Of a stretch of 64,000 nucleotides of DNA, positions 1 through 64,000 are shown one piece after another. The DNA is taken from NCBI GenBank assembly GCA_963831805.1, contig CAWHRN010000010.1, positions 1,107 to 65,106 on the forward strand. Direction: 5' to 3'. The DNA comes from an uncultured Verrucomicrobiae bacterium. GTDB taxonomy: Bacteria; Verrucomicrobiota; Verrucomicrobiia; Chthoniobacterales; UBA10450. Positions within the stretch are counted from its first letter, which is position 1; each line of letters begins with the position of its first letter. Below the pieces are notes generated by a model. It searched no databases. It was given only the letters and a program-made list of their open reading frames with translations, and had not been told where the DNA came from. The position numbers and the translations under genes were made by a program.

Positions 1-1842
1 CGACCGGATCGCCGACGAAGATCGAGGAGGCCGATCTCGACCCGGATCAGGACGGCGCTGCTCGAGAAGCTGCTCGGGCAAGGACTACGAGGTCATCACC
101 GCCGACGATCGGCTCGACAAGATCGCGGCCGATTTCGTCGAGCACTGCGCGACGCGGTGGGAATCCGGCAAGTCGATGCTCGTCTGCATCGACAAGATCA
201 CCTGCGCCCGGATGTACCAGCGCATCGTGCCGCGCTGGAAGGCAAAGCTGGCCGCAGGTGAAGGCGACGCATCTCAGTCGAAGGAAGCGGAAGCTGGCCG
301 CGGCTGACGACCCGGATGCGCGCGAGCGACTGGCCGAAGATGCTGCGATGGCTGCGCGGCCAGGCGCACTGGCTGGACGAGCACGATCATCGAGATCATC
401 ATCAGCGAGGCGCAGAACGAGGTCGCGCGACTTCAAGAAGTGGGGCTTCGACATCATCCCGCATCGCGCCCTGATGAAGCAGGGTTTCGAGACGCCGGAC
501 GGCAAGCGGGTCGATGTCGAAGACGCCTTCAAGGACCCGAAGCATCCGTTCCGCGTCGCGATCGTCTGCGCGATGTGGCTGACCGGCTTCGACGTGGAAT
601 GCCTTTCGACGCTCTACATCGACAAGCCGATGAAGGCGCACACGCTGATGCAGGCCATCGCGCGGGCGAACCGCGTCTATCCCGGCAAGGATTTCGGCCT
701 GATCGTCGATTACAACGGCATGCTGAAGAGCCTGCGCGAGGCGCTGGCGCAATATGCGCTCGGCGACGACGAGCGGCGGCGATGGCGGCGAGATCGTGGC
801 GCCGATCGAGGAGCGGGTGCAGGCGCTTCGTCGAGGCAATCGAAGCGACCGAGAAGCATCTGCGCGGCCTCGGCTTCGATCCGAGCCGCTGATCGGCGCG
901 AAGGGCTTCACGCGGATCGAGGCGCTGCGCGACGCGGTCGACGCGGTCTACACGACCGACGAGAGCGAAGCGGCGCTTCGAGATCATGGCGCGGCAGGTG
1001 TTCATCCGCTTCAAGGCGCTGCTCATGGAGCCGATCGGTCTGCGCCTATGCCGAGCGTCACGACAACATCGAGGCGATCTACAAGAAGCTCGAAGAGAGG
1101 CGCGACACGGCGGACGTGACCGAGCTGCTCAAGGAACTGCACCGGATCGTCAACGAGGCGATCCGGACGCAGGAGCCGGGCGACGATCAGGCCGACGGTC
1201 TTGCACGTTCGATCTCAGCCAGATCGACTTCGAGAAGCTGCGCGACGAGTTCGCCAAGAAAGTGTCGACGAAGGCAACCGCGCTCCAGGACATCCGGGAG
1301 ATCGTCGAGGAGAAGCTCGCCCAGATGCTGGCGCGCAACCCACATGCGGATGGACTACTACAAAGAAGTATCAGGAGATCATCGCCGACTACAATCGCGA
1401 GAAGGATCGCACCACCGTCGAGGAGACGTTTGCAAGGCTTACGAAACTCGCTTCCAAAATGGACGAAGAATCCGCACGGCACGTCCGCGAGGGATTATCT
1501 GAAGAAGAACTCGCGCTCTTCGATCTGCTGTTGAAGGAGAACATCTCGAAGATCGATCGCGAAAAGGTGAAGCAGGCGAGCAAAGCACTCCTCGCGTCTC
1601 TCGAAGCGCTATTGGCGTCGATGCCGAACTGGACGAGTAACGCCACGACTCAAGCCGATGTGAAGATTTTGGTACTGGACAATCTTTATACGTCATTGCC
1701 ACGTCCGCCGTTCACCGATCAGGAAACTGATGCGCTGGCAGAACGCTTTACAACTTCGTTTGGCAACAGAGCGAGAGCGGGCAACTGCGAGCAGCTTGAT
1801 TCAACAGGAGCGGCTCGATCCGTGCGAAATGATGCGAAGTAG
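1..1842 (+). pseudogene. hsdR: Type I restriction enzyme R subunit (HsdR), C-terminal part, cut by the window edge and broken by several frameshifts
   Basis: HsdR helicase and C-terminal motifs are spread over several + frames: DKITCARMYQRIVPRWK (from nt 1); AIVCAMWLTGFDVECLSTLYIDKPMKAHTLMQAIARANRV (ORF 258..); YAERHDNIEAIYKKLEERRD; IDFEKLRDEFAKK; YQEIIADYNREKDRTTVEETF...EEELALFDLLLKE (ORF 1201..1842). Confidence 0.8.
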
Positions 1843-2190
1843 GAGAGGCGACCGGCAGCCGAGCCTTCGCACTTCGTTGCCCGGCTCGAACACAACTTTA
1901 ACGATCGGGACGTGGATGGCCTGATCAAGCATTTTTCGCGATCCCGAGCGACGGAAAAGAGTTCTTCAAGGAATACAAAGAGATCGAGAAGCTCTACGAG
2001 ATCATCCCGCCCGATGCCTGATCGAGTCCTACGACGCTCCAAGCTCACAGGAGGGTGTAGATGAGAAACGGCGCGCCTCGTGAGCTCATAGACGAGAAAA
2101 AAGTAGGAGAGATCGCGCGCTCAGAATCGTGGTATTGAGAGATAGCCGGGGAACTCGATTCGCGCTTTACCGGGACATGAATCGATTCTT

Positions 2191-2491
2191 CGGCCTGCCC
2201 CGCTCCGCCCGCCGGGCAAGATTGCCAAGATTCACGCACTGACCCTCGTTCCTCCGCCCGCTTGAGTGTTGTTTGTAGTCCGGGGTCGAGGCTGTAGAGG
2301 CGGCCCGCTCCGCCGCGGAGGTGGGATCCACCTAGGAAGCCTGCGCTCGGCACGAGCGCCTCTACAGCCCAATGGCCGGCGGTGCATCCGGGGGGTGCTC
2401 ACGCCCAAACAGTTTCGGACCGATCCCGGGTAAGTGACGGCGCTCGCCTAGGGGAGCGAGTGCCGCCGGGAATCCTTCACGATCCCGTCCA
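2191..2491. repeat. Copy A of a ~300-bp repeat (see 15705..15960). Its right end is the last ~15 codons of a dockerin-like gene
   Basis: Near-identical by eye to 15705-16000. Starts CGGCCTGCCCCGCTCCGCCCGCCGGGCAAGAT. Contains a 10-bp closing stem GGCTGTAGAG/CTCTACAGCC (2290-2369) enclosing three short hairpins. Confidence 0.8.
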
Positions 2492-2793
2492 AAGCAAAAC
2501 GCAGAGGTCACGACTCAGAACCTCGAGGTTGCGAGCCGAAACCGGCAAGAGACCGCGCAGCGCCTCCGTGTTTCAAACCGAAACCGGGAAGCGACGAACC
2601 CAAACCGAGAGCGGCCATGCCGGCCGCAAACGTTTGATCAACCATTAACCACCAACGGGTGACGAAGCGCGTTGGTAGGCGTGCGACACACCTCGTCCAA
2701 CTTCTAAATTCGGATCGCTGAGCGGCGACCGCGTTTGTTTCGGCGTGAGTAGCTTGCGGTTCAGTCCGAGGTGCAGCATGCGTGTCAGGCATC

Positions 2794-2817
2794 CTGAGGA
2801 AAGGAACATAGTCTTTC
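2794..2817 (+). promoter_or_regulatory. Conserved upstream element, copy 1 (CTGAGGAAAGGAACATAGTCTTTC)
   Basis: Same 24-nt element as 4990-5013 and 7769-7792. Ends 32 nt before the ATG at 2850. Confidence 0.5.
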
Positions 2818-2849
2818 CCAAAATCGCCTCCGCCATCCGATGGTCCCTC

Positions 2850-3077
2850 ATGAAAACAGTATTTGAAAGAACCGAGACCATGAATGGCACGATTGAGGAG
2901 CAAGGCATCTCCCGGACAAGACCTGCAGTTTCGCCAGTCCGGCGCGGACCTGCGGCTTCTGTGTCTGGCATCATTGCCGAATGGCAGCAACACGGGCCGG
3001 CAACACTGGGCGGACAGGCTGGTCGAAAATTGCGCTTCGCCTTTGCCCCAGCGCAGTTCGTCACAATCGCGCGCTGA
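2850..3077 (+). CDS. Small hypothetical protein (75 aa)
   Basis: Internal ATG of ORF 2745..3077 (MKTVFERTETMNG...). Supported mainly by the conserved upstream element at the same spacing as for ndh and the efflux operon. Confidence 0.3.
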   Translation: MKTVFERTETMNGTIEEQGISRTRPAVSPVRRGPAASVSGIIAEWQQHGPATLGGQAGRKLRFAFAPAQFVTIAR

Positions 3078-3255
3078 AAGGAACCATCATGAACTCGCTA
3101 GGAATGAATCAGAAGAAATCGAGAAGGTGGTTTCGTCCGCGGCGGCGTCGGCACGACGCGATGCTGGTCTTAAGCATGTCGATTTTTAATTCGGGCAAGA
3201 GTTGGGATCGCATCTTCAGTCCCATCCCGCAGCGCGAGAACGTTTGGAGCTACTG

Positions 3256-3459
3256 ATGAATACAACCATATCGATGAGTTTCGCCGCGCCAGCTCCGGGT
3301 TACATCGCGCTGCAACATGAGATGCGCGACGCGATCCGCACCCAACACCCGGAATGGATTCAGCCAAATGGTGATTGCCCGACCTGCGATTCCTACGAAG
3401 CGCGTCTCGCGGAATTGCTTGGCCTGTCCTTGACGCTCGAACGCGGTCGCTCGCACTAA
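3256..3459 (+). CDS. Small hypothetical protein
   Basis: Internal ATG (MNTTISMSF...) of ORF 3202..3459. No recognisable motif. Confidence 0.25.
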   Translation: MNTTISMSFAAPAPGYIALQHEMRDAIRTQHPEWIQPNGDCPTCDSYEARLAELLGLSLTLERGRSH

Positions 3460-3463
3460 GCAA

Positions 3464-5030
3464 ATGAAAGCCGGGAGTGCGAGCAGATTCGCGGTTATTG
3501 TCGCGGCCGTGGCGGGCAGCGGTTGCGCGTCGATGCACGTTGCTTCGCCGGATCTTTTACGGCGAGACATTGTTGCGGCTGACTCTGCGTATCGCGAGCT
3601 CACGCCGAATGCTACGCGCGCCTACAACAACGCGCTCGAATCGATCACGCGGAATGTCGATCGGACCACCCCCGCGGTATTGCACCGCGAGCTAGACCAG
3701 GACGGTGTCACGGTCGAGGAGCCGGCGGTCGCACTGCCGCTCATTCGCTATCATGCGGTGCGGCCTTCGCCACAGGCCTGGGAGTCTTGCGCCATTGGTG
3801 CGCCGGTCGGTACTCGAGTACGACACCAGTCGCGCTTCGCTTTATCCGCGCGATGGGATGTTTCTCTCCGCCACGGCGATCTACCGGCGGGTGCACAACC
3901 GACCGCATCTTTCCTTCATTGCCGACAATAACAGCATCACACTCGGTCGATCGACCTACTCCTTCGTGACCGACCATGCGGCGGCGACATCCATGCTCGC
4001 GCATCGAGCACGGCGCGTGGCACAGAGCGGCCTAACGAACCTGCTGCACCCCGACATTCGGGCCAAAGGCGAGATTGTTCTGACCGCGCCCTACGATCCG
4101 AATAAGATCCCGATCTTGCTCGTGCACGGTTTGCAATCGACGCCAGTCACGTTCTTGAAACTAGTGACCGCCTTGGAAGGCGATCCGGCGATCGCGCGGC
4201 GCTTTCAGTTCTGGCACTTCTATTATAGTACCGGCACACCAGTTCTGCTGAACGCGCTCAGGTTGCGTGACGAGCTTGAAAGGACGGTTCACCTTGTCGA
4301 TCCCGACGATGATGATCCTGCGACGCACCGCATCGTGGTTGTGGGCCATAGCATGGGCGGACTGCTCGCGCATACGCTGGTCAGCTCGAGCGGCGATCGT
4401 TTGTGGAAGAGCCTCTTCCTTGTTCCCCCGGAGCAACTGCGGGGCGACGCGGAGACGATCCGGCTGTTGCAACGCATGTTGTTCTTCCGACGGAATCCGA
4501 GAGTTGCGCGCGCCATCTTCATCGCCACTCCACATCGCGGCAGCGCGATGGCCGATTCGTGGATCGGCGGCGTGGGGAAGTCGCTGATTCGCTTGCCTGA
4601 CAGGTTACAAACTGACTTTGCAGCTATCGCAGAAAAAAACGCGGAGGTAAGGACAGTAGAAGCAGCGGCTTTCTACAAACAATTGAACTTCACCTCCGTC
4701 CACACACTTTCGCCCCACGATCCGATATTGCTCGCGCTCGCGCGTCTGCCGATCGGTGCGCCTTTTCACAGCATCATCGGGCAACAACACAGCGGCGCCG
4801 AAAGCGATGGCGTCGTTCGTTATGCCAGCTCACACCTCGACGGTGCACGCTCCGAGCTGATCGTCCGTAGCGGCCACAATGCTTTTAACAATCCCGACGC
4901 GCGCAGAGAAGTGATCCGGATTCTTAGAGGGGAATTGCAGCATCGCCCTGCTCCGAAACAGGTGCGTGCCACCATGCTCGCTAACTATGCTGAGGAGAGA
5001 AAGATAGTCTTTCACAATAACACGAGGTAA
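3464..5030 (+). CDS. Alpha/beta-hydrolase (esterase/lipase-like) lipoprotein, one apparent frameshift near 3790
   Basis: N-terminus MKAGSASRFAVIVAAVAGSGC (lipobox-like) in ORF 3464... It continues in ORF 3705..5030 with the nucleophile elbow VVVGHSMGGLLAH and a late HRGS motif. Confidence 0.6.
4990..5013 (+). promoter_or_regulatory. Conserved upstream element, copy 2 (CTGAGGAGAGAAAGATAGTCTTTC)
   Basis: Ends 33 nt before the ndh ATG (5047). An AGGAG sits about 12 nt before the ATG. Confidence 0.5.
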
Positions 5031-5046
5031 GGCCAGGAGTTCTAAC

Positions 5047-6366
5047 ATGAAAAAGACACGAATCGTGATCGCCGGCGGCGGATTTGCCGGGCTCTACGCG
5101 GCGAAATATTTGGATAAGCATCTGGGGCCACGGCCGGACGTGGAAGTGACGCTGATCGCGCGGGAGAATTTCATCCTCTTCACGCCGATGTTGCATGAAG
5201 TCGCGGCGGGCGATCTCGCGCCTGCCGACATTGTAAATCCGCAGCGGCGGATTCTGCGCCATGTCCACGTGGTCGAAGCGGACGTGGAAGATGTTGACCT
5301 GAGCGCGCGAAAAGTCCGCTGCGCGCATGGGCTTGACCGCACCGAGCTTGAGTTCGAGTTCGACCATTTGCTGCTAGCGCTCGGTTCGGAGACAAACTTT
5401 TTCGACAACGCCGGCATTCGCGATTGGGCGGTGACGATGAAAAATCTGAGCGACGCGGCGCTGCTGCGAAATCGCATGGTGGCGTTTCTGGAAGAAGCGA
5501 CGTTGGAGAAAGACACCGCTGCGCGTCGTCAATGGCTCACCTTCGTGATCGCGGGCGGCGGATTTGCCGGCGCGGAAACGGCCGGGGCGGTCAATGATTT
5601 CGTGCGCGAGACTGCGAAGTTTTACCACGGCGTGGGCGACGAGGAGATTCGCGTCGTGGTGATTCATCCGGGCGAATACTTGTTGCCGGAGTTAGGCGAA
5701 GAGCTCGGTCGTTATGCCGAACGCAAAATGCTCGAGCGCAAAGTGGAGGTGATCAAAGGCGCGCGCGTGGCGAGCTACGATGGCTGGGTCGTCACGCTGA
5801 ACAACGGGCTGGCAATTCCCGCTGCGACCCTGATTTGGACTGCTGGAGTGAAACCCAGCGCGGTGGTCGCGTCTTTGCCGTGTCCGAAAGAGAAAGGTCG
5901 GATTCTTGCAGATCAATATCTGCAGGTTCCTGGATTCCCGGGGTTGTGGACGGCGGGCGATTGCGCGGCCGTTCCCGATGGCTACGAAACAGGAATCTTT
6001 TTCCCGCCCACCGCGCAACACGGAATGCGCGAGGCGCTGACCGCGGCAAAGAACATTGAGCGCAACATTCTCGGACAGTCGCTGAAGCCCTTCCGATATC
6101 GGACCATGGGGATGCTTGCGAGCATCGGCCATCACACCGGGGTAGCGAGTATGTTCGGGTTCAAGTTTTCCGGTTTCATCGCCTGGGCGATGTGGCGCAC
6201 GGTCTACTTAATGAAGCTCCCGCGCCTGGTGAAGAAACTGCGCGTGATGATGGCGTGGACGCTTGATCTTTTGTTCGGCCGCGACATCGAACAGATGATC
6301 ACCTTGCGCGATGTCGAAGAACTGAGCGAGCGCTGGGCCCGTCTTCGCGACCGACGCACGGCATAG
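5047..6366 (+). CDS. ndh: Type II NADH dehydrogenase (NDH-2, FAD-dependent pyridine nucleotide-disulfide oxidoreductase)
   Basis: Intact 439-aa ORF with two dinucleotide-binding motifs, IVIAGGGFAGLYAA and FVIAGGGFAGAETAG, plus TAGDCA. Confidence 0.85.
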   Translation: MKKTRIVIAGGGFAGLYAAKYLDKHLGPRPDVEVTLIARENFILFTPMLHEVAAGDLAPADIVNPQRRILRHVHVVEADVEDVDLSARKVRCAHGLDRTELEFEFDHLLLALGSETNFFDNAGIRDWAVTMKNLSDAALLRNRMVAFLEEATLEKDTAARRQWLTFVIAGGGFAGAETAGAVNDFVRETAKFYHGVGDEEIRVVVIHPGEYLLPELGEELGRYAERKMLERKVEVIKGARVASYDGWVVTLNNGLAIPAATLIWTAGVKPSAVVASLPCPKEKGRILADQYLQVPGFPGLWTAGDCAAVPDGYETGIFFPPTAQHGMREALTAAKNIERNILGQSLKPFRYRTMGMLASIGHHTGVASMFGFKFSGFIAWAMWRTVYLMKLPRLVKKLRVMMAWTLDLLFGRDIEQMITLRDVEELSERWARLRDRRTA

Positions 6367-6368
6367 CC

Positions 6369-6815
6369 ATGGACGCGCCGATCGTTACCGCGCTGGCCGG
6401 TATTTTGGGATCCATCTGTGGCGGTACCGCCAGTTTCGCGACCGCCTGGGTCACGCAAAAAACGGGTAGCAAGCGCAAAAAAATTCGGGCCGAGCTCGAC
6501 AAGCGCGAGGCGCTTTACGGTGAATTCATCAACGAATGTTCGAATCGCGTGATGGATTCGCTGGAGCGGAATCTGGACAAGCCGGAAACGTTGTTGGCGA
6601 TCTACGCTTTGCTCAATCGCATCCGGCTTTCGGCCTCAGCCGCAGTTCTCACTGAAGCGGAAGAGCTCGTCAAATTCATCATGGAGCAATACTTCGCGCC
6701 GAATGTTTCACTCGAAGAATTCCACGAACGCGTCCACTGCGGCGAGATCGATCCGCTCAAGCGCTTCAGCGAAAGCTGCCGGCAGGAGCTGAAGTCAATG
6801 CACGCCGCGGGTTAG
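6369..6815 (+). CDS. Hypothetical protein with N-terminal hydrophobic segment
   Basis: Intact 148-aa ORF starting 3 nt after the ndh stop. No recognisable domain. Confidence 0.45.
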   Translation: MDAPIVTALAGILGSICGGTASFATAWVTQKTGSKRKKIRAELDKREALYGEFINECSNRVMDSLERNLDKPETLLAIYALLNRIRLSASAAVLTEAEELVKFIMEQYFAPNVSLEEFHERVHCGEIDPLKRFSESCRQELKSMHAAG

Positions 6816-6833
6816 AAGTCCAGCCGCGATGGC

Positions 6834-7737
6834 CTAACGAATCGCGGCAAACGCGTCTTTCGCGCACAGGCAGAACTTCTCCGCAGCTGGACTGAGTTTT
6901 CCTTTTCGCGTGATGATTCCAACAACGACCCGTTTCGGTTCAGGCGTGAGCCGCACGCATTTGATCCGGTCGTTAAATGCATAATTGAACGCGTCCGATG
7001 TGAGCGCCACTCCCGCGCCGGCGCTGACAGAGGAAAAAACACCGGACCAACCATCCTGCTCCTCCGCGAGACGCGGCTTCTCGTTCACGCGCGCAAAGAT
7101 CGCGCTCAGATATTCGTGGTAACGCGGATAGTCTTCGTGCGTCAAGCCGATGAACGGTTCCCGCGCCGCATCGGCCAACGAAACGGATCGGCGGCCCGCG
7201 AACGGATGGTCGCTGGAAACCGCCAAACAAACGCGCCCATCGAACAATGGTTCGAACCGTAGCTCCTCGAGCGCATTCGCTTTGAGCGGTGGGAGAATGA
7301 TCGCAAGCTGCAAACGACCATCGCGCACTCCCGCCATGTTCTTCTCGACCGCCCAATCATGCACCTTCACTTTTACGTTCGGCATGGCTTTCTGATAAGC
7401 GCGAAGAAGCGTGGGCATGACCTGGCCAGTCGCGAGCGGCCAATCGCCGATGTGCAGTTCGGTCTCGCCCTTGCCGGCGATCGCGCGCACTTTTCCGACC
7501 GCGTCGTCAGTATGCCTTAAGAATCGCACGAGCTTCTTCGAGAAACGCGCGGCCGGCGTCGGTGAGGCGCACTGACTTGGCAGTGCGCTCGAGTAACTGC
7601 ACGCCCATCTCGTCTTCGAGATCGCGAATCTGGCGACTCAAAGACGGTTGCGAAACGTGCAGCCGTTGCATCGCGGCGCGCGAGACGTTTTCCATCTCGG
7701 CTACGGCAACGAAATAGCGCAGGTGCCTCAGTTCCAC
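6834..7737 (-). CDS. LysR-family transcriptional regulator, one apparent frameshift near 7510-7530
   Basis: HTH N-terminus [22 protein letters not shown]...[16 protein letters not shown] (ORF 7507..7737) plus a substrate-binding domain (ORF 6834..7529). Divergent from the efflux operon. Confidence 0.8.
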
Positions 7738-7768
7738 TGTGCCCGCAAGGGTATGCCCTCAACGCATG

Positions 7769-7792
7769 CTGAGGCAAGGAACATAGTCTTTC
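7769..7792 (+). promoter_or_regulatory. Conserved upstream element, copy 3 (CTGAGGCAAGGAACATAGTCTTTC)
   Basis: Lies in the lysR/efflux divergent intergenic region. Ends 33 nt before the ATG at 7826. Confidence 0.5.
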
Positions 7793-7825
7793 ACAGAGTG
7801 CTCCGGGCGAGCGGATCATTCCGCC

Positions 7826-8915
7826 ATGAAGATTTGTTATTGGAGGATCAGCCGATGCCTGCTGGCGGGATCGCTTGGCGGCATCCTTTCAGCGTGCGGC
7901 CACCAGGCCGCTCCGAGGTCGCTCGTCAAAGTAGAAGCGCAGCACGTTCAGCTAACTGAGACAGCGAAGAGGATAACTCTAACGGGCGAGATACGCGCGC
8001 AGGTTGAGTCGGACCTCGCTTTCCGCGTCAACGGTCGAATCACGCAACGGCTGGTGGATGTCGGCGACCATGTGTCTTCCGGCCAGATCCTGGCAAAGCT
8101 CGATCCGCATGAGCAGCAAGCCACGGTCGAGGTAAGGGAAGCCGAGGTTCGCGCCGCGGAAGCAGGATTGCGCAATGAGACCTCAAATTTGGACAGGCAG
8201 AAATTTTTGCTTTCTCGCAAATCGACTCCGCAATCGGAGTACGATCGCGCGGAGGAATCGTTCCGCACCGCGCAAAGCGCGCTCGAGGCCGCTAACGCTC
8301 ACCTTGGGACGGCGCGAGACGCTTTAGCGCAAACAGAACTGCGTGCCGATAAGCGCCGGAACGATCACGACCCGAAACGCGGAGGTCGGTCAGGTGGTGG
8401 AGGGGGCGCAACCTGTCTTCGTGCTGGCCCATGACGGTCCGCGCGACGCGGTCTTTAATGTGAGCCAATCGGTGCTCGGCAACCAGCCCGTCGATCGAAA
8501 CATTCCGATCGCGATCAAACTGGTTAGTGATCCGAGCATCTATACCACCGGCAAGGTGCACGAGGTCACGCCGACGCTCAGTGGCGCGGGAGGGACGCTT
8601 GCGGTGAAAGTGCGGCTGGATGACTCGCTCAAAGGTATGACGCTGGGCGCGGCGGTCGTTGGCGACGGGCCGTTAAGTTCGCAAAAAGCGATCACGCTTC
8701 CGCCGAGTTCGCTCGCATCAGTGGCGGGGCAGCCAGGTGTGTGGATCGTCGATCCCGCCACGCGCGTGGTATCTGCGCGACCGATCACGATAGCGCGCTA
8801 CGAAACAAACAGAGTCATTATCGCGGCCGGACTGCGGCCGGGAGACCTCGTGGTCACGCACGACGGGCAGAAGATGAGCCCACAACAGATGGTCGCCATC
8901 GCGGAGGTGCGCTAG
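7826..8915 (+). CDS. RND efflux periplasmic adaptor (MFP/HlyD family) 1, frameshift near 8345
   Basis: Lipoprotein-like N-terminus (LLAGSLGGILSAC), coiled-coil region, then AGTITTRNAEVGQVV... in ORF 8343..8915. Confidence 0.75.
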
Positions 8916-8917
8916 TC

Positions 8918-9988
8918 ATGAAAAAATCCTGCCTTCTCTTGTTAGGCGCGATCGCCGGACTTACGGCCTGCCATCGGCAGGCAGCGGCCCCGATGCCACC
9001 AATTCGTCCGGTGCTCAGCGTGATTGTCGCACCCGAAGCGGCCGGAGGAGCCGCGTTCGCCGGAACGGTGGAAGCCCGTTACGAATCCACCCTGAGCTTT
9101 CGTGTGCTCGGCCGGATAATCGCTCGCGAGGTGAACGTCGGGGATAAGGTCGAGAAAGGCGCGCGTCTAGCGGCGCTCGATCCTACTCCGTTTCAACTCG
9201 CGCTGCGGGATGCGGAAGCGGACCTGGCAAGGGCAGAGGCGCACCGGCAGGAAACTAACCTGGCTGCGGCCCGACAGCGCCAGTTGTTCAGTGAAGGAGT
9301 GACCGCGAAAGCAGAGTTCGAGGCTGCGCAACATGAGTGGGAAAGTGCGGAGGCGGCCGCCGCAGCGGCAAGGGCGAATGTAAGTCTGGCACAGGAACAC
9401 CTCGGTTACGCTGAGTTACGGGCCGAGTTCGACGGAGTGAGTTACCGCGACCGACGCGCAAGTCGGCCAGGTAGTTCAGCCGGGACAGGAAGTGGTGAGG
9501 GTTGTTCGACCGGAGGAGCGAGAGGCGATGGTGGATGTCCCGGACCAGATCGCGACCCACCTTCGTCCGGGAATTCACTTCCTGGCTTTCTCGGAAGCTG
9601 ATCCCGCTACGTCCGTCAAGGGACAGGTGCGCGAGATCGCGCCCCAGGCGGACCTGGCGACTCGCACGCGACGCATCCGCATCACGCTGGTTAATCCACC
9701 CCTGAGTTTCCGGTTGGGAACCATCGTGAAGGCGGTGCCGGAGACGAATCCCGGCGCGGAGATCGAGCTGCCTTCGTCCGCGCTTCCTGGAGCGCAATGG
9801 CAAGATCTTTGTCTGGGTGGTTGACCCAGCCACAAGCAGAGCGTCGATCCGGGAAGTAAAGCTTGGCGCACACGACGCGGATTCTTTCCGAGTCGTGCAA
9901 GGACTCGCGCCCGGCAATCGCGTGGTCACAGCCGGCGTGCACAGCCTTTCGCCTAACCAAGTAGTTAAAATTGCGGACACACACTCAT
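8918..9988 (+). CDS. RND efflux periplasmic adaptor (MFP/HlyD family) 2, frameshifts near 9440 and 9790
   Basis: MKKSCLLLLGAIAGLTAC lipobox, barrel-sandwich and coiled-coil motifs. It continues in ORF 9492..9824 and a third frame to the ATGA overlap with the pump gene. Confidence 0.7.
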
Positions 9989-12900
9989 GAAAACAAACTT
10001 CAATCTTTCGGAATGGGCCCTGCGGCATCGATCGCTCGTTTGGTATTTCATGGCCATCTTCGCGGTCATGGGCGTGATGTCTTACCTTCATCTCGGGCGC
10101 GAAGAAGATCCTTCGTTCACGATCAAGACGATGCTGATCCAGGTGCAATGGCCGGGCGCCTCCGTGGACGAAATGTCGAAGCAAGTGACGGAGCGGATTG
10201 AGCGCAAGCTCGAGGAACTCGACGTGCTGGACTACACCAAGAGCATGACGACGCCCGGTCAGACGATCGTGTTCGTCTACCTGCGGGATTCAACCAAAGG
10301 ACGCGACGTTCCCAATACGTGGTTGCGGGTGCGGAACATGATCAATGACATCCGTCCGGAATTCCCAGCGGGCGTAACGGACCCAGCTTACAACGACCGC
10401 TTCGGCGATGTCTTCGGCAACATCTATGCCTTTACCTCAGATGGGCTCAGTCAGCGGCAATTACGAGATTACGTCGAGCGGGCGAGGAGGGACGTCCTGC
10501 TTATTCCCAACGTCGGGAAGGTAGACCTGATCGGGGCGCAGGACGAAGTCATTTACCTTGAATTTTCGGTGCGACAGATCGCGGCGCTCGGACTCAACGA
10601 GCAGGATATCCTCCGCACGCTCCAGGCGCAGAACGCGGTTATCCCTTCGGGCGTCGTGGAAGCCGGGCCCGAGCGGATTGTTCTTCGCGTCGGTGGCCAG
10701 TTCATTTCCGAGGAGAGTCTGCGTTCGATCAATCTACGCGTGAACGATCGTTTCTTTCGCCTCAGTGATCTCGTCACTATCAGGCGCGGCTACGCCGACC
10801 CTCCGCAGATGCTCTTTCGTGTAAATGGCAAGCCAGCCATCGGACTCGCGATCAACATGAAGACCGGCGCGAACGTTCTCCATTTCGGTGAGGCTTTGAA
10901 AGAGAAGATGAACACGATCATCGGCGAGCTGCCGATTGGGGTCGGAGTGCACCAGGTGTCTGATCAACCGGCCATCGTCGAAGAATCAGTCAGCCAATTT
11001 ACGCATGCCTTGTTTGAGGCGGTCGCGATCGTGCTAGCGGTTAGCTTCGTTAGTCTTGGGCTGCGGCCCGGCCTGGTGGTGGCCCTGGCGATTCCGCTCG
11101 TGCTCGCGATGACATTCATCGCGCTCGAGTATCTTGGCATTTCGCTCCAGCGGGTTTCGCTCGGTGCGTTGATCATTGCGCTGGGACTGTTGGTCGATGA
11201 CGCGATGATCGCCGTCGAGATGATGGTCAGCCGGCTCGAAGTAGGCGATCCGCTGACTAAAGCGGCAACTTTCGTTTACACCTCGACTGCATTTCCGATG
11301 CTCACCGGGACGCTGGTGACAGTGGCCAGCTTCCTGCCCATCGGGCTGAACAGCAGCAACGCGGGTGAATACACCTTTTCGCTCTTCGTTGTCATCGCCA
11401 TTTCACTCCTCCTGTCATGGCTCGTCGCGGTGGTATTTACCCCGCTCCTCGGCGTGACGCTGCTGCCAAAGGCGCTCAAGAAACACGAGCAGAAGCCGAG
11501 CCGCGTTAGCGCGACCTTCCGGCGACTGCTCGACCTCGCGATGCGGCGGGCGTGGCTGACGGTTGCGATCTCGGTCGGCTTATTCGCCGTTTCACTTCTT
11601 GGATTGAAGTTCGTCCCACAGCAGTTCTTCCCGCCATCGGCTCGGAGTGAACTCGTCGTCGACTTCACGTTGCCGCAGAACGCATCGATCGCCGCCACGA
11701 AAGCCGCGATGGACCGCTTTGAACGCCATCTCGCTAGTAACAGCGATGTCGACAGCTGGTCCTCCTATGTGGGGCAGGGCGCGATTCGATTCGTGCTCGC
11801 TTTCGACGTGCAGATGCCTAACCCAAACTACGGGCAAATCATCATCGTGGCTAAGAGTGTCGAGGCGCGGGATCGCCTGAGGACGCGACTGAAGGAGATC
11901 GCGCACAACGAGTTCATCGGCGTCGACATTCAAGCGGAGCTCTTACCGCTCGGGCCTCCAGCCGGCCGGCCGGTTCAATATCGCGTGAGCGGCCCCGACA
12001 TTCAGAAAGTGCGAGAACTCGCGCAGCAATTGGCGGCGAAGATCGGCTCAAATCCACTCTTGGAGGATATCGGCTTTGATTGGATGGAGCCGGCGCGCGT
12101 CGTGAAAGTAGAAGTGATGCAGGACAAGGCGCGGGAACTCGGGGTCACTTCCGAGACCATTGCAGAGACTCTCAATAGCATTGTCCGCGGCGCCACAGTC
12201 ACTCAAGTCCGTGATGACATTTATCTCGTGAATGTTGTCGCGCGAGCGCGTGACGCCGAACGCGGCTCGATCGAGACACTGCAGAATCTCCAGCTCATGG
12301 CCGGAAACGGGAAGGCCATCCCGCTCGCCGCGGTCGCAAACTTCCGCTACGAACTTGAACAGCCCATCGTCTGGCGACGGAGCCGACTCCCTACCGTCAC
12401 GGTGCGGGCAGGCATCGTCGGCCCAACGCAACCGGCCACCATCGTGCAAGAGTTAAGCAAGCGCGTGGACGAGTTTAAGCGCACGCTGCCGGTCGGCTAT
12501 CGCATCGAAATCGGTGGTCCGGTGGAAGAAAGCGCCAAGTCGCAAGGACCGATCGCGGCAATCGTACCACTGATGCTCTTCGTCATGGCCACGATCCTCA
12601 TGATCCAACTGCAAAGTGTGCAACGATTATTCATGGTCCTCGCGGTGGCCCCGCTCGGTCTCATCGGCGTGGTCGCTGCCATGGTCCCGAGCGGTTCGCC
12701 GATGGGCTTTGTCGCAATTCTTGGAGTCCTCGCGCTGATCGGCATTCTGATCCGAAATTCCGTGATCCTTATCGTACAGATCGAAGAGCACCGGCGCGAA
12801 GGCATGGCGGCCTGGGCGGCGGTCTTGGACGCCACGATGCACCGGACGCGCCCGATCATGTTAACCGCGGCCGCTGCCAGCCTCGCGCTGATTCCGATTT

Positions 12901-13085
12901 GCCGCGAAGGCTTCTGGGCTCCCATGGCGTTCGCGATGATGGGCGGAATCATCGTCGGTACTCTCCTGACGCTTCTGTTTCTGCCGTCACTCTATGTCGC
13001 GTGGTTCCGGGTTGCACCACCCGCGGAGTCAAAGGCAAAGCGGGCCGCGACCATCGCAGCTCCACCGCAGGCGTGCCTGGCGTGA
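9987..13085 (+). CDS. RND efflux transporter, inner-membrane permease (AcrB/HAE family)
   Basis: Intact 1032-aa ORF with 12-TM/two-large-loop architecture. Typical motifs GALIIALGLLVDDAMIAVE and AILGVLALIGILIRNSVIL. Confidence 0.9.
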   Translation: MKTNFNLSEWALRHRSLVWYFMAIFAVMGVMSYLHLGREEDPSFTIKTMLIQVQWPGASVDEMSKQVTERIERKLEELDVLDYTKSMTTPGQTIVFVYLRDSTKGRDVPNTWLRVRNMINDIRPEFPAGVTDPAYNDRFGDVFGNIYAFTSDGLSQRQLRDYVERARRDVLLIPNVGKVDLIGAQDEVIYLEFSVRQIAALGLNEQDILRTLQAQNAVIPSGVVEAGPERIVLRVGGQFISEESLRSINLRVNDRFFRLSDLVTIRRGYADPPQMLFRVNGKPAIGLAINMKTGANVLHFGEALKEKMNTIIGELPIGVGVHQVSDQPAIVEESVSQFTHALFEAVAIVLAVSFVSLGLRPGLVVALAIPLVLAMTFIALEYLGISLQRVSLGALIIALGLLVDDAMIAVEMMVSRLEVGDPLTKAATFVYTSTAFPMLTGTLVTVASFLPIGLNSSNAGEYTFSLFVVIAISLLLSWLVAVVFTPLLGVTLLPKALKKHEQKPSRVSATFRRLLDLAMRRAWLTVAISVGLFAVSLLGLKFVPQQFFPPSARSELVVDFTLPQNASIAATKAAMDRFERHLASNSDVDSWSSYVGQGAIRFVLAFDVQMPNPNYGQIIIVAKSVEARDRLRTRLKEIAHNEFIGVDIQAELLPLGPPAGRPVQYRVSGPDIQKVRELAQQLAAKIGSNPLLEDIGFDWMEPARVVKVEVMQDKARELGVTSETIAETLNSIVRGATVTQVRDDIYLVNVVARARDAERGSIETLQNLQLMAGNGKAIPLAAVANFRYELEQPIVWRRSRLPTVTVRAGIVGPTQPATIVQELSKRVDEFKRTLPVGYRIEIGGPVEESAKSQGPIAAIVPLMLFVMATILMIQLQSVQRLFMVLAVAPLGLIGVVAAMVPSGSPMGFVAILGVLALIGILIRNSVILIVQIEEHRREGMAAWAAVLDATMHRTRPIMLTAAAASLALIPICREGFWAPMAFAMMGGIIVGTLLTLLFLPSLYVAWFRVAPPAESKAKRAATIAAPPQACLA

Positions 13086-13278
13086 GTAACCGATGAGCCA
13101 CGATGCAACAAAGGTCGATGAAGGTTACAGATGCGCCAGACCCTAGTCGGGCAGTCAGATGGCGACTTTCTCGACCTTCTTCTCCCTCGCCGCGAGATAC
13201 GCTGCCGAAGCGCGAGACTTTAGGGGGTCAGAGTGGGGTTGCATTGTTTCTTCGGACAGTGTGGTAAGGGTATTTGAG

Positions 13279-13845
13279 TTAGCTGATTGCATTGTTAATT
13301 CGAGGGGAACAGTTGTTCAAATTGCAGCGGGGAGCGATAACCGAGCGCGCTGTGCAGCCGGGTGCGGTTATAGAAGGTCTCGATGTAATCAAAAATCGCG
13401 GTGCGGGCCTCGGCGCGGGTGGTGAAGCGCTGATGATAGACCAGCTCGTATTGAGGCTGCTCCAAAACGACTCGATAAAGGCGTTATCGTAGCAGTTCCC
13501 CGCGCGACTCACGGAAGCGAGCAGGCCATGCTCGGCCAGGACTTGGCGATAAGCGGCGCTGGCGAACTGCATGCCGCGATCGGAGTGGACGATGAGGGTT
13601 CTTCCCGGCGGCCGTTGGGCCAAGGCCATGCGCAGTGCTGCGATCGTGAGTGGAGCGTCGAGGATGGGACTCATGGCCCAGCCGACGACGCGCCGGCTGC
13701 AGAGGTCCAGGACTGCGACCAGATAAAGCCAGCCTTGGCCGGTCAGGACGCCGGTGGCATCGGTAACCCAAACCTGGCTCGGCGCCGCGGTCGCAGGTGA
13801 TTCGAGCGCCGCGATTAACGGACTGGTCACGATTCTCACGCCCAA
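13279..13845 (-). mobile_element. IS3-family transposase OrfB (DDE/rve core), N-terminally truncated and C-terminally frameshifted. No OrfA present
   Basis: VWVTDATGV...LYLVAVLDLCSRRVVGW...HSDRGMQFAS...NCYDNAFIESFW. The C-terminal ...LHSALGYRSPLQFEQLFPSN reads in another frame. Truncated at ~13841 where the dockerin-end repeat begins. Confidence 0.75.
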
Positions 13846-13884
13846 ACAGTTTCGGACCGATCTCGGGTAAGTGACCGTGCTCGC

Positions 13885-14082
13885 CTAGGGGAGCGAGTGC
13901 CGCCGGGAATCCTTCACGATCCCGTAGTCCGCGCGGTTCACGATCCCGTCCGCGTTCACATCGAGCCGGAAGTTGTCCGCCGTGGTTTCTTGCCCGCGGG
14001 CCGCGCTCGAAGCATTGTTCGGGAATCCGTGGCCAATCCAATCGAAGAGAGCGAAGACGCTTCGCTCGGGCAGTTTCACCAT
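13885..14082 (-). pseudogene. Orphan 3-prime fragment of a dockerin-like secreted protein gene (duplicate of the end of 15961..17232)
   Basis: Last 40 aa (ARGQETTADNFRLDVNADGIVNRADYGIVKDSRRHSLP) and the nucleotides 13841-14010 match 15912-16080 almost perfectly. Confidence 0.7.
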
Positions 14083-14205
14083 CGCCGCACCGAGATTTGC
14101 GGCAATCGTGAATTAGTCGAATCCCTCGCCACCGGTCAAGTTCGTGGACCAAGGGAAGAAGCGCGAGGGATGGCGCATTGCTGGGTCCGAAGCTAGGATG
14201 AATCC

Positions 14206-14502
14206 ATGAAACCAAGCCGCGAGCTTTTCCTCTCTCGTCTCCGTGAGGCGAAGCCCGCTCTGCAGGCCGAGTTTCCGCTGACGCGGCTGGCACTCTTTGG
14301 GTCCTACGCCATGGGCACGCAGGTCGCCGGGGAAAGCGACGTGGATATCCTGGTCGAGGTGGAACCTTCCATTGGCCTGCGTTTCGTCGCGTTGGCCGAG
14401 CGCCTGGAACAACTCCTCGGTGAACGGGTGGACCTCGTCTCGCGCCGGGCGATCAAACCCTCGCTCTGGGAGAGAATTGAGCCGGAGCTGATCGATGCCT
14501 GA
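14206..14502 (+). CDS. Nucleotidyltransferase-domain protein (MNT-type antitoxin-like). No HepT/DUF86 partner seen
   Basis: LFGSYAMGTQVAGESDVDILVEV minimal nucleotidyltransferase motif. Intact 98 aa. Confidence 0.7.
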   Translation: MKPSRELFLSRLREAKPALQAEFPLTRLALFGSYAMGTQVAGESDVDILVEVEPSIGLRFVALAERLEQLLGERVDLVSRRAIKPSLWERIEPELIDA

Positions 14503-14572
14503 ATTACAAGCAGGCTTAGAAACGCCGATTTCGCTAGGATAGGAATGGATCGGAGTTAAAATTGATTCGCCA

Positions 14573-14812
14573 ATGAAAACTTTTGCAACAACTGCGAGGG
14601 TGGCGGCCGACGGGACTCTCCAGATCGTGGCGCCATTGGAATTGGCAAACCAGAATGTGGACGTGGTCGTAAAGGAAAAGCGCGCCTCGGCCTCGGAGCG
14701 ATGGTCGGCCTGGGAACGATTATTTCAAGAAATTCGAAGCCGCCCGGAAAGTCGCAACATTACCGAAGAGGACATCGAGCGTGAGATTGCTGCCGTGCGC
14801 AGCGGTCGATGA
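14573..14812 (+). CDS. Putative antitoxin of the downstream PIN toxin
   Basis: 79-aa ORF overlapping the PIN gene start by 4 nt (ATGA). Small size and position only. Confidence 0.45.
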   Translation: MKTFATTARVAADGTLQIVAPLELANQNVDVVVKEKRASASERWSAWERLFQEIRSRPESRNITEEDIEREIAAVRSGR

Positions 14813-15219
14813 AAGTGGTGGTCGACACCAATGTGCTGATCTCCGCGGCGCTCCGCGATCAGCTTCCGGAAAAGGTGCTGGAAGCTGTCATCAAGCACGA
14901 TGATTGGGAATGGGTGCTGACGCCGGCGTTGCTGGGCGAGTATGCAGAGGTGATCCGGCGGCCACGGCTGCGGCTCGAACCTGTGGTGCAGGAGCGATGG
15001 CTGGCACTGGTGCGTGATCATTCCGTAATGGTGGAAACTTCGCCGCCGGAAATCGAGTTCATCCGGGACCGGCGCGATATCCTCGTTCTCCAAGCCGCCA
15101 TTGTAGGAGCGGCAGATTATCTGATCACCGGAGACAAGGACTTTGCGGACGCGCAGGCTCTAATTCCCAGCCGCATTATGAGCCCACAAGGCTTCGCGCG
15201 CCTGCAGGGGATCGTTTGA
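14809..15219 (+). CDS. PIN-domain toxin (putative ribonuclease)
   Basis: MKVVVDTNVLISA ... LITGDKDF, with the conserved acidic residues of PIN domains. Intact 136 aa. Confidence 0.75.
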   Translation: MKVVVDTNVLISAALRDQLPEKVLEAVIKHDDWEWVLTPALLGEYAEVIRRPRLRLEPVVQERWLALVRDHSVMVETSPPEIEFIRDRRDILVLQAAIVGAADYLITGDKDFADAQALIPSRIMSPQGFARLQGIV

Positions 15220-15704
15220 AATCACCGATGGCCGCACCCGGCGAACATAAGACGGTGCAAGCCCGCATTCTGCAGTACGCGCAGGAGACTGGCTGGACGA
15301 TTGTGTCCCGCGAGGAAGCGGAGCGGCGACGGGGGTTTGATCCGGACGTGCCGTCCGCTGATCGTTCCAAGAACCGTTCGCTTTTCTTCGACGACCTGCT
15401 CGACGCGAAGGTGGGGAATTCAACCTACACTACGCCGAAGCCGAGGGGGCGTTGCTCGGGCAGTTCCGCCATCTCCACAACGACATCTACGGCAACCGCG
15501 AGTTCGTGGAGCACCTGCGCAACCGGGGCAAGTTCTTCGATCACGAGGAGAAGCGCGAGCGCGACCTGGTCCTGATCGATTACGACAACCCGGCGCGAAC
15601 GTTTACGAAGTCACTGAGGAGTGGGCCTTTCACAACGGCCACTACGGCACGCGGGAGGATGTCGTCTTTCTCATTAACGGCATCCCGGTGCTGGCGATCG
15701 AGTG
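15216..15704 (+). pseudogene. hsdR: Type I restriction enzyme R subunit N-terminal fragment, two frameshifts, truncated by the repeat at 15705
   Basis: KTVQARILQYAQETGWTIV..., LGQFRHLHNDIYGNREFVEHLRNRGKFF..., EDVVFLINGIPVLAIEC (HsdR N-terminal nuclease-domain motif). The reading frame ends abruptly at the repeat boundary. Confidence 0.75.
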
Positions 15705-15960
15705 CGGCCTGCCCCGCTCCGCCCGCCGGGCAAGATGCCAAGATTCACGCACTGACCTCTCATTCCTCCTCCCGCTTGATGTTGTTTGTAGTCCGGGGTC
15801 CAGGCTGTAGAGGCGGCCCGCTCCGCCGCGGAGGTGGGATCCACCTGGGAAGCCGTGCGCTCGGCACGAGCGCCGCTACAGCCCGATGGCCGGCGGTGCA
15901 TCCGGGGGTGCTCACGCCCAAACAGTTTCGGACCGATCTCGGGTAAGTGACCGTGCTCGC
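15705..15960. repeat. Copy B of the ~300-bp structured repeat, immediately 3-prime of the dockerin-like gene on the minus strand
   Basis: Matches 2191-2440. The three-hairpin core is at 15803-15883 (closing stem GGCTGTAGAG / CGCTACAGCC with one mismatch). Confidence 0.8.
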
Positions 15961-17232
15961 CTAGGGGAGCGAGTGCCGCCGGGAATCCTTCACGATCCCG
16001 TAGTCCGCGCGGTTCACGATCCCGTCCGCGTTCACATCGAGCCGGAAGTTGTCCGCCGTGGTTTCTTGCCCGCGGGCCGCGCGGACGGCCGCGGCGTCAG
16101 CCAAGTCCACCACGCCGTTGCCATCCACGTCGCCGATCAGCTTGCCGTAATTCGCGGACGCGGTCGGGAGGTAATTCCCCACCTTGTCGTGCACCCCGTT
16201 GATCGTCACTGTGACTACCTGCCCGTCGCATCCGGTCGCGTCGATCTGCACCAGGACGTTTTTCGCGACGGTCGGATCGATGCCCTGCGATCCGTCGTTG
16301 TTTTCGATGCCCGCGTAGACCACCGTCCCGCAGCTCGTAGTCGCCCCGTCGAGATTGGTCAGATCAGCGTCGAATTTGAAGACAATAGAGTCGATTGGCG
16401 TGTCCCGGTCCTCGATCCCGAGACCGTCGGCCGGCAGCGGGATCTCAAACGTGCCGCGCTGGCCCTGTGCCTTTCTCGACGCCACGCTCTGGACGACCAG
16501 GAGACCGCCGTGGGCGTCGGCGCGGATGAGCCAGTTGCCGATGAGGCCGTAGTTTTCTATCGGCGCGACGGGCAGGTCGTTGTCGTTCAAGTCGTAGATA
16601 TCGCCTGTCGTGCCCCCGGCCACATAGCTGCGGTTGGAGTACGAGGGCGCCGTCTCGTCGAACGCGGCCGGAAATTGGCCAGCCCCGTGCGAGATAAAGA
16701 AACCAACAAAGAAGTTCGCCGTCGTCACGGTGGTAGGCGGGAAGTTGGTGGTGATAAAAGTGTTGGTTCCTTCATTCGCGATCACTCCCGAGGCCGTCGC
16801 CAGCACGACCGCGTCCGTCGGGCTGCCATCTCCGTTTGGATCGCTCCAAAGGATGGCCGTGTAGGGTAACCCATTGAGCGTCGGGTCCGGGAGCACGGGC
16901 GAGCCCCAGGCGAGCGAGACGTTGGTAATTATCTGATCGCCCGGGATCACCGCGAATTCATTCAGACAGATCAACTCCCCGCCGGAAGTGAACCCGATTG
17001 AATCCTCGGAGCTGCCGTCATCGATCATGTAGAGCGAGTCCGGGAAGAGCACCCGGTTAAACCCCGCGAAGCCGGAGCGAGACGGAAGACGATGCTGCGA
17101 GGCGGAGGAGAGTGCTGTCCCCGCTGGCGCGGAGAACGGGCAGAGGATAGCCAGGCACGCGATCGCGAGGAGGTGCTGCCGGGATGTAGGCTGCATGATC
17201 CGATCTGGCTGCCGAGCGCTCCCTGATGTCAA
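15961..17232 (-). CDS. Secreted protein with C-terminal beta-sandwich plus dockerin-like (EF-hand-type) module
   Basis: Signal-like N-terminus (LLAIACLAILCPFSAPAG). C-terminus GDVDGNGVVDLADAAAV...DVNADGIVNRADYGIV...HSLP shows two dockerin-type Ca-loop repeats. The true start may be the internal M at 17196. Confidence 0.7.
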   Translation of the reverse strand: MTSGSARQPDRIMQPTSRQHLLAIACLAILCPFSAPAGTALSSASQHRLPSRSGFAGFNRVLFPDSLYMIDDGSSEDSIGFTSGGELICLNEFAVIPGDQIITNVSLAWGSPVLPDPTLNGLPYTAILWSDPNGDGSPTDAVVLATASGVIANEGTNTFITTNFPPTTVTTANFFVGFFISHGAGQFPAAFDETAPSYSNRSYVAGGTTGDIYDLNDNDLPVAPIENYGLIGNWLIRADAHGGLLVVQSVASRKAQGQRGTFEIPLPADGLGIEDRDTPIDSIVFKFDADLTNLDGATTSCGTVVYAGIENNDGSQGIDPTVAKNVLVQIDATGCDGQVVTVTINGVHDKVGNYLPTASANYGKLIGDVDGNGVVDLADAAAVRAARGQETTADNFRLDVNADGIVNRADYGIVKDSRRHSLP

Positions 17233-17554
17233 GCATATTCTCCGCCGCTCGGGGTCCGGATTTAGGGGTGAGAGCTTTAAGCCGGAACTGATCGATGCCT
17301 GGACGATGCTAAGGCGAGAGTGTGGTCAGATAGGGATGAGAACGGCGCGGCTCGTGAGCCCAAGGCGAGAAAAAAGTAGGAAAAAATCACGCGCTCAGAA
17401 TGGTTGGCATCGCGGCTGCTGTAACTGGGCCCGTTGCTAAATCATTAAAGGGACTTCTAACCAAACAAAGAGGTCTCAAGCCAACTCCCGATGGAGCGGG
17501 CTGCAACAGTCGGTGGCAGGAGCGACTCGAAATATCTCTGGCTACAAAAACAAT

Positions 17555-18189
17555 ATGCCCAAAAGCACTATTGCCAAAGTGAAGTTCAACCTCTCCCGGC
17601 AGATCCCGATCCAGATCGACCAGGGAAATAACGTCGTCATGATGAGCACCGAGGTGATGTCCGCGACCGAGCCATTAATCGTGACTCTGAAGGCGTCCAA
17701 CACCGACCTGGAAGCCAAGATCGCGAATCTCCTCGCGGCGCGCGGCGCCCTGAAGCAGGCGAAATCGGAGCTACCGTAAGTGCGTCTGCGCAGCGAACCA
17801 GCTATAATAACCTCGGTAACTTCGTCCAGACCAGCTCGGACGGTCAGGAAACGTTCATTATCAGCTGTGGCTACGGCGTTCGCGCCGATGGCAGCCCGAA
17901 ACCCCCGGTGGAAGATGCGCCGGACAAACTGAGCACCCGGGTGAACGGCGTGCCGGGTGTGATCAACCTCAGCTGGGGCAAAGTGCAGTATGCCCGAAAC
18001 TATGAAGTGCAGACGACGACCGACCTGAGCGGCGCTACCGGCTGGACGAGCCAGACGGCAATGCCCAGCGCGGCCAAGCTCGATATCACAGGTCTCGTGA
18101 CGGGCACGAAGTATGCCCTGCGCGTGCGCGCCTGGGGTAACGGCATGCCCGGCCCGTTTAGCAGTCTCTGCCAGCAGATGGCTCCCTAA
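17555..18189 (+). CDS. Hypothetical protein with C-terminal fibronectin type III-like domain, apparent frameshift near 17780
   Basis: ORF 17513..17779 (MPKSTIAKVKF...) continues into ORF 17908..18189 (LSWGKVQYARNYEVQTTTDL...TGLVTGTKYALRVRAWG, FN3 pattern). Confidence 0.45.
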
Positions 18190-18449
18190 CGGAAGAAGGT
18201 CTCGGAAACAGAGTCAGTAAGTAGGCGATCGGCGCGCCCAGTGATGGGCGCGCCGTTTTGCTGTGCCCGGCGCGTAAGAAGTCGCGGCGTAACGCCAACA
18301 ACGCCTGCGTATTCTGCTTGACCTCGAGCCGCCGCACCGGGCATCATCTTTTTCAAATGCAATTCGGGAACCGATCCTCTTTGGTTCGCCGGGAAGTTCT
18401 CTGTCGAGGCTCTCTCCCCACCCCGTCGCTCGTCACTAGGTCTGATCTT

Positions 18450-20468
18450 ATGAAAGCTCACTCCATCGTTGTCAGTCTTATCGCCCTCGCGCTGAGCGCG
18501 GCGGTTCTCTCATCGTCTCCGCGTGCGCAGGCGCAGGTCGGGACGTTGACTACCCTGCACGCCTTTACGGGTAACACGGACCCCTCGCACCCGGACGGCG
18601 CGCACCCGGGCGCCCCGCTGGTGAAGGATACGGATGGTAACTTCTATGGGACGACCTTTGGCGGCGGCGAGAGTAACGTCGGCACGGTGTTCAAGATCAC
18701 ACCCGGCGGCGCGGTGACGATTCTTTACTCGTTCACGGGCGGAGAGGATGGGTTGTTCCCGACCGCCGGCCTGGTGAAAGCCAGCGACGGTAACTTCTAC
18801 GGTACCACCACCCAGAGCTTTAGTGGTGATGCGCTCGGGGGCACGGTCTTCCGGATAACACCAGCGGGGGCACTGACGACCGTGACTAAGTTCCCCGGCG
18901 GCGCGGGTGGGCAGAGTCCTTACCCCAGCCTGGTGCAGGGCAGCGATGGCTTGCTCTACGGAACGACATTTATCGGTGGCGGCGCGGGCAGCGGCTTCGG
19001 TCGAGGGACGGTCTTCACGATCGACCCGACCCAAACTCCTCCGATCGGGCCGACGTTCCTGCATTCGTTCAGCGGCGGCGCGGACGGCGGGGATGTCTAT
19101 GCCGGCGTGGTCGAGAGCACGGTCGATGGCAATTTCTACGGAACGACCAACGGCGGCGGGATCGTGAACAGCCTCTTTCCCAATGGCACCGGCACGGTGT
19201 TCAAGATCACGCCCGCGGGCACTCTGACCACTCTCCATACGTTCACCGGCGGTGCCGACGGGGCGAACCCGCGGGGCGGACTGGTGCAGGGCAGCGACGG
19301 CAATTTTTACGGGACAACCACGACCGGGGATGTCTCGTCGAGCACCGCGTCGGGCGGCACGGTCTTCAAGATCACGTCCAACGGTACTTTGACTACCCTC
19401 CACTCGCTGACTCTCACCGAAGGGTCGGTCCCGCTCGCCCCGCTCATTCAAGGCAGTGACGGTAACTTCTACGGCACTACTGAAACTGGCGGGGAGAGTG
19501 ATGGCACACTTTTCAAAGTCACGCCGACCGGAACTCTAACCGTCCTCTATACCTTCAATGGGACAGACGGGCGGCAGCCGCAGAGCGCCTTGTTCCAGGA
19601 CAGCGATGGCAGCTTCTATGGCACGACGGCTTTTGGCGGCGGCACTGAGGATGACGGCCAAGTCTTCCGGCTGGACGTCGCGGTGACACCCACCCCAGCC
19701 CGGCTGCAGAACATCTCGACTCGATTGCAGGTGTTAACCACTGATAAGGTTCTTATCGGCGGTTTCATTGTCACAGGGACAAATCCGAAAAAGGTCATTG
19801 TGCGCGCGCTCGGGCCGTCGTTACCAGTCCCCGGCCCACTGGCCGATCCGGTGCTGGAGTTACATAAGTTCGATGGCACCGTGGTCACCAACGATAACTG
19901 GCAATCCACACAAAAGAGCGAGATCGAGGCGACAAGTCTTCAGCCGCACAATGACCTCGAATCTGCGATCGTCGCCACCCTCGATCCTGGCAACTACACG
20001 GCGATCGTGAGCGGAAAGAACGGCGGCACCGGCATCGGCCTCGTGGAAGCCTACGATCTCGACGAGACGGGTGATTCCCAACTGGCAAACATCAGCACGC
20101 GCGGTTTCGTCGATACCGGAGACGATGTCTTGATCGGCGGCTTTATCGCAGGGCCGGCGGCAAACGGCAGTTCCAGCGTGCTGGTGCGGGCGATCGGCCC
20201 GTCGCTGCCGCTCTCTGATGGCCTGCCCGATCCCACCCTTGAGCTCCATGACGTCAACGGCGTGATCCTTGCGACCAACGACAACTGGAAGACGGCGGAC
20301 GACGGCACGAGCCAGCAGGCGGAAATCGAGGCAACGCATCTCAAACCGGCCAACGATCTGGAATCGGCCATTCTCGCCACTGTCGCACCGGGCAATTACA
20401 CGGCGATTGTCCGCGGCAAGAACAACGAAACAGGCGTTGGGTTGGTCGAGGTTTACAATCTGCAGTAA
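18450..20468 (+). CDS. GloVer (Gloeobacter/Verrucomicrobia) tandem-repeat secreted protein with two C-terminal ~110-aa repeats
   Basis: Signal peptide MKAHSIVVSLIALALSAAVLSSSPRAQA. About nine repeats of the G.LTTLH.F.G..DG..P...L.....GNFYGTT..GG..G.GTVFKITP type. Duplicated LANISTRGFV...LPDPTLELHD...DNWK...EIEAT...LESAI...PGNYTAIV...GVGLVE module. Confidence 0.8.
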   Translation: MKAHSIVVSLIALALSAAVLSSSPRAQAQVGTLTTLHAFTGNTDPSHPDGAHPGAPLVKDTDGNFYGTTFGGGESNVGTVFKITPGGAVTILYSFTGGEDGLFPTAGLVKASDGNFYGTTTQSFSGDALGGTVFRITPAGALTTVTKFPGGAGGQSPYPSLVQGSDGLLYGTTFIGGGAGSGFGRGTVFTIDPTQTPPIGPTFLHSFSGGADGGDVYAGVVESTVDGNFYGTTNGGGIVNSLFPNGTGTVFKITPAGTLTTLHTFTGGADGANPRGGLVQGSDGNFYGTTTTGDVSSSTASGGTVFKITSNGTLTTLHSLTLTEGSVPLAPLIQGSDGNFYGTTETGGESDGTLFKVTPTGTLTVLYTFNGTDGRQPQSALFQDSDGSFYGTTAFGGGTEDDGQVFRLDVAVTPTPARLQNISTRLQVLTTDKVLIGGFIVTGTNPKKVIVRALGPSLPVPGPLADPVLELHKFDGTVVTNDNWQSTQKSEIEATSLQPHNDLESAIVATLDPGNYTAIVSGKNGGTGIGLVEAYDLDETGDSQLANISTRGFVDTGDDVLIGGFIAGPAANGSSSVLVRAIGPSLPLSDGLPDPTLELHDVNGVILATNDNWKTADDGTSQQAEIEATHLKPANDLESAILATVAPGNYTAIVRGKNNETGVGLVEVYNLQ

Positions 20469-20550
20469 CCGAGTGTGACTCGGGCCTGCGGCCATCCGCC
20501 TGCTTGGAGCACACCTGCCTAACGACTATAAGTCCGGGCGACGGCTAACC

Positions 20551-22822
20551 CTATAGCTGCAGCATGTACATGCCCCGGCCGAAGGTCGCGGCGTAGAGCG
20601 CGTTTGAGGCGGCGCGGTATTCCAGGTCGGTGACGGGGACGTTCGGCAGTTGTGGACCCGCGGTCCGCCAGGTGCCGCCGTTGTTGGCGGATAGGAAGAC
20701 GCCGACGTCGGTCGCGACATAGAGCTTCGTGCCGACGACGACGAGGTCGTTTACCGGCGCCTGCGGCAGGTTGCCGGAAATATTCGCCCAGGTAAGTCCG
20801 CCATCAGCCGTCCGCAGGACATAAGGCAGCGGTGAGCCGGAGCGAAAGCCGGAGAAGGTCGCGTAGGCCACGAGGGAGTTTGCGGGATCGACAGTTACCC
20901 GGGTGACCCAGGTCCCGGGTACGTCCGGATCAGTCACCCGTGTCCAGTTAACGCCGAGATTGGTCGTAAACCAGAGGCGGCCATCGTCGGTCCCGGCGAG
21001 AATGCGGTTCGGGTCGGTCTTAGCCGCGGCTACGGTCGTAACTGTGCCGAAAGGATAACTCGGATCGCGACCCGGACCGCCGGTAAGATCAGGACTGATG
21101 ACCGACCAATGGACCGCGTGATCAACCGACCGGTTCACCTGGTTTCCCGCGTAGTAAAGGACCGCGGGGTTGGAAGGATCGAACTGAAGCGGAGTCAGCC
21201 AATTCCGCCGCGACGAAGTCGTCGAGCCGGTAAAGTCAGCGCCGTTATTCCCGCCGTCGGTGAAGCGGACGCAGTCACCGTATTGGCTGCACCCATAGAC
21301 ATCGTCCTGCACGACGGGATCGATCAGCGCCTCCAGGCCGTCGCCGCCGACGTACGTGTTCCAACTGCTGCTTCCGTAGGAGCGATTGACGCCGTTATCC
21401 TGCGCGCCACCGACGAGCCGACTCGCGTCCTGTTCGCTCACATCGACGCTATAGAACTGCGTGAACGGCTGACTCGTCGCCGAGACCCATTGGTCGTTCG
21501 AGCCATTCACATCGGAGCGATAAGTGCCGCCATCGTTGCCGAGATAGACGCGACTGGGAACCTTCAGGTCCCAGGCCATCGCGTGATGATCCGAGTGCGG
21601 GTTGAATTCCCCGCTCCAGCTCGCGCCGCTATTCTTCGATTCGCAAAGGTAAACGCCGGCGGCGAAGACATGCGTCTGATCGACCGGATCGACCCAGACG
21701 CGGCCGAACCACCAGCCATAGCTCGATTGCGCGCCGGAGAGCGTGGAGTTGTTGGCGAGCTTGGTCCAGGAATCGCCGCCGTTATCCGATTGGTAGAATC
21801 CTTGGAAAGAATCCGCTGGTTTGGTTTGTGATGACATAAAGCCGCTGCGGATTCGAGGGCGCGAGGGCAAGGCCGATGCGGCCGTTGGTGGAAGAGGCGG
21901 CGGGCAGGCCGTTCGTCAGGCGACTCCAGTTGGCGCCGCCGTCGGTGGTCCGGTAAACCCCGGAACCAACGCCGCCGTAGGTGCGCAGATCCGGCTCGCG
22001 CAAGTGATCCCACATCGCCGCGAAAACGCGGTTCGGATTCGTCGGATCGATCGCAATGTCCACCGCGCCGGTGGTGTCGTTATCGCCGGCGAGGACGCGC
22101 GTCCAGGTGGTGCCGTTATCGGTCGAAGCGTACACGCCGCGATCGCCGCCGTGGCTGTAGAGCTGGCCGGCGACGGCCGCGTAAATGTGTTGCGGATTTG
22201 TCGGATCAACCGCGAACCGGCCGATCGCCCCGGAGTTCGTTAGGCCGACGTTTTGCCAGGTCCGGCCGCGATCGACCGAGCGGTAAATTCCCGCGCCGCC
22301 GTAAGTGATGCTGCCGCCGCCGGGATTGGGTTCGCCCGTTCCGGCAAAGAGCGTCCCGTTCGAAGTGATGAGGAGCGCGCCCATCGATTGCGGATTGGTC
22401 ACGGGCCAGAGCGCGGTGAAGTGCGAGCCTTTGTCCCGGCTCTTCCAGATGCCGCCGGTCGCCGCCGCGATGTAAACCGTATCTTTTGCGACCGGGTCGA
22501 CGGCAATATCGACCACGCGGCCGCCGATGTTCGTCGGCCCCGCAAATATCCAGCCGGTGCGCGCTTGCCCCGAGGTGGCTTGTTCATCAGCGGCTGCCAA
22601 CGCCGCGGCCTGTGCGCCCGCCCGTTCGAGCGCTCCGGCGGGAATGCCGCCATGCACGACGCGCTGGGTGACGAACCAATCTTCCGGCGGGCTTTCCCGC
22701 TCTTCCTCTTCGCCGACCCGACGGTCCTTTGCCGGCCGCATGGAAAAACCAAAAAGCAGCGCTCCGGCGAGGAGCAGCACGAAACCAGACACCAACCGAA
22801 ACCCAACGATGCGCATCTTCAT
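20551..22822 (-). CDS. BNR/Asp-box repeat protein (sialidase/GH74/sortilin-like beta-propeller), frameshift near 21800
   Basis: Many Asp-box motifs: SRDKGSHFT, SVDRGRTWQ, STDNGTTWT, TTDGGANWS, SDNGGDSWT, SKNSGASWS, TADGGLTWA, SANNGGTWR. TM/signal start MKMRIVGFRLVSGFVLLLAG. Confidence 0.7.
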
Positions 22823-22917
22823 CGCGCGCAGGCTAGCGGCCCTCCCACCGCAGAAGCAAGCCTGTTGCCAAACGACTCCGCGGTTGAGCAGCCGGGAAGT
22901 CAGGCGTAAGCAATTCG

Positions 22918-23679
22918 ATGCTTCTGCGCCCTCTTCTCCTGCTCTCGTTGCTCGCGCTGGCGACACCGGCCTTCGGCCAACTCGGGAGCGCGCTCGACGC
23001 GCATGGCGGGCTGGAGAAATGGCACGCCTTCGCCGGCGTGGAGTACGACCTGATCTGGAAAAACGCCCAGGGCGAAAAGCACGATCACGAGCTTTTCAAT
23101 CTCCAGAACCGCTCAGGACTAATCACGAGCGACAAATACACGATCGGCTCGAGCGACGGCAAAGTCTGGATCAAGCCCGGGCTCGACGCGCTCGGCGGAA
23201 CTCCGCCGCGCTTCTACATGGGGACGCCGTTTTATTTTTTCGGGATGCCGTTTGTCTTCGCCGATCCGGGCAGCAAGCAGGAGTCGTTAGGCAAAATGAA
23301 GTTTCGCGGGGTGGAATACGATGCGCTCCGGATCACTTTCAGCAAAGGAACGGGCGACACACCGGATGATTTCTACACGGTTTATCTCGATCCGGATTCG
23401 CACCAGTTGAAGCTCGCGATCTACGTGGTGACTTATCCGCAGATGCGGAAAGACAAGCCGATCGACCAGCTCGAGCGGCACGCGATTGTGTTCGATGAAT
23501 GGCAGACGGTCTCCGGCCTGCTCGCGCCGAAGAAAGCGCAGTTCTATAAATGGACCGGCACCGATCTCGACGGCGCCGTGCTCGGCGCGCTCGAATATTC
23601 CCACGTCAAATTCCTCAAGGAAGCGCCGGACCCGGCGAAATTTAAGCAGCCCGCCGACGCGGTGGTCGCGCCGATGTGA
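22918..23679 (+). CDS. Secreted hypothetical protein
   Basis: Intact 253-aa ORF with signal peptide MLLRPLLLLSLLALATPAFG. No recognisable catalytic motif. Confidence 0.55.
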   Translation: MLLRPLLLLSLLALATPAFGQLGSALDAHGGLEKWHAFAGVEYDLIWKNAQGEKHDHELFNLQNRSGLITSDKYTIGSSDGKVWIKPGLDALGGTPPRFYMGTPFYFFGMPFVFADPGSKQESLGKMKFRGVEYDALRITFSKGTGDTPDDFYTVYLDPDSHQLKLAIYVVTYPQMRKDKPIDQLERHAIVFDEWQTVSGLLAPKKAQFYKWTGTDLDGAVLGALEYSHVKFLKEAPDPAKFKQPADAVVAPM

Positions 23680-23705
23680 TTCTCCCGCTCTCTCAGCACT
23701 CAGTT

Positions 23706-25760
23706 ATGAACTCTTCACTCTCGAAAAAGGACAAACTCCGCCTCCTCACTCTGCTCCTCGAAAGCCGGCACGGCGATCTGCGCGAGCAAAATCTCAACCG
23801 CCAGGGCAAAGGCCATTTCCATGTCGCCGGCATGGGCCACGAAGCGCTCGCCGCGATTTCGTTTGCGACCGAGGAGGACGATTACATCTGCGGCTACTAC
23901 CGCGATCGCGCACTCGTGCTCGGGCGCGGCGTGACCTCGCGCGACCTGGCGCTCGATTATTTCGCGAAGCGCAAAGGACAAAGCCACGGCCGGCAAATGC
24001 CGTCGCATTACAGCTATGCCTCGCGCCACATCTGGAGCGTGCCGACGCCGACCGGCGCGCAACTTCTGCCCGCCTGCGGCATCGCCTGGGGCATGCAGCT
24101 CGACGCGAAACCAGAACGTCGTCATCACGACGATCGGCGACGCGGCGACGCGCCAGGGCGATTTCTTCGAGGCGGTCTGCTTTCGCGAAGGAGCGGAAAC
24201 TGCCGGTGCTCTTCATCGTCGAGGACAACGCCTACGGCATCAGCAGCCCGACGCGAAAGATCAACCCGCTCGCGATTGACGTGCTTCAGCCTAACGACTG
24301 GCAGATCGTCGACGGCAGCGATGTCGACGCGGTTTACGCGGCGGGGCAGGAAGCGATGCAGATCGATCCGCGCCGGCAAGGGCCCGGTTTTTCTCTGGGT
24401 GAAAATGGAGCGGCTCTCGAGCCACACGAGTTCCGACGATCACAAACTTTACCGCAGCGCGGAGGAGATCGAAGGCTCTGGCCAAGGCCGATCCGCTGAC
24501 GAGATGGAAAGAGCAGCTGATCGCCGACGGCGATCTCACCGAGGAGGAGTTCGTTAGGCTCGACCAGGAGATCAAGGAACGGGTCCGCCAGGAGTTCATC
24601 GATGCCGAGCGGAGTGAAGATCCGTCGGCGGACGAGCTGGAATTGCAGATCACCGGCGAACTGCCGCAGCTCGACGACGAGATCCTGCCCGCGGGCAAAT
24701 ACCGGATCGGCGACGTCGTCAACCAAACGCTGCGCGCCGGCCTCGAGACGGATCCGCGTCGGATGATTTTCGGCGAGGACATCGAGGATCCGAAAGGCGG
24801 CGTCTTCCGGCTGACGCAAAAGCTTTCGACCGAATTCCCCGAGCAGGTTTTCAATTCGCCGCTCGCGGAATCGACCATCCTCGGCGTCGCCTGCGGTCTC
24901 GCTTCCTACGGCAAACGGCCGGTCTTCGAGCTGCAGTTCATCGATTTCATCTATCCCGGCTGGAACCAGCTCGTGACCAATCTCTCGACCTTGCGCTGGC
25001 GTTCGTTCGGCACCTGGACCTGCCCGGTGGTGCTCTACGCGCCGTACGGCGCGTATCTGCCGGGTGGAAGCCTCTGGCACACCCAGGCGAACGAAGCGGC
25101 CCTCGCCCACTATCCCGGGATCAACGTCGTCATTCCCAGCACGCCGGAGGACGCCGCTGGCCTGCTCTGGACCGCGATGCATTGCGACGACCCAACCATT
25201 GTCCTCATCCCGAAACATCTGCTCTGGGCCGAACACGAATCCGCCGAGCCGCTTCGCGCGGTGCCGTTCGGCAAAGCCCGCACTCACCAAACCGGCTCCG
25301 ACGTTACCGTCGTCGCCTGGGGCAACACGATGGAGAAATCGATCGAGGCGCTCGCGAAACTCGGGCGACCGCGCGAGCGTCGAGTTGATCGATCTGCGCT
25401 CGATCGCGCCGTGGGACCGCGCGGCGATCGAGGAATCGGTGCGCAAGACCGGCCGGCTCGTCGTCGTGCAGGAAGACACGGAAAATTGCAGCGTCGGCCA
25501 GATGATCATCTCCCATCTCACCGGCATCAGCGACATCTGGGACGCGATGATCAGCCCGCCGCTCCTCGTCAGCAAAGGCAACGTCATGATCGGCTACAAC
25601 CCGATCTACGAATACGCCGCGCTGCCGGACGTCGAGCGGATCGTTAGGGCAATTGAACGTTCGGTCGCGACCAAATCGGAGCGGATTGTTTCCGCCGCCG
25701 GCGCGGAGCCTGGAAGTGTTCGCTCGACCCCGGCGACAAAAGCGACGTCCGGCCAAAGCT
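23706..25760 (+). CDS. 2-oxoacid dehydrogenase E1 component, fused alpha/beta subunits, several frameshifts. 3-prime end uncertain
   Basis: E1-alpha motifs (GMGHEALAAISFA, YYRDRA, TIGDAATRQGDFFEA, LPVLFIVEDNAYGISSP), then E1-beta motifs (GEDIEDPKGGVFRLT, FNSPLAESTILGVACGLA, ELIDLRSIAPWD). The protein must be read across frames 23676, 24016, 23486, 24643 and 25064. Confidence 0.75.
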
Positions 25761-25769
25761 CCATCATCG

Positions 25770-26843
25770 ACCACGCAAAAAATCGTCGTCCCGATCATGG
25801 GCGAAGGCATTCGTTCCGCGAAAGTCGTCGCGCTTTTGAAAAAGCCCGGCGACCGAATCGAACTCGACGACGCGCTTTGCGAAGTCGAAACCGACAAGGC
25901 GGTTTACCCGATCGAGTCCTCTTTCGCCGGCACGATGGGCGAATGGAAAACGAAGGTCGACGACACGGTCGAGATCGGCCAGGAGCTCGGCACCATTCTC
26001 GGCGAAGGCGAGGAATGGGACGAGCAATTCGAGGCCGCGGCCGAAGCGTCCGCCACTGTAGAGGCGGCCGTGCCGGCCGCAGCCGCCAAACCATCCGTCG
26101 CAAAGAAGCGGACCTCCCGCGAGCCCGCTCTTTCGGCGACGATCACCCGCAAACTCGGCCGCGTCGTTCCCGCCAATCTTCAGATCGACGCCCGTTGGGA
26201 AGAAATCCGCGACGCGCGCGACGCGGCGAAAAAGAGCCGACGGGAAGAATGCCCCCTCGCCTTCCGTTATGGTCGCGTGGTCGGTCGTCCGCGCGATGGA
26301 GAAGACACGCCGCCTTCCGCAGCCTGATGCAGGACGACGACCAGATCATCGAGCAGGAGGATTTCGATCTCGGCGTCGCGGTTTCGTTAGCCGATGACCG
26401 GCTCGCGACCGCGGTCATCACGGCGGCGAACACCTTGTCCTGGCCCGATTTCGTGCAGCGCTACAACGAGACGGTCGAGGCCACGCGCTAACGGCCGAGT
26501 CGACGCGATGAACGCGCCGCTTGTGATCAGCAGCCTGGGCGCTTTCGGCGTGCGCGCGGCGGCGCCGATTGTCGTGCCGCCGTCGGTCGGCACGCTCTTC
26601 GTCGGCTCGGCGCACCAGGAGCTCATGCCGAACGGAAAGAAGGCGCACAGCGTGGAGGTGATCACGCTTTCGCTCACCTTCGATCATCGCGTCGTGAACG
26701 GGGCCGGCGCGGCGAACTTCGTCCACGAAATCAAGGAACTGATCGAGGCCTTCGCGATCCCAGCGGCCACTCCGTGTAGCGCGGGTCTCCGACCGGCGTT
26801 CGCTACAGGAGCGACGGCGCGCGAAGTTAGGTCTCTGGCCTGA
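25770..26843 (+). CDS. Dihydrolipoamide acyltransferase (E2) with one lipoyl domain, frameshifts. The start is unresolved and it may be fused to E1
   Basis: Lipoyl domain KIVVPIMGEGIRSAKVVALLKKPGDRIELDDALCEVETDKAVYPIES. Catalytic end LSLTFDHRVVNGAGAANFVHEIKELIE (DHR motif). Confidence 0.7.
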
Positions 26844-26849
26844 TTCGGC

Positions 26850-26922
26850 CGTCAGGCTTCCAGCCTGACGAGAAGAACGGACCGGCTGGAAGCCCGTCCG
26901 CCGAGTCAGGCAGGATGCCTGA
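26850..26922. terminator. Cluster of GC-rich hairpins between convergent genes
   Basis: GTCAGGC-TTCCA-GCCTGAC (26850-26868); GGCTTCCAGCC / GGCTGGAAGCC (26854-26864 / 26883-26893); GTCAGGCA-GGA-TGCCTGAC (26904-26922). No T-tract, so function as an intrinsic terminator is not proven. Confidence 0.35.
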
Positions 26923-27541
26923 CTTCCAGAATGGTTTGCGCCTCCGGAAAGATCAATTCCTCCCACTCAGCGTAGGCCTTGGCGGACGGATGCAATCCGT
27001 CCGCCGCGACCAGCGACGGGTCCTCGCCCATTCTCCTGCTCAGCGGAAAAATATCGACCAAGGGTAACCCCCGCTGCTTTGCCTCTTCCGCGATCACTTT
27101 GTTGAAGCTCGCGAGACCGGCCGAGATATCGCGCCCGCGCGCATAGGTCGGCCCGTCCGGCGTGACCGAGAAATCCGGAATGTTGATCACGAGCAAGCGT
27201 CGCTCGTTAGGCACAATCTGCAGCATCGCGTCGAGCAGCTCCGCGACGTTGGCGCGGAAGACAGCCGGCTCGACGTCCTGCACCCAGTCGTTCACCCCGA
27301 GCATGAACGTCCCGAAATCCGGCCGCGCCGCGCGAAATAACGGCAGCTCCTTTTCGATCGCATCGCGTGTCGTCCAGCCGGTTCGCGAAGGGTTCGAGAC
27401 CAGCTCGACCGGGATTCCACTTGTCGTTAGGCGTTGCGCCAGTAACGCCGGCCACGATTCCTCTTCGCTCGCCCCTTCGCCGATCGAATAGGAGTCGCCG
27501 ATTACAGCATAACGAATGGGCGGCGCGGGCATCGGCCGCAT
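26906..27541 (-). CDS. SGNH/GDSL-family hydrolase
   Basis: [13 protein letters not shown] (block I Ser), GVNDW, and DGLHPS near the C-terminus. The start is chosen at MRPMPAPP; the ORF extends to 27574. Confidence 0.75.
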
Positions 27542-27609
27542 TCTGCCGCGCGCCCGTAGTCCGCGCAAAGGCACTTTTCGCCCGCGGCCAGAACGCGATA
27601 AATTGCCGG

Positions 27610-28657
27610 ATGCCGCGCGCGATCATCCATCTCGACATGGATTGCTTCTACGCCGCGATCGAGGTGCGCGATCGACCGGAGCTGCGCGGCAAACCGGTCG
27701 GAGTCGGCGGCGCGCGGGATCGGCGCGGTGTGCTCACCACCTGCAATTACGAGGCGCGCGCGTTCGGCGTGCACTCCGCGATGCCGACCTTCATGGCGCT
27801 GCAGCGCTGCCCCAAATTGATCGTCCTGCCGACGCGTTTCGATGTCTACCGGCGCGAATCGGCGACGATCCGGGCAATCCTTCACCGCTTCACGCCGCTG
27901 GTCGAGCCGCTCTCGCTCGACGAAGCCTATCTCGATGTCACGTCGCATCCCGGTGCGCCCGGTCCCCTCGCCCAGGTCATTCGCGATCTGATTTTTCGGA
28001 AAACCAAACTGACCGCCTCCGCCGGCATCGCGCCGAACAAGCTGGTCGCCAAAATCGCGAGCGACCTGAAGAAACCGAACGGCCAATACGAAGTCGCGCC
28101 TAACGACGTCGCCGGAATTCATGGCCGCGCTCCCGGTCCGCAAGATCTGGGGCATCGGCGCGGTCACGGAGCAGAAGCTGCAGCAGCGCGGGATCACCAC
28201 CTGCGGCGAGCTGCAGCGTTTCAGCCGGCTGCAATTGCAGGAGCAGTTCGGCAAATTCGGCGCGGAGCTCTACGACCTTGCGCGCGGGATCGACGAACGC
28301 GCAGTCGAGCCGCATCGCGAACGCAAATCGCTCAGCAACGAGGAGACGTTCGCGATCAATCTGGAAACGCTCGAGGCCTGCGAAGAGAAGCTGGAGGAAC
28401 TCTACGCCGAGCTGATGGCCGAACTCGCGCAGAAGGAAAACAGCCGCGCGATCACGAAGATTTTCGTGAAGCTGAAGTTTGCCGATTTCACCCGGACGAC
28501 GGTGGAGCGCGCCGGGCTTCCGCCGTCGTTAGGCGACTACCGCACGCTGCTCACCGAAGCGTTCGCTCGGACCGGCAAGAGCGTGCGCTTGATGGGCGTC
28601 GGCGTTCGCTTCGCGCCAATCGCCGAGCCGGAAGCGGCCCAGCTTCCGCTGCTTTAG
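27610..28657 (+). CDS. dinB: DNA polymerase IV (Y-family), frameshift near 28110
   Basis: [64 protein letters not shown]. It then continues in ORF 28121..28657 with [16 protein letters not shown]. Confidence 0.85.
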
Positions 28658-28668
28658 GATTGCCCGAC

Positions 28669-29424
28669 TTAAGTCCAATTCGGGGGACGCTTTTCGAGGA
28701 ACGCGGCGATGCCTTCCTTCGCTTCCACCGATTCGCGCGCTTCCATGTGATGACGCAGCGCGCGGTCAATATCCTCTTGCACCGAAGTCGACCAGAGTTC
28801 CTCGAGCAGGCGTTTGCTGCTCGCGAGGGCGCCGGGGGCATTCTGCAAAATCGCTGCGACCAGCTTTTGCACTTCGCTTTCGAGTTCGTTAGGCGCGACC
28901 ACCCGGTTGACCAGGCCGATCTCCCGCGCGCGTGCCGCCTCGATCAGCTCGCCGGTGAAAAGCAGCTCGCGCGCATCGCGTTCGCGGAGTTGGCGCCGGA
29001 GGAAGGTCATCACCAGGCCGGCGACGAGGCCGCGCTTCACTTCCGGATAACCGATCTTCGTGCCCTCCGCCGCGACCACGAAATCGCAGGCCGACATCAA
29101 ACCCGCGCCGCCGGCCAGAGCCGCGCCGTGGATCTGCGCGATCGTGATCATCCGCGTCTGGCTGACCGCGTGCAGCATTTGTGCGATCGCGTCCGCCGAG
29201 CGATGCGCGCGCTCGGCGATTTGCGTTTCGTTCAAATCCAGCCCGGCGCAGAAGACCTTGCCCGCACCGCGCAGGATGAGCACGCGCTGCTTTTCACTTG
29301 CTGCCGTCTCGATCGCGGCGACCAATTCCTCCATCAGCTCGATCGTCAGGGCATTGCGGCGTTCCGGACGATTAAGGGTCAGCGTGGTGACGCGGTCGGT
29401 GGTTTCGATAAGAACGTTAGGCAT
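28669..29424 (-). CDS. Enoyl-CoA hydratase/isomerase family (methylglutaconyl-CoA hydratase-like by context)
   Basis: [26 protein letters not shown]...FCAGLDLNE crotonase motif. Internal start of ORF 28669..29586. Confidence 0.8.
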
Positions 29425-29479
29425 AAGAGTAATCTCGCTGGTGAAGATGCGAAGTTCTTCGCTACCCTGACAAGGTCGA

Positions 29480-30340
29480 ATGGAAGAGCAACCTGTGAAA
29501 CTGATCGAATGCCCGCGTGACGCCTGGCAGGGTTTGCCGCGGCCGATTCCGACCGACCGCAAAGCGGAATACCTGCGTGCGCTCATCGCCGCCGGTTTCC
29601 GTCATCTCGACGCGGTCAGCTTCGTTTCGCCGAAAGCCGTCCCGCAGCTGGCGGACAGCGAAGCCGTCCTCGAGCAATTGGTTCTGCCTAACGACCTCGA
29701 GATCATCGGCATCGTCGTGAATGAAAAAGGCGCCGAGCGCGCCATCGCCACCGGCAAAGTGCAGACGCTCGGTTATCCCTACTCGATCTCGCCGACCTTC
29801 CTCCGGCGGAATCAAAACCAATCGCCGGAAGAAAGCCTCGCCACTCTCGGCCGGATCGCGGCGAACACGCATGCGCATGGGCTCAACCTGGTCGCCTACC
29901 TCTCGATGGCCTTTGGCAATCCTTACGACGATCCCTGGAGCAAAGGGCGGCTGAACGCCGCGATTACCTCGATCACCATGCTCGGCGTAGGCGCGCTCTC
30001 GCTCGCCGATACCGTCGGCGTCGCGACGCCGGAGCTCATCCGCGAAGTCGTTGCGGCGGCGGTCTCCGCGCAGCCTGGGTGCGAGATCGGCGTCCACCTG
30101 CACAGCACGCGCGCCGGAGCCCCGGAAAAGATCCTCGCCGCCTACGACGCTGGCTGCCGCCGTTTCGATGCCGCCCTCGGTGGCCTCGGCGGCTGCCCCT
30201 TCGCGCAGGATGATCTCGTGGGAAACATCCCGACCGAGGAAGTCATCCGCGCTCTGGCGAAGCGAGGCACGACTTTTGAAATCGATCTGACAGCCGTCGC
30301 GGCGTTGAACGAAGCCATCAGCCACGAGTTCGCGAGCTGA
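29480..30340 (+). CDS. Hydroxymethylglutaryl-CoA lyase
   Basis: [50 protein letters not shown] (HMGL-like family signatures). Confidence 0.85.
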
Positions 30341-30430
30341 CCCGCAGCTAAGCCTTTAGCGGTCGGCGCTGATCCAGCGCGCTACAGTTCGCCAGGCGCC
30401 GGTTGGTGCACCACGTCTTACCTAACGAGT

Positions 30431-32065
30431 CTAGGTCTGCACCACACCCATGTGGAAGCGGGCCTGCGGCATCGGGCGGCTGACGTAGCCTAACAATTCC
30501 ACCAGCACTTTGCGGGTGTCTTCCGGCTGGATGACGGCGTCAACCCAGCCGCGGGCGGCGCCGTAGCGGATGTCGGTTTGTTCTTCGTAGGTCTCTTTTA
30601 CTTTGGCGCGGAGTTGCTCGAGTTCTTCGGCGCTGGCTTTCTTGTCGCCGCGCTCGCGCGATTTCGCGAGGACGCTGAAGACGGTGTCACTGGCCTGCGC
30701 CGCGCCCATCACGGCGTAGCGCGCGTTGGGCCAGGCGAGGATGAAGCGCGGGTCATAGGCCTTGCCGCAAAGGGCGTAGTTGCCCGCGCCGAAGGAACCG
30801 CCGACGACGACGGTGATCTTCGGCACGATCGAGTTGCTGACCGCGTTGACCAGTTTCGCGCCGCTGCGGATGATCCCGCTCTGTTCCGCGTCGCGGCCGA
30901 CCATGAAGCCGGTCACGTCCTGGAAGAAAATGATCGGCAGCCCGGTCTGGTTGCAATCCATGACGAAGCGCGCGGCTTTGTCGGCGCTGTCGGCATAGAT
31001 GACTCCGCCCATCTGGATCCCCACCTTTTTCGTGCGGACCTGATGGCGCTGATTCGCGACGATCCCGACGGAATGACCGCCGATCCGCGCATAGGCGGTG
31101 ACGAGCGTTTTGCCGTAGTCGGCTTTGTATTCGTCGAGTGAACCGGCATCGATAATCGAGGCGAGCAAGTCTCGCGCGTCGTACTGTTTTTGGCCCTCGA
31201 GACTGATCAGGTCGTAGACGGCTTCCGGCTTTTTCTCCGGCGCGGTGACCTTCGTTTTCGCGCCGCTTTTCTTGGCCGCTTCCGCTTCCGGCAAATGACC
31301 GACTAACGAACGCAACCTTTTCAGGCATGACTCGTCGTCCTTCTCGTAAAAGTCGACGGTGCCGCTGATCTCGGCGTGCATGTGCGCCCCGCCAAGCTCT
31401 TCGTTATCGACGATCTGGCCGATGGCTGCTTTGACTAACGACGGGCCGGCGAGGTAAAGCCCGCTGCCTTCGGTCATGAGGATCTTGTCGCAGAGCACCG
31501 GCAGATAAGCGCCGCCGGCGACGCAGTTGCCCATGATCGCGGCGAACTGCGGGATGCCCGCGGCGGAGATGACGGCGTTGTTGCGGAAGATCCGGCCGAA
31601 GTCGTCTTCATCGGGGAAAATCTCGTCCTGCATCGGCAGGAAAACGCCGGACGAATCGACGAGGTAAATCAGCGGGAGCGCGTTCTCGAAAGCGATGCGC
31701 TGGGCGCGGATGATTTTCTTCGCGGTCTGGGGAAAAAACGCGCCGGCTTTCACCGTCGCGTCGTTGGCGACGATCATGCAGGGAATGCCGGCGACCTGCC
31801 CGATGCCGGCGACGGCGCCGGCGGCGGGGACGCTGCCCCATTGCTCGTACATTTTGTAGGCGGCCCAGAGCCCGATCTCGAAGAAGTCCGACTTCGGATC
31901 GACCAGGTGTTCGATGCGTTCCCGAGCGGGCAGGCGGCCGCGCTTGCGCTGGCGTTCCTGGCCGACTTTGCCGCCGCCTTCGCGGAGGATTTCTTCCTCC
32001 TTCAGGATCGCCTCGCAGCGGGCTCGGAGTTCGTTAGGTAAAGTGCTGCCGGCGCGGGAAGTCAT
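30431..32065 (-). CDS. Acyl-CoA carboxylase carboxyltransferase (beta) subunit, methylcrotonyl-CoA carboxylase-like by context
   Basis: Intact 544 aa with a carboxyl-transferase two-domain layout (GGAYLPVLCDKILM, ITVVVGGSFGAGNYALCG). Adjacent to the hydratase and HMG-CoA lyase genes. Confidence 0.85.
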   Translation of the reverse strand: MTSRAGSTLPNELRARCEAILKEEEILREGGGKVGQERQRKRGRLPARERIEHLVDPKSDFFEIGLWAAYKMYEQWGSVPAAGAVAGIGQVAGIPCMIVANDATVKAGAFFPQTAKKIIRAQRIAFENALPLIYLVDSSGVFLPMQDEIFPDEDDFGRIFRNNAVISAAGIPQFAAIMGNCVAGGAYLPVLCDKILMTEGSGLYLAGPSLVKAAIGQIVDNEELGGAHMHAEISGTVDFYEKDDESCLKRLRSLVGHLPEAEAAKKSGAKTKVTAPEKKPEAVYDLISLEGQKQYDARDLLASIIDAGSLDEYKADYGKTLVTAYARIGGHSVGIVANQRHQVRTKKVGIQMGGVIYADSADKAARFVMDCNQTGLPIIFFQDVTGFMVGRDAEQSGIIRSGAKLVNAVSNSIVPKITVVVGGSFGAGNYALCGKAYDPRFILAWPNARYAVMGAAQASDTVFSVLAKSRERGDKKASAEELEQLRAKVKETYEEQTDIRYGAARGWVDAVIQPEDTRKVLVELLGYVSRPMPQARFHMGVVQT

Positions 32066-32130
32066 CGGCTGGACTTACTCCGGCGCGGCGAAACGATCAA
32101 GGCTCCGGCGGCGAAGCGCCACGGAACGGA

Positions 32131-32433
32131 CTAGTAAACGTCGACTTCGGAACGATAACCCGAGTCGCCGCGAATCGAGCTCAGGCGTCGCCGCATGGCG
32201 CGCTCCGACTCCGGGCGATTGATCCGTTCCATTGCCATTTTCACGACCCAAGGGATGACGGCGAGGGTGCCGACCGAGACGAGCGCGATCGCGGTCGCCT
32301 GGCGCGCGGGCCGATTAAAACGCTCGGCCATGAGCAAACCGACGCCGAGGCCAAAGGCCGTCCGCGTGAGCGTTAATAATCCGTCCAAGGGCAGGGCTTC
32401 TGCTGTTTTTGGAATGGATAACGAAATTGACAT
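32131..32433 (-). CDS. Small membrane protein, hypothetical
   Basis: 100-aa ORF with two hydrophobic segments. No motif. Confidence 0.35.
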   Translation of the reverse strand: MSISLSIPKTAEALPLDGLLTLTRTAFGLGVGLLMAERFNRPARQATAIALVSVGTLAVIPWVVKMAMERINRPESERAMRRRLSSIRGDSGYRSEVDVY

Positions 32434-32512
32434 CGCCTAACCTTATACCTCTCGACGCAAAAAAAAGATACGGGAATTCTCACTTCCGCACCGCGCTGCT
32501 GCCACGCTTTTC

Positions 32513-33586
32513 ATGACGAACCCGCCCTACGCGCTCATCTTGGCTGGCGGCAGCGGTGAGCGTTTCTGGCCGCTGAGCCGACGCTCGCGGCCGAAGCAAT
32601 TGCTCAAGCTCGTCTCGGAAAAAACGCTTCTCGAGGAAACAATCGAACGCCTCGAAGGCATGGTGCCGAACGAGCGGATCCTGATTCTCACCAACGTCGA
32701 CCAGGAGGCTGCGGTGCGCTCCTTGCTCCCGGATTTCCCGGCGGAAAATATCGTGGCCGAACCGGCGAAACGCGACACCGCCGCGGCGGTCGCGCTCGCG
32801 ACGGGTTGGGTGGCGAAGCGCGATCATCGCGCGACCATGCTGGTCCTGCCCGCGGATCACGTGATCAAGCAATGCGAGAAATTCCAGGAAACGCTCCGCA
32901 CGGCCGTCGCCGCGGCGGAAGAGACCAGCGCGATGGTGACGATCGGAGTTAAGCCGAGTTGGGCTTGTCCCGGATTTGGCTACATCGAGCAGGGTGGGCC
33001 CGCGATCTTGAAGAATCCCTCGGCGGCGAATCCCGTCCATCGCGTCATCCGTTTCCGCGAAAAACCGAACGCGGAATTGGCCGACCGGTTCGTCCGCGAC
33101 GAGAAGTTTCGCTGGAACACCGGAATGTTCGTCTGGCCGGTGCCGACCGTCCTGAGCGAGTTCAATCGGCACGCGCCGCAGCTCGCCGATTTCATCTCGC
33201 AACTGCGCGCACCGGATAACTGGGAGCGGACCTTGCGCGACCGCTTCAAAAGTCTGCCGCGGATTTCTTTCGACTACGCGATCATGGAAAAAGCGGATCG
33301 CGTGCTGATGGTGGAAGCGAGCTTCGATTGGGACGATGTCGGCGGCTGGCGCGCAGTCGCGTCCTATCTCACTCCGGATGGCGCAGGCAACTCCTGCCAC
33401 GGCGACCTCACGACTTTGAATGCGAGCAACAACATCATTTTCAACGATGGCCCGACCAAGATCGCGCTCGTCGGCGTGCACAACCTGATCGTCGTGCGCA
33501 CCGACGACGCGCTGCTCATCTGCCATCGACACGACGCGGAGAAGATCAAGAACCTGATCCCGGATTTGCCGCCGGAGCTGCAATGA
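32513..33586 (+). CDS. Mannose-1-phosphate guanylyltransferase (nucleotidyltransferase domain only)
   Basis: ALILAGGSGERFWPLSRRSRPKQLL N-terminal NTP-transferase motif. Intact 357 aa. Confidence 0.8.
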   Translation: MTNPPYALILAGGSGERFWPLSRRSRPKQLLKLVSEKTLLEETIERLEGMVPNERILILTNVDQEAAVRSLLPDFPAENIVAEPAKRDTAAAVALATGWVAKRDHRATMLVLPADHVIKQCEKFQETLRTAVAAAEETSAMVTIGVKPSWACPGFGYIEQGGPAILKNPSAANPVHRVIRFREKPNAELADRFVRDEKFRWNTGMFVWPVPTVLSEFNRHAPQLADFISQLRAPDNWERTLRDRFKSLPRISFDYAIMEKADRVLMVEASFDWDDVGGWRAVASYLTPDGAGNSCHGDLTTLNASNNIIFNDGPTKIALVGVHNLIVVRTDDALLICHRHDAEKIKNLIPDLPPELQ

Positions 33587-34032
33587 AACGAATCATGGGC
33601 GTCGACTACGGCAAAGCGCGCATCGGGATCGCGCTGTCCGACGAGCTGCAAATGCTCGCGCATCCCGCGGAGACAATCGCGGTCGCGAAAACGCCGAACC
33701 CATCCGCGCGCATCGCCGCGATCGTGCAGGAGAAAAACGTCGAGCGCATCGTAGTCGGTTTGCCGCGCCACATGAACGGAACGGAAGGCGCGTCGGCCGA
33801 AGAGGCGCGCGCTTTTGCGGAGAAGCTCAAGGCCGCGGTGGCTTGCGAAGTGCGCACCTGGGACGAGCGGCTCTCCACCGTTGCCGCGCACCGCGCGCTC
33901 CAGCAAGCCGGCAAGAAAACGCGCGAGACACGCGGCTACATTGATCAGGTCGCCGCGCAGATATTGCTGCAAGGTTACCTCGACAGCCTGCCGGGGAACC
34001 AGGGCGATACCGGGCTCGATCATTTTGCCTAA
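33583..34032 (+). CDS. ruvX: Holliday-junction resolvase-like / pre-16S rRNA nuclease YqgF (RuvX)
   Basis: MKRIMGVDYGKARIGIALSD ... VVGLPRHMNGTEG ... DERLSTVAA. Its ATGA overlaps the preceding gene. Confidence 0.85.
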   Translation: MKRIMGVDYGKARIGIALSDELQMLAHPAETIAVAKTPNPSARIAAIVQEKNVERIVVGLPRHMNGTEGASAEEARAFAEKLKAAVACEVRTWDERLSTVAAHRALQQAGKKTRETRGYIDQVAAQILLQGYLDSLPGNQGDTGLDHFA

Positions 34033-34087
34033 CGAACGCGGAACTCGCCGGGAGGCCGGACCGGCCCGCGCGCGTCGGCTCAAGCTG

Positions 34088-34831
34088 ATGATCGCCTACG
34101 ACGGAACCGGATTCAGCGGTTGGCAGAGCCAGGCCAAAGGCAACACGATTCAGGACCGGATCGAAAGCGCGTTCGCGGTTGTGACCGGGGAAAAGATCCG
34201 CGTGCACGGAGCCGGCCGGACCGACAGCGGCGTGCATGCGCTCGGGCAATGCGCGCATGCCGACGTGCCGCCGACGCGGCTGCCGCCGGCGATCTGGCAG
34301 GACGCGTTGAACGCGTCGCTCCCGCCGCAGATTCGCGTCGTCGGCTGCCGCTTCGTGCCGACCAGCTTTCATGCCCGCTTTTCGGCTCGAGGGAAAGTCT
34401 ACCGCTATCGCGTCGCCACCACGCCGATTCTCTCGCCGTTTGAAGTCGATCGGGCGTGGCATGTTTCGAGTCCGCTCGACGACGCGGCCCTGCGCGGCTG
34501 CGCGGCGCTCTTTATCGGGACCCACGATTTTGCCAGCTTCGCGGCGAATCGCGGGAAACCGCCGAATTCCACCGTCCGCACGATCCGCTCGGTGCGGGTG
34601 CGACGCACTGGTTCCGTCATGGAGTTCGAGTTCAACGGCGACGGCTTCCTCTACAAGATGGTGCGCCTGATCGTCGGCGCGATCATTCGCTGCGCGCTCG
34701 GCAAGGACGATCTCGCGCTCGTTAGGCAAAGACTCACGCAGCCGAATCAGACCGGCGCGCGCCTCGTCGCGCCAGCAGCCGGCCTGACCCTCGCCCGCGT
34801 CTCTTATCACACGCACCATGAGCCGCAATGA
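34088..34831 (+). CDS. truA: tRNA pseudouridine(38-40) synthase TruA
   Basis: IAYDGTGFSGWQSQ, GAGRTDSGVHALGQ, FLYKMVR. The start codon is uncertain and may lie upstream of 34088. Confidence 0.85.
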   Translation: MIAYDGTGFSGWQSQAKGNTIQDRIESAFAVVTGEKIRVHGAGRTDSGVHALGQCAHADVPPTRLPPAIWQDALNASLPPQIRVVGCRFVPTSFHARFSARGKVYRYRVATTPILSPFEVDRAWHVSSPLDDAALRGCAALFIGTHDFASFAANRGKPPNSTVRTIRSVRVRRTGSVMEFEFNGDGFLYKMVRLIVGAIIRCALGKDDLALVRQRLTQPNQTGARLVAPAAGLTLARVSYHTHHEPQ

Positions 34832-34907
34832 CGAAACTAAGTAGCCTCTGCCTCGGCTGGATTGGTGCGCCAGACCATTTGCAGCGACCCGCTGACCGGT
34901 TTCCGGC

Positions 34908-35501
34908 TTGCGAACCCGGCTCGCTCCCATAGCTTGTGCGGGCATGACCACCGCAGCGATTGAAACCCCGGCGCAAGCCGTGCCGGCCGCCTACGATTCC
35001 AAGATCGAGGGCAACGTCATCTTCACTCGGCTCGACGCGGCGATGAACTGGATGCGCAAGAATTCCCTCTGGCCCATGCCGATGGGTCTCGCCTGTTGCG
35101 CGATCGAGTTGATGGCGACCGCCTCCGCGCGCTTCGACATCGCGCGGTTCGGCGCGGAAGTGATGCGCTTCTCGCCGCGCCAATGCGACGTCATGATCGT
35201 CGCCGGCACCGTGACTTACAAAATGGCGCTCGCGGTGAAGCGGATCTACGAGCAAATGCCCGAGCCAAAATGGGTCATCGCAATGGGCGCGTGCGCCTCC
35301 AGCGGCGGGATGTATCGCTCCTATGCAGTCTTACAGGGAATCGACCAGCTTTTGCCGGTCGATGTCTATATCTCCGGTTGCCCGCCCCGCCCTGAGGCGC
35401 TGATCGAAGGCCTAATGAAGCTACAAGGGAAGATCACCGGGGAACGTTCCTTCACCTCGCAGAAAAGAGACTTGGCCGATCAGCTACAGTCGTTAGGTTA
35501 A
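34908..35501 (+). CDS. nuoB: NADH-quinone oxidoreductase subunit B
   Basis: [36 protein letters not shown] (N2 cluster cysteines). Confidence 0.9.
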
Positions 35502-35509
35502 CATCACTC

Positions 35510-35660
35510 GTCATTCTGAGCGCAGCGCAGCGAAGTCGAAGAATCCCGATGAATAATCTTAAAGCGCCGCTCCTAACTCACCACCTTTCTTCGAACCTTC
35601 CGGGTGACTCCACGCGATCCTTCGACGGCGTTCCGTTGCGCTGCACTTGCTCAGGATGAC
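35510..35660. repeat. MITE-like palindromic element (GTCATYCTGAGC...GCTCAGGATGAC family) between nuoB and nuoC
   Basis: Left arm GTCATTCTGAGCGCAGCGCAGCGAAGTCGAAGAATC. Right arm GATCCTTCGACGGCG...GCTGCACTTGCTCAGGATGAC. Confidence 0.7.
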
Positions 35661-35689
35661 GGTATACTTGGCCCACCCGTAACTTGCTC

Positions 35690-36269
35690 ATGACTGGCTC
35701 CGAACTCCTGACTTCCGTCTCCCAGCGCTTTGAAAAGAAGATCCTGGAGCAGACTGAATTTCGCGGTGAAACCACCTTCCGAATCGACCGCGCCGACTTG
35801 CGCGAGGTGGCGAAGTTCTGCCGGGAAGAGTTATCCTTCGATTACCTGCTCGATATCTCGAGCGTCGATAACTTCGGCGAAGAACCGCGCTTCGAGATCG
35901 TCTACGAGCTTTACTCGATGACTCTCGCTGTCCACCTGAGACTCAAGCTCCGCGTCTCGGAAGACGATCCCACCGCTCGACACCCTCTCCGACATCTGGC
36001 CGACCGCCAACTGGCATGAGCGCGAGATCTGGGACATGATGGGTCTGCGTTTCAACAATCACCCGGACCTGCGCCGCATCCTGATGTGGGAAGGCTATCC
36101 CTACTTCCCCTTGCGCAAGGAGTTTCCCCTCGAAGGCAAACCGAGCGACATGCCCGACGTCGCCTTTACCTCCGCCGCTCCGATGGAGGGCGGCCCCTTT
36201 GTCACTCAGCCGAGCACCGCCACGACCAAGGACCGCGAGCCTCGCGCCCGGCGCTCGCTCGACGAATAG
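35690..36269 (+). CDS. nuoC: NADH-quinone oxidoreductase subunit C, frameshift near 35975
   Basis: [27 protein letters not shown], then [30 protein letters not shown] in ORF 36036..36269. Confidence 0.8.
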
Positions 36270-36286
36270 CCGCGCTGGTCGCTGGT

Positions 36287-37108
36287 TCAGCAGAGAACGC
36301 TCTCCAGCAGACTTTCGCAACGTGCCCGCCGCCGCCTCGCCGGCTGCTCAGCACTTCCTGATGGTTGGAGCGCCTCTGGCTCAGGCCGGCCGCCCAGTTC
36401 GTTAGGCAGGAAAAGCCGGCGACCTCCATCCCCAAGGCGCGCGCCTGGATCGTCTCGCAAACGTCGACATCCCGACGGCGTCGGCGCCTGACTGTCGGAG
36501 CATCCTTACTTCGGCCGGCGTCTCGTATTGAGGTCCGCGCACGCCGGCGTAAATGCCTTCGTGCAAGGTGAGGTTTGTTCTCGCGCGCGGCGGTCGCGAA
36601 CGTTCTCGCCAAGGCGGCGAATAGGCGTCGGTCATGTCGACGAAACCATCTTCACCGGACAATGGCGTAGGTCCCAGTCAGGTTGAGATGATCGCTGATC
36701 ATCATCCAGGAACCGGGAGAAAAGTCCGGATTGACGGACCCGCGGCGTTGGTCAGGATCAAGCGTCCGATACCGGCACGCGCGAGAAAGCGAATCCCGGC
36801 CGTGATCTCACGTGCGCTGTAGCCCTCGTAAAGATGAACGCGTCCCTGCGCGAAGAGCACCCGCGCGTCACCAATCCCGCCGAGCACAAATCGTCCGACG
36901 TGGCCGTTCACGCTGGCGCGCGGAAGGTCGGTTATTTCCTGGTAGGAAATGTCCGGCTCAGCGATGGATTCTGGACTAACGAGTGTAGGCCGGAACCGAG
37001 CACGATCGCGACCTGGGCGCCGTAGTCCCGTACCCGCTCGACGCAAACGTCTCCACTCGTCAGGCCGCAGAGACCGGCGGCGCGGAAGCCGGCCGCTTCG
37101 TTCGCCAT
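36287..37108 (-). CDS. Purine nucleoside / methylthioadenosine phosphorylase (PNP family 2), several frameshifts. Ends approximate
   Basis: [29 protein letters not shown] (ORF 36702..), [28 protein letters not shown] (36402..), [17 protein letters not shown] (36202..). Confidence 0.65.
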
Positions 37109-37132
37109 GACGTCCCGGTCCGTTCGTTCTCT

Positions 37133-38704
37133 TCACGTGCGGCCGGTCGAGGTCTTGCCTTCCTTCGGATAGGCGATGCGGGTGTGCAGCATGTTCATGA
37201 GAGTGAAACGGAAGCGCTCCGCGATCGTTCGCAGCTCGCGCAGAGTCAGCTCGCATTCATCGAGTTGATGATCCGCAAGGCGCTGATCGATCAGGTCGTT
37301 GACTAATTGTTCGATCTTTTGCGGGGTCGGTTTCTCGAGACTGCGCGAGGCGCTTTCGACCATGTCGGCGAGACTGATGATCGCGCTCTCCTTGGTCTGC
37401 GGGTTCGGTCCGCTGTAGCGGAAACTCTCCTCCGAGACTTCGGGGATATCTTCCTCGCGCATCTTCATGATCTTGCCGCCAGCACGCGCATCTTCGTGTT
37501 GCTGGAGAGCGCGCTTGTAGAAGTAAAAGACTAACGACGTGCCGTGATGCTGTTGGATCACGTCGATGACCTGTTGGTTGAGCCCGTGCTTGAGCGCCAG
37601 GTCCACGCCTTCCTTGACGTGCGCGATGATGATGAGCGCGCTCATGGTTGGCGCGAGATCGTCGTGCGGGTTGCGCTCGAAGTTCATGTTCTCGGTGAAG
37701 TATTCAGGCTTCACCAGTTTGCCGACATCGTGAAAATAGGAGCAGACGCGGCAGAGCGTGGCATTGGCGCCGATCGCTTCGGCGGCGGACTCAGCCAGGT
37801 TCGCGACGACCAGGCTGTGATGATAAGTGCCCGGCGCCTCGATCGTCATCTGGCGCAGGAGCGGATGATTCAGATCCGAAGCTTCGAGCCAGGAGATATC
37901 GGTCGTGATCGCGAAGAGCTGTTCGAGGATGGGAAGCGCGCCGCCGACCACCATCGCGGTGACAATGCCGTTGCCGATCGCGAGCGCGCTTTGGACCCGA
38001 TCATGGTCCAATCGGTCGCGCCCGGATTAAAAAGGTTGATCGGACCGATGAGTCCGAAAGTGAGTGAGAGCAGCCAGATCGCGAGGCCGACACAAAGCCC
38101 GGCGCGAATTAGCCGGCTCCGCCGCCGCACCTGCAGCGTGAGATAGACCGCGGTGAAGCCGCTGATGAGTCCATTCACCAGCATCGGCGCATCGATCTTG
38201 CTGACGAGGATGCTGCCCCAAAGACTAACGAACACAGCTCCGTAGAGTCCGTGATTCCGCCCGAGCAGGACACAAAGGACGAGCGGCGCGAAGGCGTAGG
38301 GTGCGATCAGCCAGGCGGCTTCCGGCTTGAGAAAGACGAACAGCGCCGCTGTTGCAAAGGACGAGCAGGAGCTTGGTGATGCCGAGCTGGAAAAAGATGA
38401 TCCCGAAAACCAGGAAGAGCGCGCGAGTTACGCCGAAAAGTATTCGGTTGATTGATCCAGAGCTGCGCGACCGCGGTGACGAAAAAGAGCAGCGCGATGA
38501 CGAAGTTCTTCGTCGGCTCCGGCTGTTGTCCGCTGAAGATGAGGAGCGCGAGCCCGGCGATGAAGGCGACGAAAATGGCGACCTTCATCCAGAGCGCGTG
38601 CTCGAGGTTGCGGAGCATTTCGTTCGAGGCGCGGCGCCGCCGCTTCTTGCCCGAGGCGAGGCCTTGTCTTGACGAGGCTGGGTGCGGCGGAGGAATTCGA
38701 ACAT
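37133..38704 (-). CDS. pgpH: 7TM-receptor with HD-hydrolase domain (PgpH-type cyclic-di-AMP phosphodiesterase family), frameshifts in the membrane part
   Basis: GTYHHSLVVANLAE, YFHDVGKLVKPEYF, QQHHGTS, SLADMVESASRSL in ORF 37133..38011. The TM segments lie in ORFs 37870..38235 and 38307..38927. Confidence 0.75.
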
Positions 38705-38709
38705 GACGG

Positions 38710-39698
38710 TTACTTACGGCTCGCGCCGCCCGTGTTGGCCGGCGACCGATGCTGCTGGTAGGCGTTGATGATCGCGCGGACGAGTTCGTGCCTAACGACG
38801 TCGCGCGTCGTCGAAATAAACGAAGCCGATCCCGGGCACATTCTTCAAAGCCTGCAGAGCTTCGAGCAGGCCGGAGCGTTTGTTCGGCGGCAGATCGATC
38901 TGCGTGCCGTCGCCGGTGACGACGCATTTCGAGCGCGGTCCGATGCGCGTCAGGAGCATGAACATTTGCTCCGTAGTGGTGTTCTGGGCTTCGTCGAGAA
39001 TGACGAACGCGTTGCTCAAGGTCCGGCCGCGCATGTAGGCGAGCGGCGCGATCTCGATCGTCTCGCGCGCGACGAAACGCTCGAGCTCTTCCGGCTCGAG
39101 CATGTCGTGCAGCGCGTCGTAAAGCGGACGGAGATACGGCGTGATCTTTTGCTGCAGATCGCCCGGTAAAAAGCCGAGCGCTTCGCCCGCTTCGACCGCT
39201 GGTCGGGTGAGGATAATTCGATCGACCTGTTCCTTCTTCAACGCGGAAACCGCCATCGCGACCGCGAGATAAGTCTTGCCCGTCCCGGCCGGCCCGATCC
39301 CGAAAACAATGTCGTGTCTTCTGGATCGCCTCGAGATACTGCCGCTGGCCCGAGGCGTGCGCGCGACGATCGGCGGCTTGCGCGCCGAGGTGATGATCTT
39401 GGTCGCGACGAGGTCGCCGAGATTATCCTCGCGGGCTTCGTTCACGGAGTTAAGCGCGTAGTTGAATTCGTGCTTTTGGATATCGACCCCGCGCTGCCGG
39501 GCGTTTTCCAATTGCGTGAAAACGCGTTCGCCCTTCGCGACCTGTGCCGGTTCGCCTTCCAGTTTGATCCAGCCATCGCGGGTCGTGACTTTCACGCCTG
39601 AGCGACTCCTCGAGGTTCTTGAGCAGTTTGAGATCGTTCGCGTAGAGCGACTGCACGGCGCGCGCGTTCTCAAATTGAAGCGTGCGCGTTTCAGTCAT
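38710..39698 (-). CDS. phoH: PhoH-like ATPase, frameshifts near 38800 and 39470-39600
   Basis: GIGPAGTGKTYLAVAMAV (Walker A), IILTRPAVEAGE, FVILDEAQNTT, VVTGDGTQIDLP. The C-terminal DVVRHELVRAIINAY reads in another frame. Confidence 0.85.
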
Positions 39699-39772
39699 CT
39701 CGCCGCGGGGACATCAGCCGCAGAGGATAGGCTCCCGCGGAGAGTGGTGTCAAACTAAGCCTGACAATCGGC

Positions 39773-40226
39773 CTACTTAAATCCGTAGACCAGCGCCCAA
39801 TGGGTGCGCTCTTCGGGCGAACTCTCGACCGCGACGATGATGAAGTAGCTGCCGGTCGCTTTCGGAATGAGATGGGCGGCGGCGAAGTGGCCTTTCTGCC
39901 AGCTATCGGGTTGCTCGGCGAGCTTACCGTCGGCGTCGTAGATATGGACGGAGATTTTCGCCTGCTCCACTTCCGTGCCCATCCAGAACCAGTATTCGTT
40001 GCCCTTGAAAAGCTGTTGCCGGACGGCCTTTTTCTCGCCGACTCCGAGATCGCCGCCCCAATAATCTTCGCGCACCTGGAAGCCCTGCTTGACGTACGGC
40101 TCAGCCGATTCGCAGCGCGAAGGAATGCGCGTCGTCCACCGAGGCGCGCGAGGCCGCGACCTGCAGCGCGAGAACGGCGACGAAAAGTCCGGCAGCCCGG
40201 CGTGCGATGGAACGGGAGGCGCGCAT
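39773..40226 (-). CDS. Secreted hypothetical protein, apparent frameshift near 40100
   Basis: Signal-like MRASRSIARRAAGLFVAVLALQVAA in one frame joined to ORF 39773..40075. No motif. Confidence 0.4.
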
Positions 40227-40278
40227 CGGCTACGGATTGCGAGTCACGATGCCCTCATCGAGTCGGCTTGTGATCTGG

Positions 40279-41026
40279 TTAATCTTTTTCACCGACGCCG
40301 GCAGAGATCTGGCCTTCCACCTCGATCAATGGTTTCACTTCCACGAGAGAGCTTCGAATCTGACCGAGCAATGGGATGTTGAACTCCGGCATGTTCGCGA
40401 GTTTGCGCTGAAAATATTCCAGCAGGTCCGGCTGATGCAGCAACTCCGCGCCGTCGGTCGAGAAATGTCGGTCCACCACCGAGGTCAGCACCTGCGTGCC
40501 GCGGAGCCAGCCGCCGAGGCTGACGAGTTGTGAGAGCTTCTCGTCGTGCACTTCGTTCATCGCCTGTTGCACGCTGTTCTGGGTCCGGTCGAGCTCCTGG
40601 CGGACGCCGTTCCAATTGCGCCGGTCGGCTGCTTCGGTGATCGCTTTCGCATGCGGGACGATGGAATTACCGACGCCGATTCCCTTGGCCAGACTAACGA
40701 CTCGTTGCCCGATCTCCTTCACGCTCGGCGCGTCTTCGGCCTGCACCGCGATGAAGCCATCGGCAATGATCGTCGCCGAGAAGGAGCGCGATCCGCGGGC
40801 GTTCGGTGAAGTTGGTGCCTTTGTTCGTGCGCACGAATTCCTTCCAGTTCACGCTGTCGAGCTTGTTCAGCGCGCCGAAAATTTCGTTAGGCAACGGCAC
40901 CACCACGTCGTCCACCGTCTTGGAAAGCCGCTTCACATCGATGTGTCGCGGAGCCTCGGCAGCCTGCGCCGGCACCAAGCTGGCGACACAACTGCTCACT
41001 AAAATTAGACTAAAGAATGATCTCAT
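40279..41026 (-). CDS. Secreted hypothetical protein, apparent frameshift near 40720
   Basis: ORF 40694..41026 (signal MRSFFSLILVSSCVASLVPAQA) continues in ORF 40279..40746. Confidence 0.4.
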
Positions 41027-41193
41027 CCGCGGCTTCGACTGTTGATTTCAGAGAAGGTATTCAGGATTAGTTGGTCACTTTATGCAGAACGTTTCGGCCG
41101 CACAAACGCGTTACCTTGCCGCGAACTGGAATCGCGGCAAACCCTTTTCGGCGGCGACGGCGAACTCGCTTTAGGAAACGCGGCGCGCTTCTC

Positions 41194-42206
41194 ATGAAAC
41201 TGGAACGCCTGCGCGAGATTCTGACGCGCGCCGCCGGCAAACGTCTTACCGTCGTCGGCGACCTCATGCTCGACGAATTCGTCTGGGGCAAAGTCGGGCG
41301 CATTTCGCCGGAAGCGCCCGTGCCCGTCGTCGAAGTGACCGGGGAATCCTTCTACCCCGGGGGTGCGGCTCAAACGTCGCGCGGAATCTGCGCGAGTTTA
41401 CCCGCGGCGTCTCGGTCATCGGCACGGTCGGGAAGGACGCCGCCGGGAAACAATTGCTCGAGCTGCTCCGCGAACAGGAAATCGACACCGCGCTCGTGCT
41501 CGAGGATCCGGACTTCCGCACGATCGTGAAGACGCGGATCGTCGCGCGGCATCAGCAGGTGGTGCGGGTCGATCGCGAGCAATTTCGCGAACCGACCGCC
41601 GCGCAGGTCGAGCGCATCGCCGCGGATCTGCGGAAGATTTTGCCCGCACTCGATGCGGTCATTTTTGAAGACTACGGCAAGGGTTTCCTGAGCGAAGCGC
41701 TCGTTAGGCAAATCTCCCACGACGCGCAGGCGGCGGGAAAAATTGTCACCGCCGATCCGAACCCGCAGCAGGCGTTGCCTTGGCAAAACATCACCGCGAT
41801 CAAGCCCAACCGCAGCGAAGCGCTCGCCGCCGCGGGCCTGCCCGCGACCGATCCGATCGATCCGCCTAACGACGATGAGGCGCTGCTCGAGGCCGGCGCG
41901 AAACTGCTCGAGGCCTGGGATACCAAACTCCTCCTCATCACTCTCGGCGAGCAGGGCATGATGCTTTTCCAGCGCGGCCAGCCACCGCATCACATTCCGA
42001 CCAAGGCGCGCCAGGTCTTCGACGTTTCCGGCGCAGGCGATACCGCGATCGCGCTCTTCACTCTCGCGCTCTGTTGCGACGCGACACCAGCGGAAGCCGC
42101 GGAAATCGCCAACCACGCCAGCGCCGTGGTCGTCGCCAAACTCGGCACCGCGACCGTTACGCCGGAGGAATTGATCGCCAGTCTCGAGGACGACGATGGC
42201 GCCTAA
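41194..42206 (+). CDS. hldA: D-glycero-beta-D-manno-heptose-7-phosphate kinase (RfaE domain I / HldA type, PfkB family), frameshift near 41370
   Basis: VVGDLMLDEFVWGKVGRISPEAPVPVV, VFDVSGAGDTAIA, and a C-terminal ...KLGTATVT end. No adenylyltransferase domain follows. Confidence 0.8.
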
Positions 42207-42741
42207 CGAATCCGCTCCGGCGGTTTTCCTCGATCGCGACGGAACGCTGATGCTCGAGGTGAATTACTGCTCCGATCCCAAAGAGGTGGCAATTTTTCCC
42301 GGCGTGCCCGAAGCGCTCGAGCAACTGCGCGCGGCCGGCTACAAGCTCATCGTGATCTCAAACCAGGCCGGCATCGGACGCGGCTATTTCACCGAAGCGC
42401 AATACCGGCTGGTGGAGGCGGAAGTCGCGCGGGCAGTTCAGCCGGCAACTTTCGACGCCGTTTATTTTTGTCCGGATCATCCGGACCGTCCGACCGATTT
42501 CCGCAAACCCGCTCCCGGCATGGTCCTCGCCGCGCAACGCGATCATCAGCTCGATCTCGCGCGCTCTTTTTTCATCGGCGACAAGGCGATCGACATCGAG
42601 TGCGGTCGCAACGCAGGTGTCCGCACCGTTCTGGTCAAAACCGGTTACGGCGCGGAGGAAGCCGAGCGAGCCGGCGCGAACTGGGTCGCGGAAGATTTCG
42701 CCGCGGCCGCGAACATCATTCTCGCGCAGTCGCATGAGTAA
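42196..42741 (+). CDS. gmhB: D,D-heptose 1,7-bisphosphate phosphatase (HAD-IIIA)
   Basis: [41 protein letters not shown]. Confidence 0.85.
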
Positions 42742-43484
42742 AACCGTCGGCCTCATCCCCGCGCGTTTGGCTTCCACCCGGTTCCCGGGGAAGCCGCTGC
42801 ACCCGATCGCGGGCAAACCTCTGCTCCAGCACGTCTGGGAACGATGCCGCCGCGCCAAACGCCTCGCCTCCGTCATCATCGCGACCGACGACATGCGGAT
42901 CGCGGAGGCGGCTTTCGCCTGGGGCGCGGAAGTCAGCCTAACGAAAAGCAGTCACCACAGCGGGACCGACCGCATCGCCGAGGTCGCGCCGGAAAATGCC
43001 CGACGTCACCCATCTCGTCAACATCCAGGGCGACGAGCCGCTGGTCGATCCAAAGTTGATCGATCGACTCGTTAGGCAAATGGAACGCGAATCCGGAGAT
43101 CGCGATGATCACCGCGGTGCATCCGTTCGATAATCCGGCCGACGCGCAGTCGCCGCACCAGGTCAAGGCCGTCCTCGATCGCGCGAAATGCGCGCTTTAT
43201 TTCTCCCGCAGCCCGATCCCATTCCCGCGCGCGGCGCGGCCCGCTATTTTCGCCACCAGGGCATCTACGGCTATCGCCGCGAGCTGCTCCTGCAGTTTGT
43301 CCGCTGGCAACCGGCGCCGCTGGAAAACGCCGAGGCGCTCGAGCAATTGCGCGCGTTGGAGAATGGCGTAAAGATTCACGTGGTCGTGACCCAGAGCGGC
43401 TCTCCCGGAGTCGATACGCCGGACGACGCCCGGGCGATCGAACATCTCCTCCTCGCTTCCCGGCCTGCTCGTTTTCCGCGATGA
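42734..43484 (+). CDS. kdsB: 3-deoxy-manno-octulosonate cytidylyltransferase (CMP-Kdo synthetase), about 3 frameshifts
   Basis: [64 protein letters not shown], spread over frames 42617, 42844, 43105 and 43188. Confidence 0.8.
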
Positions 43485-45082
43485 AATATATTTTTGTAAC
43501 TGGCGGAGTGGTGAGTTCGTTAGGCAAAGGCCTCGCCGGCGGCCTCGCTCGGCACGCTCCTCGAGCTGCGCGGTCAGCGCGTGCTCCTGCAGAAATTCGA
43601 TCCGTACCTGAACGTCGATCCGGGCACGATGAACCCGTTTCAGCACGGCGAAGTTTATGTCCTGAACGATGGCGCGGAGACCGATCTCGACCTCGGCCAT
43701 TACGAGCGTTTCACCAACTGCGTTCTCTCGCGGAACAACAACCTGACGAGTGGCCAGGTTTACGAGAGCGTGATCCTGAAAGAGCGGCGCGGCGATTATC
43801 TCGGCAAAACCGTGCAGGTGATTCCGCACGTCACCGACGAGATCAAGGCGCGCATCCGCCAGGTCGCCGACCCGAAGAAAGTCGACATCGTCATCACCGA
43901 AATCGGCGGCACCATCGGCGACATCGAAGGGCTGCCGTTCCTCGAAGCGATCCGGCAATTCATTCTCGAAGTCGGCCCGCAGAACGTCGTCAACATGCAC
44001 GTCACGCTCGTCCCCTACATCCGGGCGGCGGGCGAACTGAAGACCAAGCCGACGCAGCAAAGCATCGCGAAATTGCGCGAGATCGGTCTCCAGCCGCAGG
44101 TGCTGATCTGCCGCACCGAACGCCCGCTCGACGACGACGTCCGGCAAAAGCTTTCCATGTTCTGCAACGTCCCGGTCAACGCGGTGGTCGAGGCGCGCGA
44201 CGTGCCGCACACGATTTACGAGATGCCGCTCATGCTGCATGAGGAAGGGCTCGATCAACTCGTTTGCCAGCTGCTCGCATCTCGACGGTCGCCGCGCCGG
44301 ACTTGACGGATTGGCGCAAATTCGTGAATCGCGTGATCAACCCGAAGAAGCAGGTAAAGATCGCGGTCGTCGGCAAATACATCGAGCTGCAGGACGCCTA
44401 CAAAAGCATTTACGAATCGCTCACTCACGCCGCGGCGAGCCACGATTGCGGGATCGATCTGCGCCTGATCGATGCCGAGTCGCTCGAGAACGGCGTCAAC
44501 GGTCAGCTAAACGATGTCGCGGGCATTCTCATCCCCGGCGGCTTCGGCGAGCGCGGAGTCGAGGGGAAAATTAGCGCGGCGCAGTTCGCGCGCGAGAACA
44601 AGGTGCCGTTTCTCGGGCTTTGCCTCGGGATGCAGGTCGCGACGATCGAGTTTGCGCGCAATGTCTGCGGCATCGCGGCGGCGAACAGCATCGAGTTCGA
44701 CAAGAACTCGCCCGACCCGGTGATCACGCTCCTTGAAGAGCAGAAAAAAATTCACAAAAAAGGCGGCAGCATGCGGCTCGGCACCTGGCCGACCCAGATC
44801 GTACCCGACACCTTGGCGGAGAAAGTTTACGGGAACGCGGAGGTGCTCGAGCGGCATCGGCACCGCTACGAGTTCAACATGAAATACCGCGAGCAGATGG
44901 AGGAAAAAGGTTTCCTCATTAGCGGCACTTCGCCCGATGGCTCGCTCGCAGAATTGATCGAGCTGCGGGATCACCCGTGGTTTCTGGCCTGCCAGTACCA
45001 CCCGGAATTCCAGAGCAAACCGAACAAGCCGCACCCGCTGTTCAGCGGATTCATCCGGGCCTCCCTGGCGCATCAGGACTAA
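43481..45082 (+). CDS. pyrG: CTP synthase, frameshifts near 43545 and 44280
   Basis: [75 protein letters not shown]. Confidence 0.9.
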
Positions 45083-45125
45083 CGCCTAACGAGTTAATAC
45101 GCTGGCGTCGCGGTGCGCTCGCGAT

Positions 45126-45238
45126 GTCATCCTGAGCCGGCACAGCGCGGCGAAGGATCTCCCAAGCGTCGCCCGAGCTGGCCTTGCCTAACGACATCGC
45201 AAGACGCTTGCGAGATCCCTCGCTACGCTCGGGATGCA
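45126..45238. repeat. MITE-like palindromic element, same family as 63359..63468, with a GCCTAACGA copy in its loop
   Basis: GTCATCCTGAGCCGGCACAGCGCGGCGAAGGATCTC ... TTGCCTAACGACATCGCAAGACGCTTGCGAGATCCCTCGCTACGCTCGGGATGCA. Confidence 0.7.
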
Positions 45239-45258
45239 GGGAGATTGCGGCCCGCCAT

Positions 45259-45690
45259 TCAACGATGGGCCGCGCGGCGCAGGCGATCCATGATCGCCGC
45301 GCCAAGGCCGGTTTCGGGGGTTGCTTCCGCCACGATGCAGGCAAGGCCCGCGGCATCCAGTTCACGCAGCTCGCGAAATAGATTCGCAGCCGCTTCGCGC
45401 AGATCGCCCGTTGACGTCAGTTGTCGCGACACCACGAAGCCTGCGGGAATCGCCGCGTCGCTCCAAAAACAGAGCGCCAAAACGTTCTCCTTCCGGAATC
45501 ACCACGGAGGAAATATCGGCTGCGATCAGCAGTGGCGTACGTGGCGCGTAATGAGAAGCGGATTGACCCGCTGTCTCGATCGTCACCGGCGTTTCGACGA
45601 CAAACACTTCGCCAAATTTCATCAGCTCTTCCGCGGAGATCATCCCGCGGCGCAAAATCTCCAGCGGGCCCTCGCCCGCAGCTTTAACGC
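45259..45690 (-). pseudogene. Diverged, frameshifted copy of the C-terminal (Sua5) domain of threonylcarbamoyl-AMP synthase
   Basis: ORFs 45362..45655 and 45259..45480 align with the last ~140 aa of 46952..47929 (...HYAPRTPL..., ...LREAAANLFRELRELDAAGL..IVAEA.P..GLGAAIMDRLRRAAHR). Roughly two-thirds nucleotide identity by eye. Confidence 0.6.
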
Positions 45691-46592
45691 GAGACCTGCG
45701 CGATAAACCCGTGAGGCAAAAATACGGTCGTATCCAGGTAGCGACCGGAGATCATGCCGCTGTTGTTTATTCCAACGAGCGAGGTTCCGCCGGCGGCCGG
45801 GTAGTCAAAGCTCACGAAGGTGTTGGGCAGTTTTAGGAAAAATCCGTGCTCGTGGCCATCCGCTAGCTCGTATGTCCCGACGATCCAGCCCTGATCATTG
45901 ATCCCGTTGACGAAGGTGTTCACCGCGCCGGGGTAGTCGATCGGGAAAGTGAGTGTGCCATCGGCCTGCCGAATGAACCCGTGGAAGACAAAACCGCCGT
46001 CGGTCGTGTAATCACCTGCGACCTGATCGAGGTTGTTAAGGCCATGAGCCTCAGAGCTGGTCTGGCCGGGAATCATGATGTCAAGATCCGTCCCCGCGAT
46101 CCTGGCATAGGCGTGAAAGGGCGTATCCGATCCGCTTGGGACGTATTCGCCCGCAATATCTCCGGCGTCGTTGATCCCGAAAAGAAAAGTGAAAGTGCTG
46201 ATGCCAATTTCGATTGTATGAAAGGTGCTACCCGCAAGGATGAAACCCTGGTAACCGGTCGTCCGGTTGAAGAACGAACCATCAATGACGCGTGATCGGT
46301 TGATCCCTTCGGCGTTGGTGACATGGCCTGTGGCCTCGGGATCGGCGATGGGCGCGCTAAAGGTGCCGTCGCTGTAGCGTATAAAACCGAACGAAGCGTT
46401 TTTCTCGAGGTAACTAGCGGCAACATCGCCGCGGCTGTTAATCCCGAAGGGGTCTGCGGTTCCCACTCCGGGATAATCATAGGTCGTGACGACCAGAGTG
46501 ATCGTAGGGGATGCGGCCCGCACGAAGTGAAGTGGCGCGATGCTGGCGAGGCTCGCCAGCGCGGAGATGAGCAATCGTTTTCTGTGTGTCAT
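45684..46592 (-). CDS. Secreted repeat protein (GIN..G.I.G repeats, HAF-repeat-like; tentative)
   Basis: Signal MTHRKRLLISALASLASIAPLHFVRA. Recurrent FGINSRGDVA / GINDAGDIAGEY / GINDQGWIVGTY / GINNSGMISGRY units. Confidence 0.55.
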   Translation of the reverse strand: MTHRKRLLISALASLASIAPLHFVRAASPTITLVVTTYDYPGVGTADPFGINSRGDVAASYLEKNASFGFIRYSDGTFSAPIADPEATGHVTNAEGINRSRVIDGSFFNRTTGYQGFILAGSTFHTIEIGISTFTFLFGINDAGDIAGEYVPSGSDTPFHAYARIAGTDLDIMIPGQTSSEAHGLNNLDQVAGDYTTDGGFVFHGFIRQADGTLTFPIDYPGAVNTFVNGINDQGWIVGTYELADGHEHGFFLKLPNTFVSFDYPAAGGTSLVGINNSGMISGRYLDTTVFLPHGFIAQVSR

Positions 46593-46951
46593 CAGATCGT
46601 TTTCCTTGGTTTGATGCTTTGGTTTCGACGGGAAAGCTTACGGTGGATCGGATTACCGGCAGCTCGTGTCTTCGTGATTTCGGTAGCCAAATAAAAAACG
46701 GTCAAGCAAAAAAGTTATAGGTCATCCGGTGGCGTCCGCCCGTAACGGATGCAGAGCAACAGTCGGGGTTCCAACAGTGCCCCCTTCGAGCGATAAATGG
46801 CTGGGTGGCATCTCCAATTCTCTGTAGCGTCCGCTTTTCTCAGAGACAAAAGCCCCCGGACGCGCTGGGGACAGCGACCCGCCTGCAGGTGAAGCCGAAA
46901 GCTGCTGGCAGGACCCTTCGCTTCGCTCAGGATGACAAGGATGCGGCTCGC

Positions 46952-47929
46952 CTAACGATGCGCGCCCCGGCGCAGGCGGTCCATGATCGCGGCGCCGAGA
47001 CCGGTGGTCGGCAGTGCTTCGGCGACGATCGCGTCGAGCCCGGCGGCATCGAGCTCGCGCAGGTGCCGGAAAAGATCGGTGGCCGCTTCCCGCAGATCGC
47101 TGGTCGCGCTCAGGCGGCGTGACTCCGCGAAACCCGCCGGCGCGATTTCGCTGCTCCAGAGGAGTGCGCCATAACGCTGGTCGTTAGGCACTTCTATCGC
47201 CGCGATCTCGTCAACGACGAAAAGCGGGGCGCGGGGGGCGTAATGCGACGGCAACTGTCCCGGGGCTTGCGGGCGCGAGGAGGTTTTCGTTAGGCGAATT
47301 TCGCCGAATTCCGCGAGCTGCTCGCGGGTGATCGGGCCGTCGCGCAGGATCGTCAGGCTGTTTCCCTCCGGCCTAACGATGGTCGATTCGATACCATGCG
47401 CGGTCGAGCCTCCGTCGACGATGAGCGGGATGCGGCCGGATAATTCCTCGAAGACATGCGCCGCCGCGGTCGGGCTGATGCGGCCGAAACGGTTCGCGCT
47501 CGGCGCGGCGAGCGGGCGATCCAGCTCTTGCACGATGGTGGAGAAGATGGAGTGCGCGCTCATCCGCACCGCGACCGTCGTTAGGCCGGCGGTCACGATA
47601 TCGGGAATCAAATCTGTCTTCGGCAAAAGAATCGTTAGGGGACCGGGCCAGAAGTTTTCGATTAACTTCCGCGCGAGGGATGTGGGCGTGGCCACGCGCG
47701 CAAGCCACCCGCGATTCGGCAGGTGGACAATGAGCGGGTCGAAACGCGGGCGTTCTTTGGTCTCGAATATTTTCGTCACCGCCTCCGCGGAAAGCGCGTC
47801 CGCGGCGAGGCCGTAGACCGTCTCCGTGGGGAGCGCGACTGCTTCGCCCGCACGCAGCAGCCCGAGCGCGCGCGCGACGGCCTGCGCACGTTCGTTAGGC
47901 ATGCCAGTTGGGGCGATGACTGTTTTCAC
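46952..47929 (-). CDS. tsaC: L-threonylcarbamoyladenylate synthase (Sua5/YwlC/TsaC2 type, two-domain)
   Basis: AVALPTETVYGLAADA, RPRFDPLIVH, APSANRFGRISPT. Intact 325 aa. Confidence 0.85.
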   Translation of the reverse strand: MKTVIAPTGMPNERAQAVARALGLLRAGEAVALPTETVYGLAADALSAEAVTKIFETKERPRFDPLIVHLPNRGWLARVATPTSLARKLIENFWPGPLTILLPKTDLIPDIVTAGLTTVAVRMSAHSIFSTIVQELDRPLAAPSANRFGRISPTAAAHVFEELSGRIPLIVDGGSTAHGIESTIVRPEGNSLTILRDGPITREQLAEFGEIRLTKTSSRPQAPGQLPSHYAPRAPLFVVDEIAAIEVPNDQRYGALLWSSEIAPAGFAESRRLSATSDLREAATDLFRHLRELDAAGLDAIVAEALPTTGLGAAIMDRLRRGAHR

Positions 47930-49065
47930 CCGAGTCGAGCGCGCGCCCGCAAAGCCGCCTCCGAGCCGGCTTCAACCGTTTCCGCGAGAGCCGTGAGGTG
48001 GCCCATTTTCCGGCGCGCACGCGGTTCGCGTTTTCCGTAGAGATGGAGGTGGACATTTTTCTCCGCGAGCGCCGCGGCCCAATCGGGTTCGCCGTTTTTC
48101 CAGATGTCGCCGAGCAGGTTCACCATCGCGGCCGGGCGGAGCAGCTCGGTCGCGCCTAACGACATCCCGCAGACGGCGCGGACGTGCTGCTCAAACTGGC
48201 TCGTGGCGCAGCCCTCGATCGTCCAATGCCCGGAATTGTGCGGCCGTGGAGCGAGCTCGTTGATGATCAGCTTCTCGTTAGGCGCGAGAAACATTTCGAC
48301 CGCGAGAAGTCCGACCAGGTCGATCTTCTCGGCCACGGCGCGCGCGAGATCGCTGGCGGCCCGCGCGAGCCCCGGCGGGATCCGGGCGGGCGCCAGGGTG
48401 ACGTCGAGGATGTGCTCGCGATGGAGATTTTCGCAGACCGGAAAGACCGCGGTCGCGCCATCCGGTCCGCGCGCCACGATGACGGACAATTCCGTCTCGA
48501 AATCGATCACGCCTTCGAGGACGCATTCTTCGTCGTCGTGCCCGGCCCAGATCGCGGCCGGATCGCTCCCGGCGTCGATCCGTTCCTGGCCTTTGCCGTC
48601 GTAACCGAAGGCAGCGCCTTTCAAAATCGCGGGCCGGCCGATCGCCTCGAGCGCGTTCGTTAGGTCAGTGAGACTGGCGACGCGGCGGAAGGGCGCGATC
48701 GGCAATCCGGCGCCGGCGAGAAATTCTTTTTCGCGCAGACGGTTCTGCGCGATGTGCAGCACTTCGCCGCGCGGCCTAACGATACGCTCGCGCGCCGCCC
48801 ACTCGATCGTCTGCACCGGAATGTTCTCGAACTCAAAGGTGAGAACATCGATCGCACGCGCGAACTTCGTCACGGCGGATTCGTCGGCGTAATCGGCGAC
48901 GGTCGAGAAGTCGGCAAACTGCGCCGCCGGTCCATCTTTCTCCGGCGAAAAAATGTGCACGCGATAACCCATCCGCCGGGCGGCGACGGCAAACATCCGG
49001 CCCAATTGCCCGCCGCCCATCACCCCGATGGTCGCGCCGGGCGGGAAGCTTTGCGCTTCGGTCAT
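47926..49065 (-). CDS. purK: N5-carboxyaminoimidazole ribonucleotide synthase
   Basis: [15 protein letters not shown]-grasp motifs, [12 protein letters not shown]. Intact 379 aa. Confidence 0.9.
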
Positions 49066-49563
49066 GGCAACTTGTCGGCGAGCACTTTCTTCGTCTGACG
49101 CGCGCGAAACTTTTCCACCGCCTTGCGAATTTTCGGCTCGTGCAACCCGAGAATGCTAGCCGCGAGCAACGCCGCGTTTTTCGCCCCAGCGACGCCGATG
49201 GCGAGCGTGCCAACCGCGACGCCTGCGGGCATTTGCGCGATCGAAAGAAGCGAGTCGAGACCTTTGAGCGCGCGCGATTCCACCGGCACCCCGAGCACTG
49301 GAAGCCAGGTCTGCGCTGCGATCATCCCCGGCAAATGCGCCGCGCCGCCCGCCCCGGCGATGATCACCTGCACGCCGCGCTCCGCCGCTTCGCGCGCGAA
49401 CTTCGCCATCAAATCCGGCGTACCGATGCGCGGAGACGATTCGGTGTTCGTTAGGCACGCCGAACTGCTCGAGCCACTCGACGCAGTGCCGCATCGTCTC
49501 CCAATCGGACGCGCTTCCCATGACGACAGCGACGAGTGGAACAACAGGCGGCTTTTTCGGCAT
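49062..49563 (-). CDS. purE: N5-carboxyaminoimidazole ribonucleotide mutase, frameshift near 49430
   Basis: [14 protein letters not shown]...RIVSAHR in one frame, then [27 protein letters not shown] in ORF 49062..49604. Confidence 0.85.
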
Positions 49564-49657
49564 GGCAGGTGGTTCTTCCTGCTTCCGAAGCCGCAAAATT
49601 GCAACGGGCTTTTTGCTTGCGGCCGGCGTGGGAACCAGATACCAACGGCGCACGCTT

Positions 49658-51688
49658 ATGAAATACCTTCGCTCACTCGCCTGCATTTTTCTTTTCCTCG
49701 CCGCAATCGCCGCCGGTATCGGGGTGGTCGCTTCTTCCCGCGCCGTCGATGCACCGAAGACGCCGAACCAGCTCGCGGCCGAGCGGAAGATTGCCTCGTG
49801 GGTGAGCGCGCACACGCAGGATGGAAAACAGGCGGAGTTCATCGTCGTCTTGAACGACCAGGCCGACCTGAGCGGCGCGGCGGCTTTGAAGACCAAGGCG
49901 GAAAAGGGCCGCTTCGTCCGCGACGCGCTCTGGAATAAAAGTCAGGCGACGCAGGGTCCGATCCTGAAAATGATCGAGGCGCGCGGGCTCGAGCATCGGG
50001 CTTATTACATCGTGAATGCGATCTGGGTGAAAGGCCACGCCGAAGACGCGATGGCGCTGGCTGAGCGCGCCGATGTCGCGCGGGTTGAGGGCAACCCTGA
50101 GGTCCGCAATTACCCGGCTCCCCTTCCCGCCGTGCCTGCGGCCGAGCCGGCGACGGACGCTCCGGACACCGTCGAGCAAGGCATCGCCTACACGAATGCG
50201 CCCGCAGTCTGGGCACTGGGCTTTACGGGCCAGGGCATCGTGATTGGCGACGGCGACACTGGCTTTCGCTGGGATCACAACGCGATCAAGCCGCACTACC
50301 GCGGTTGGAACGGCACCACCGCGAGCCACGATTACAACTGGCACGACGCCATTCATACCGGCGGCGGCATCTGCGGTCCGAATAGCCCGGCGCCGTGCGA
50401 CGATCTCGGCCATGGCAGCCACACCATGGGCACGACGATCGGCGACGATGGCGCGGGCAATCAGATCGGCATGGCGCCGGGCGCGAAATGCATCGGCTGC
50501 CGGAACATGGATCAGGGCAACGGCACCCCCGCGCGCTATATGGAATGCTTCGAGTTCTTCCTCGCTCCCTACCCCGTGAACGGCACCCCCGCGCAGGGCG
50601 ACCCGAGCCTCGCTCCCGACATCACGACTAATTCCTGGGAATGCCCGTCGAGCGAAGGCTGTTCGCCGACCACCCTTCAGGCGACGGTCGAGGCGCAGCG
50701 CGCCGCCGGCATCATGTGCGTGGTCGCCGCGCAAAACTCCGGGCCGAGCTGCTCCACGGTGCAGAACCCGCCGGGAATTTATGACGCCGCCTACACCGTC
50801 GGCGCGCTCAATAACGGGACCGACACGATCGCTTCCTTCAGCAGCCGCGGGCCGGTCACTTCCGATGGCAGCATGCGGATGAAGCCCGATATCGCGGCGC
50901 CGGGCACGAACGTCCGCTCCAGCTACAACACCTCGAACACCTCCTACGCGTTCCTCAGCGGCACCTCGATGGCGACGCCGCATGTCGCGGGCGCGGTCGC
51001 GTTGCTCTGGTCGGCGCATCCGGAGTTGCAGAACGACATCACGACGACCGAGAACGTGCTGAATGCCGCCGCCCACCACATCCTCTCGAACGAGTGCACG
51101 AGCGGTTCGCCGACCACGCCGAACAACACCTACGGCAACGGCCGCCTCGATATCCTCGCCGCGGTCAACGCCGTCCAGAGCTTCACCCTCTCCTCCGCGG
51201 CCTCGGTCCAGATGCACGGCGCACAGACCTTTGGGATTCCGCTGCCGCTCAGCGGCGCGCCGGGCGTCGAGTGCCGGAGCACCCGCGGCGCGGAGACGCT
51301 CGTCTTCACCTTCAGCAGTAACGTCGTCAGCGGCCACGCCAGCCTGACCAGCGGCGCCGGCCGCGTCGGCGCCACGACCTTCTCCGGCAACACCATGACG
51401 GTGAGCCTCACCCGGGTCACCGACGTGCAGAAGATCACGATCCTCCTCAGCGGCGTCACGAACACCGCCTCGCAGGTCCTCGCCGATACCTCGGTCAGCA
51501 TGAATGTCCTCGCCGGCGACGTGGATGCGAGCAAGACCGTCGACGCGACCGATCTCAGCCTCACGAGGGCGCAGGTCGGCATGGCGGTGACGAGCTCGAA
51601 CTTCCGCGAGGACGTGCGGGTGGACGGCGCGATTAATAACAACGACGTGAAAGTCGTGCGCGGGGCGAACGGCCATTCGCTTCCGTAG
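49658..51688 (+). CDS. Secreted subtilisin-like serine protease (S8) with C-terminal beta-sandwich plus dockerin-like module
   Basis: Catalytic triad contexts VIGDGDTGF (Asp), HGSHTMGT (His), [11 protein letters not shown] (Ser). C-terminus [14 protein letters not shown]...[16 protein letters not shown]...HSLP. Confidence 0.85.
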
Positions 51689-51841
51689 CTGCGCGCGGTC
51701 ACCGCGGGCGGCGGCGCAGGATTCCGTGGCGGCGGCGCGTGAGCGCCCCGCCTGCGGGATCATGAGCGCGAGAATTGTCCGGAGCCGCGGCGGGTTCTTC
51801 CGAGCCGGCCGCGCTTCGCCCCGGCGGACCGAGGAACGCGC

Positions 51842-53000
51842 CTAACGAGCCCCGGCGCGGACTTTTCCTTTTTGGAAATTCCCCGGCGGCTGCTTCTCGT
51901 CATCGGGCGCCGCGCCGGCGGAGTTCCCCAGGTCCTGCTCCTCCGGCGGGAGGAACTTCTTGAACAGGTTCTTGTCGATCGCCTTCATGTACGCCTCGTG
52001 CGGCGAGACGACGCCCTGCTGGAGGTTCGCCCAGATCGCGTCGTCCATGAACTGCATCCCCTGCCCCTTGCCGCTCACGATCACGTCCTGTAGTTTCTGC
52101 GTCGCGCCTTCGCGGATGATCGACGAGACGGCGCTGTTGGAGATGAGGATTTCGTTAACCGCGAGCCGGCCCTTGCCGTCGGCGCGCTTCAGGAGGAGCT
52201 GCGCGACCACGCCGCGCAGCGAGTTGGCGAGCATCGTGCGGACCTGCGGCTGCTTGTCGGCGGGGAAGACGTCGATCATACGGTCGACCGTCTTGCGGGC
52301 GTTGTTCGTGTGCAGGGTGCCGAAGACGAGCAGGCCGGTCTCCGCCGCGGTCAGCGCGAGCTGAGATCGTCTCCAGATCGCGCATTTCGCCGACGAGCAC
52401 GATGTCGGCGTCTTCGCGCAGCGCGGCCTTCAGGCCCGCCGGGAAGGTGGCCGAGTGCTCCGGCACCTCGCGCTGGGTGATGATGCTCTGCTTGTTGTTG
52501 TGCACGAACTCGATCGGCTCCTCGATCGTGATGATGTGCCGCGAATAGTTGCTGTTGATGTAATCGATGAGCGCCGCCAGCGTCGTCGATTTGCCGGAAC
52601 CGGTCGGCCCGGTGACGAGGACGAGGCCGCCGCGCAGGTGGCCGAATTCCTTGACCACCGGCGGCATGCCCAGCTGCTCGAGCGACGCGATCTTCGTGGG
52701 GATGAGGCGGAAGACGCCGCCGTAGCCGTTCGTCTGCTTGAGGAAGTTGCAACGAAAGCGCGACTCCTCATCCATCTCGTAGGCGAAATCGAGGTCGCCG
52801 CGCTCCTCGAAGATCTCCCAGCTCTTCGGCCCGCTGATTTCGCTCATCATGTGCACCGCCTCGTCGCGCGTGACCGGCTCGTCGCGAATGGCCATTACGT
52901 CGCCGTGCCGGCGGATCTTCGGCGGCTGCCCCTCGCCGAGGTGCAGGTCGGAGGCGCCTTCAGTGACGAGGACTTCGAAGAATTGATCGATGTAGGGCAC
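51842..53000 (-). CDS. Type IV pilus retraction ATPase paralogue (PilT/PilU family), frameshift near 52360
   Basis: GLVLVTGPTGSGKSTTLAA (Walker A), IITIEEPIEF, DADIVLVGEMRDLETI, then LLVFGTLHTNNA... in ORF 51842..52279. Confidence 0.8.
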
Positions 53001-53063
53001 GGTCGGAAGGATGCAGGCGGAAGGATGAAGGATGAAATGAAGAGTGGGCGCGAGGGTGACTTT

Positions 53064-53525
53064 CTATGTTCTGGCCTCGCTCCGTGCCGGGGCGACTTCG
53101 CTCCGTGCCGGGGCGACCTCGCTCCGTGATGGGTGGACGTTACTCCGGGGCCGGGCGGCGTCCCGCCGCGGCGGCTGCACGTCCGGCTGTGGCAGTTGCA
53201 CGTCCCGCTGCGGCAGCTGCACGTCCGGCTGCGGCAGCTGCACGTCCCGCTGTGACGGATTGGCGTCATTCCGCGGCAGCCGCACGTCCAGCTGCGACGG
53301 ATTGGCGTCCTTCCGCGGCAGCCGCACGTCCAGCTGCGACGGATTGACGTCCTTCCGCGGCAGCTGCACGTCCGGCCGCCACGGCGGGACGCCCTTCCGG
53401 AGCGGCGGGACGCCCTTCCGGGGCGGGTGAATGTCCGCCCGGCACGGGTAAACGTGCGTCTGGAAAGGAGGGGCGCTGTGCCAAGACCGACGGGCGCTGT
53501 TCCAGCACGGCTCGACGCTCGTCAT
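53064..53525 (-). CDS. Possible heptad-repeat, proline-rich small protein encoded by the 21-bp array, co-oriented with both pilT genes
   Basis: The ATG lies 3 nt after the pilT stop, with GGGGAG ~13 nt upstream. Repeats read DVQLPQP/DVQLPQR/DVRLPRKDANPSQL. The 3n periodicity is kept in diverged units, but the coding strand is not provable from sequence alone. Confidence 0.3.
   Translation of the reverse strand: MTSVEPCWNSARRSWHSAPPFQTHVYPCRADIHPPRKGVPPLRKGVPPWRPDVQLPRKDVNPSQLDVRLPRKDANPSQLDVRLPRNDANPSQRDVQLPQPDVQLPQRDVQLPQPDVQPPRRDAARPRSNVHPSRSEVAPARSEVAPARSEART
53077..53470. repeat. Degenerate tandem array with strict 21-bp periodicity (~19 units)
   Basis: Example units: TCGCTCCGTGCCGGGGCGACT x2, TCCGGCTGYGGCAGYTGCACG / TCCCGCTGCGGCAGCTGCACG alternating, and a 42-bp super-unit TCMTTCCGCGGCAGCCGCACGTCCAGCTGCGACGGATTGRCG x3. 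All six frames are open. Confidence 0.85.
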
Positions 53526-53528
53526 GGC

Positions 53529-54647
53529 TCAGGCGTTCTCCCCGACGTGCTGGCGCATGGCCTGTTTCTGTTCCGCGCGGGCGATCGCTTCCTCGCCGCT
53601 GATCAGGCCTTCGTCGAAGAGCTGCGTGAGGGAGTCGTCCATCAGGCGCATCCCCTGTTTGCGGCCGGTCTGGATGATCCCGGGGAGCATGTAGGTCTTG
53701 GCTTCGCGGATGACGTTCGCGACGGCGGGGGTGTTGGTCAGCACCTCGAGCGCGAGGACCCGGCCGTGGCCGTCCACCCGCGGGACGAGCTGCTGGCTGA
53801 TCACGCCGCGGAGCGATTCGCTCACCATGACGCGGATCTGGTCCTGCTGGTCGACCGGGAAGACGTCGAGGAGCCGGTCGAGGGTGCGCGAGGCGTTCCC
53901 GGTATGCAGCGTGCCGAGGACGAGGTGCCCCGTCTCGGACGCGGTGATCGCCAGCGAGATCGTCTCGAGGTCCCGCATCTCGCCGACCATGATGACGTCG
54001 GGATCTTCGCGCAGCGAGCCGCGGAGGGCGGCCCCGAAGGACTTCGTGTGGGTGTGCACTTCGCGCTGGGTGATGTGGCAGCCCTTCGGCTGGAAGACGT
54101 ATTCGATCGGGTCCTCCAGCGTGATGATGTGTTCGTGGCGCTCGAGGTTCACCTGTTCGACGAGCGCGGCGAGGGTGGTCGATTTGCCGCTGCCGACCGA
54201 CCCGGTGACGAGGATGAGGCCGTTGTGGAAACGCGTCAGGAGTTTCAGCCCCTCCGGCAGACCGAGCTCGTCCATCGTGCGCACCTGCGTGCTGATGATC
54301 CGGAAGACGAGGTCGAGCCCGAGCCGTTGCCGCACGACGCTGGTGCGGAAGCGCCCGAACTCCGTGGCGTAGGCGAAGTCCACGTCGCCCCGCTCCGCGA
54401 GCTGCGCGCGCTGGGCGGGGTCGAGGAAACCCTGGGCGAGCGCCTCGGTTTCTTCCGCGGTGAATTTCGGCGCATCCGGCCAGATCGGCTGGAGCGTGCC
54501 GTGGAGCCGCCAGAGCGGCGGGGCGTTCACCCCGAGGTGAATGTCGGACGCGCCACCTTCCTGCCCGATGGCGAGATACTGGTCGACGTGCGGACTGGCC
54601 GCCTCCGCACCCGCCGGAGTCGCGGCGGCGTCGGGTTCAACTGTCAT
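53529..54647 (-). CDS. pilT: Type IV pilus twitching-motility ATPase PilT
   Basis: Intact 372 aa: GLILVTGSVGSGKSTTLAA, IITLEDPIEY, DPDVIMVGEMRDLETI, GHLVLGTLHT. Confidence 0.9.
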   Translation of the reverse strand: MTVEPDAAATPAGAEAASPHVDQYLAIGQEGGASDIHLGVNAPPLWRLHGTLQPIWPDAPKFTAEETEALAQGFLDPAQRAQLAERGDVDFAYATEFGRFRTSVVRQRLGLDLVFRIISTQVRTMDELGLPEGLKLLTRFHNGLILVTGSVGSGKSTTLAALVEQVNLERHEHIITLEDPIEYVFQPKGCHITQREVHTHTKSFGAALRGSLREDPDVIMVGEMRDLETISLAITASETGHLVLGTLHTGNASRTLDRLLDVFPVDQQDQIRVMVSESLRGVISQQLVPRVDGHGRVLALEVLTNTPAVANVIREAKTYMLPGIIQTGRKQGMRLMDDSLTQLFDEGLISGEEAIARAEQKQAMRQHVGENA

Positions 54648-54705
54648 CGCGAGGCGGCACGCCGGGAAAGTAGAGAGCCGCCGCCGCGGCGTAAACTTCT
54701 TTTCC

Positions 54706-55107
54706 TCAGCGCCGCGCGGCCGAGGGGGGCGCGCCGTATTTCTTCGTCATTTTCTTTGCGAAGTAGCCCATTACAACCGGTTGCAGGAGAGGACCGGCCA
54801 CGCGGACCGCGCTCAGGAGCAATCCCGCGTCGAGCAGCCGCCCATTCCCCGCGCGGCCGACCTTTTTCCCGGCGGCGCTGAGGTAAACTTTCTGGGTGCG
54901 AGCCCGGAGGAGGGCGACGAGAAGCCCGAGCGCGAGAGCGGAACCCAGCCAGAAGACAGTGTTGCGTTGGAACGACTTCTTTACCTTCAGGGGAAGGTTA
55001 AGTTCGTACTCGATCCCGCCGACATCGCGGGCGAGCTCGGCGCGGGAAGCTGCGATTCTGCGCCTTAGTTCCGCGTTGCTTTCTTCTGATCCAGATTTTT
55101 CAGCCAT
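54706..55107 (-). CDS. Hypothetical membrane protein, third gene of a YqjD/YqjE-like cluster
   Basis: 133-aa ORF with one central TM (VFWLGSALALGLLVALL). Position downstream of the DUF883-like and holin-X-like genes. Confidence 0.4.
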   Translation of the reverse strand: MAEKSGSEESNAELRRRIAASRAELARDVGGIEYELNLPLKVKKSFQRNTVFWLGSALALGLLVALLRARTQKVYLSAAGKKVGRAGNGRLLDAGLLLSAVRVAGPLLQPVVMGYFAKKMTKKYGAPPSAARR

Positions 55108-55493
55108 TCCGTATCCTCTTTCAAAACCGCCGCGGTGTCCCGGAAGACCGGCCGCTTAAACTGTCCCCGCGCGATCACCATGCAGAGGATCGCCCCGCCA
55201 AAGTGAAGCAGCGCAAAGACCAGCGCCGTCCAGAGCCAGGAGATCCCGAGCAAATGGGCCAGCCCCACGATCGCAAACGCGAGCAGCAGGAGGTAACCCA
55301 ACAGCACGAGCAAGCCGGCGGCGATGAAGCAGGCCACCAGCGTGACGAGGTGTATCACCGCCCCCTTCGCCTCTTTCCCCGCGAGGCTCAGCCGGCTCTC
55401 GAGAAAGCGCGCGCCGGAGCTAACCAGCGCCACGAGATTCGCACGCAGCCCCGGATAACCCGCGGGGTTGCGAAAACGCATCGGCTCGCCCAT
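55065..55493 (-). CDS. Phage-holin-X / YqjE-like two-TM membrane protein
   Basis: 142 aa with two long hydrophobic helices (VTLVACFIAAGLLVLLGYLLLLAFAIVGL; WLWTALVFALLHFGGAILCMVIA). Assigned from topology and context only. Confidence 0.5.
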   Translation of the reverse strand: MGEPMRFRNPAGYPGLRANLVALVSSGARFLESRLSLAGKEAKGAVIHLVTLVACFIAAGLLVLLGYLLLLAFAIVGLAHLLGISWLWTALVFALLHFGGAILCMVIARGQFKRPVFRDTAAVLKEDTEWLKNLDQKKATRN

Positions 55494-55503
55494 CCGCCGT
55501 GCC

Positions 55504-55797
55504 CTAACGACGGAAAATCAACCCGAGCACGAATCCAATCCCGAGAGCGGAAAAGACGGCCTTGGTGGGATTCTCACGGACGTACTGTTCGCTATCTTCC
55601 TGGAAGCTGCGCACACGATAGCGCGCGTCGTTCCAGGCGTCTTCCGCCCGGCCGCGATACTCGTCCGCCACGGCGCCGGCGGCGGACTTGATTTCATTCG
55701 CGGCTTTGCGCGCATGTTTGGCTCCCTTTTCGGCGGCCTCCTGCGCTTCCGGCGGAATCGCGGACTCTTCTGCTGATTTCTGGTGTTCGTCTGACAT
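55504..55797 (-). CDS. DUF883 (ElaB/YqjD/YgaM-like) tail-anchored stress protein
   Basis: 97 aa with a hydrophilic helical N-part and the C-terminal motif ENPTKAVFSALGIGFVLGLIFRR. Confidence 0.7.
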   Translation of the reverse strand: MSDEHQKSAEESAIPPEAQEAAEKGAKHARKAANEIKSAAGAVADEYRGRAEDAWNDARYRVRSFQEDSEQYVRENPTKAVFSALGIGFVLGLIFRR

Positions 55798-55942
55798 GAT
55801 ATTTTTCCCTTTTGGTTAAAACCCTGGCGCCGGCCGCTCGCATCCCCGGGGAAGAGCGCGCCGAGGCCTCCTCCCAACATACGGAACTCACGGTCTGTGC
55901 GCGCTTACATTCTCGCGCGAGCGGCGGGGATTCTGCCGACGG

Positions 55943-56158
55943 TTATTTCGCGCGGAAAATGATCCGCGCCTTGGTCAGATCGTAGGGAGAGAGCTCCACC
56001 TCGACTTTATCCCCCGGGACGATGCGGATGAAATGCTTCCGCATCTTCCCCGAGATGTGCGCCAGCACATTCCGCTGCCCGAGATCGACGCGGAACATGG
56101 TCCCGGGCAACACCTGGGTCACCGTCCCTTCCGTCACGATCTGCTCCTCTTTCGGCAT
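55943..56158 (-). CDS. infA: Translation initiation factor IF-1
   Basis: [26 protein letters not shown]...[35 protein letters not shown]. Confidence 0.95.
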
Positions 56159-56203
56159 GACCTTAATCTGCCGCAGACTCGTTAGGTTGGCAAACCGCCG
56201 CGC

Positions 56204-58063
56204 TCACTGGAGGGAGATCGCCGGCAGATAGGTGCTCGGACCGTCGCGCCGCCACCACGCGCCCGTGGCCCGGCGTTCCGCCGGGGTGGTGAAGCGGTAC
56301 TGGTAAAGATCCGCGCGGAGCAGGCGCGGCGGCTTGTCCGGGAAAGGATTCGTCCGCAGGAGAGCGAGCACGCTCGGCTCGTTCTCCAGCAGCCGCACCG
56401 CCAGCCCGAGGAACCACCGATCCTGCTCCGGACCGCCCCCGAGCGCCGCGAACCACATCTGCCAATCGAGCCGCGGCTGATGCGGCTCCACGAAACCGGG
56501 CATCCGGTCGAGCGCGCCGGGCTTCCATTTGAACTCGTACGGCTTCCACTCCCGGCCGTCGTTGCTTCCTTCGATGATGATCTCCGGCCGTTCCTTCGTC
56601 ATCACGCGAAAGAGGCCGTAGCCGTTCACCACGCGGAACGGCTCGATCGCGCCGTAGAGCGCGGCGAGCGGGCGCGGCCAGCGCACGTTCGTGCAGCTCG
56701 CGAGCAGGAGCATGGCATTCACCGGCAAGGTCACCGCGACCACGAGCGCGACCGCCCAGGCGGCCCAGCCATTCCCGCGAGTCGCCGGCGCGCTCCGTCC
56801 CGGCCAGCTGTGGTCGTCCACGAGGAGCAGACAGAGCGCGATCGTCAGCAAGTTAAAAAAGGCGTAGTTCCCGGTGAGCCCGATCACCACCTGCAAGATC
56901 ACCAGCGCCGCCGCGCCGCTCAGCCGGAAATGCCGCGGCAGCCAGAGCAGGAACGCGCCGCCGATCTCCACCACGAGCACGGCCGCGGTGGAGAAATGCC
57001 GGGTCCACTCCGGCGCCTGCGCGGCCCACCAGCCCGGCGCCGTCGGCAGCGGTTGCGTCCAATAATGGTAATCGAGCGCGCTCAGGTTCCACCACGACGC
57101 GTCGCCGCTCGTCAGCTTCACCACGCCGGACATCAGCATCAATTTGAAGAGGAGGAAGTGCAGCAGAAAGACCGCGACCCGCGAGTGCGGCATCGCCTCG
57201 TTAGGCCGGACCCACCAGCGCCACGGCGCGAGGAAGATCGCGAGGAAACCGGCCTCCAGCAGCAGGATGTCCCATTGGAAACTAAGGAAGTCCTGACCCG
57301 CGATGGTCAGCGACAGGTAATCGGCGAAGAGCAGCACGAGACAGAGCACCGGCGCGACGCCCGCCACCAACAGCAGCGCGAGCGCCGCCCCCGCGCCACA
57401 GAGCAGATGGAGCGCGGCATCGCTGGCGTTGAACCAACAGAGAGTCGGGAGGACCAGCGCAGCGTGCGCGCCGAGTTGCCCCTTCGCCGCCGCGAGGTAA
57501 CCCGCGACCGGCGCAATCCCGTGCGCGCCGACGAGCCCATCCACCTGCACCCAAAGCGAGAGAAACGCGATCAGGTAGATCACGCCGACGGCGCGGAGGA
57601 ACCAATTCGCGGCCCGGTGATACGTCGGACGTCGCACGTCCTTCCCCCACCCGATCGCGGTGAACCGATGCGCCAGCTCCCGGTGCCCCGCGATGAACCG
57701 GTAGGTCGCCTCCGTCAGCGGCGCGAACCCCGGGACGCGCGTGTAACTCCAGCGGCCGATCGCCCATCTCCGGCCCGCGCCGAGCGAGCGGAAAACCGCT
57801 TCCGCACTGCTGAAGACGGCGCCATCTGGTTCCACCAGCTTCACCGCCCGTTCGAAGGCCGCCCGCGGCACTTCCGGGAAATGTTCCGCCGCTTCCTGCA
57901 GCGGCGCGTAGTCCACCCGCCCGGCGGTGATCTCCCGCCACCGCGCGATCCAGAGTTTGCAAAAGCCGCAATCCCCGTCGTAAACCAAGAGCGGCCGCGA
58001 CGGCGGGACGGCAACCTGAGACACGGGACCGGGCACGCCCCAAAGTCCGACGCCCCGCCGCAA
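56204..58063 (-). CDS. DCC-type thiol-disulfide oxidoreductase (DUF393) fused to a lipase-maturation-factor (LMF1-like) membrane domain
   Basis: N-terminal LVYDGDCGFCKLWIARW. Polytopic middle part. C-terminal NGYGLFRVMTKERPEIIIEGSNDGREWKPYEFKWKPG...PHQPRLDWQMWFAAL. Confidence 0.7.
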   Translation of the reverse strand: MRRGVGLWGVPGPVSQVAVPPSRPLLVYDGDCGFCKLWIARWREITAGRVDYAPLQEAAEHFPEVPRAAFERAVKLVEPDGAVFSSAEAVFRSLGAGRRWAIGRWSYTRVPGFAPLTEATYRFIAGHRELAHRFTAIGWGKDVRRPTYHRAANWFLRAVGVIYLIAFLSLWVQVDGLVGAHGIAPVAGYLAAAKGQLGAHAALVLPTLCWFNASDAALHLLCGAGAALALLLVAGVAPVLCLVLLFADYLSLTIAGQDFLSFQWDILLLEAGFLAIFLAPWRWWVRPNEAMPHSRVAVFLLHFLLFKLMLMSGVVKLTSGDASWWNLSALDYHYWTQPLPTAPGWWAAQAPEWTRHFSTAAVLVVEIGGAFLLWLPRHFRLSGAAALVILQVVIGLTGNYAFFNLLTIALCLLLVDDHSWPGRSAPATRGNGWAAWAVALVVAVTLPVNAMLLLASCTNVRWPRPLAALYGAIEPFRVVNGYGLFRVMTKERPEIIIEGSNDGREWKPYEFKWKPGALDRMPGFVEPHQPRLDWQMWFAALGGGPEQDRWFLGLAVRLLENEPSVLALLRTNPFPDKPPRLLRADLYQYRFTTPAERRATGAWWRRDGPSTYLPAISLQ

Positions 58064-58105
58064 AGGTCGAGCCTCAAGATGAGCCCGCCGCGCCCCGCGC
58101 CGAGC

Positions 58106-58876
58106 CTAACGACCGAACTCCGCCCAGACCGGCGCGTGATCCGAAGGCTCAGGACCCTTCCGCATTTCCCGGTCGATCCCCGCCCCGGTCAGCTCCGCGC
58201 TCAACTCGCTCCCGGCGAGGATGGCGTCGATCCGCAGGCCGCGATTCTTTGGGAACGCGAGCATCCGGTAGTCCCACCAACTATAGAGCCCCGGCTCCGG
58301 ATGGAGCAGCCGCAGCGAATCCGCGAGCCCGAGTCCCTCCAGCGCGCGGAAGGCCGCCCGCTCCGGCTCCGAGCACATGATCGCGCCGTGCCAGAGCGCC
58401 GGATCGTGCACATCCGCATCCGCCGGCGCGACGTTGAAGTCCCCGCACACGAGCGTCCGAGCCAGCCCGCGGCTCTCCTCTTGCAGCCGGGCGGTGAGCC
58501 GTTGGAACCAGCGGAGCTTGTATTGATACGCCGTGCTCCCGACCGCCTGCCCGTTAGGCGCGTAGATCGAAAACACGCGCGCGTCGCCCACTTCCGCGCT
58601 GATCACCCGCGCCTGATCATCCGCCTCCGCGTCGCCCATTCCGATGCGGACCGCGCGCGGCTCCGTGCGGGAGAGAATCGCGACCCCGTTATAAGACTTC
58701 TGCCCGTGGAAGACCGCGAAATAGCCCGCCCCGCGCAGCGCGAGCTCGGGAAATTGCTCGTCGGTGCACTTCGTTTCCTGGAGGCAGACGATATCCGGCG
58801 CGCTCGCCTCGAGCCAGGCGAGGAGGCGATCCTGCCGTCTGCGCAGCGAGTTGATGTTCCACGAAGCGATGCGCAT
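58106..58876 (-). CDS. xthA: Exodeoxyribonuclease III
   Basis: MRIASWNINSLRRR, CLQETK, GDFNVAP, SDHAPV. Intact 256 aa. Confidence 0.9.
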   Translation of the reverse strand: MRIASWNINSLRRRQDRLLAWLEASAPDIVCLQETKCTDEQFPELALRGAGYFAVFHGQKSYNGVAILSRTEPRAVRIGMGDAEADDQARVISAEVGDARVFSIYAPNGQAVGSTAYQYKLRWFQRLTARLQEESRGLARTLVCGDFNVAPADADVHDPALWHGAIMCSEPERAAFRALEGLGLADSLRLLHPEPGLYSWWDYRMLAFPKNRGLRIDAILAGSELSAELTGAGIDREMRKGPEPSDHAPVWAEFGR

Positions 58877-58915
58877 CCGTTTCCTCTAGCGGTCCCGCCG
58901 CGCTCCGGCAATCCT

Positions 58916-58993
58916 TCTCCTGCTCTTGCTCATGCTCCTGCTCCTCTTCCCGTTCCCCGCCTGAGCCGGGAGGATTAGGAGCAAGAGCAGGAG
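58916..58993. repeat. 15-bp perfect inverted repeat with ~48-nt spacer
   Basis: CTCCTGCTCTTGCTC (58916-58930) and GAGCAAGAGCAGGAG (58979-58993), between the stop of the MBL gene and the start of xthA. Confidence 0.6.
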
Positions 58994-59017
58994 CGGGATT
59001 AGGAGAGGAAGCCCCGC

Positions 59018-60445
59018 CTACAGCTCGATCTCCACCCCGGGCGGCGGAACAATTATCTCACTCCCCGGCAACGCCGCGGCGCTCGCCGCCCTCATCCACT
59101 CCACCGCCGGGGGGTCCCCGTGCACCAGCACCACCTTTCGCGGGGCGAGCCGGGTAATGTAGTCCACCAGCCCCTTCCGCGGGGCGTGCGCGCTGAATTG
59201 AAACTGCTGCACATCGCACCGCAGGGTCTGCGCCGGTTCCTCCTCGTCGAGCGAAACCAGATCGCCGACCTGCGCCGCCCTCAGCCGCCCGGCCGGCGAA
59301 GCCGGATCGGCGTAGCCGACGAAGAAAATCGAGTGCTTCGGATCCTCCAGCAGCCGCCGCCCGAACACGTTCGAGAGAGTCTTTTCCGTCATCATCCCGC
59401 TCGAGAGCGCGTAGATCCGCCCCGGCCGCGCCGGCGCGTCGCCGATCGATTTCCCGTTGAGCACGAACGGCTGCACCGCGGGGAAAAGCTCCAGCCCCGG
59501 CACCACCCGGGCCGTATCGTTGGCCCGCCGATCATAAATCTCCGTCATCTTCGCGCTGAGGCCGCCGATGTAGATCGGCACGTCGTCGATCGCCCCCGCC
59601 TGCTTCAGCCGGTGGATCAGCGTGAGCATCTCCTGCGTCTTGCCAAGGGCGAACACCGGCACCATCACACAGCCACCTTTCGCGAAGGCGGCGTTCAGCG
59701 CCGCCGTGAACCGCTCCTCCTCCGCCGCGCGGGTGAACCCCTCCGGCAGCGGCGTCGCCCCGTGCGTCGTCTCGATGATCAATACATCGACCGGCTCCTC
59801 CGGGAAGACCGCGCCCTTCGCCAGCGTCTGATCGTCGAAATTCACATCCCCCGTGTAGAAGACGCTTCTCCCCTCCACCTCCAGCCGGATCCCCGCCGCG
59901 CCGAGGACATGCCCCGCGTCCCAGAACTCAAACGTCATCCCCTCCTCCCGACCCGCCGGGACTCGCTCCCCCGCCAGGTTGATCACCGTGCGCAACGGAC
60001 AAGCCTGCCACCGATCCGCCGCGCGATCCGTCTCCTTGTGCCCGTAGAGCGGGTAATTCGCCAGCCCGCGCTCCGTCCGCTGCCGGGTCATCACGTTGAT
60101 CGAGTTGTGGAGGAGCGCCTCCCCGATCTGGGTGGTGGCGCTCGTCATGAAGACCGGCACCTGCGGCTGCTGCCGCATCAGGATCGGCAGCGACCCGATG
60201 TGATCCAGATGCGCGTGCGAGACGAGGATCGCGTCGACCGGCCGACCGGCGAGCGCGCCGAGCCGAGGGAGCGCATCGTCCCCGATCTCCTTCGGGTGCA
60301 TCCCCGAGTCGAGCACGATCCCCTGCCCGCCCGCCCCGAGGTAATAACTATTCGCGCCGATCTCCGTGCGCCGCGTCAGATTGATGAACTTCAAAGCCGG
60401 CGCGCAGCGTGGCGAGGAACGCAGCCTCCGGCAACTAAAAAGCAT
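59018..60445 (-). CDS. MBL-fold metallo-hydrolase of the beta-CASP (RNA-metabolising) type
   Basis: GANSYYLGAGGQGIVLDSG, ILVSHAHLDHIGSLP, TGDVNFDD, FSAHAPRKGL, VVLVHGD. Only the C-terminal ~475 aa of ORF 59018..61507 are credible. The start may be the TTG at 60394 (LKFINLTR). Confidence 0.75.
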   Translation of the reverse strand: MLFSCRRLRSSPRCAPALKFINLTRRTEIGANSYYLGAGGQGIVLDSGMHPKEIGDDALPRLGALAGRPVDAILVSHAHLDHIGSLPILMRQQPQVPVFMTSATTQIGEALLHNSINVMTRQRTERGLANYPLYGHKETDRAADRWQACPLRTVINLAGERVPAGREEGMTFEFWDAGHVLGAAGIRLEVEGRSVFYTGDVNFDDQTLAKGAVFPEEPVDVLIIETTHGATPLPEGFTRAAEEERFTAALNAAFAKGGCVMVPVFALGKTQEMLTLIHRLKQAGAIDDVPIYIGGLSAKMTEIYDRRANDTARVVPGLELFPAVQPFVLNGKSIGDAPARPGRIYALSSGMMTEKTLSNVFGRRLLEDPKHSIFFVGYADPASPAGRLRAAQVGDLVSLDEEEPAQTLRCDVQQFQFSAHAPRKGLVDYITRLAPRKVVLVHGDPPAVEWMRAASAAALPGSEIIVPPPGVEIEL

Positions 60446-60535
60446 GCGGGCTGGCGGCGAACCCGGCCGAGCCGCCCGCACGCACCTCTGCGCTTTGCGT
60501 TTCCCTTGCGCGCTCATCTGACGGATAATCGGCCG

Positions 60536-61480
60536 ATGGATAATCCGCCTAACGATCCCGCGGAAGCGCTCCTCCACACTTATAGCGTGGACGGCGGGAT
60601 CAATTATCTCGCCGCCGCCGCCACGCTCCCCTCGCGGCCGGCGATCGATGCGGCCTGCATCGATCTGCTCAGCCTGCTCTTTCCCGGTTTCCATGGCGAG
60701 CCGTTGATCGATCCGGGCGATCTTCCGGATGTCACGCGCATCCGGATTCGCTCGCTCCGTGCGCGGCTCCTGCCGGAGATGGTGAAGAGTCTCGCCCGCC
60801 GCGCCGGCGAGTGTGAGTCGACCACGACGAGGGCGGAGCGGATCCTCGTCGATTTCTTCAGCAAGCTCGCGAGCGTGCGCGAGATGCTCTGGTCCGATCT
60901 CGACGCGGCCTACGAGGGGGATCCCTCGGCGACGAGTTTCGAGGAGGTGATCCTGGCCTATCCGTCGCTCGAGGCGATCGCGATCCAGCGGCTGGCGCAC
61001 ATTCTCTACCGGCACCAACTGCCGCTGATCCCGCGGATGATGACGGAGTGGGCGCACGGGCAGACGGGGATCGATATCCATCCCGGGGCGCAGATCGGGA
61101 GCCACTTTTTCATCGATCACGGGACGGGTGTGGTGATCGGCGAGACGTGCGTGATCGGCGCGCGGGTGAAGCTCTACCACGGGGTGACGCTGGGCGCGCG
61201 GAGCTTCGAGAAGGACGAGAACGGGCACATCAAGAAGGGAGGCCAGCGGCATCCCCGGATCGAGGATGGGGTGACGATTTATCCGAACTCGACCGTGCTC
61301 GGCGGGGAGACGGTGGTCGGCGCGCACAGCACGATCGGCGGGAACGTGTTCCTCACCCACAGCGTGCCGCCGGATTCGCTCGTCTCCTACGAGGCGAACC
61401 ATCTCCAGGTGGTGCACAAGCAGCCGCGGAACGCGCCGGCGCGGGCGTCCGCGCCTGACGAGTCCGCGGTGTTGGAATGA
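60536..61480 (+). CDS. cysE: Serine O-acetyltransferase (long form)
   Basis: GIDIHPGAQIGSHFFIDHGTGVVIGETCVIGARVKLYHGVTLG hexapeptide region. Internal start of ORF 59120..61480. Confidence 0.8.
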   Translation: MDNPPNDPAEALLHTYSVDGGINYLAAAATLPSRPAIDAACIDLLSLLFPGFHGEPLIDPGDLPDVTRIRIRSLRARLLPEMVKSLARRAGECESTTTRAERILVDFFSKLASVREMLWSDLDAAYEGDPSATSFEEVILAYPSLEAIAIQRLAHILYRHQLPLIPRMMTEWAHGQTGIDIHPGAQIGSHFFIDHGTGVVIGETCVIGARVKLYHGVTLGARSFEKDENGHIKKGGQRHPRIEDGVTIYPNSTVLGGETVVGAHSTIGGNVFLTHSVPPDSLVSYEANHLQVVHKQPRNAPARASAPDESAVLE

Positions 61481-62772
61481 TCTATCTCGACTACAACGCG
61501 ACGACACCGCTCGGCCCGGCGGCGCGGGCGGCGATGCGTCCGTATCTGGAGCGGCATTTCGGGAATCCCTCGAGCGTGCACGCGGCCGGCCGCGAGGCCC
61601 GGGCGGCGATCGATAATGCGCGCGACCAGCTCGCGGCGCTGCTGCGGGTCCGGCCTAACGAGATCGTCTTCACCAGCGGCGGGACGGAGGCGAACAATCT
61701 CGCGCTCCTCGGGCTGGCGCGGAACCTCGCGCCTAACGGAAAGCATTTGATCAGCAACCGGGCCGAGCATCACGCGGTGCTGCACACGCTCGAGCACCTG
61801 GAGCGGCGGGAAGGCTTCGAGGTGACCTGGCTCGATGTTTCGCCTGACGGCTTGGTCGATCCCGCGGCGCTCGCGGCGGCGATCCGGCCGGACACGATCA
61901 TGGTCTCGTTGATGACCGCGAATAACGAGACCGGCGTGCTCCAGCCGATGGTGGAAATCTCAGCGGTCTGCCGACAGGCGGGCGTGCTCCTGCATAGCGA
62001 CATGGTGCAATCGTTCGGGAAAAGCCGAGACGAGTCTGTCATTCTGAGCGAAGCCGCCGGCGCAGTCGAAGGATCCCGTGGAGGCTCTGCAAAGCCCCGT
62101 TTTCTCGACAGTGCCAGCTTCCCAAAAGCCCAACGGGATCCTTCGACTCTGCTCCGCGGCGCTCAGGAAGACCGGCTGGTGGGACTGGTCGACGCGGCCA
62201 GTTTCGCGGCGCACAAATTCTACGGGCCGAAAGGCGCCGGGTTTCTCTATCTCCGCGCCGGCCTGGCGATCGACGCGATCCAATTCGGCGGCGCGCACGA
62301 AGGCGAACGCCGCCCCGGCACGGAGAATGTCGCCGCGATCGCCGGCCTCGCCGCGGCGGCCGCGGAGGTGCTGGGCGAGCAGCCTAACGAGTCCGCTTTG
62401 CGCGATACGCTTTGGCAGGGGATCCGTGAAGTCTGTCCGGAAGCGCTCGCCAACGGCGCCGACGCGCCGCGGCTCGGCAATACGCTGAACGTCAGCTTCC
62501 CCGGCTACTCCTCGGAGACGTTGCTGATGGCGCTCGATCTCGAAGGCGTCTGCGCCTCGAGCGGCTCGGCCTGCATGGTCGGCTCGGTGGTGGCTTCGCA
62601 TGTCCTCCTCGCGATGGGGCTGCCGCCGGAGCGGGCTTCCTCCGCGGTTCGTTTCTCGTTAGGCAAACAGACCACGTTGGCGGAAATCGCCGAGACCGTG
62701 GCGGCGCTCGGGCGAATCTTTTCCCGCCTGAAAACGCGCCGCGGCGTCACCCAGCCGGCTTTCGCTTCGTGA
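61477..62772 (+). CDS. Cysteine desulfurase (class V aminotransferase, NifS/IscS-like) carrying a 45-codon in-frame element
   Basis: MIYLDYNATTP, TSGGTEANNLA, HSDMVQSFGK, AAHKFYGPKGAGFLY, SSGSACM. Confidence 0.85.
   Translation: MIYLDYNATTPLGPAARAAMRPYLERHFGNPSSVHAAGREARAAIDNARDQLAALLRVRPNEIVFTSGGTEANNLALLGLARNLAPNGKHLISNRAEHHAVLHTLEHLERREGFEVTWLDVSPDGLVDPAALAAAIRPDTIMVSLMTANNETGVLQPMVEISAVCRQAGVLLHSDMVQSFGKSRDESVILSEAAGAVEGSRGGSAKPRFLDSASFPKAQRDPSTLLRGAQEDRLVGLVDAASFAAHKFYGPKGAGFLYLRAGLAIDAIQFGGAHEGERRPGTENVAAIAGLAAAAAEVLGEQPNESALRDTLWQGIREVCPEALANGADAPRLGNTLNVSFPGYSSETLLMALDLEGVCASSGSACMVGSVVASHVLLAMGLPPERASSAVRFSLGKQTTLAEIAETVAALGRIFSRLKTRRGVTQPAFAS
62038..62172. repeat. 135-bp MITE-like palindromic element inserted in frame inside the cysteine desulfurase gene
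   Basis: Arms GTCATTCTGAGCGAAGCCGCCGGCGCAGTCGAAGGATCC (62038-62076) and GGATCCTTCGACTCTGCTCCGCGGCGCTCAGGAAGAC (62136-62172). Translates VILSEAAGAVEGS...DPSTLLRGAQED. Confidence 0.75.
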
Positions 62773-63368
62773 GCATGATCGGCGTGGCGAACCAGCTCGA
62801 GCTGCCGCTCGCGGCGCGTTCGTTAGGCCGGGACCCGGAGCTGGAAGCGCTCGCCGCGGATTTGCTCCGGCGCAACGAAGCCGCAGCGCTCGCCGCGACG
62901 GTCCGCGTCGAATGGTCGGCCCGGCTCCGCAGCGCCGCGGGTCGCGCCGAATACCACGCCGGTCGCGTCCTGCTCAATCGCCGGCTCTGGCCGCACGGCG
63001 CCGCGGAGATCGATCGCACCCTGCGGCACGAGCTGGCGCATTTGCTTGCCCACTTCCGCGCGGGCCGTCGACGGATCGCGCCGCACGGCACGGAATGGCG
63101 CCGCGCCTGCGCCGATCTCGGGATCGCGGGCGAAGCGCGCTGTCACACGCTGCCGTTCCCGATTCGTCGGCGGACGCGGCCTTATCTTTATGTCTGCCGC
63201 CATTGCGGTCGCGATTTCCCGCGGACGCGTCCGCTCCGGCGCACCTCGGCCTGCCTCGCCTGCTGCCGCGAACACAATCACGGGAAGTTCGACCCGCGTT
63301 TCAAGTTGGAGCGCCGGCCCGCGGCCGAGGGCCAGAACGCGGCCACGCCGCCACACTTGTCATCCTGA
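62769..63368 (+). CDS. SprT-like zinc metallopeptidase-domain protein
   Basis: RTLRHELAHLLAHF (HExxH) followed by a Cys-rich segment CRHCGRDF...CLACC. The 3-prime end runs into the MITE. Confidence 0.7.
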   Translation: MSMIGVANQLELPLAARSLGRDPELEALAADLLRRNEAAALAATVRVEWSARLRSAAGRAEYHAGRVLLNRRLWPHGAAEIDRTLRHELAHLLAHFRAGRRRIAPHGTEWRRACADLGIAGEARCHTLPFPIRRRTRPYLYVCRHCGRDFPRTRPLRRTSACLACCREHNHGKFDPRFKLERRPAAEGQNAATPPHLSS

Positions 63369-63468
63369 GCCGCGCAGACGGCGAAGGACCTCGCAAGCGT
63401 CGTGTGAGTGTGGTTGCCTAACGAACCCGCAAGACGCCTGCGAGATCCTTCGCTCCGCTCAGGATGAC
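63359..63468. repeat. MITE-like palindromic element with GCCTAACGA in its loop
   Basis: GTCATCCTGAGCCGCGCAGACGGCGAAGGACCTC ... TTGCCTAACGAACCCGCAAGACGCCTGCGAGATCCTTCGCTCCGCTCAGGATGAC. Confidence 0.7.
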
Positions 63469-63507
63469 AACGCCATGAAACGGTGCGCATCGACAGTTCG
63501 TTAGGCG

Positions 63508-64000
63508 TTAGGCGTCGTCAACTGCGTTGTCGCCTTTGCCGGCTTTCTGTCCGCGCAATTTTGCCTGAATGAAGAGGTCGATGTCGCCATCCATCACTGC
63601 CTGCACGTTGCTCGTCTCCGCGCCGGTGCGGTGGTCTTTCACCATCTGATACGGCTGGAAAACATAGCTCCGAATCTGGCTCCCCCAGGCGACGTCGCCC
63701 TTCTCGCCGTACTGCCGGTCGATCTCGGCGCGCTTCTTGTCCTGCTCGATCTCGTAGAGTTTGGCCTTCAACATTTTCAAGGCCAGCTCGCGGTTGCGGC
63801 CCTGGCTCCGCTCGGCCTGGCAGGCGACGACGATGCCGGTCGGCTGGTGCACGATCCGCACCGCGGTCTCGACCTTGTTCACGTTCTGCCCGCCTTTGCC
63901 GCCAGCGCGGAAGGTCGTGATGTCGAGGTCGGCCGGGTTCACTTCGATCGGCGCCGAGTCCGCGATTTCCGGCGTGACATCGACGCTCGCGAAGGAAGTG
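63508..64000 (-). CDS. prfB: Peptide chain release factor 2, C-terminal part (continues beyond the window)
   Basis: [64 protein letters not shown]. The reading frame is open to nt 64000. Confidence 0.9.

Follow-up and report, generated by a model that had tools for sequence, protein, structure and literature searches.

Gene content of the motif-poor block

The window (the whole 64-kb stretch of DNA that was analysed) begins with about 20.5 kb in which a 9-mer that is abundant in the remainder is nearly missing. The features of this motif-poor block, referred to below as the desert, and of its right border are as follows.

1..20516, no strand: motif-poor block of at least 20.5 kb that continues beyond the left window edge; probable mosaic of accessory modules
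1..1842, plus strand: 3' half of hsdR (type I restriction); Pfam T1R_D3-like 1e-20, T1RH-like_C 9e-11
2191..2508, plus: copy A of a repeat of ~320 nt; 3' end and downstream region of a minus-strand gene
2778..2820, plus: operator/promoter-like box 1; ATGC-N7-GCAT dyad and GCTGAGGnAAGGAACATAGTCTTTC
3705..5030, plus: alpha/beta-hydrolase gene; Pfam Abhydrolase_6; contains the motif copy 4030-4038
4974..5016, plus: operator/promoter-like box 2, upstream of NDH-2
5047..13085, plus: NDH-2/LysR/RND cassette (Pfam), with a motif copy at 6832-6840
5047-6366: cassette gene, NDH-2 (Pfam)
6369-6815: cassette, small ORF
6834-7784, minus: cassette gene, LysR (Pfam)
7753..7795, plus: operator/promoter-like box 3, upstream of the first HlyD gene and divergent from LysR
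7826-8915 and 8918-9984: cassette genes, two HlyD adaptors (Pfam)
9987-13085: cassette gene, RND pump (Pfam)
13279..13845, minus: IS3-family transposase OrfB remnant; Pfam rve 8e-24, rve_2 2e-12
13835..14006, plus: duplicate of the dockerin gene 3' end and downstream sequence, 100% identical to 15911-16082
13897..14196, plus: second short fragment resembling the hsdR N-terminus, paralogous to 15442-15559
14206..14502, plus: MNT-type nucleotidyltransferase, toxin-antitoxin (TA) component; Pfam NTP_transf_2 2e-11
14573..15219, plus: small antitoxin-like ORF and PIN toxin gene; Pfam PIN_3 3e-16
15216..15704, plus: hsdR N-terminal remnant; Pfam HSDR_N 2e-5, borderline (25.0 bits, cut-off 25.1)
15705..16020, plus: copy B of the ~320-nt repeat, overlapping the dockerin gene 3' end
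15961..17232, minus: secreted protein with a C-terminal dockerin domain; Pfam Dockerin_1 5e-7
18450..20468, plus: GloVer (TIGR03803-type) tandem-repeat secreted protein with internal repeats; last gene of the desert
20469..20550, no strand: right border, an 82-nt spacer between convergent genes, holding the motif copy 20517-20525
20551..22966, minus: BNR/sortilin-repeat gene (Pfam), first syntenic gene of the conserved side

The hsdR segment at the left edge contains helicase C-terminal motifs, domain 3 and the C-terminal domain, with assembly-type frameshifts; its helicase motifs are readable from base 1 and the gene is cut by the edge of the window. The other hsdR material is N-terminal. The remnant at 15216-15704 ends where repeat copy B starts, and the fragment at 13897-14196 (repeat families D8 and D14, 74-79% identity) has no Pfam match of its own, so that it is assigned to hsdR by similarity only. 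The IS3 remnant consists of an rve core and a frameshifted rve_2 tail (13295-13465), without OrfA or an N-terminus, and is adjoined by the duplicated dockerin end. Copies A and B of the repeat are ~97% identical. The antitoxin-like ORF (14573-14812) overlaps the PIN gene (14809-15219) by 4 nt, an arrangement typical of TA pairs.

A preliminary description, made by reading the sequence, had listed much of this inventory as mobile and defence debris. Pfam confirms the truncated transposase and the MNT and PIN genes, and the duplicated gene ends are present, together with a repeat described as ~300 bp and measured here as ~320 nt. The cargo (NDH-2, LysR, a two-adaptor RND pump and secreted repeat proteins) was found mostly as listed. 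Of the two broken hsdR fragments that were claimed, N-terminal remnants do exist, but breakage is not demonstrable for 1-1842, which the window edge truncates. The term debris holds for the OrfB fragment, the hsdR N-terminal pieces and the duplicated gene ends; some of the rest is frameshift noise. Frameshifts and split ORFs occur throughout the assembly at about one per 1.5-2 kb and are equally common in core genes, which shows that the assembly is error-prone. An upstream element said to be shared by the cargo genes corresponds to the operator/promoter-like box, of which there are three copies in the window against none expected, each ~35-40 nt upstream of an ATG. This box is indeed shared, although it precedes three genes and not all of the cargo.

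Distribution of the 9-mer along the window

The top 9-mer of the window is GCCTAACGA (reverse complement TCGTTAGGC). It occurs in 46 exact copies, only 2 of which (4030 and 6832) lie in 1-20516 and 44 in 20517-64000, giving densities of 0.10 and 1.0 per kb; the first copy on the motif-rich side occupies 20517-20525. For the 7-mer core CCTAACG the corresponding counts are 3, including a variant at 18186, and 56. This recount reproduces the copy numbers, the roughly ten-fold difference and the abrupt onset in the GloVer/BNR spacer that had been described. A Markov model predicts ~0.1-0.8 copies of GCCTAACGA per part, so that the rest of the window is enriched more than 50-fold, and even the 2 copies in the desert exceed the 0.12 expected there.

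Might this skew be a fluctuation along otherwise uniform sequence? The motif-rich part does have gaps of 4-5 kb, but the difference between the parts is significant (binomial P=4.8e-6), the longest gap without GCCTAACGA is 13,685 nt (P ~8e-4), and the maximum-likelihood change point in density falls at base 20516 with a log-likelihood ratio of 11.05, matched by none of 300 permutations. These statistics refute chance, to which we assign next to no probability.

The border coincides with a synteny breakpoint

The conserved side of the window is a housekeeping cluster (the BNR gene, a 2-oxoacid dehydrogenase, DinB, leucine-catabolism genes and others) that is colinear in up to 15 relatives. Its first gene encodes a BNR protein with 75-88% amino acid identity to those of two relatives, loci L003 and L002; the gene is a single 798-aa ORF in L003 and is frameshifted in the window. 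Homology to both loci ends exactly at the BNR stop codon (~20551), beyond which they also differ from one another. None of 24 related loci, taken around the neighbouring operon, carries desert genes at the equivalent place, and none of the left-flank genes of the 11 relatives tested is present in the window. The left flanks differ among the relatives themselves; that of L003 encodes DUF3592 and PATR repeat proteins and is free of the motif for 5.7 kb. These comparisons support the conclusion that the desert is non-syntenic accessory DNA starting exactly at a gene boundary.

A sharp border in a metagenome contig may also arise by misassembly, in this case by the joining near 20.5 kb of long-read sequence from two genomes, which may belong to related Chthoniobacterales in one sample. 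The contig is 99 kb long and has frameshifts throughout, its two parts are linked by no repeat or other sequence, and k-mer similarity cannot separate related genomes, since loci of other species also give a tetranucleotide correlation of ~0.94. Against this, both genes that converge on the 82-nt spacer are complete, and the junction lies in that spacer, not within a gene or repeat. Assemblers mis-join inside genes or at repeats. Frameshift density is similar on both sides (about one per 1.5-2 kb), a weak hint of equal coverage. In L003 and L002, too, the sequence past precisely this gene end is unrelated and poor in the motif, so that a natural variable locus explains the break. We consider a chimera quite unlikely, and even in a chimeric contig the left part would stay motif-poor accessory DNA.

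Composition and relatives of the desert

The desert is not compositionally foreign. Its tetranucleotide correlation with the adjacent core (r = 0.94) is as high as that between the two motif-rich parts of the window. GC (0.603 versus 0.622) and GC3 (0.725 versus 0.763) are slightly lower than in the core, but the GC3 shift is smaller than that between the two motif-rich parts, and the codon-usage distance is no larger than that between mid- and high-GC core. The earlier suggestion that the block looks foreign to the rest of the window is thus not supported.

The cassette has close relatives elsewhere. It is colinear with positions 2321-10344 of contig L079 (91.8% nucleotide identity), over a stretch that begins exactly where NDH-2 starts and ends exactly at the stop of the pump gene; it is also colinear with L078 (92.8%), and seven more metagenome contigs match it at 81-86%. 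In these nine contigs (81-93% overall) the flanks are different every time, while box 3 is kept upstream of HlyD in L078 and L079. The cassette DNA of the other contigs contains no exact GCCTAACGA; L079 and L086 have a degraded version of the motif-like site at 6832. Five cassette contigs were long enough for a test of composition, and their correlation with the window core is 0.89-0.96, compared with a mean of 0.94 for known Chthoniobacterales relatives and 0.84 for Opitutales, a clade assignment that is based on k-mer signature and a few motif copies and not on marker genes. GloVer has homologues named 'choice-of-anchor tandem repeat GloVer-containing protein [Chthoniobacterales]', and its orthologues (72-78% amino acid identity) lie on Chthoniobacterales MAG contigs, in other contexts, and are motif-free. 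These close orthologues in unrelated neighbourhoods show that desert modules circulate within the same clade. Since the closest relatives of both cassette and GloVer are clade-internal, motif-free and differently placed, these genes stem from an accessory pool internal to the clade and did not arrive recently.

The block had been interpreted as a probable acquired island. In its classical form, this would be DNA of recent integration whose donor did not belong to the motif-bearing clade, motif-free for lack of time to acquire the host signal. Motif depletion with a sharp border, the IS3 remnant, TA genes and restriction-gene pieces, the absence of the block from the syntenic position in relatives, and the slightly lower GC and GC3 are all in keeping with such an event. 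The compositional match just described speaks against it, as do the nearest relatives of the cassette and GloVer, which are in Chthoniobacterales-like contigs at 72-96% amino acid identity, with the next tier (~70%) much further away. With orthologues diverged by up to 19% at the nucleotide level, the cassette is not of recent date. The window, which does not reach the left border, shows no integrase, tRNA or att site, and neither plasmid or phage similarity nor an alternative over-represented k-mer was found. A recent island is consequently disfavoured and, in our estimation, rather unlikely. What survives of the original interpretation is accessory DNA with mobile and defence remnants; the recent or distant donor and the classical island do not, and the motif-poor pattern is not evidence of recent foreign DNA.

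The motif as a clade-wide signal

In the window GCCTAACGA is present in both orientations without bias (22 plus, 24 minus) and in every stop-free reading frame, with no fixed position relative to genes; 17 of the 46 copies are intergenic, an enrichment between genes. Its density is 0.1-1.8 per kb in the majority of Chthoniobacterales-like loci (L001-L021, L034 and L050), one such locus (L044) has none, and the Opitutales, Puniceicoccales and other loci have next to none (0-1 copy each). Orthologous copies are kept in place in up to 10 species, and identity across orthologues is higher for the 9-mer (90%) than for its flanks (81%) or for random 9-mers (82%; P=2e-9). In 13 relatives' loci the density is 0.88 per kb in syntenic DNA and 0.46 in locus-unique DNA (P=7e-5), although these loci were viewed over +-10 kb only and the unique DNA may include rearranged core genes. 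In these respects GCCTAACGA behaves like the DNA uptake sequences DUS and USS, and the analogy drawn in the preliminary description fits.

It is conceivable that the region is native and that its lack of the motif has a functional cause with no connection to gene flow. The motif could, for instance, be a binding or processing site that serves chromosomal housekeeping (nucleoid protein, repair or recombination hotspot, regulation) and be neutral or counter-selected in desert genes. Conservation beyond the flanks and enrichment between genes would be expected of any functional site, and the pump cassette is still motif-free after divergence to 81-93% nucleotide identity. However, the lack of strand bias, of a fixed gene-relative position and of a frame preference argues against Chi/KOPS-type or promoter-type roles. 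Furthermore, depletion follows non-synteny in 13 other loci of unrelated gene content, which points to gene flow or conservation and not to particular gene functions. We regard a purely functional reason as unlikely.

Comparison with known systems

In Neisseria, DUS are depleted in non-core and acquired DNA and over-represented in the colinear core (Treangen et al. 2008, PMC2397512), and DUS- or USS-poor accessory regions and islands are found in Neisseriaceae and Pasteurellaceae (PMC2397512; Hughes-Games et al. 2020, PMC7371117). In the window as in those families, a short oligomer peculiar to the lineage recurs about once per kb, irrespective of strand and frame. Its orthologous copies are strongly conserved, it is over-represented in the colinear core and scarce or missing in genes that are accessory or acquired, and its deserts coincide with mobile, TA and restriction genes. 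The present case differs in its phylum (Verrucomicrobiota), in a putative uptake role that is read from sequence pattern, in desert cargo that is clade-internal and old instead of recently imported, and in that no ICE or integrase machinery is seen in the window.

Pangenome studies of many bacteria have described genome plasticity regions, or flexible genomic islands, at synteny breakpoints. Like these, the desert has host-like composition and offers differing strain- or species-specific gene sets at one chromosomal position beside a conserved gene, including surface or secreted proteins, efflux, restriction-modification and TA genes and IS remnants; it is additionally flagged by its lack of a 9-mer that is found throughout the clade, and the window takes in just one of its borders. 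Defence islands are clusters of restriction-modification and toxin-antitoxin systems. The hsdR gene and remnants and the MNT and PIN genes, within a few kb of an IS remnant, recall such clusters, but the window shows no defence system in full (there is no sign of hsdM or hsdS, and hsdR extends past the edge) and the desert is mostly metabolic, efflux and secreted-protein cargo.

Interpretation

Taken together, these results make it probable that the desert is flexible accessory genome of soil Chthoniobacterales, situated at a synteny breakpoint beside a conserved housekeeping cluster and lacking the motif as accessory DNA. It would be a mosaic of modules, not one element, and would continue to the left of the window. 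The likely modules are the type I restriction gene at the left edge; a putative LysR-controlled regulon of NDH-2, alpha/beta-hydrolase and two-adaptor RND efflux genes with its own operator box; a scrambled zone containing the IS3 remnant, the MNT and PIN TA genes, the hsdR N-terminal remnants and the duplicated gene ends; and the secreted dockerin and GloVer repeat proteins.

A simple residence-time model does not account for the cassette, which has diverged as much as core genes (81-93% nucleotide identity) and yet has gained no motifs. To accommodate this, the accessory-genome reading has to assume in addition that the process which generates motifs leaves accessory genes out.

We suggest that GCCTAACGA is a DNA-level signal whose maintenance is confined to conserved DNA that is inherited vertically and takes part in homologous exchange; copies in such DNA would be old and would have changed less than the sequence around them. 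Neither genes that change neighbourhood nor those found in a subset of genomes would accumulate or keep it. The motif would then be scarce in the desert because this is a patchwork of swappable accessory genes beside conserved housekeeping genes, and a desert of this kind would mark accessory as opposed to core DNA, and not recent foreign as opposed to native DNA.

Motif depletion in the first 20.5 kb

By k-mer counting, GCCTAACGA (reverse complement TCGTTAGGC) is by far the commonest 9-mer of the window, with 46 exact copies. Two of these lie in positions 1-20516 (at 4030 and 6832) and 44 in 20517-64000, the first of them at 20517 itself. The densities are 0.1 per kb in the motif-poor block, which we call the desert, and 1.0 per kb in the rest, a depletion of about ten-fold (binomial P=4.8e-6). 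The 7-mer core CCTAACG follows the same pattern, with 3 copies in the desert and 56 elsewhere, in agreement with the counts of the preliminary description; the copy at 18186, listed there as a variant, is one of the three. The depletion reported in that description is thus correct and highly significant. Under a two-rate Poisson model the density changes at base 20516, and none of 300 permutations gave so high a likelihood ratio; the motif gap of 13,685 nt has a probability of about 8e-4. From a Markov model, 0.1-0.8 copies are expected per part of the window. With 44 observed and approximately 0.3-0.8 expected, the motif-rich side is more than 50-fold enriched, and the two copies of the desert still exceed its own expectation of 0.12.

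Gene content of the desert

Three kinds of feature are needed to follow the organization of the desert.

1-1842: 3' half of an hsdR type I restriction gene, with helicase motifs readable from base 1
2191-2508 (copy A) and 15705-16020 (copy B): repeat of about 320 nt, the copies about 97% identical, spanning the 3' end and downstream region of paralogous minus-strand genes
2778-2820, 4974-5016 and 7753-7795: 43-nt upstream box with an ATGC-N7-GCAT dyad (three found, none expected)

Since the helicase motifs can be read from base 1, the first hsdR gene is cut by the window edge and is not demonstrably the broken fragment that it had been taken for, and the motif-poor block must extend leftward. 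The remaining content includes an alpha/beta hydrolase and an NDH-2 gene, a LysR regulator divergent from two HlyD adaptors and an RND pump, an MNT gene, an antitoxin/PIN pair, two short hsdR N-terminal remnants, a dockerin-domain protein, an fn3 ORF and the GloVer tandem-repeat secreted protein. There is also a remnant of IS3 OrfB, interior to the block and lacking its N-terminus (a truncated DDE domain), which is the sole recombinase seen in the window.

The repeats claimed previously are real and consist of the 320-nt segment and a 172-nt piece of it, 100% identical, that adjoins the IS3 remnant; no Rfam element was found that might explain the larger repeat. One hsdR N-terminal remnant (15216-15704) ends exactly where copy B begins, at 15705, and copy A (2191) follows 350 nt downstream of the hsdR 3' half. 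The repeat may have mediated a rearrangement that split or duplicated an hsdR gene.

The 43-nt box is located about 35-40 nt before the ATG of an unannotated ORF, of NDH-2 and of the first HlyD gene, and the copy upstream of HlyD is conserved in two related contigs. It is probably the operator or promoter of the adjacent LysR regulator. If so, these genes would form a small self-contained regulon joining a type II NADH dehydrogenase to an RND pump.

Interrupted reading frames were judged by comparing the window with the intact ORFs of relatives. Frame changes proved equally frequent in core genes (BNR, 2-oxoacid dehydrogenase, DinB, CTP synthase) and in desert genes (LysR and both HlyD genes), so split ORFs are not evidence of decay, and we rejected their interpretation as pseudogenes. 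Examples may be inspected at 20551-29000, at 7500-10000 and in CTP synthase (43581-45082); the BNR gene is a single 798-aa ORF in L003, a related locus that shares this gene. To judge from these frames, the window evidently represents an error-prone, unpolished-looking long-read assembly, and "broken genes" in an assembly of this kind do not show decay. What had been described as debris therefore has two components. Real remnants, recognized by missing or relocated domains, are the IS3 fragment, the N-terminal pieces of hsdR and the duplicated ends of genes, whereas the split ORFs are probably assembly frameshifts. The E1-alpha, E1-beta and E2 components of the 2-oxoacid dehydrogenase form one continuous ORF of about 1024 aa, an unusual three-component fusion, in L003 (9068-12142) and in a second related locus, L005 (9074-12145); the corresponding span of the window, 23706-26780, contains about five frame changes.

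Base composition and codon usage

The GC content of the desert is 0.603, compared with 0.622 for 20.5-47 kb and 0.666 for 47-64 kb. In tetranucleotide usage, with motif copies masked, the desert correlates with the adjacent core at r=0.94, and the two motif-rich parts correlate with each other at r=0.95. GC3 is 0.725 in the desert and 0.763 in the adjacent core, a slight difference in codon usage (permutation P=0.0005), and the shift between the two motif-rich parts is larger (0.763 versus 0.826, P=0.001). The codon distances are 0.55 between desert and adjacent core and 0.58 between the motif-rich parts. These comparisons do not single out the desert, and the expectation that it would be compositionally foreign was not borne out; its base, oligonucleotide and codon usage are host-like. 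The motif-rich side itself contains a GC step near 47000, from 0.62 to 0.67 (GC3 from 0.76 to 0.83), which exceeds the difference between desert and core, and the motif is frequent on both sides of this step. No over-represented oligomer peculiar to the desert, of the kind that might serve as a donor signature, was found, nor was any phage match to it; the search for a plasmid origin returned only a generic RND match, 71% to Rhizobium plasmids.

The border and the orthologous position in relatives

A scan with the E1-beta protein placed the window in the Chthoniobacterales (Verrucomicrobiota), with the best relatives 88% identical in amino acids. The motif-rich side encodes housekeeping functions (a BNR protein, 2-oxoacid dehydrogenase, DinB, enoyl-CoA hydratase, HMG-CoA lyase, carboxyltransferase, ManC, TruA, NuoB, PhoH, CTP synthase, Sua5, PurK and others), and from 22918 onward its gene order is preserved in up to 15 relatives. 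The BNR gene is common to the window, L003 and L002, another related locus, at 75-88% amino acid identity. Nucleotide homology with both loci ends at the BNR stop codon, beyond which L003 and L002 also diverge from one another. None of the desert genes was found in 24 related loci, and none of the left-flank genes of the 11 relatives tested was found anywhere in the window. The left neighbourhood of this operon is variable across the clade, and the relatives, which lack the desert at the orthologous position, carry unique DNA of their own there. In L003 this position (253-5613) holds genes unique to that locus, for a DUF3592 membrane protein and a pair of paralogous PATR (autotransporter-type repeat) proteins, and 5.7 kb there are devoid of motif copies.

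An abrupt change of this sort might also arise from a chimeric join at about 20.5 kb. Two related genomes would not be told apart by composition, and no other feature connects the two parts of the window. However, both convergent genes are complete at the junction, which therefore lies neither inside a disrupted gene nor at a repeat, there being no repeat at the junction or common to the two parts; frameshift density is alike on both sides, and the same breakpoint is used in relatives. We consider a chimera unlikely.

No direct repeat was seen at the right border (the left one is beyond the window), no tRNA that might mark an att site was found in the window, and a consensus scan of the border revealed no terminator or promoter.

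The association of the motif with conserved DNA extends to the relatives. In 13 of their loci, motif density is 0.88 per kb in conserved syntenic DNA and 0.46 per kb in locus-unique DNA (P=7e-5), a contrast that is conservative because the "unique" DNA includes core genes that have merely moved. A mask of shared and unique DNA based on tblastx at 1e-8 was too permissive, with the desert itself scored as shared, and stricter criteria were used instead. Several relatives contain deserts of 4.7-6.6 kb in unique DNA, with at most one motif copy.

Origin of the desert cargo

A metagenome scan with the RND pump returned nine close contigs at 85-96% amino acid identity, followed by a drop to about 70%. 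One, L079, is colinear with window positions 5047-13077 at 91.8% nucleotide identity, the aligned stretch beginning precisely at the NDH-2 start codon and ending at the pump stop; a second, L078, matches 7083-13135 at 92.8%, and the other seven match at 81-86%. The five of the nine that are long enough to test have a Chthoniobacterales-like tetranucleotide signature, with r of 0.89-0.96 to the window core (reference means: known relatives 0.94, Opitutales 0.84, distant pump contigs 0.82). The flanks of the cassette differ in every contig. Exact motif copies are absent from the cassette DNA of all the close contigs, and L079 and another pump contig, L082, carry copies in their flanks. Where the window has its 6832 copy, L079 reads GCCTAACAA and a further pump contig, L086, reads CCTAACGT; the site is an old, motif-like one that they share. 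GloVer orthologues, at 72-78%, occur in Chthoniobacterales MAG contigs, where the gene is motif-free, has other neighbours and lies in DNA of low local motif density.

That the relatives of both the pump cassette and GloVer lie within Chthoniobacterales-like contigs suggests that the cargo is drawn from the clade's own accessory gene pool. For these two modules, the ones tested, the closest homologues do not belong to a different lineage, and their cargo would appear to have been resident in the clade for a divergence comparable to that of core genes. Recent acquisition from a foreign donor, by which the block would be foreign to the rest of the window as first proposed, is consequently disfavoured: the composition is host-like, the orthologues are in Chthoniobacterales-like contigs, and an integrase, a tRNA and an att site are all absent from the window.

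On the reading that our results support best, the desert belongs to the flexible, accessory genome and occupies a variable locus. It was put together from several modules, in part by IS-mediated rearrangement, as indicated by the IS3 remnant that adjoins a duplicated gene end and by the truncation of hsdR fragments at repeat borders, with the motif retained only in conserved, syntenic DNA. Of the original proposal of an acquired island, the accessory and mobile-associated character stands; the desert is not compositionally foreign, demonstrably recent or a classical island. Taken by itself, it is a commonplace stretch of flexible genome, of a known kind.

Properties of the motif

The 46 window copies are divided between the strands as 22 plus and 24 minus, make use of all stop-free frames, lie in either orientation with respect to genes, and in 17 cases fall between called genes. 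The motif is therefore a signal at the level of DNA, without polarity. The absent strand bias rules out a Chi- or KOPS-like polarity, and a peptide motif (PNE/PND) is ruled out by the presence of copies in four frame and orientation classes and between genes. Flank preferences are weak. Many copies are kept at orthologous positions, in up to ten species, and across species identity is 90% within the 9-mer, 81% in the flanking sequence and 82% in random 9-mers (P=2e-9). The motif occurs at 0.1-1.8 per kb in most Chthoniobacterales-like loci (L001-L021, L034, L050), with none in L044, and is essentially absent, at 0-1 copy per locus, from Opitutales, Puniceicoccales and other loci.

There is also turnover. 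Some copies are lineage-specific, and two that many relatives have kept survive in the window only in degraded form, so loss of copies does occur. These two lie in the E1-beta gene at 24740 and 25264 (about 10098 and 10622 in the relatives' loci) and read GCCT--CGA, with a compensating 2-nt insertion, and CCGTTCGGC; one of them may be an assembly indel. Overlapping or tandem copies (CTAACGCCTAACGA) are present at 45075-45092 and 63489-63506, and several pairs, some inverted, are less than 200 nt apart (for example 41701/41864, 42936/43069 and 63416/63498).

Similarity to uptake sequences

The DUS of Neisseria and the USS of Pasteurellaceae are enriched and strongly conserved in core DNA, scarce in accessory DNA and lacking from genes of recent acquisition (PMC2397512), a pattern that has been used to find integrated elements (PMC7371117). 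GCCTAACGA resembles them in four respects. It is massively over-represented in the window, present in most Chthoniobacterales-like loci and essentially missing from sister lineages, it is more conserved at orthologous positions than the surrounding sequence, it is enriched in colinear core and depleted in non-syntenic DNA, both in the window and in the 13 relatives' loci, and it has no strand or reading-frame restriction. The desert strengthens the case that GCCTAACGA behaves like an uptake-type sequence. We infer that a process linked to recombination or uptake acts on core DNA and would give rise to the contrast between core and accessory DNA, and that the motif may be an uptake signal. Because of this contrast, together with positional conservation, independence of strand and frame, intergenic enrichment and clade restriction, we tentatively entertain the idea, while leaning against it, that GCCTAACGA may serve a soil Chthoniobacterales clade as a signal for DNA uptake or for some other process linked to recombination. 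To our knowledge no system of the DUS/USS type is known in Verrucomicrobiota, and this one, if true, would be the first. A literature search on the motif, and on uptake sequences or competence in Verrucomicrobia or Chthoniobacter, found nothing relevant.

DNA uptake usually relies on a type IV pilus. A gene for a PilT-like type II/IV secretion ATPase (T2SSE, 7e-48) lies in the motif-rich part at 53529-54647 on the minus strand and its product could belong to such a pilus; nothing links this ATPase to the motif.

The main value of the desert is as a control for the motif, which in the window and in a dozen related genomes tracks conserved syntenic DNA and avoids swappable genes. Should it prove to be an uptake or recombination signal, core and accessory DNA could be told apart by motif density without a reference, and in MAGs of this abundant, mostly uncultured soil lineage the density could also reveal islands or mis-joins. 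Motif deserts would in that case mark out the portion of the genome that transformation-mediated homogenisation does not reach, and the motif would point to natural transformation in that lineage.

What the first reader, a model, noticed from the sequence alone, without database searches (positions are those of the whole stretch)
20517..63513. Hyper-abundant 9-mer TCGTTAGGC / GCCTAACGA: an uptake-signal-like genomic word
**Counts (by eye).** Between 20.5 and 64 kb I found 56 copies of the 7-nt core CGTTAGG/CCTAACG. About 44 of them are the exact 9-mer TCGTTAGGC/GCCTAACGA. A uniform-composition expectation for one 9-mer on both strands of 43.5 kb is 2 x 43500 / 4^9, about 0.3.

**Start positions.** 20517, 22237, 23284, 24289, 24551, 25641, 27204, 27424, 28098, 28526, 28886, 29414, 29686, 30420, 32031, 34027, 34719, 35490, 36399, 38790, 40884, 41701, 41864, 42201, 42936, 43069, 43517, 45084, 45186, 46950, 47181, 47287, 47371, 47578, 47632, 47892, 48154, 48275, 48657, 48774, 49448, 51840, 55502, 56179, 57198, 58104, 58551, 60547, 61653, 61731, 62382, 62656, 62820, 63416, 63498, 63506. 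A variant TCGTTAGT occurs at about 31301, 31434, 36975, 37530, 38224 and 40693.

**It is not a codon or peptide effect.** The same DNA word is read in different frames in unrelated conserved proteins:
- as S-L-G, for example the invariant VVSSLGKG of CTP synthase at 43517
- as (L)V-R, in truA at 34719, hldA at 41701 and kdsB at 43069
- as P-N-D/E, at 24289, 28098, 29686, 41864, 60547 and 62382
- as L-T, at 42936

It also occurs in intergenic DNA and in MITE loops, and it forces the rare TTA codon in a GC-rich genome.

**Strand and density.** Both orientations are about equally common (32 vs 24), with no polarity switch in the window. The density is about 1.3 per kb. That density, the lack of strand bias and the enrichment at gene ends match the DNA uptake sequences of Neisseriaceae (DUS) and Pasteurellaceae (USS). 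I am not aware of an equivalent described outside those families. The biological role proposed here is inference.
Basis: partly seen in the sequence, partly recalled or inferred. Interest (0 to 1): 0.9.

Follow-up and report, generated by a model that had tools for sequence, protein, structure and literature searches.

The report
Uptake-signal-like 9-mer in soil Verrucomicrobiota
A clade of uncultured soil bacteria (Chthoniobacterales) carries the 9-base word TCGTTAGGC about once per kilobase on both strands, overriding codon choice, some amino acids and even stop codons; this is the pattern of the DNA-uptake "self" signals known so far only from Neisseria and Haemophilus relatives, but here the function is inferred, not shown.

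Summary
TCGTTAGGC/GCCTAACGA occurs 46 times in the window, 23 per strand, and 44 of these lie in 20.5-64 kb. Chance expectation is 0.36 from dinucleotide shuffles and 0.8 from a 3rd-order Markov model. In 18 well-supported genes there are 20 copies against 0.7 under synonymous-codon shuffling.

All six reading frames are used:
- 11 of 12 P-N-[D/E] tripeptides are spelled CCT-AAC-GA.
- P-N-[D/E] is 4-6 times more frequent than in motif-poor relatives.
- 5 of 22 supported genes take their stop codon from the word.

The window is a Chthoniobacterales (Verrucomicrobiota) soil MAG. The word is the most frequent 9-mer in four related genomes, including a short-read assembly. It is about 10 times weaker in more distant members of the order and absent outside it. 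Sister lineages show variant or different words.

Motif sites are conserved between genomes far above background. Orientation is random, with no Chi- or KOPS-type polarity. A 9-kb segment recently exchanged with a motif-poor lineage is nearly motif-free.

Best reading (confidence about 0.5): a DNA-uptake or transformation-enhancing self signal spread by molecular drive. Uptake bias, receptor, methylation and competence genes other than two PilT/PilU ATPases could not be tested. I found no prior report.

The parts
4030..4038 (-). TCGTTAGGC copy; antisense in alpha/beta-hydrolase gene 3705-5030(+), read as G-L-T-N
6832..6840 (-). copy that supplies the TAG stop of the LysR-type gene 6834-7529(-)
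20517..20525 (-). copy in intergenic DNA, 26 nt downstream of gene 20551-21870(-)
22237..22245 (+). copy antisense in a (-) strand ORF, read as G-L-T-N (frame assigned by coding score)
23284..23292 (+). copy in sense, S-L-G in ORF 22918-23679(+)
24289..24297 (-). copy antisense in a (+) ORF, read as Q-P-N-D
24551..24559 (+). copy in sense; either F-V-R-L in ORF 24403-25647(+) or the TAG stop of ORF 23676-24557(+); frame not settled
27204..27212 (+). copy antisense in GDSL-lipase gene 26906-27574(-), read as V-P-N-E
27424..27432 (+). copy antisense in the same GDSL-lipase gene, read as R-L-T-T
28098..28106 (-). copy inside ORF 28070-28657(+); frame not settled
28526..28534 (+). copy in sense, S-L-G in ORF 28070-28657(+)
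28886..28894 (+). copy antisense in enoyl-CoA hydratase gene 28669-29586(-), read as A-P-N-E; exact in L001, one-off in L034, non-motif in distant relatives
29686..29694 (-). copy antisense in HMGL-like gene 29480-30340(+), read as L-P-N-D; conserved in L001 and L034; distant relatives encode other residues here
34027..34035 (-). copy antisense in truA ORF 33815-34831(+), read as L-P-N-E
34719..34727 (+). copy in sense in truA, read as L-V-R-Q
36399..36407 (+). copy with no confident ORF around it (intergenic or weak ORF); exact in L001
38790..38798 (-). copy that supplies the TAG stop of the phoH-like gene 38792-39673(-)
40884..40892 (+). copy with no confident ORF; just beyond the 5' end of ORF 40279-40848(-)
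41701..41709 (+). copy in sense in PfkB-family (HldA-like) kinase gene 41175-42206(+), read as L-V-R-Q
41864..41872 (-). copy antisense in the same kinase gene, read as P-P-N-D
42201..42209 (-). copy whose complement GCC-TAA-CGA supplies the TAA stop of 41175-42206(+); it overlaps the start of gmhB 42196-42741(+)
42936..42944 (-). copy in the frameshifted region between gmhB and CTP synthase; frame not settled
43069..43077 (+). copy in the same region; frame not settled
43517..43525 (+). copy in sense, S-L-G within the N-terminal motif [10 protein letters not shown] of CTP synthase
45084..45092 (-). copy in intergenic DNA, starting 2 nt after the CTP synthase stop codon
45186..45194 (-). copy in intergenic DNA, in the loop of a hairpin (MITE/REP-like) element with arms 45144-45170 and 45197-45223
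46950..46958 (-). copy that supplies the TAG stop of the Sua5/TsaC gene 46952-47929(-)
47181..47189 (+). copy antisense in the Sua5 gene, read as V-P-N-D
47287..47295 (+). copy antisense in the Sua5 gene, read as R-L-T-K
47371..47379 (-). copy in sense in the Sua5 gene, read as I-V-R-P
47578..47586 (+). copy antisense in the Sua5 gene, read as G-L-T-T
47892..47900 (+). copy antisense in the Sua5 gene, read as M-P-N-E
48154..48162 (-). copy in sense in purK 47926-49065(-), read as S-L-G-A
48275..48283 (+). copy antisense in purK, read as A-P-N-E
48774..48782 (-). copy in sense in purK, read as I-V-R-P
49448..49456 (+). copy at or just upstream of the 5' end of subtilase gene 49520-51688(+); frame not settled
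51840..51848 (-). copy that supplies the TAG stop of the second (frameshifted) PilT/PilU-family gene
57198..57206 (+). copy antisense in LMF1-domain gene 56204-58063(-), read as R-P-N-E
58104..58112 (-). copy that supplies the TAG stop of EEP-family gene 58106-58876(-)
60547..60555 (-). copy in the N-terminal extension of the 829-aa beta-CASP/MBL ORF 59018-61507(-); read as I-V-R-R if that ORF is correct
61653..61661 (-). copy antisense in class-V aminotransferase gene 61477-62772(+), read as R-P-N-E
62382..62390 (-). copy antisense in the same aminotransferase gene, read as Q-P-N-E
62656..62664 (+). copy in the 3' part of the aminotransferase gene; frame not settled
62820..62828 (+). copy in sense, S-L-G-R in ORF 62769-63368(+)
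63416..63424 (-). copy in intergenic DNA, in the loop of the second copy of the hairpin element (arms 63381-63407 and 63433-63459)
63498..63506 (+). copy in intergenic DNA next to the end of ORF 63508-63999(-); overlapped by a second core copy (GCGTTAGGC) at 63505-63513
4074..13077 (.). motif-poor segment (hydrolase, NDH-2, LysR, HlyD, AcrB). It is 87% identical in one HSP to a genome that is only 72% identical around the MCCase locus, so it looks like a recent exchange with a motif-poor lineage
53529..54647 (-). intact PilT/PilU-family type IVa pilus ATPase gene. It and its frameshifted neighbour are the only parts of a DNA-uptake-capable machinery seen in the window
   Evidence: TIGR01420, 423 bits against a cut-off of 319
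51842..53000 (-). second PilT/PilU-family ATPase gene, split by a frameshift (pieces 52155-53000 and 51842-52429)

Best explanation
TCGTTAGGC is a lineage-specific "self" word of a clade of soil Chthoniobacterales. A force that reads the double-stranded 9-mer itself, not its translation, keeps it at about one copy per kb on both strands.

The most likely mechanism is the one established for DUS and USS:
1. A component of the type IV pilus / competence apparatus preferentially binds or imports DNA fragments that carry the word. Alternatively, a step just after uptake favours them.
2. Those fragments recombine into the chromosome.
3. Any mutation that creates or improves a copy is therefore over-transmitted (molecular drive).
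4. The word fills every cheap position: synonymous sites (S-L-G with the rare TTA codon), tolerant loops (P-N-D/E), the last codon plus the stop codon, and intergenic DNA.
5. DNA newly imported from lineages without the word stays poor in it.

**Shown here:** enrichment against codon-aware nulls; frame independence; override of codon usage, amino acids and stop codons; site conservation; restriction to a clade with variant words in sister clades; lack of strand polarity; depletion in a recently exchanged segment; presence of PilT/PilU ATPases.

**Inferred:** uptake or transformation bias, the receptor, and recombination as the vehicle.
For: **Enrichment**
- 46 copies against 0.36 expected.
- 44 against 0.82 under a 3rd-order Markov model.
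- 20 against 0.70 (maximum 4) under synonymous shuffling of 18 supported genes.

**Frames, codons and protein sequence**
- All six frames are used.
- 11 of 12 P-N-[DE] tripeptides are spelled CCT-AAC-GA, although CCT is 9.5% of Pro codons. 3 of 4 S-L-G are spelled TCG-TTA-GGC, although TTA is 2.1% of Leu codons.
- P-N-[DE] occurs at 1.01 per 1000 aa here and 0.68 in motif-rich relatives, against 0.16 in motif-poor relatives. The last value matches the expectation from amino-acid frequencies. 26 of 27 such tripeptides in motif-rich genomes are motif-encoded. Control tripeptides are not raised.
- 5 of 22 supported genes take their stop codon from the word.

**Distribution across genomes**
- It is the most frequent 9-mer in L001, L034, L081 and L082, at 11-19 copies per 21.6 kb, including a MEGAHIT-style short-read contig (L034).
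- 27 motif-dense soil metagenome contigs carry it at 0.67 extra copies per kb.
- More distant Chthoniobacterales have 23 copies in 344 kb. In their coding DNA that is 15 against 0.99 expected.
- Outside the order there are 2 copies in 855 kb.
- Variant or different words occur in sister lineages: TCGTTAGTC, TTGTTAGGC, TCGTTAGC, AAGATCGACA.

**Conservation of sites**
- Window against L001: 7 of 8 motif sites conserved, against 17.7% of other 9-mers (p = 4e-5).
- Window against L081: 6 of 10, against 21% (p = 0.008).
- Orthologous sites in distant relatives are non-motif and encode other residues.

**Orientation and spacing**
- 23:21 in 20-64 kb; runs test 26 against 23 expected; spacing CV 1.14, within the random range.
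- No heterogeneity of orientation across the 27 contigs (p = 0.24) and no link to GC skew.

**Depletion in exchanged DNA**
- Window 4074-13077 is 87% identical to a genome that is 72% identical elsewhere and motif-poor. The segment holds 2 copies in 9 kb.

**Machinery and literature**
- Two PilT/PilU type IVa pilus ATPase genes lie in the window.
- Published DUES traits match: 9-10 nt, hundreds to thousands of copies, dialects, core-genome bias, absence from recently acquired genes.
Against: - No uptake, transformation or recombination measurement exists for this clade, and no cultured member was identified here.
- ComEC, ComEA, DprA, PilQ and pilins could not be looked for, because only about 20-kb pieces of related genomes are reachable.
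- About half of DUS/USS copies lie in inverted-repeat terminators. Here there are no close inverted pairs in the window, and the convergent pairs found in metagenome contigs lack T-runs.
- PilT/PilU is common in non-competent bacteria too.
- Conservation, depletion in imported DNA and lineage restriction would also follow from any slowly acting, lineage-specific selective or repair process.
- Methylation status is unknown.
Confidence: 0.5

Rival explanations
1. A HIP1-like word. It would be maintained because it is the target of an orphan DNA methyltransferase, a repair system, or a chromosome-organising function, not because of selective uptake at the cell surface.
For: - HIP1 is likewise 15- to 300-fold over-represented and conserved between genomes, within and between ORFs. 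The enrichment (about 50-130 fold) and site conservation here are of the same order.
- The word contains a CpG and a GGC that could be methylated.
Against: - The word is not palindromic.
- Nine contiguous specified bases exceed ordinary methyltransferase sites (general knowledge, not tested).
- The C-to-T variants are among the commonest one-off variants (TTGTTAGGC 13, TCGTTAGGT 9), so there is no very-short-patch-repair signature.
- All nine positions are driven, including C-to-T directions.
- Spacing within 44 kb is random.
- HIP1 itself is now argued to act in transformation, so this rival partly merges with the main reading.
Confidence: 0.17
2. A Chi-like signal. It would be a self-marker read by RecBCD/AddAB or by a defence nuclease during DNA-end processing, selected in the core genome to protect and repair own DNA.
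For: - It is over-represented in native DNA and nearly absent from the recently exchanged 4-13 kb segment.
- A Chi-like contribution has been proposed for HIP1.
Against: - Known Chi sites are co-oriented with replication (established knowledge). Here the ratio is 23:21 and interleaved, a 75% skew is rejected at p = 0.0009, and 27 independent contigs show no local polarity (p = 0.24).
- At 9 nt with more than 50-fold enrichment, saturating synonymous options and changing amino acids, the word goes well beyond my recollection of Chi sites (5-8 nt, a few-fold excess); that comparison was not checked in a paper here.
Confidence: 0.1
3. Binding sites of an abundant sequence-specific chromosomal protein (nucleoid organisation, SMC loading or similar), selected individually for function in cis.
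For: High copy number, both strands, conserved sites.
Against: - I recall no nucleoid protein that needs a strict 9-bp asymmetric site at 1 per kb inside genes (not checked in the literature).
- Placement is Poisson-like rather than regular.
- Saturation of every cheap coding opportunity looks like a drive rather than selection for a set number of sites.
Confidence: 0.08
4. A neutral by-product: a context-dependent mutational or repair bias, or footprints of a mobile element.
For: A small hairpin element carries the word in its loop at two places.
Against: - Only 2 of 46 copies lie in that element.
- Most copies are in frame inside conserved genes without length change.
- Motif sites are much better conserved than other 9-mers.
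- The force acts on all nine positions and changes amino acids.
Confidence: 0.04
5. An artefact of long-read basecalling, polishing or assembly.
For: The window has indel frameshifts in conserved genes.
Against: - The word is equally the most frequent 9-mer in a MEGAHIT-style short-read contig (L034), and L025, another such contig, holds 4 copies in 11.3 kb. It also appears in many JGI soil contigs.
- It sits in register with conserved peptides.
Confidence: 0.01

Closest known systems
DNA uptake sequence (DUS) of Neisseriaceae, bound by the minor pilin ComP
   Same: - A short asymmetric word at about 1 per kb on both strands, in genes and between them.
- Family-restricted, with dialects among related taxa.
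- Enriched in native/core DNA and lacking in recently acquired DNA.
- All of these sequence-level traits were met here.
   Different: - Unrelated sequence, and a different phylum (Verrucomicrobiota).
- No inverted-repeat terminator pairs.
- The word contains TAG and TAA and is used as the actual stop codon of about a fifth of genes.
- Receptor and competence are unknown.
Uptake signal sequence (USS) of Pasteurellaceae
   Same: - A 9-nt core, mostly inside genes, placed in reading frames that the protein tolerates.
- It leaves an imprint on tripeptide content.
- Here P-N-[D/E] is raised 4-6 fold and is almost always motif-encoded.
   Different: - No AT-rich helically phased flanks, only a weak purine-rich 3' flank.
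- A high-GC genome with an AT-containing core.
- Uptake bias is untested.
HIP1 (GCGATCGC) of cyanobacteria
   Same: - A hyper-abundant word, 15-300 fold over-represented, conserved between genomes in and between ORFs.
- Recently reported to raise natural transformation efficiency and proposed as an uptake signal.
   Different: - HIP1 is a palindrome recognised by known methyltransferases and shows 10-90 kb periodicity.
- This word is asymmetric, no methyltransferase is known for it, and periodicity cannot be judged in 64 kb.
Chi sites (RecBCD/AddAB)
   Same: An over-represented, lineage-specific oligomer of native DNA.
   Different: Chi is 5-8 nt, only moderately over-represented and co-oriented with replication (my recollection, not checked here). 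This word is 9 nt, over 50-fold enriched and has no polarity.

Membership tests
DNA uptake enhancing sequences (DUS/USS) | A short (9-12 nt) word at hundreds to thousands of copies per genome (about 1 per kb), far above expectation | tested here: met
   1.0 per kb over 44 kb. Observed against expected: 46 vs 0.36 (shuffles), 44 vs 0.82 (Markov), 20 vs 0.70 (codon-aware). 0.5-0.9 per kb in four related genomes. Whole-genome counts were not obtainable.
DNA uptake enhancing sequences (DUS/USS) | Both orientations, with no replication-linked polarity | tested here: met
   23:23 in the window; random runs. Across 27 metagenome contigs, heterogeneity p = 0.24 and no correlation with GC skew. Not tested on a whole replichore.
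DNA uptake enhancing sequences (DUS/USS) | Restricted to a taxon, with dialects in related taxa | tested here: met
   Dense only in the closest relatives, about 10 times weaker in the rest of the order, and absent outside it. Variant words are enriched against codon-aware nulls in sister lineages. Whether these are functional dialects is not known.
DNA uptake enhancing sequences (DUS/USS) | Enriched in native/core DNA, lacking in recently acquired DNA | tested here: met
   2 copies in 1-20 kb against about 20 expected. The 4-13 kb segment is 87% identical to a genome that is 72% identical elsewhere and motif-poor.
DNA uptake enhancing sequences (DUS/USS) | Many copies form inverted-repeat pairs in intrinsic terminators | tested here: not met
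   There are no close inverted pairs in the window. Convergent pairs in metagenome contigs are not followed by T-runs.
DNA uptake enhancing sequences (DUS/USS) | Host encodes the competence machinery (type IV pilus, ComEA, ComEC, DprA) and a sequence-specific receptor (ComP, or the predicted ComN) | not testable with these tools
   Only two PilT/PilU ATPase genes were seen.
DNA uptake enhancing sequences (DUS/USS) | DNA carrying the word is taken up or transforms preferentially | not testable with these tools
   This needs an experiment. No cultured member of the clade was identified.
HIP1-type highly iterated palindromes | A palindromic octamer | tested here: not met
   TCGTTAGGC is not self-complementary.
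HIP1-type highly iterated palindromes | Recognised by cognate orphan methyltransferases | not testable with these tools
   No methylation data. The only restriction-modification trace in the window is a truncated HsdR.
Chi / KOPS / other polar architecture words | Strong strand skew co-oriented with replication | tested here: not met
   A 75% skew is rejected at p = 0.0009. No local polarity in 27 contigs.
REP / MITE-type repeats | An intergenic, palindromic, longer repeat unit | tested here: not met
   Roughly three quarters of copies lie inside ORFs (automated calls) and only the 9-mer is shared. Two copies lie in the loop of a hairpin element.

The most novel reading that the evidence does not exclude
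This would be an independent origin of sequence-specific self-DNA recognition for natural transformation, in an uncultured, globally abundant soil Verrucomicrobiota clade. Sister clades appear to use other words (TCGTTAGC, TCGTTAGTC, AAGATCGACA). If so, uptake-sequence "languages" are not a peculiarity of two proteobacterial families of animal commensals. They would be a wider strategy shaping recombination barriers among soil bacteria.
Probability: 0.4. Interest if true: 0.9.

Novelty: new variant of a known kind. Interest (0 to 1): 0.78.

Why it matters
- **Taxonomic reach.** A 2025 comparative study describes uptake sequences in only two families, Neisseriaceae and Pasteurellaceae. A word with the same genomic signature in Verrucomicrobiota would extend the phenomenon to a different phylum and to free-living soil bacteria that cannot yet be grown.
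- **A testable handle on transformation.** It gives a direct way to ask whether, and with whom, these organisms exchange DNA by transformation.
- **A marker for imported DNA.** The word flags foreign segments in their genomes; the 4-13 kb segment here was found that way.
- **A route to the receptor.** Motif density can be correlated with gene content across the many available MAGs.
- **Practical value.** Adding the word to DNA constructs could help make these bacteria genetically tractable. A preprint reports this kind of benefit for HIP1 in one cyanobacterium.
- **If uptake is not the cause.** A 9-mer strong enough to rewrite codons, amino acids and stop codons would still need a new explanation.

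Tried and rejected
1. **Codon or peptide artefact: rejected.** Synonymous shuffling and tripeptide-encoding tests rule it out.
2. **Sequencing-platform artefact: rejected.** The word is present in short-read MAGs and JGI contigs.
3. **Chimeric contig as the cause of the motif-poor 1-20 kb: rejected.** NDH-2 and MCCase lie about 27 kb apart in the same order on a related 480-kb contig. Recent exchange fits better.
4. **Longer or bipartite motif: none.** Nothing beyond weak flanks appears in a logo of 101 copies.
5. **Very-short-patch repair signature: not seen**.
6. **Regular or periodic spacing: not seen**.
7. **Terminator pairs: not seen**.
8. **Known RNA families or tRNAs in the window: none**.
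9. **Motif-dense phages.** One IMG/VR scan for direct double copies gave 34 hits, all chance or tandem repeats in unrelated contigs. The scan has low sensitivity, so this is only weak negative evidence.
10. **Exact look-up of the window's own contig: failed**.
11. **Literature.** The 9-mer appears only in primers and constructs. There are no papers on uptake sequences in Verrucomicrobiota or in MAGs.
12. **L009 and L019 top words: discounted.** They proved to be local repeats, not dispersed words.
13. **The small ORF between the two pilT genes (53064-53525): discounted.** It is a low-complexity repeat translation, not a pilin.

Full report
**1. Observation**

TCGTTAGGC/GCCTAACGA occurs 46 times in the 64-kb window, 23 per strand. 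Forty-four copies lie between 20517 and 63506 and two lie in the first 20 kb. One hundred dinucleotide-preserving shuffles give a mean of 0.36 and a maximum of 3. The 7-nt core CGTTAGG occurs 59 times against 3.4 expected.

A logo of 101 copies pooled from five genomes shows a sharp 9-mer. The flanks are weak: position -1 is rarely A, and the three positions from the 2nd to the 4th base 3' of the word are purine-rich and T-poor. Ranked by excess over a 3rd-order Markov expectation, the four top 9-mers of 20-64 kb all overlap this motif (44 observed against 0.82 expected). The first 20 kb has no comparable word.

**2. It is a DNA-level signal**

In 18 Pfam-supported genes beyond 20.5 kb (21.9 kb) there are 20 exact copies. 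Shuffling synonymous codons within each gene gives 0.70 on average and never more than 4 in 1000 trials. That null is conservative, because the shuffled pool keeps the rare codons the motif itself contributes.

All six reading frames are used:
- sense: S-L-G, x-V-R-x, and x-R-stop
- antisense: P-N-[D/E], x-L-T-x, and A-stop-R

Codon usage is overridden:
- Eleven of 12 P-N-[D/E] tripeptides are spelled CCT-AAC-GA, although CCT is only 9.5% of Pro codons.
- Three of 4 S-L-G are spelled TCG-TTA-GGC, although TTA is 2.1% of Leu codons.

The word also shapes protein sequence:
- P-N-[D/E] occurs at 1.01 per 1000 residues in 20-64 kb and 0.68 in motif-rich relatives.
- In motif-poor Chthoniobacterales it occurs at 0.16, which matches the amino-acid-frequency expectation.
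- 26 of 27 such tripeptides in motif-rich genomes are motif-encoded.
- The control tripeptides PD[DE], PS[DE] and AN[DE] are not raised.

At orthologous positions, distant relatives carry non-motif DNA that encodes other residues. Five of 22 supported genes (4 of 8 TAG stops, 1 of 4 TAA stops) take their stop codon from an exact copy.

**3. Whose genome, and how widely the word is spread**

The 3-methylcrotonyl-CoA carboxylase beta subunit (MCCase) encoded in the window has 85-92% identical homologues named Chthoniobacterales (Verrucomicrobiota), from soil metagenomes.

I fetched 80 loci around this gene from GTDB species representatives, plus further loci by exact protein look-up. Exact copies per locus:

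| Group | Locus | Exact copies | Length |
|---|---|---|---|
| Closest relatives | L001 | 19 | 21.6 kb |
| | L081 | 14 | 21.6 kb |
| | L082 | 12 | 21.6 kb |
| | L034 | 11 | 21.6 kb |
| Intermediate | L025 | 4 | 11.3 kb |
| | L083 | 6 | 13.8 kb |
| | L084 | 6 | 21.3 kb |
| More distant Chthoniobacterales | 20 loci, L004-L023 | 23 | 344 kb |
| Other orders and phyla | 53 loci | 2 | 855 kb |

- In each of the four closest relatives it is the most frequent 9-mer.
- In the 20 more distant loci it is still enriched in coding DNA: 15 copies against 0.99 under the codon-aware null.
- Among the loci from other orders and phyla, there are no copies in the 312 kb with GC above 55%.

L034 and L025 have MEGAHIT-style contig names, so the word is not an artefact of long-read sequencing. 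A metagenome scan for convergent double copies returned 27 motif-dense soil contigs. These total 216 kb, with 0.67 further copies per kb and GC of 0.54-0.69.

**4. Variants**

The commonest one-off variants in motif-rich genomes are TCGTTAGTC (19), TTGTTAGGC (13), TCGTTAGGG (13), CCGTTAGGC (11) and TCGTTAGGT (9). Positions 3-7 are almost invariant.

Some lineages favour other forms:
- L025 has more TCGTTAGTC than TCGTTAGGC (5 against 0.11 expected).
- L001 adds TTGTTAGGC and TCGTTAGTC.
- L012 has TCGTTAGC (5 against 0.39).
- L011, L016 and L017 carry a different dispersed word on both strands, (A)AGATCGACA. They have 17-21 copies against 2.1 expected (maximum 6). This word is absent from the window.

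This resembles the dialect structure of DUS. Whether these words are functional equivalents is unknown.

**5. Conservation and turnover**

| Comparison | Overall nt identity | Motif sites fully conserved | Other 9-mers fully conserved | p |
|---|---|---|---|---|
| Window vs L001 | about 80% | 7 of 8 | 17.7% | 4e-5 |
| Window vs L081 | 82% | 6 of 10 | 21% | 0.008 |

Conservation falls off with distance. The excess is therefore actively maintained, not merely replenished.

**6. Orientation and spacing**

Orientation is 23:21 in 20-64 kb and interleaved: 26 runs against 23 expected. A Chi-like 75% skew is rejected at p = 0.0009. Spacing is Poisson-like, with a CV of 1.14 against a random range of 0.75-1.30. 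Across the 27 metagenome contigs there is no heterogeneity of orientation (chi-square 31.8, 27 df, p = 0.24) and no relation to GC skew (r = -0.16). There are no close inverted pairs in the window. Convergent pairs found elsewhere are not followed by T-runs.

**7. The motif-poor first 20 kb**

This is not a chimera. On a related 480-kb contig, NDH-2 and MCCase lie about 27 kb apart in the same order as in the window.

That genome is only 72% identical to the window around MCCase, and it is motif-poor there (2 copies in 21.6 kb). Yet it is 87% identical to window 4074-13077 in a single 9-kb alignment. The closest NDH-2 homologues do not come from the motif-rich relatives.

The segment therefore looks like a recent exchange with a motif-poor lineage. 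It has acquired almost no copies. The rest of 13-20 kb encodes variable surface-type proteins with dockerin and GloVer repeats.

**8. Machinery**

The window encodes two adjacent PilT/PilU-family type IVa pilus ATPases. One is intact (TIGR01420, 423 bits against a cut-off of 319). The other is split by a frameshift. No other competence gene lies in the reachable DNA, and the tools cannot reach the rest of the genome.

**9. Interpretation**

The force acts on the duplex 9-mer at all nine positions and in any frame. It is strong enough to saturate synonymous options and push amino-acid and stop-codon choice. It is lineage-specific with variants, non-polar, and has not yet acted on freshly imported DNA.

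This is the signature of DUS and USS, where biased uptake plus recombination acts as a molecular drive. I take that as the best explanation, at confidence about 0.5.

- **Main rival.** A HIP1-like word tied to methylation, repair or chromosome structure. HIP1 itself is now reported to enhance transformation, so the two readings may converge.
- **Disfavoured.** Chi-type, nucleoid-protein, neutral-bias and artefact readings, by the tests above.
- **Departure from the DUS/USS pattern.** There are no terminator-forming inverted pairs.
- **Untested.** The defining functional feature, preferential uptake.

**10. Novelty**

No paper in the searchable library mentions this word in this sense, or uptake sequences in Verrucomicrobiota or in MAGs. 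A 2025 comparative study still describes such sequences in only two families.

I classify this as a new variant of a known kind. It is the same kind of genomic word, in a new phylum, with an unrelated sequence and some different habits: use as a stop codon, no terminators, and near-saturation of P-N-[D/E].

Noticed in passing
window 43481-45082 (CTP synthase); 51842-53000 (second pilT/pilU gene): Conserved genes are broken by single-base frameshifts. CTP synthase switches frame twice, for example an extra base near 43535-43545. This suggests indel errors of a long-read consensus rather than pseudogenes.
   Followed up: partly
window 4074-13077: A 9-kb block (alpha/beta hydrolase, NDH-2, LysR, HlyD, AcrB) is 87% identical to ENA ERZ25039463 contig_20771. 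That genome is only 72% identical to the window around the MCCase locus. The block therefore looks like a recent inter-lineage exchange.
   Followed up: yes
L011, L016, L017 (whole loci): A different dispersed word on both strands, (A)AGATCGACA, is over-represented in a sister lineage: 17-21 copies in 46 kb of coding DNA against 2.1 under synonymous shuffling. It is absent from the window.
   Followed up: partly
L012 (whole locus); L025; L001: Variant words dominate or accompany the main word. TCGTTAGC occurs in L012 (5 against 0.39 expected). TCGTTAGTC occurs in L025 (5 against 0.11). TTGTTAGGC and TCGTTAGTC occur in L001.
   Followed up: partly
window 45144-45236 and 63381-63466 (a weaker third copy near 46882-46934): A small MITE/REP-like hairpin element is 87% identical between its two copies. 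Its inverted arms flank a loop that holds the 9-mer.
   Followed up: partly
L128, L137, L141, L148, L149, L155, L163, L175, L186, L203, L214 and others (metagenome contigs, 63-74% GC): An unrelated long palindrome contains the same 9-mer in both arms: (A/G)TGATGGG-TCGTTAGGCAC-N8-GTGCCTAACGA-CCCATCA(T/C). It occurs once per contig in high-GC soil contigs. There is no Rfam match, and the contigs are not motif-dense.
   Followed up: partly
window 53075-53158, inside ORF 53064-53525(-): Three tandem 21-nt repeats lie between the two pilT-family genes. The 153-aa translation is a low-complexity P/R/D/V-rich repeat and is probably not a real protein.
   Followed up: partly
window 258-1502(+): Only the C-terminal part of a type I restriction HsdR subunit is present (it matches positions 586-669 of the 674-position model). 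This is a truncated restriction gene at the edge of the motif-poor region.
   Followed up: no
window 59018-61507(-): An 829-aa beta-CASP / metallo-beta-lactamase nuclease ORF has an N-terminal extension of about 370 residues with no family match. A long antisense ORF (59120-61480 +) makes the true frame of the extension uncertain.
   Followed up: no
window 46950-49456: This is the densest cluster of the word: 10 exact copies in 2.5 kb across the Sua5/TsaC and purK genes. By contrast there are none in 51849-57197, which covers the pilT genes, a holin-like gene and infA. Overall spacing is still compatible with random placement.
   Followed up: partly
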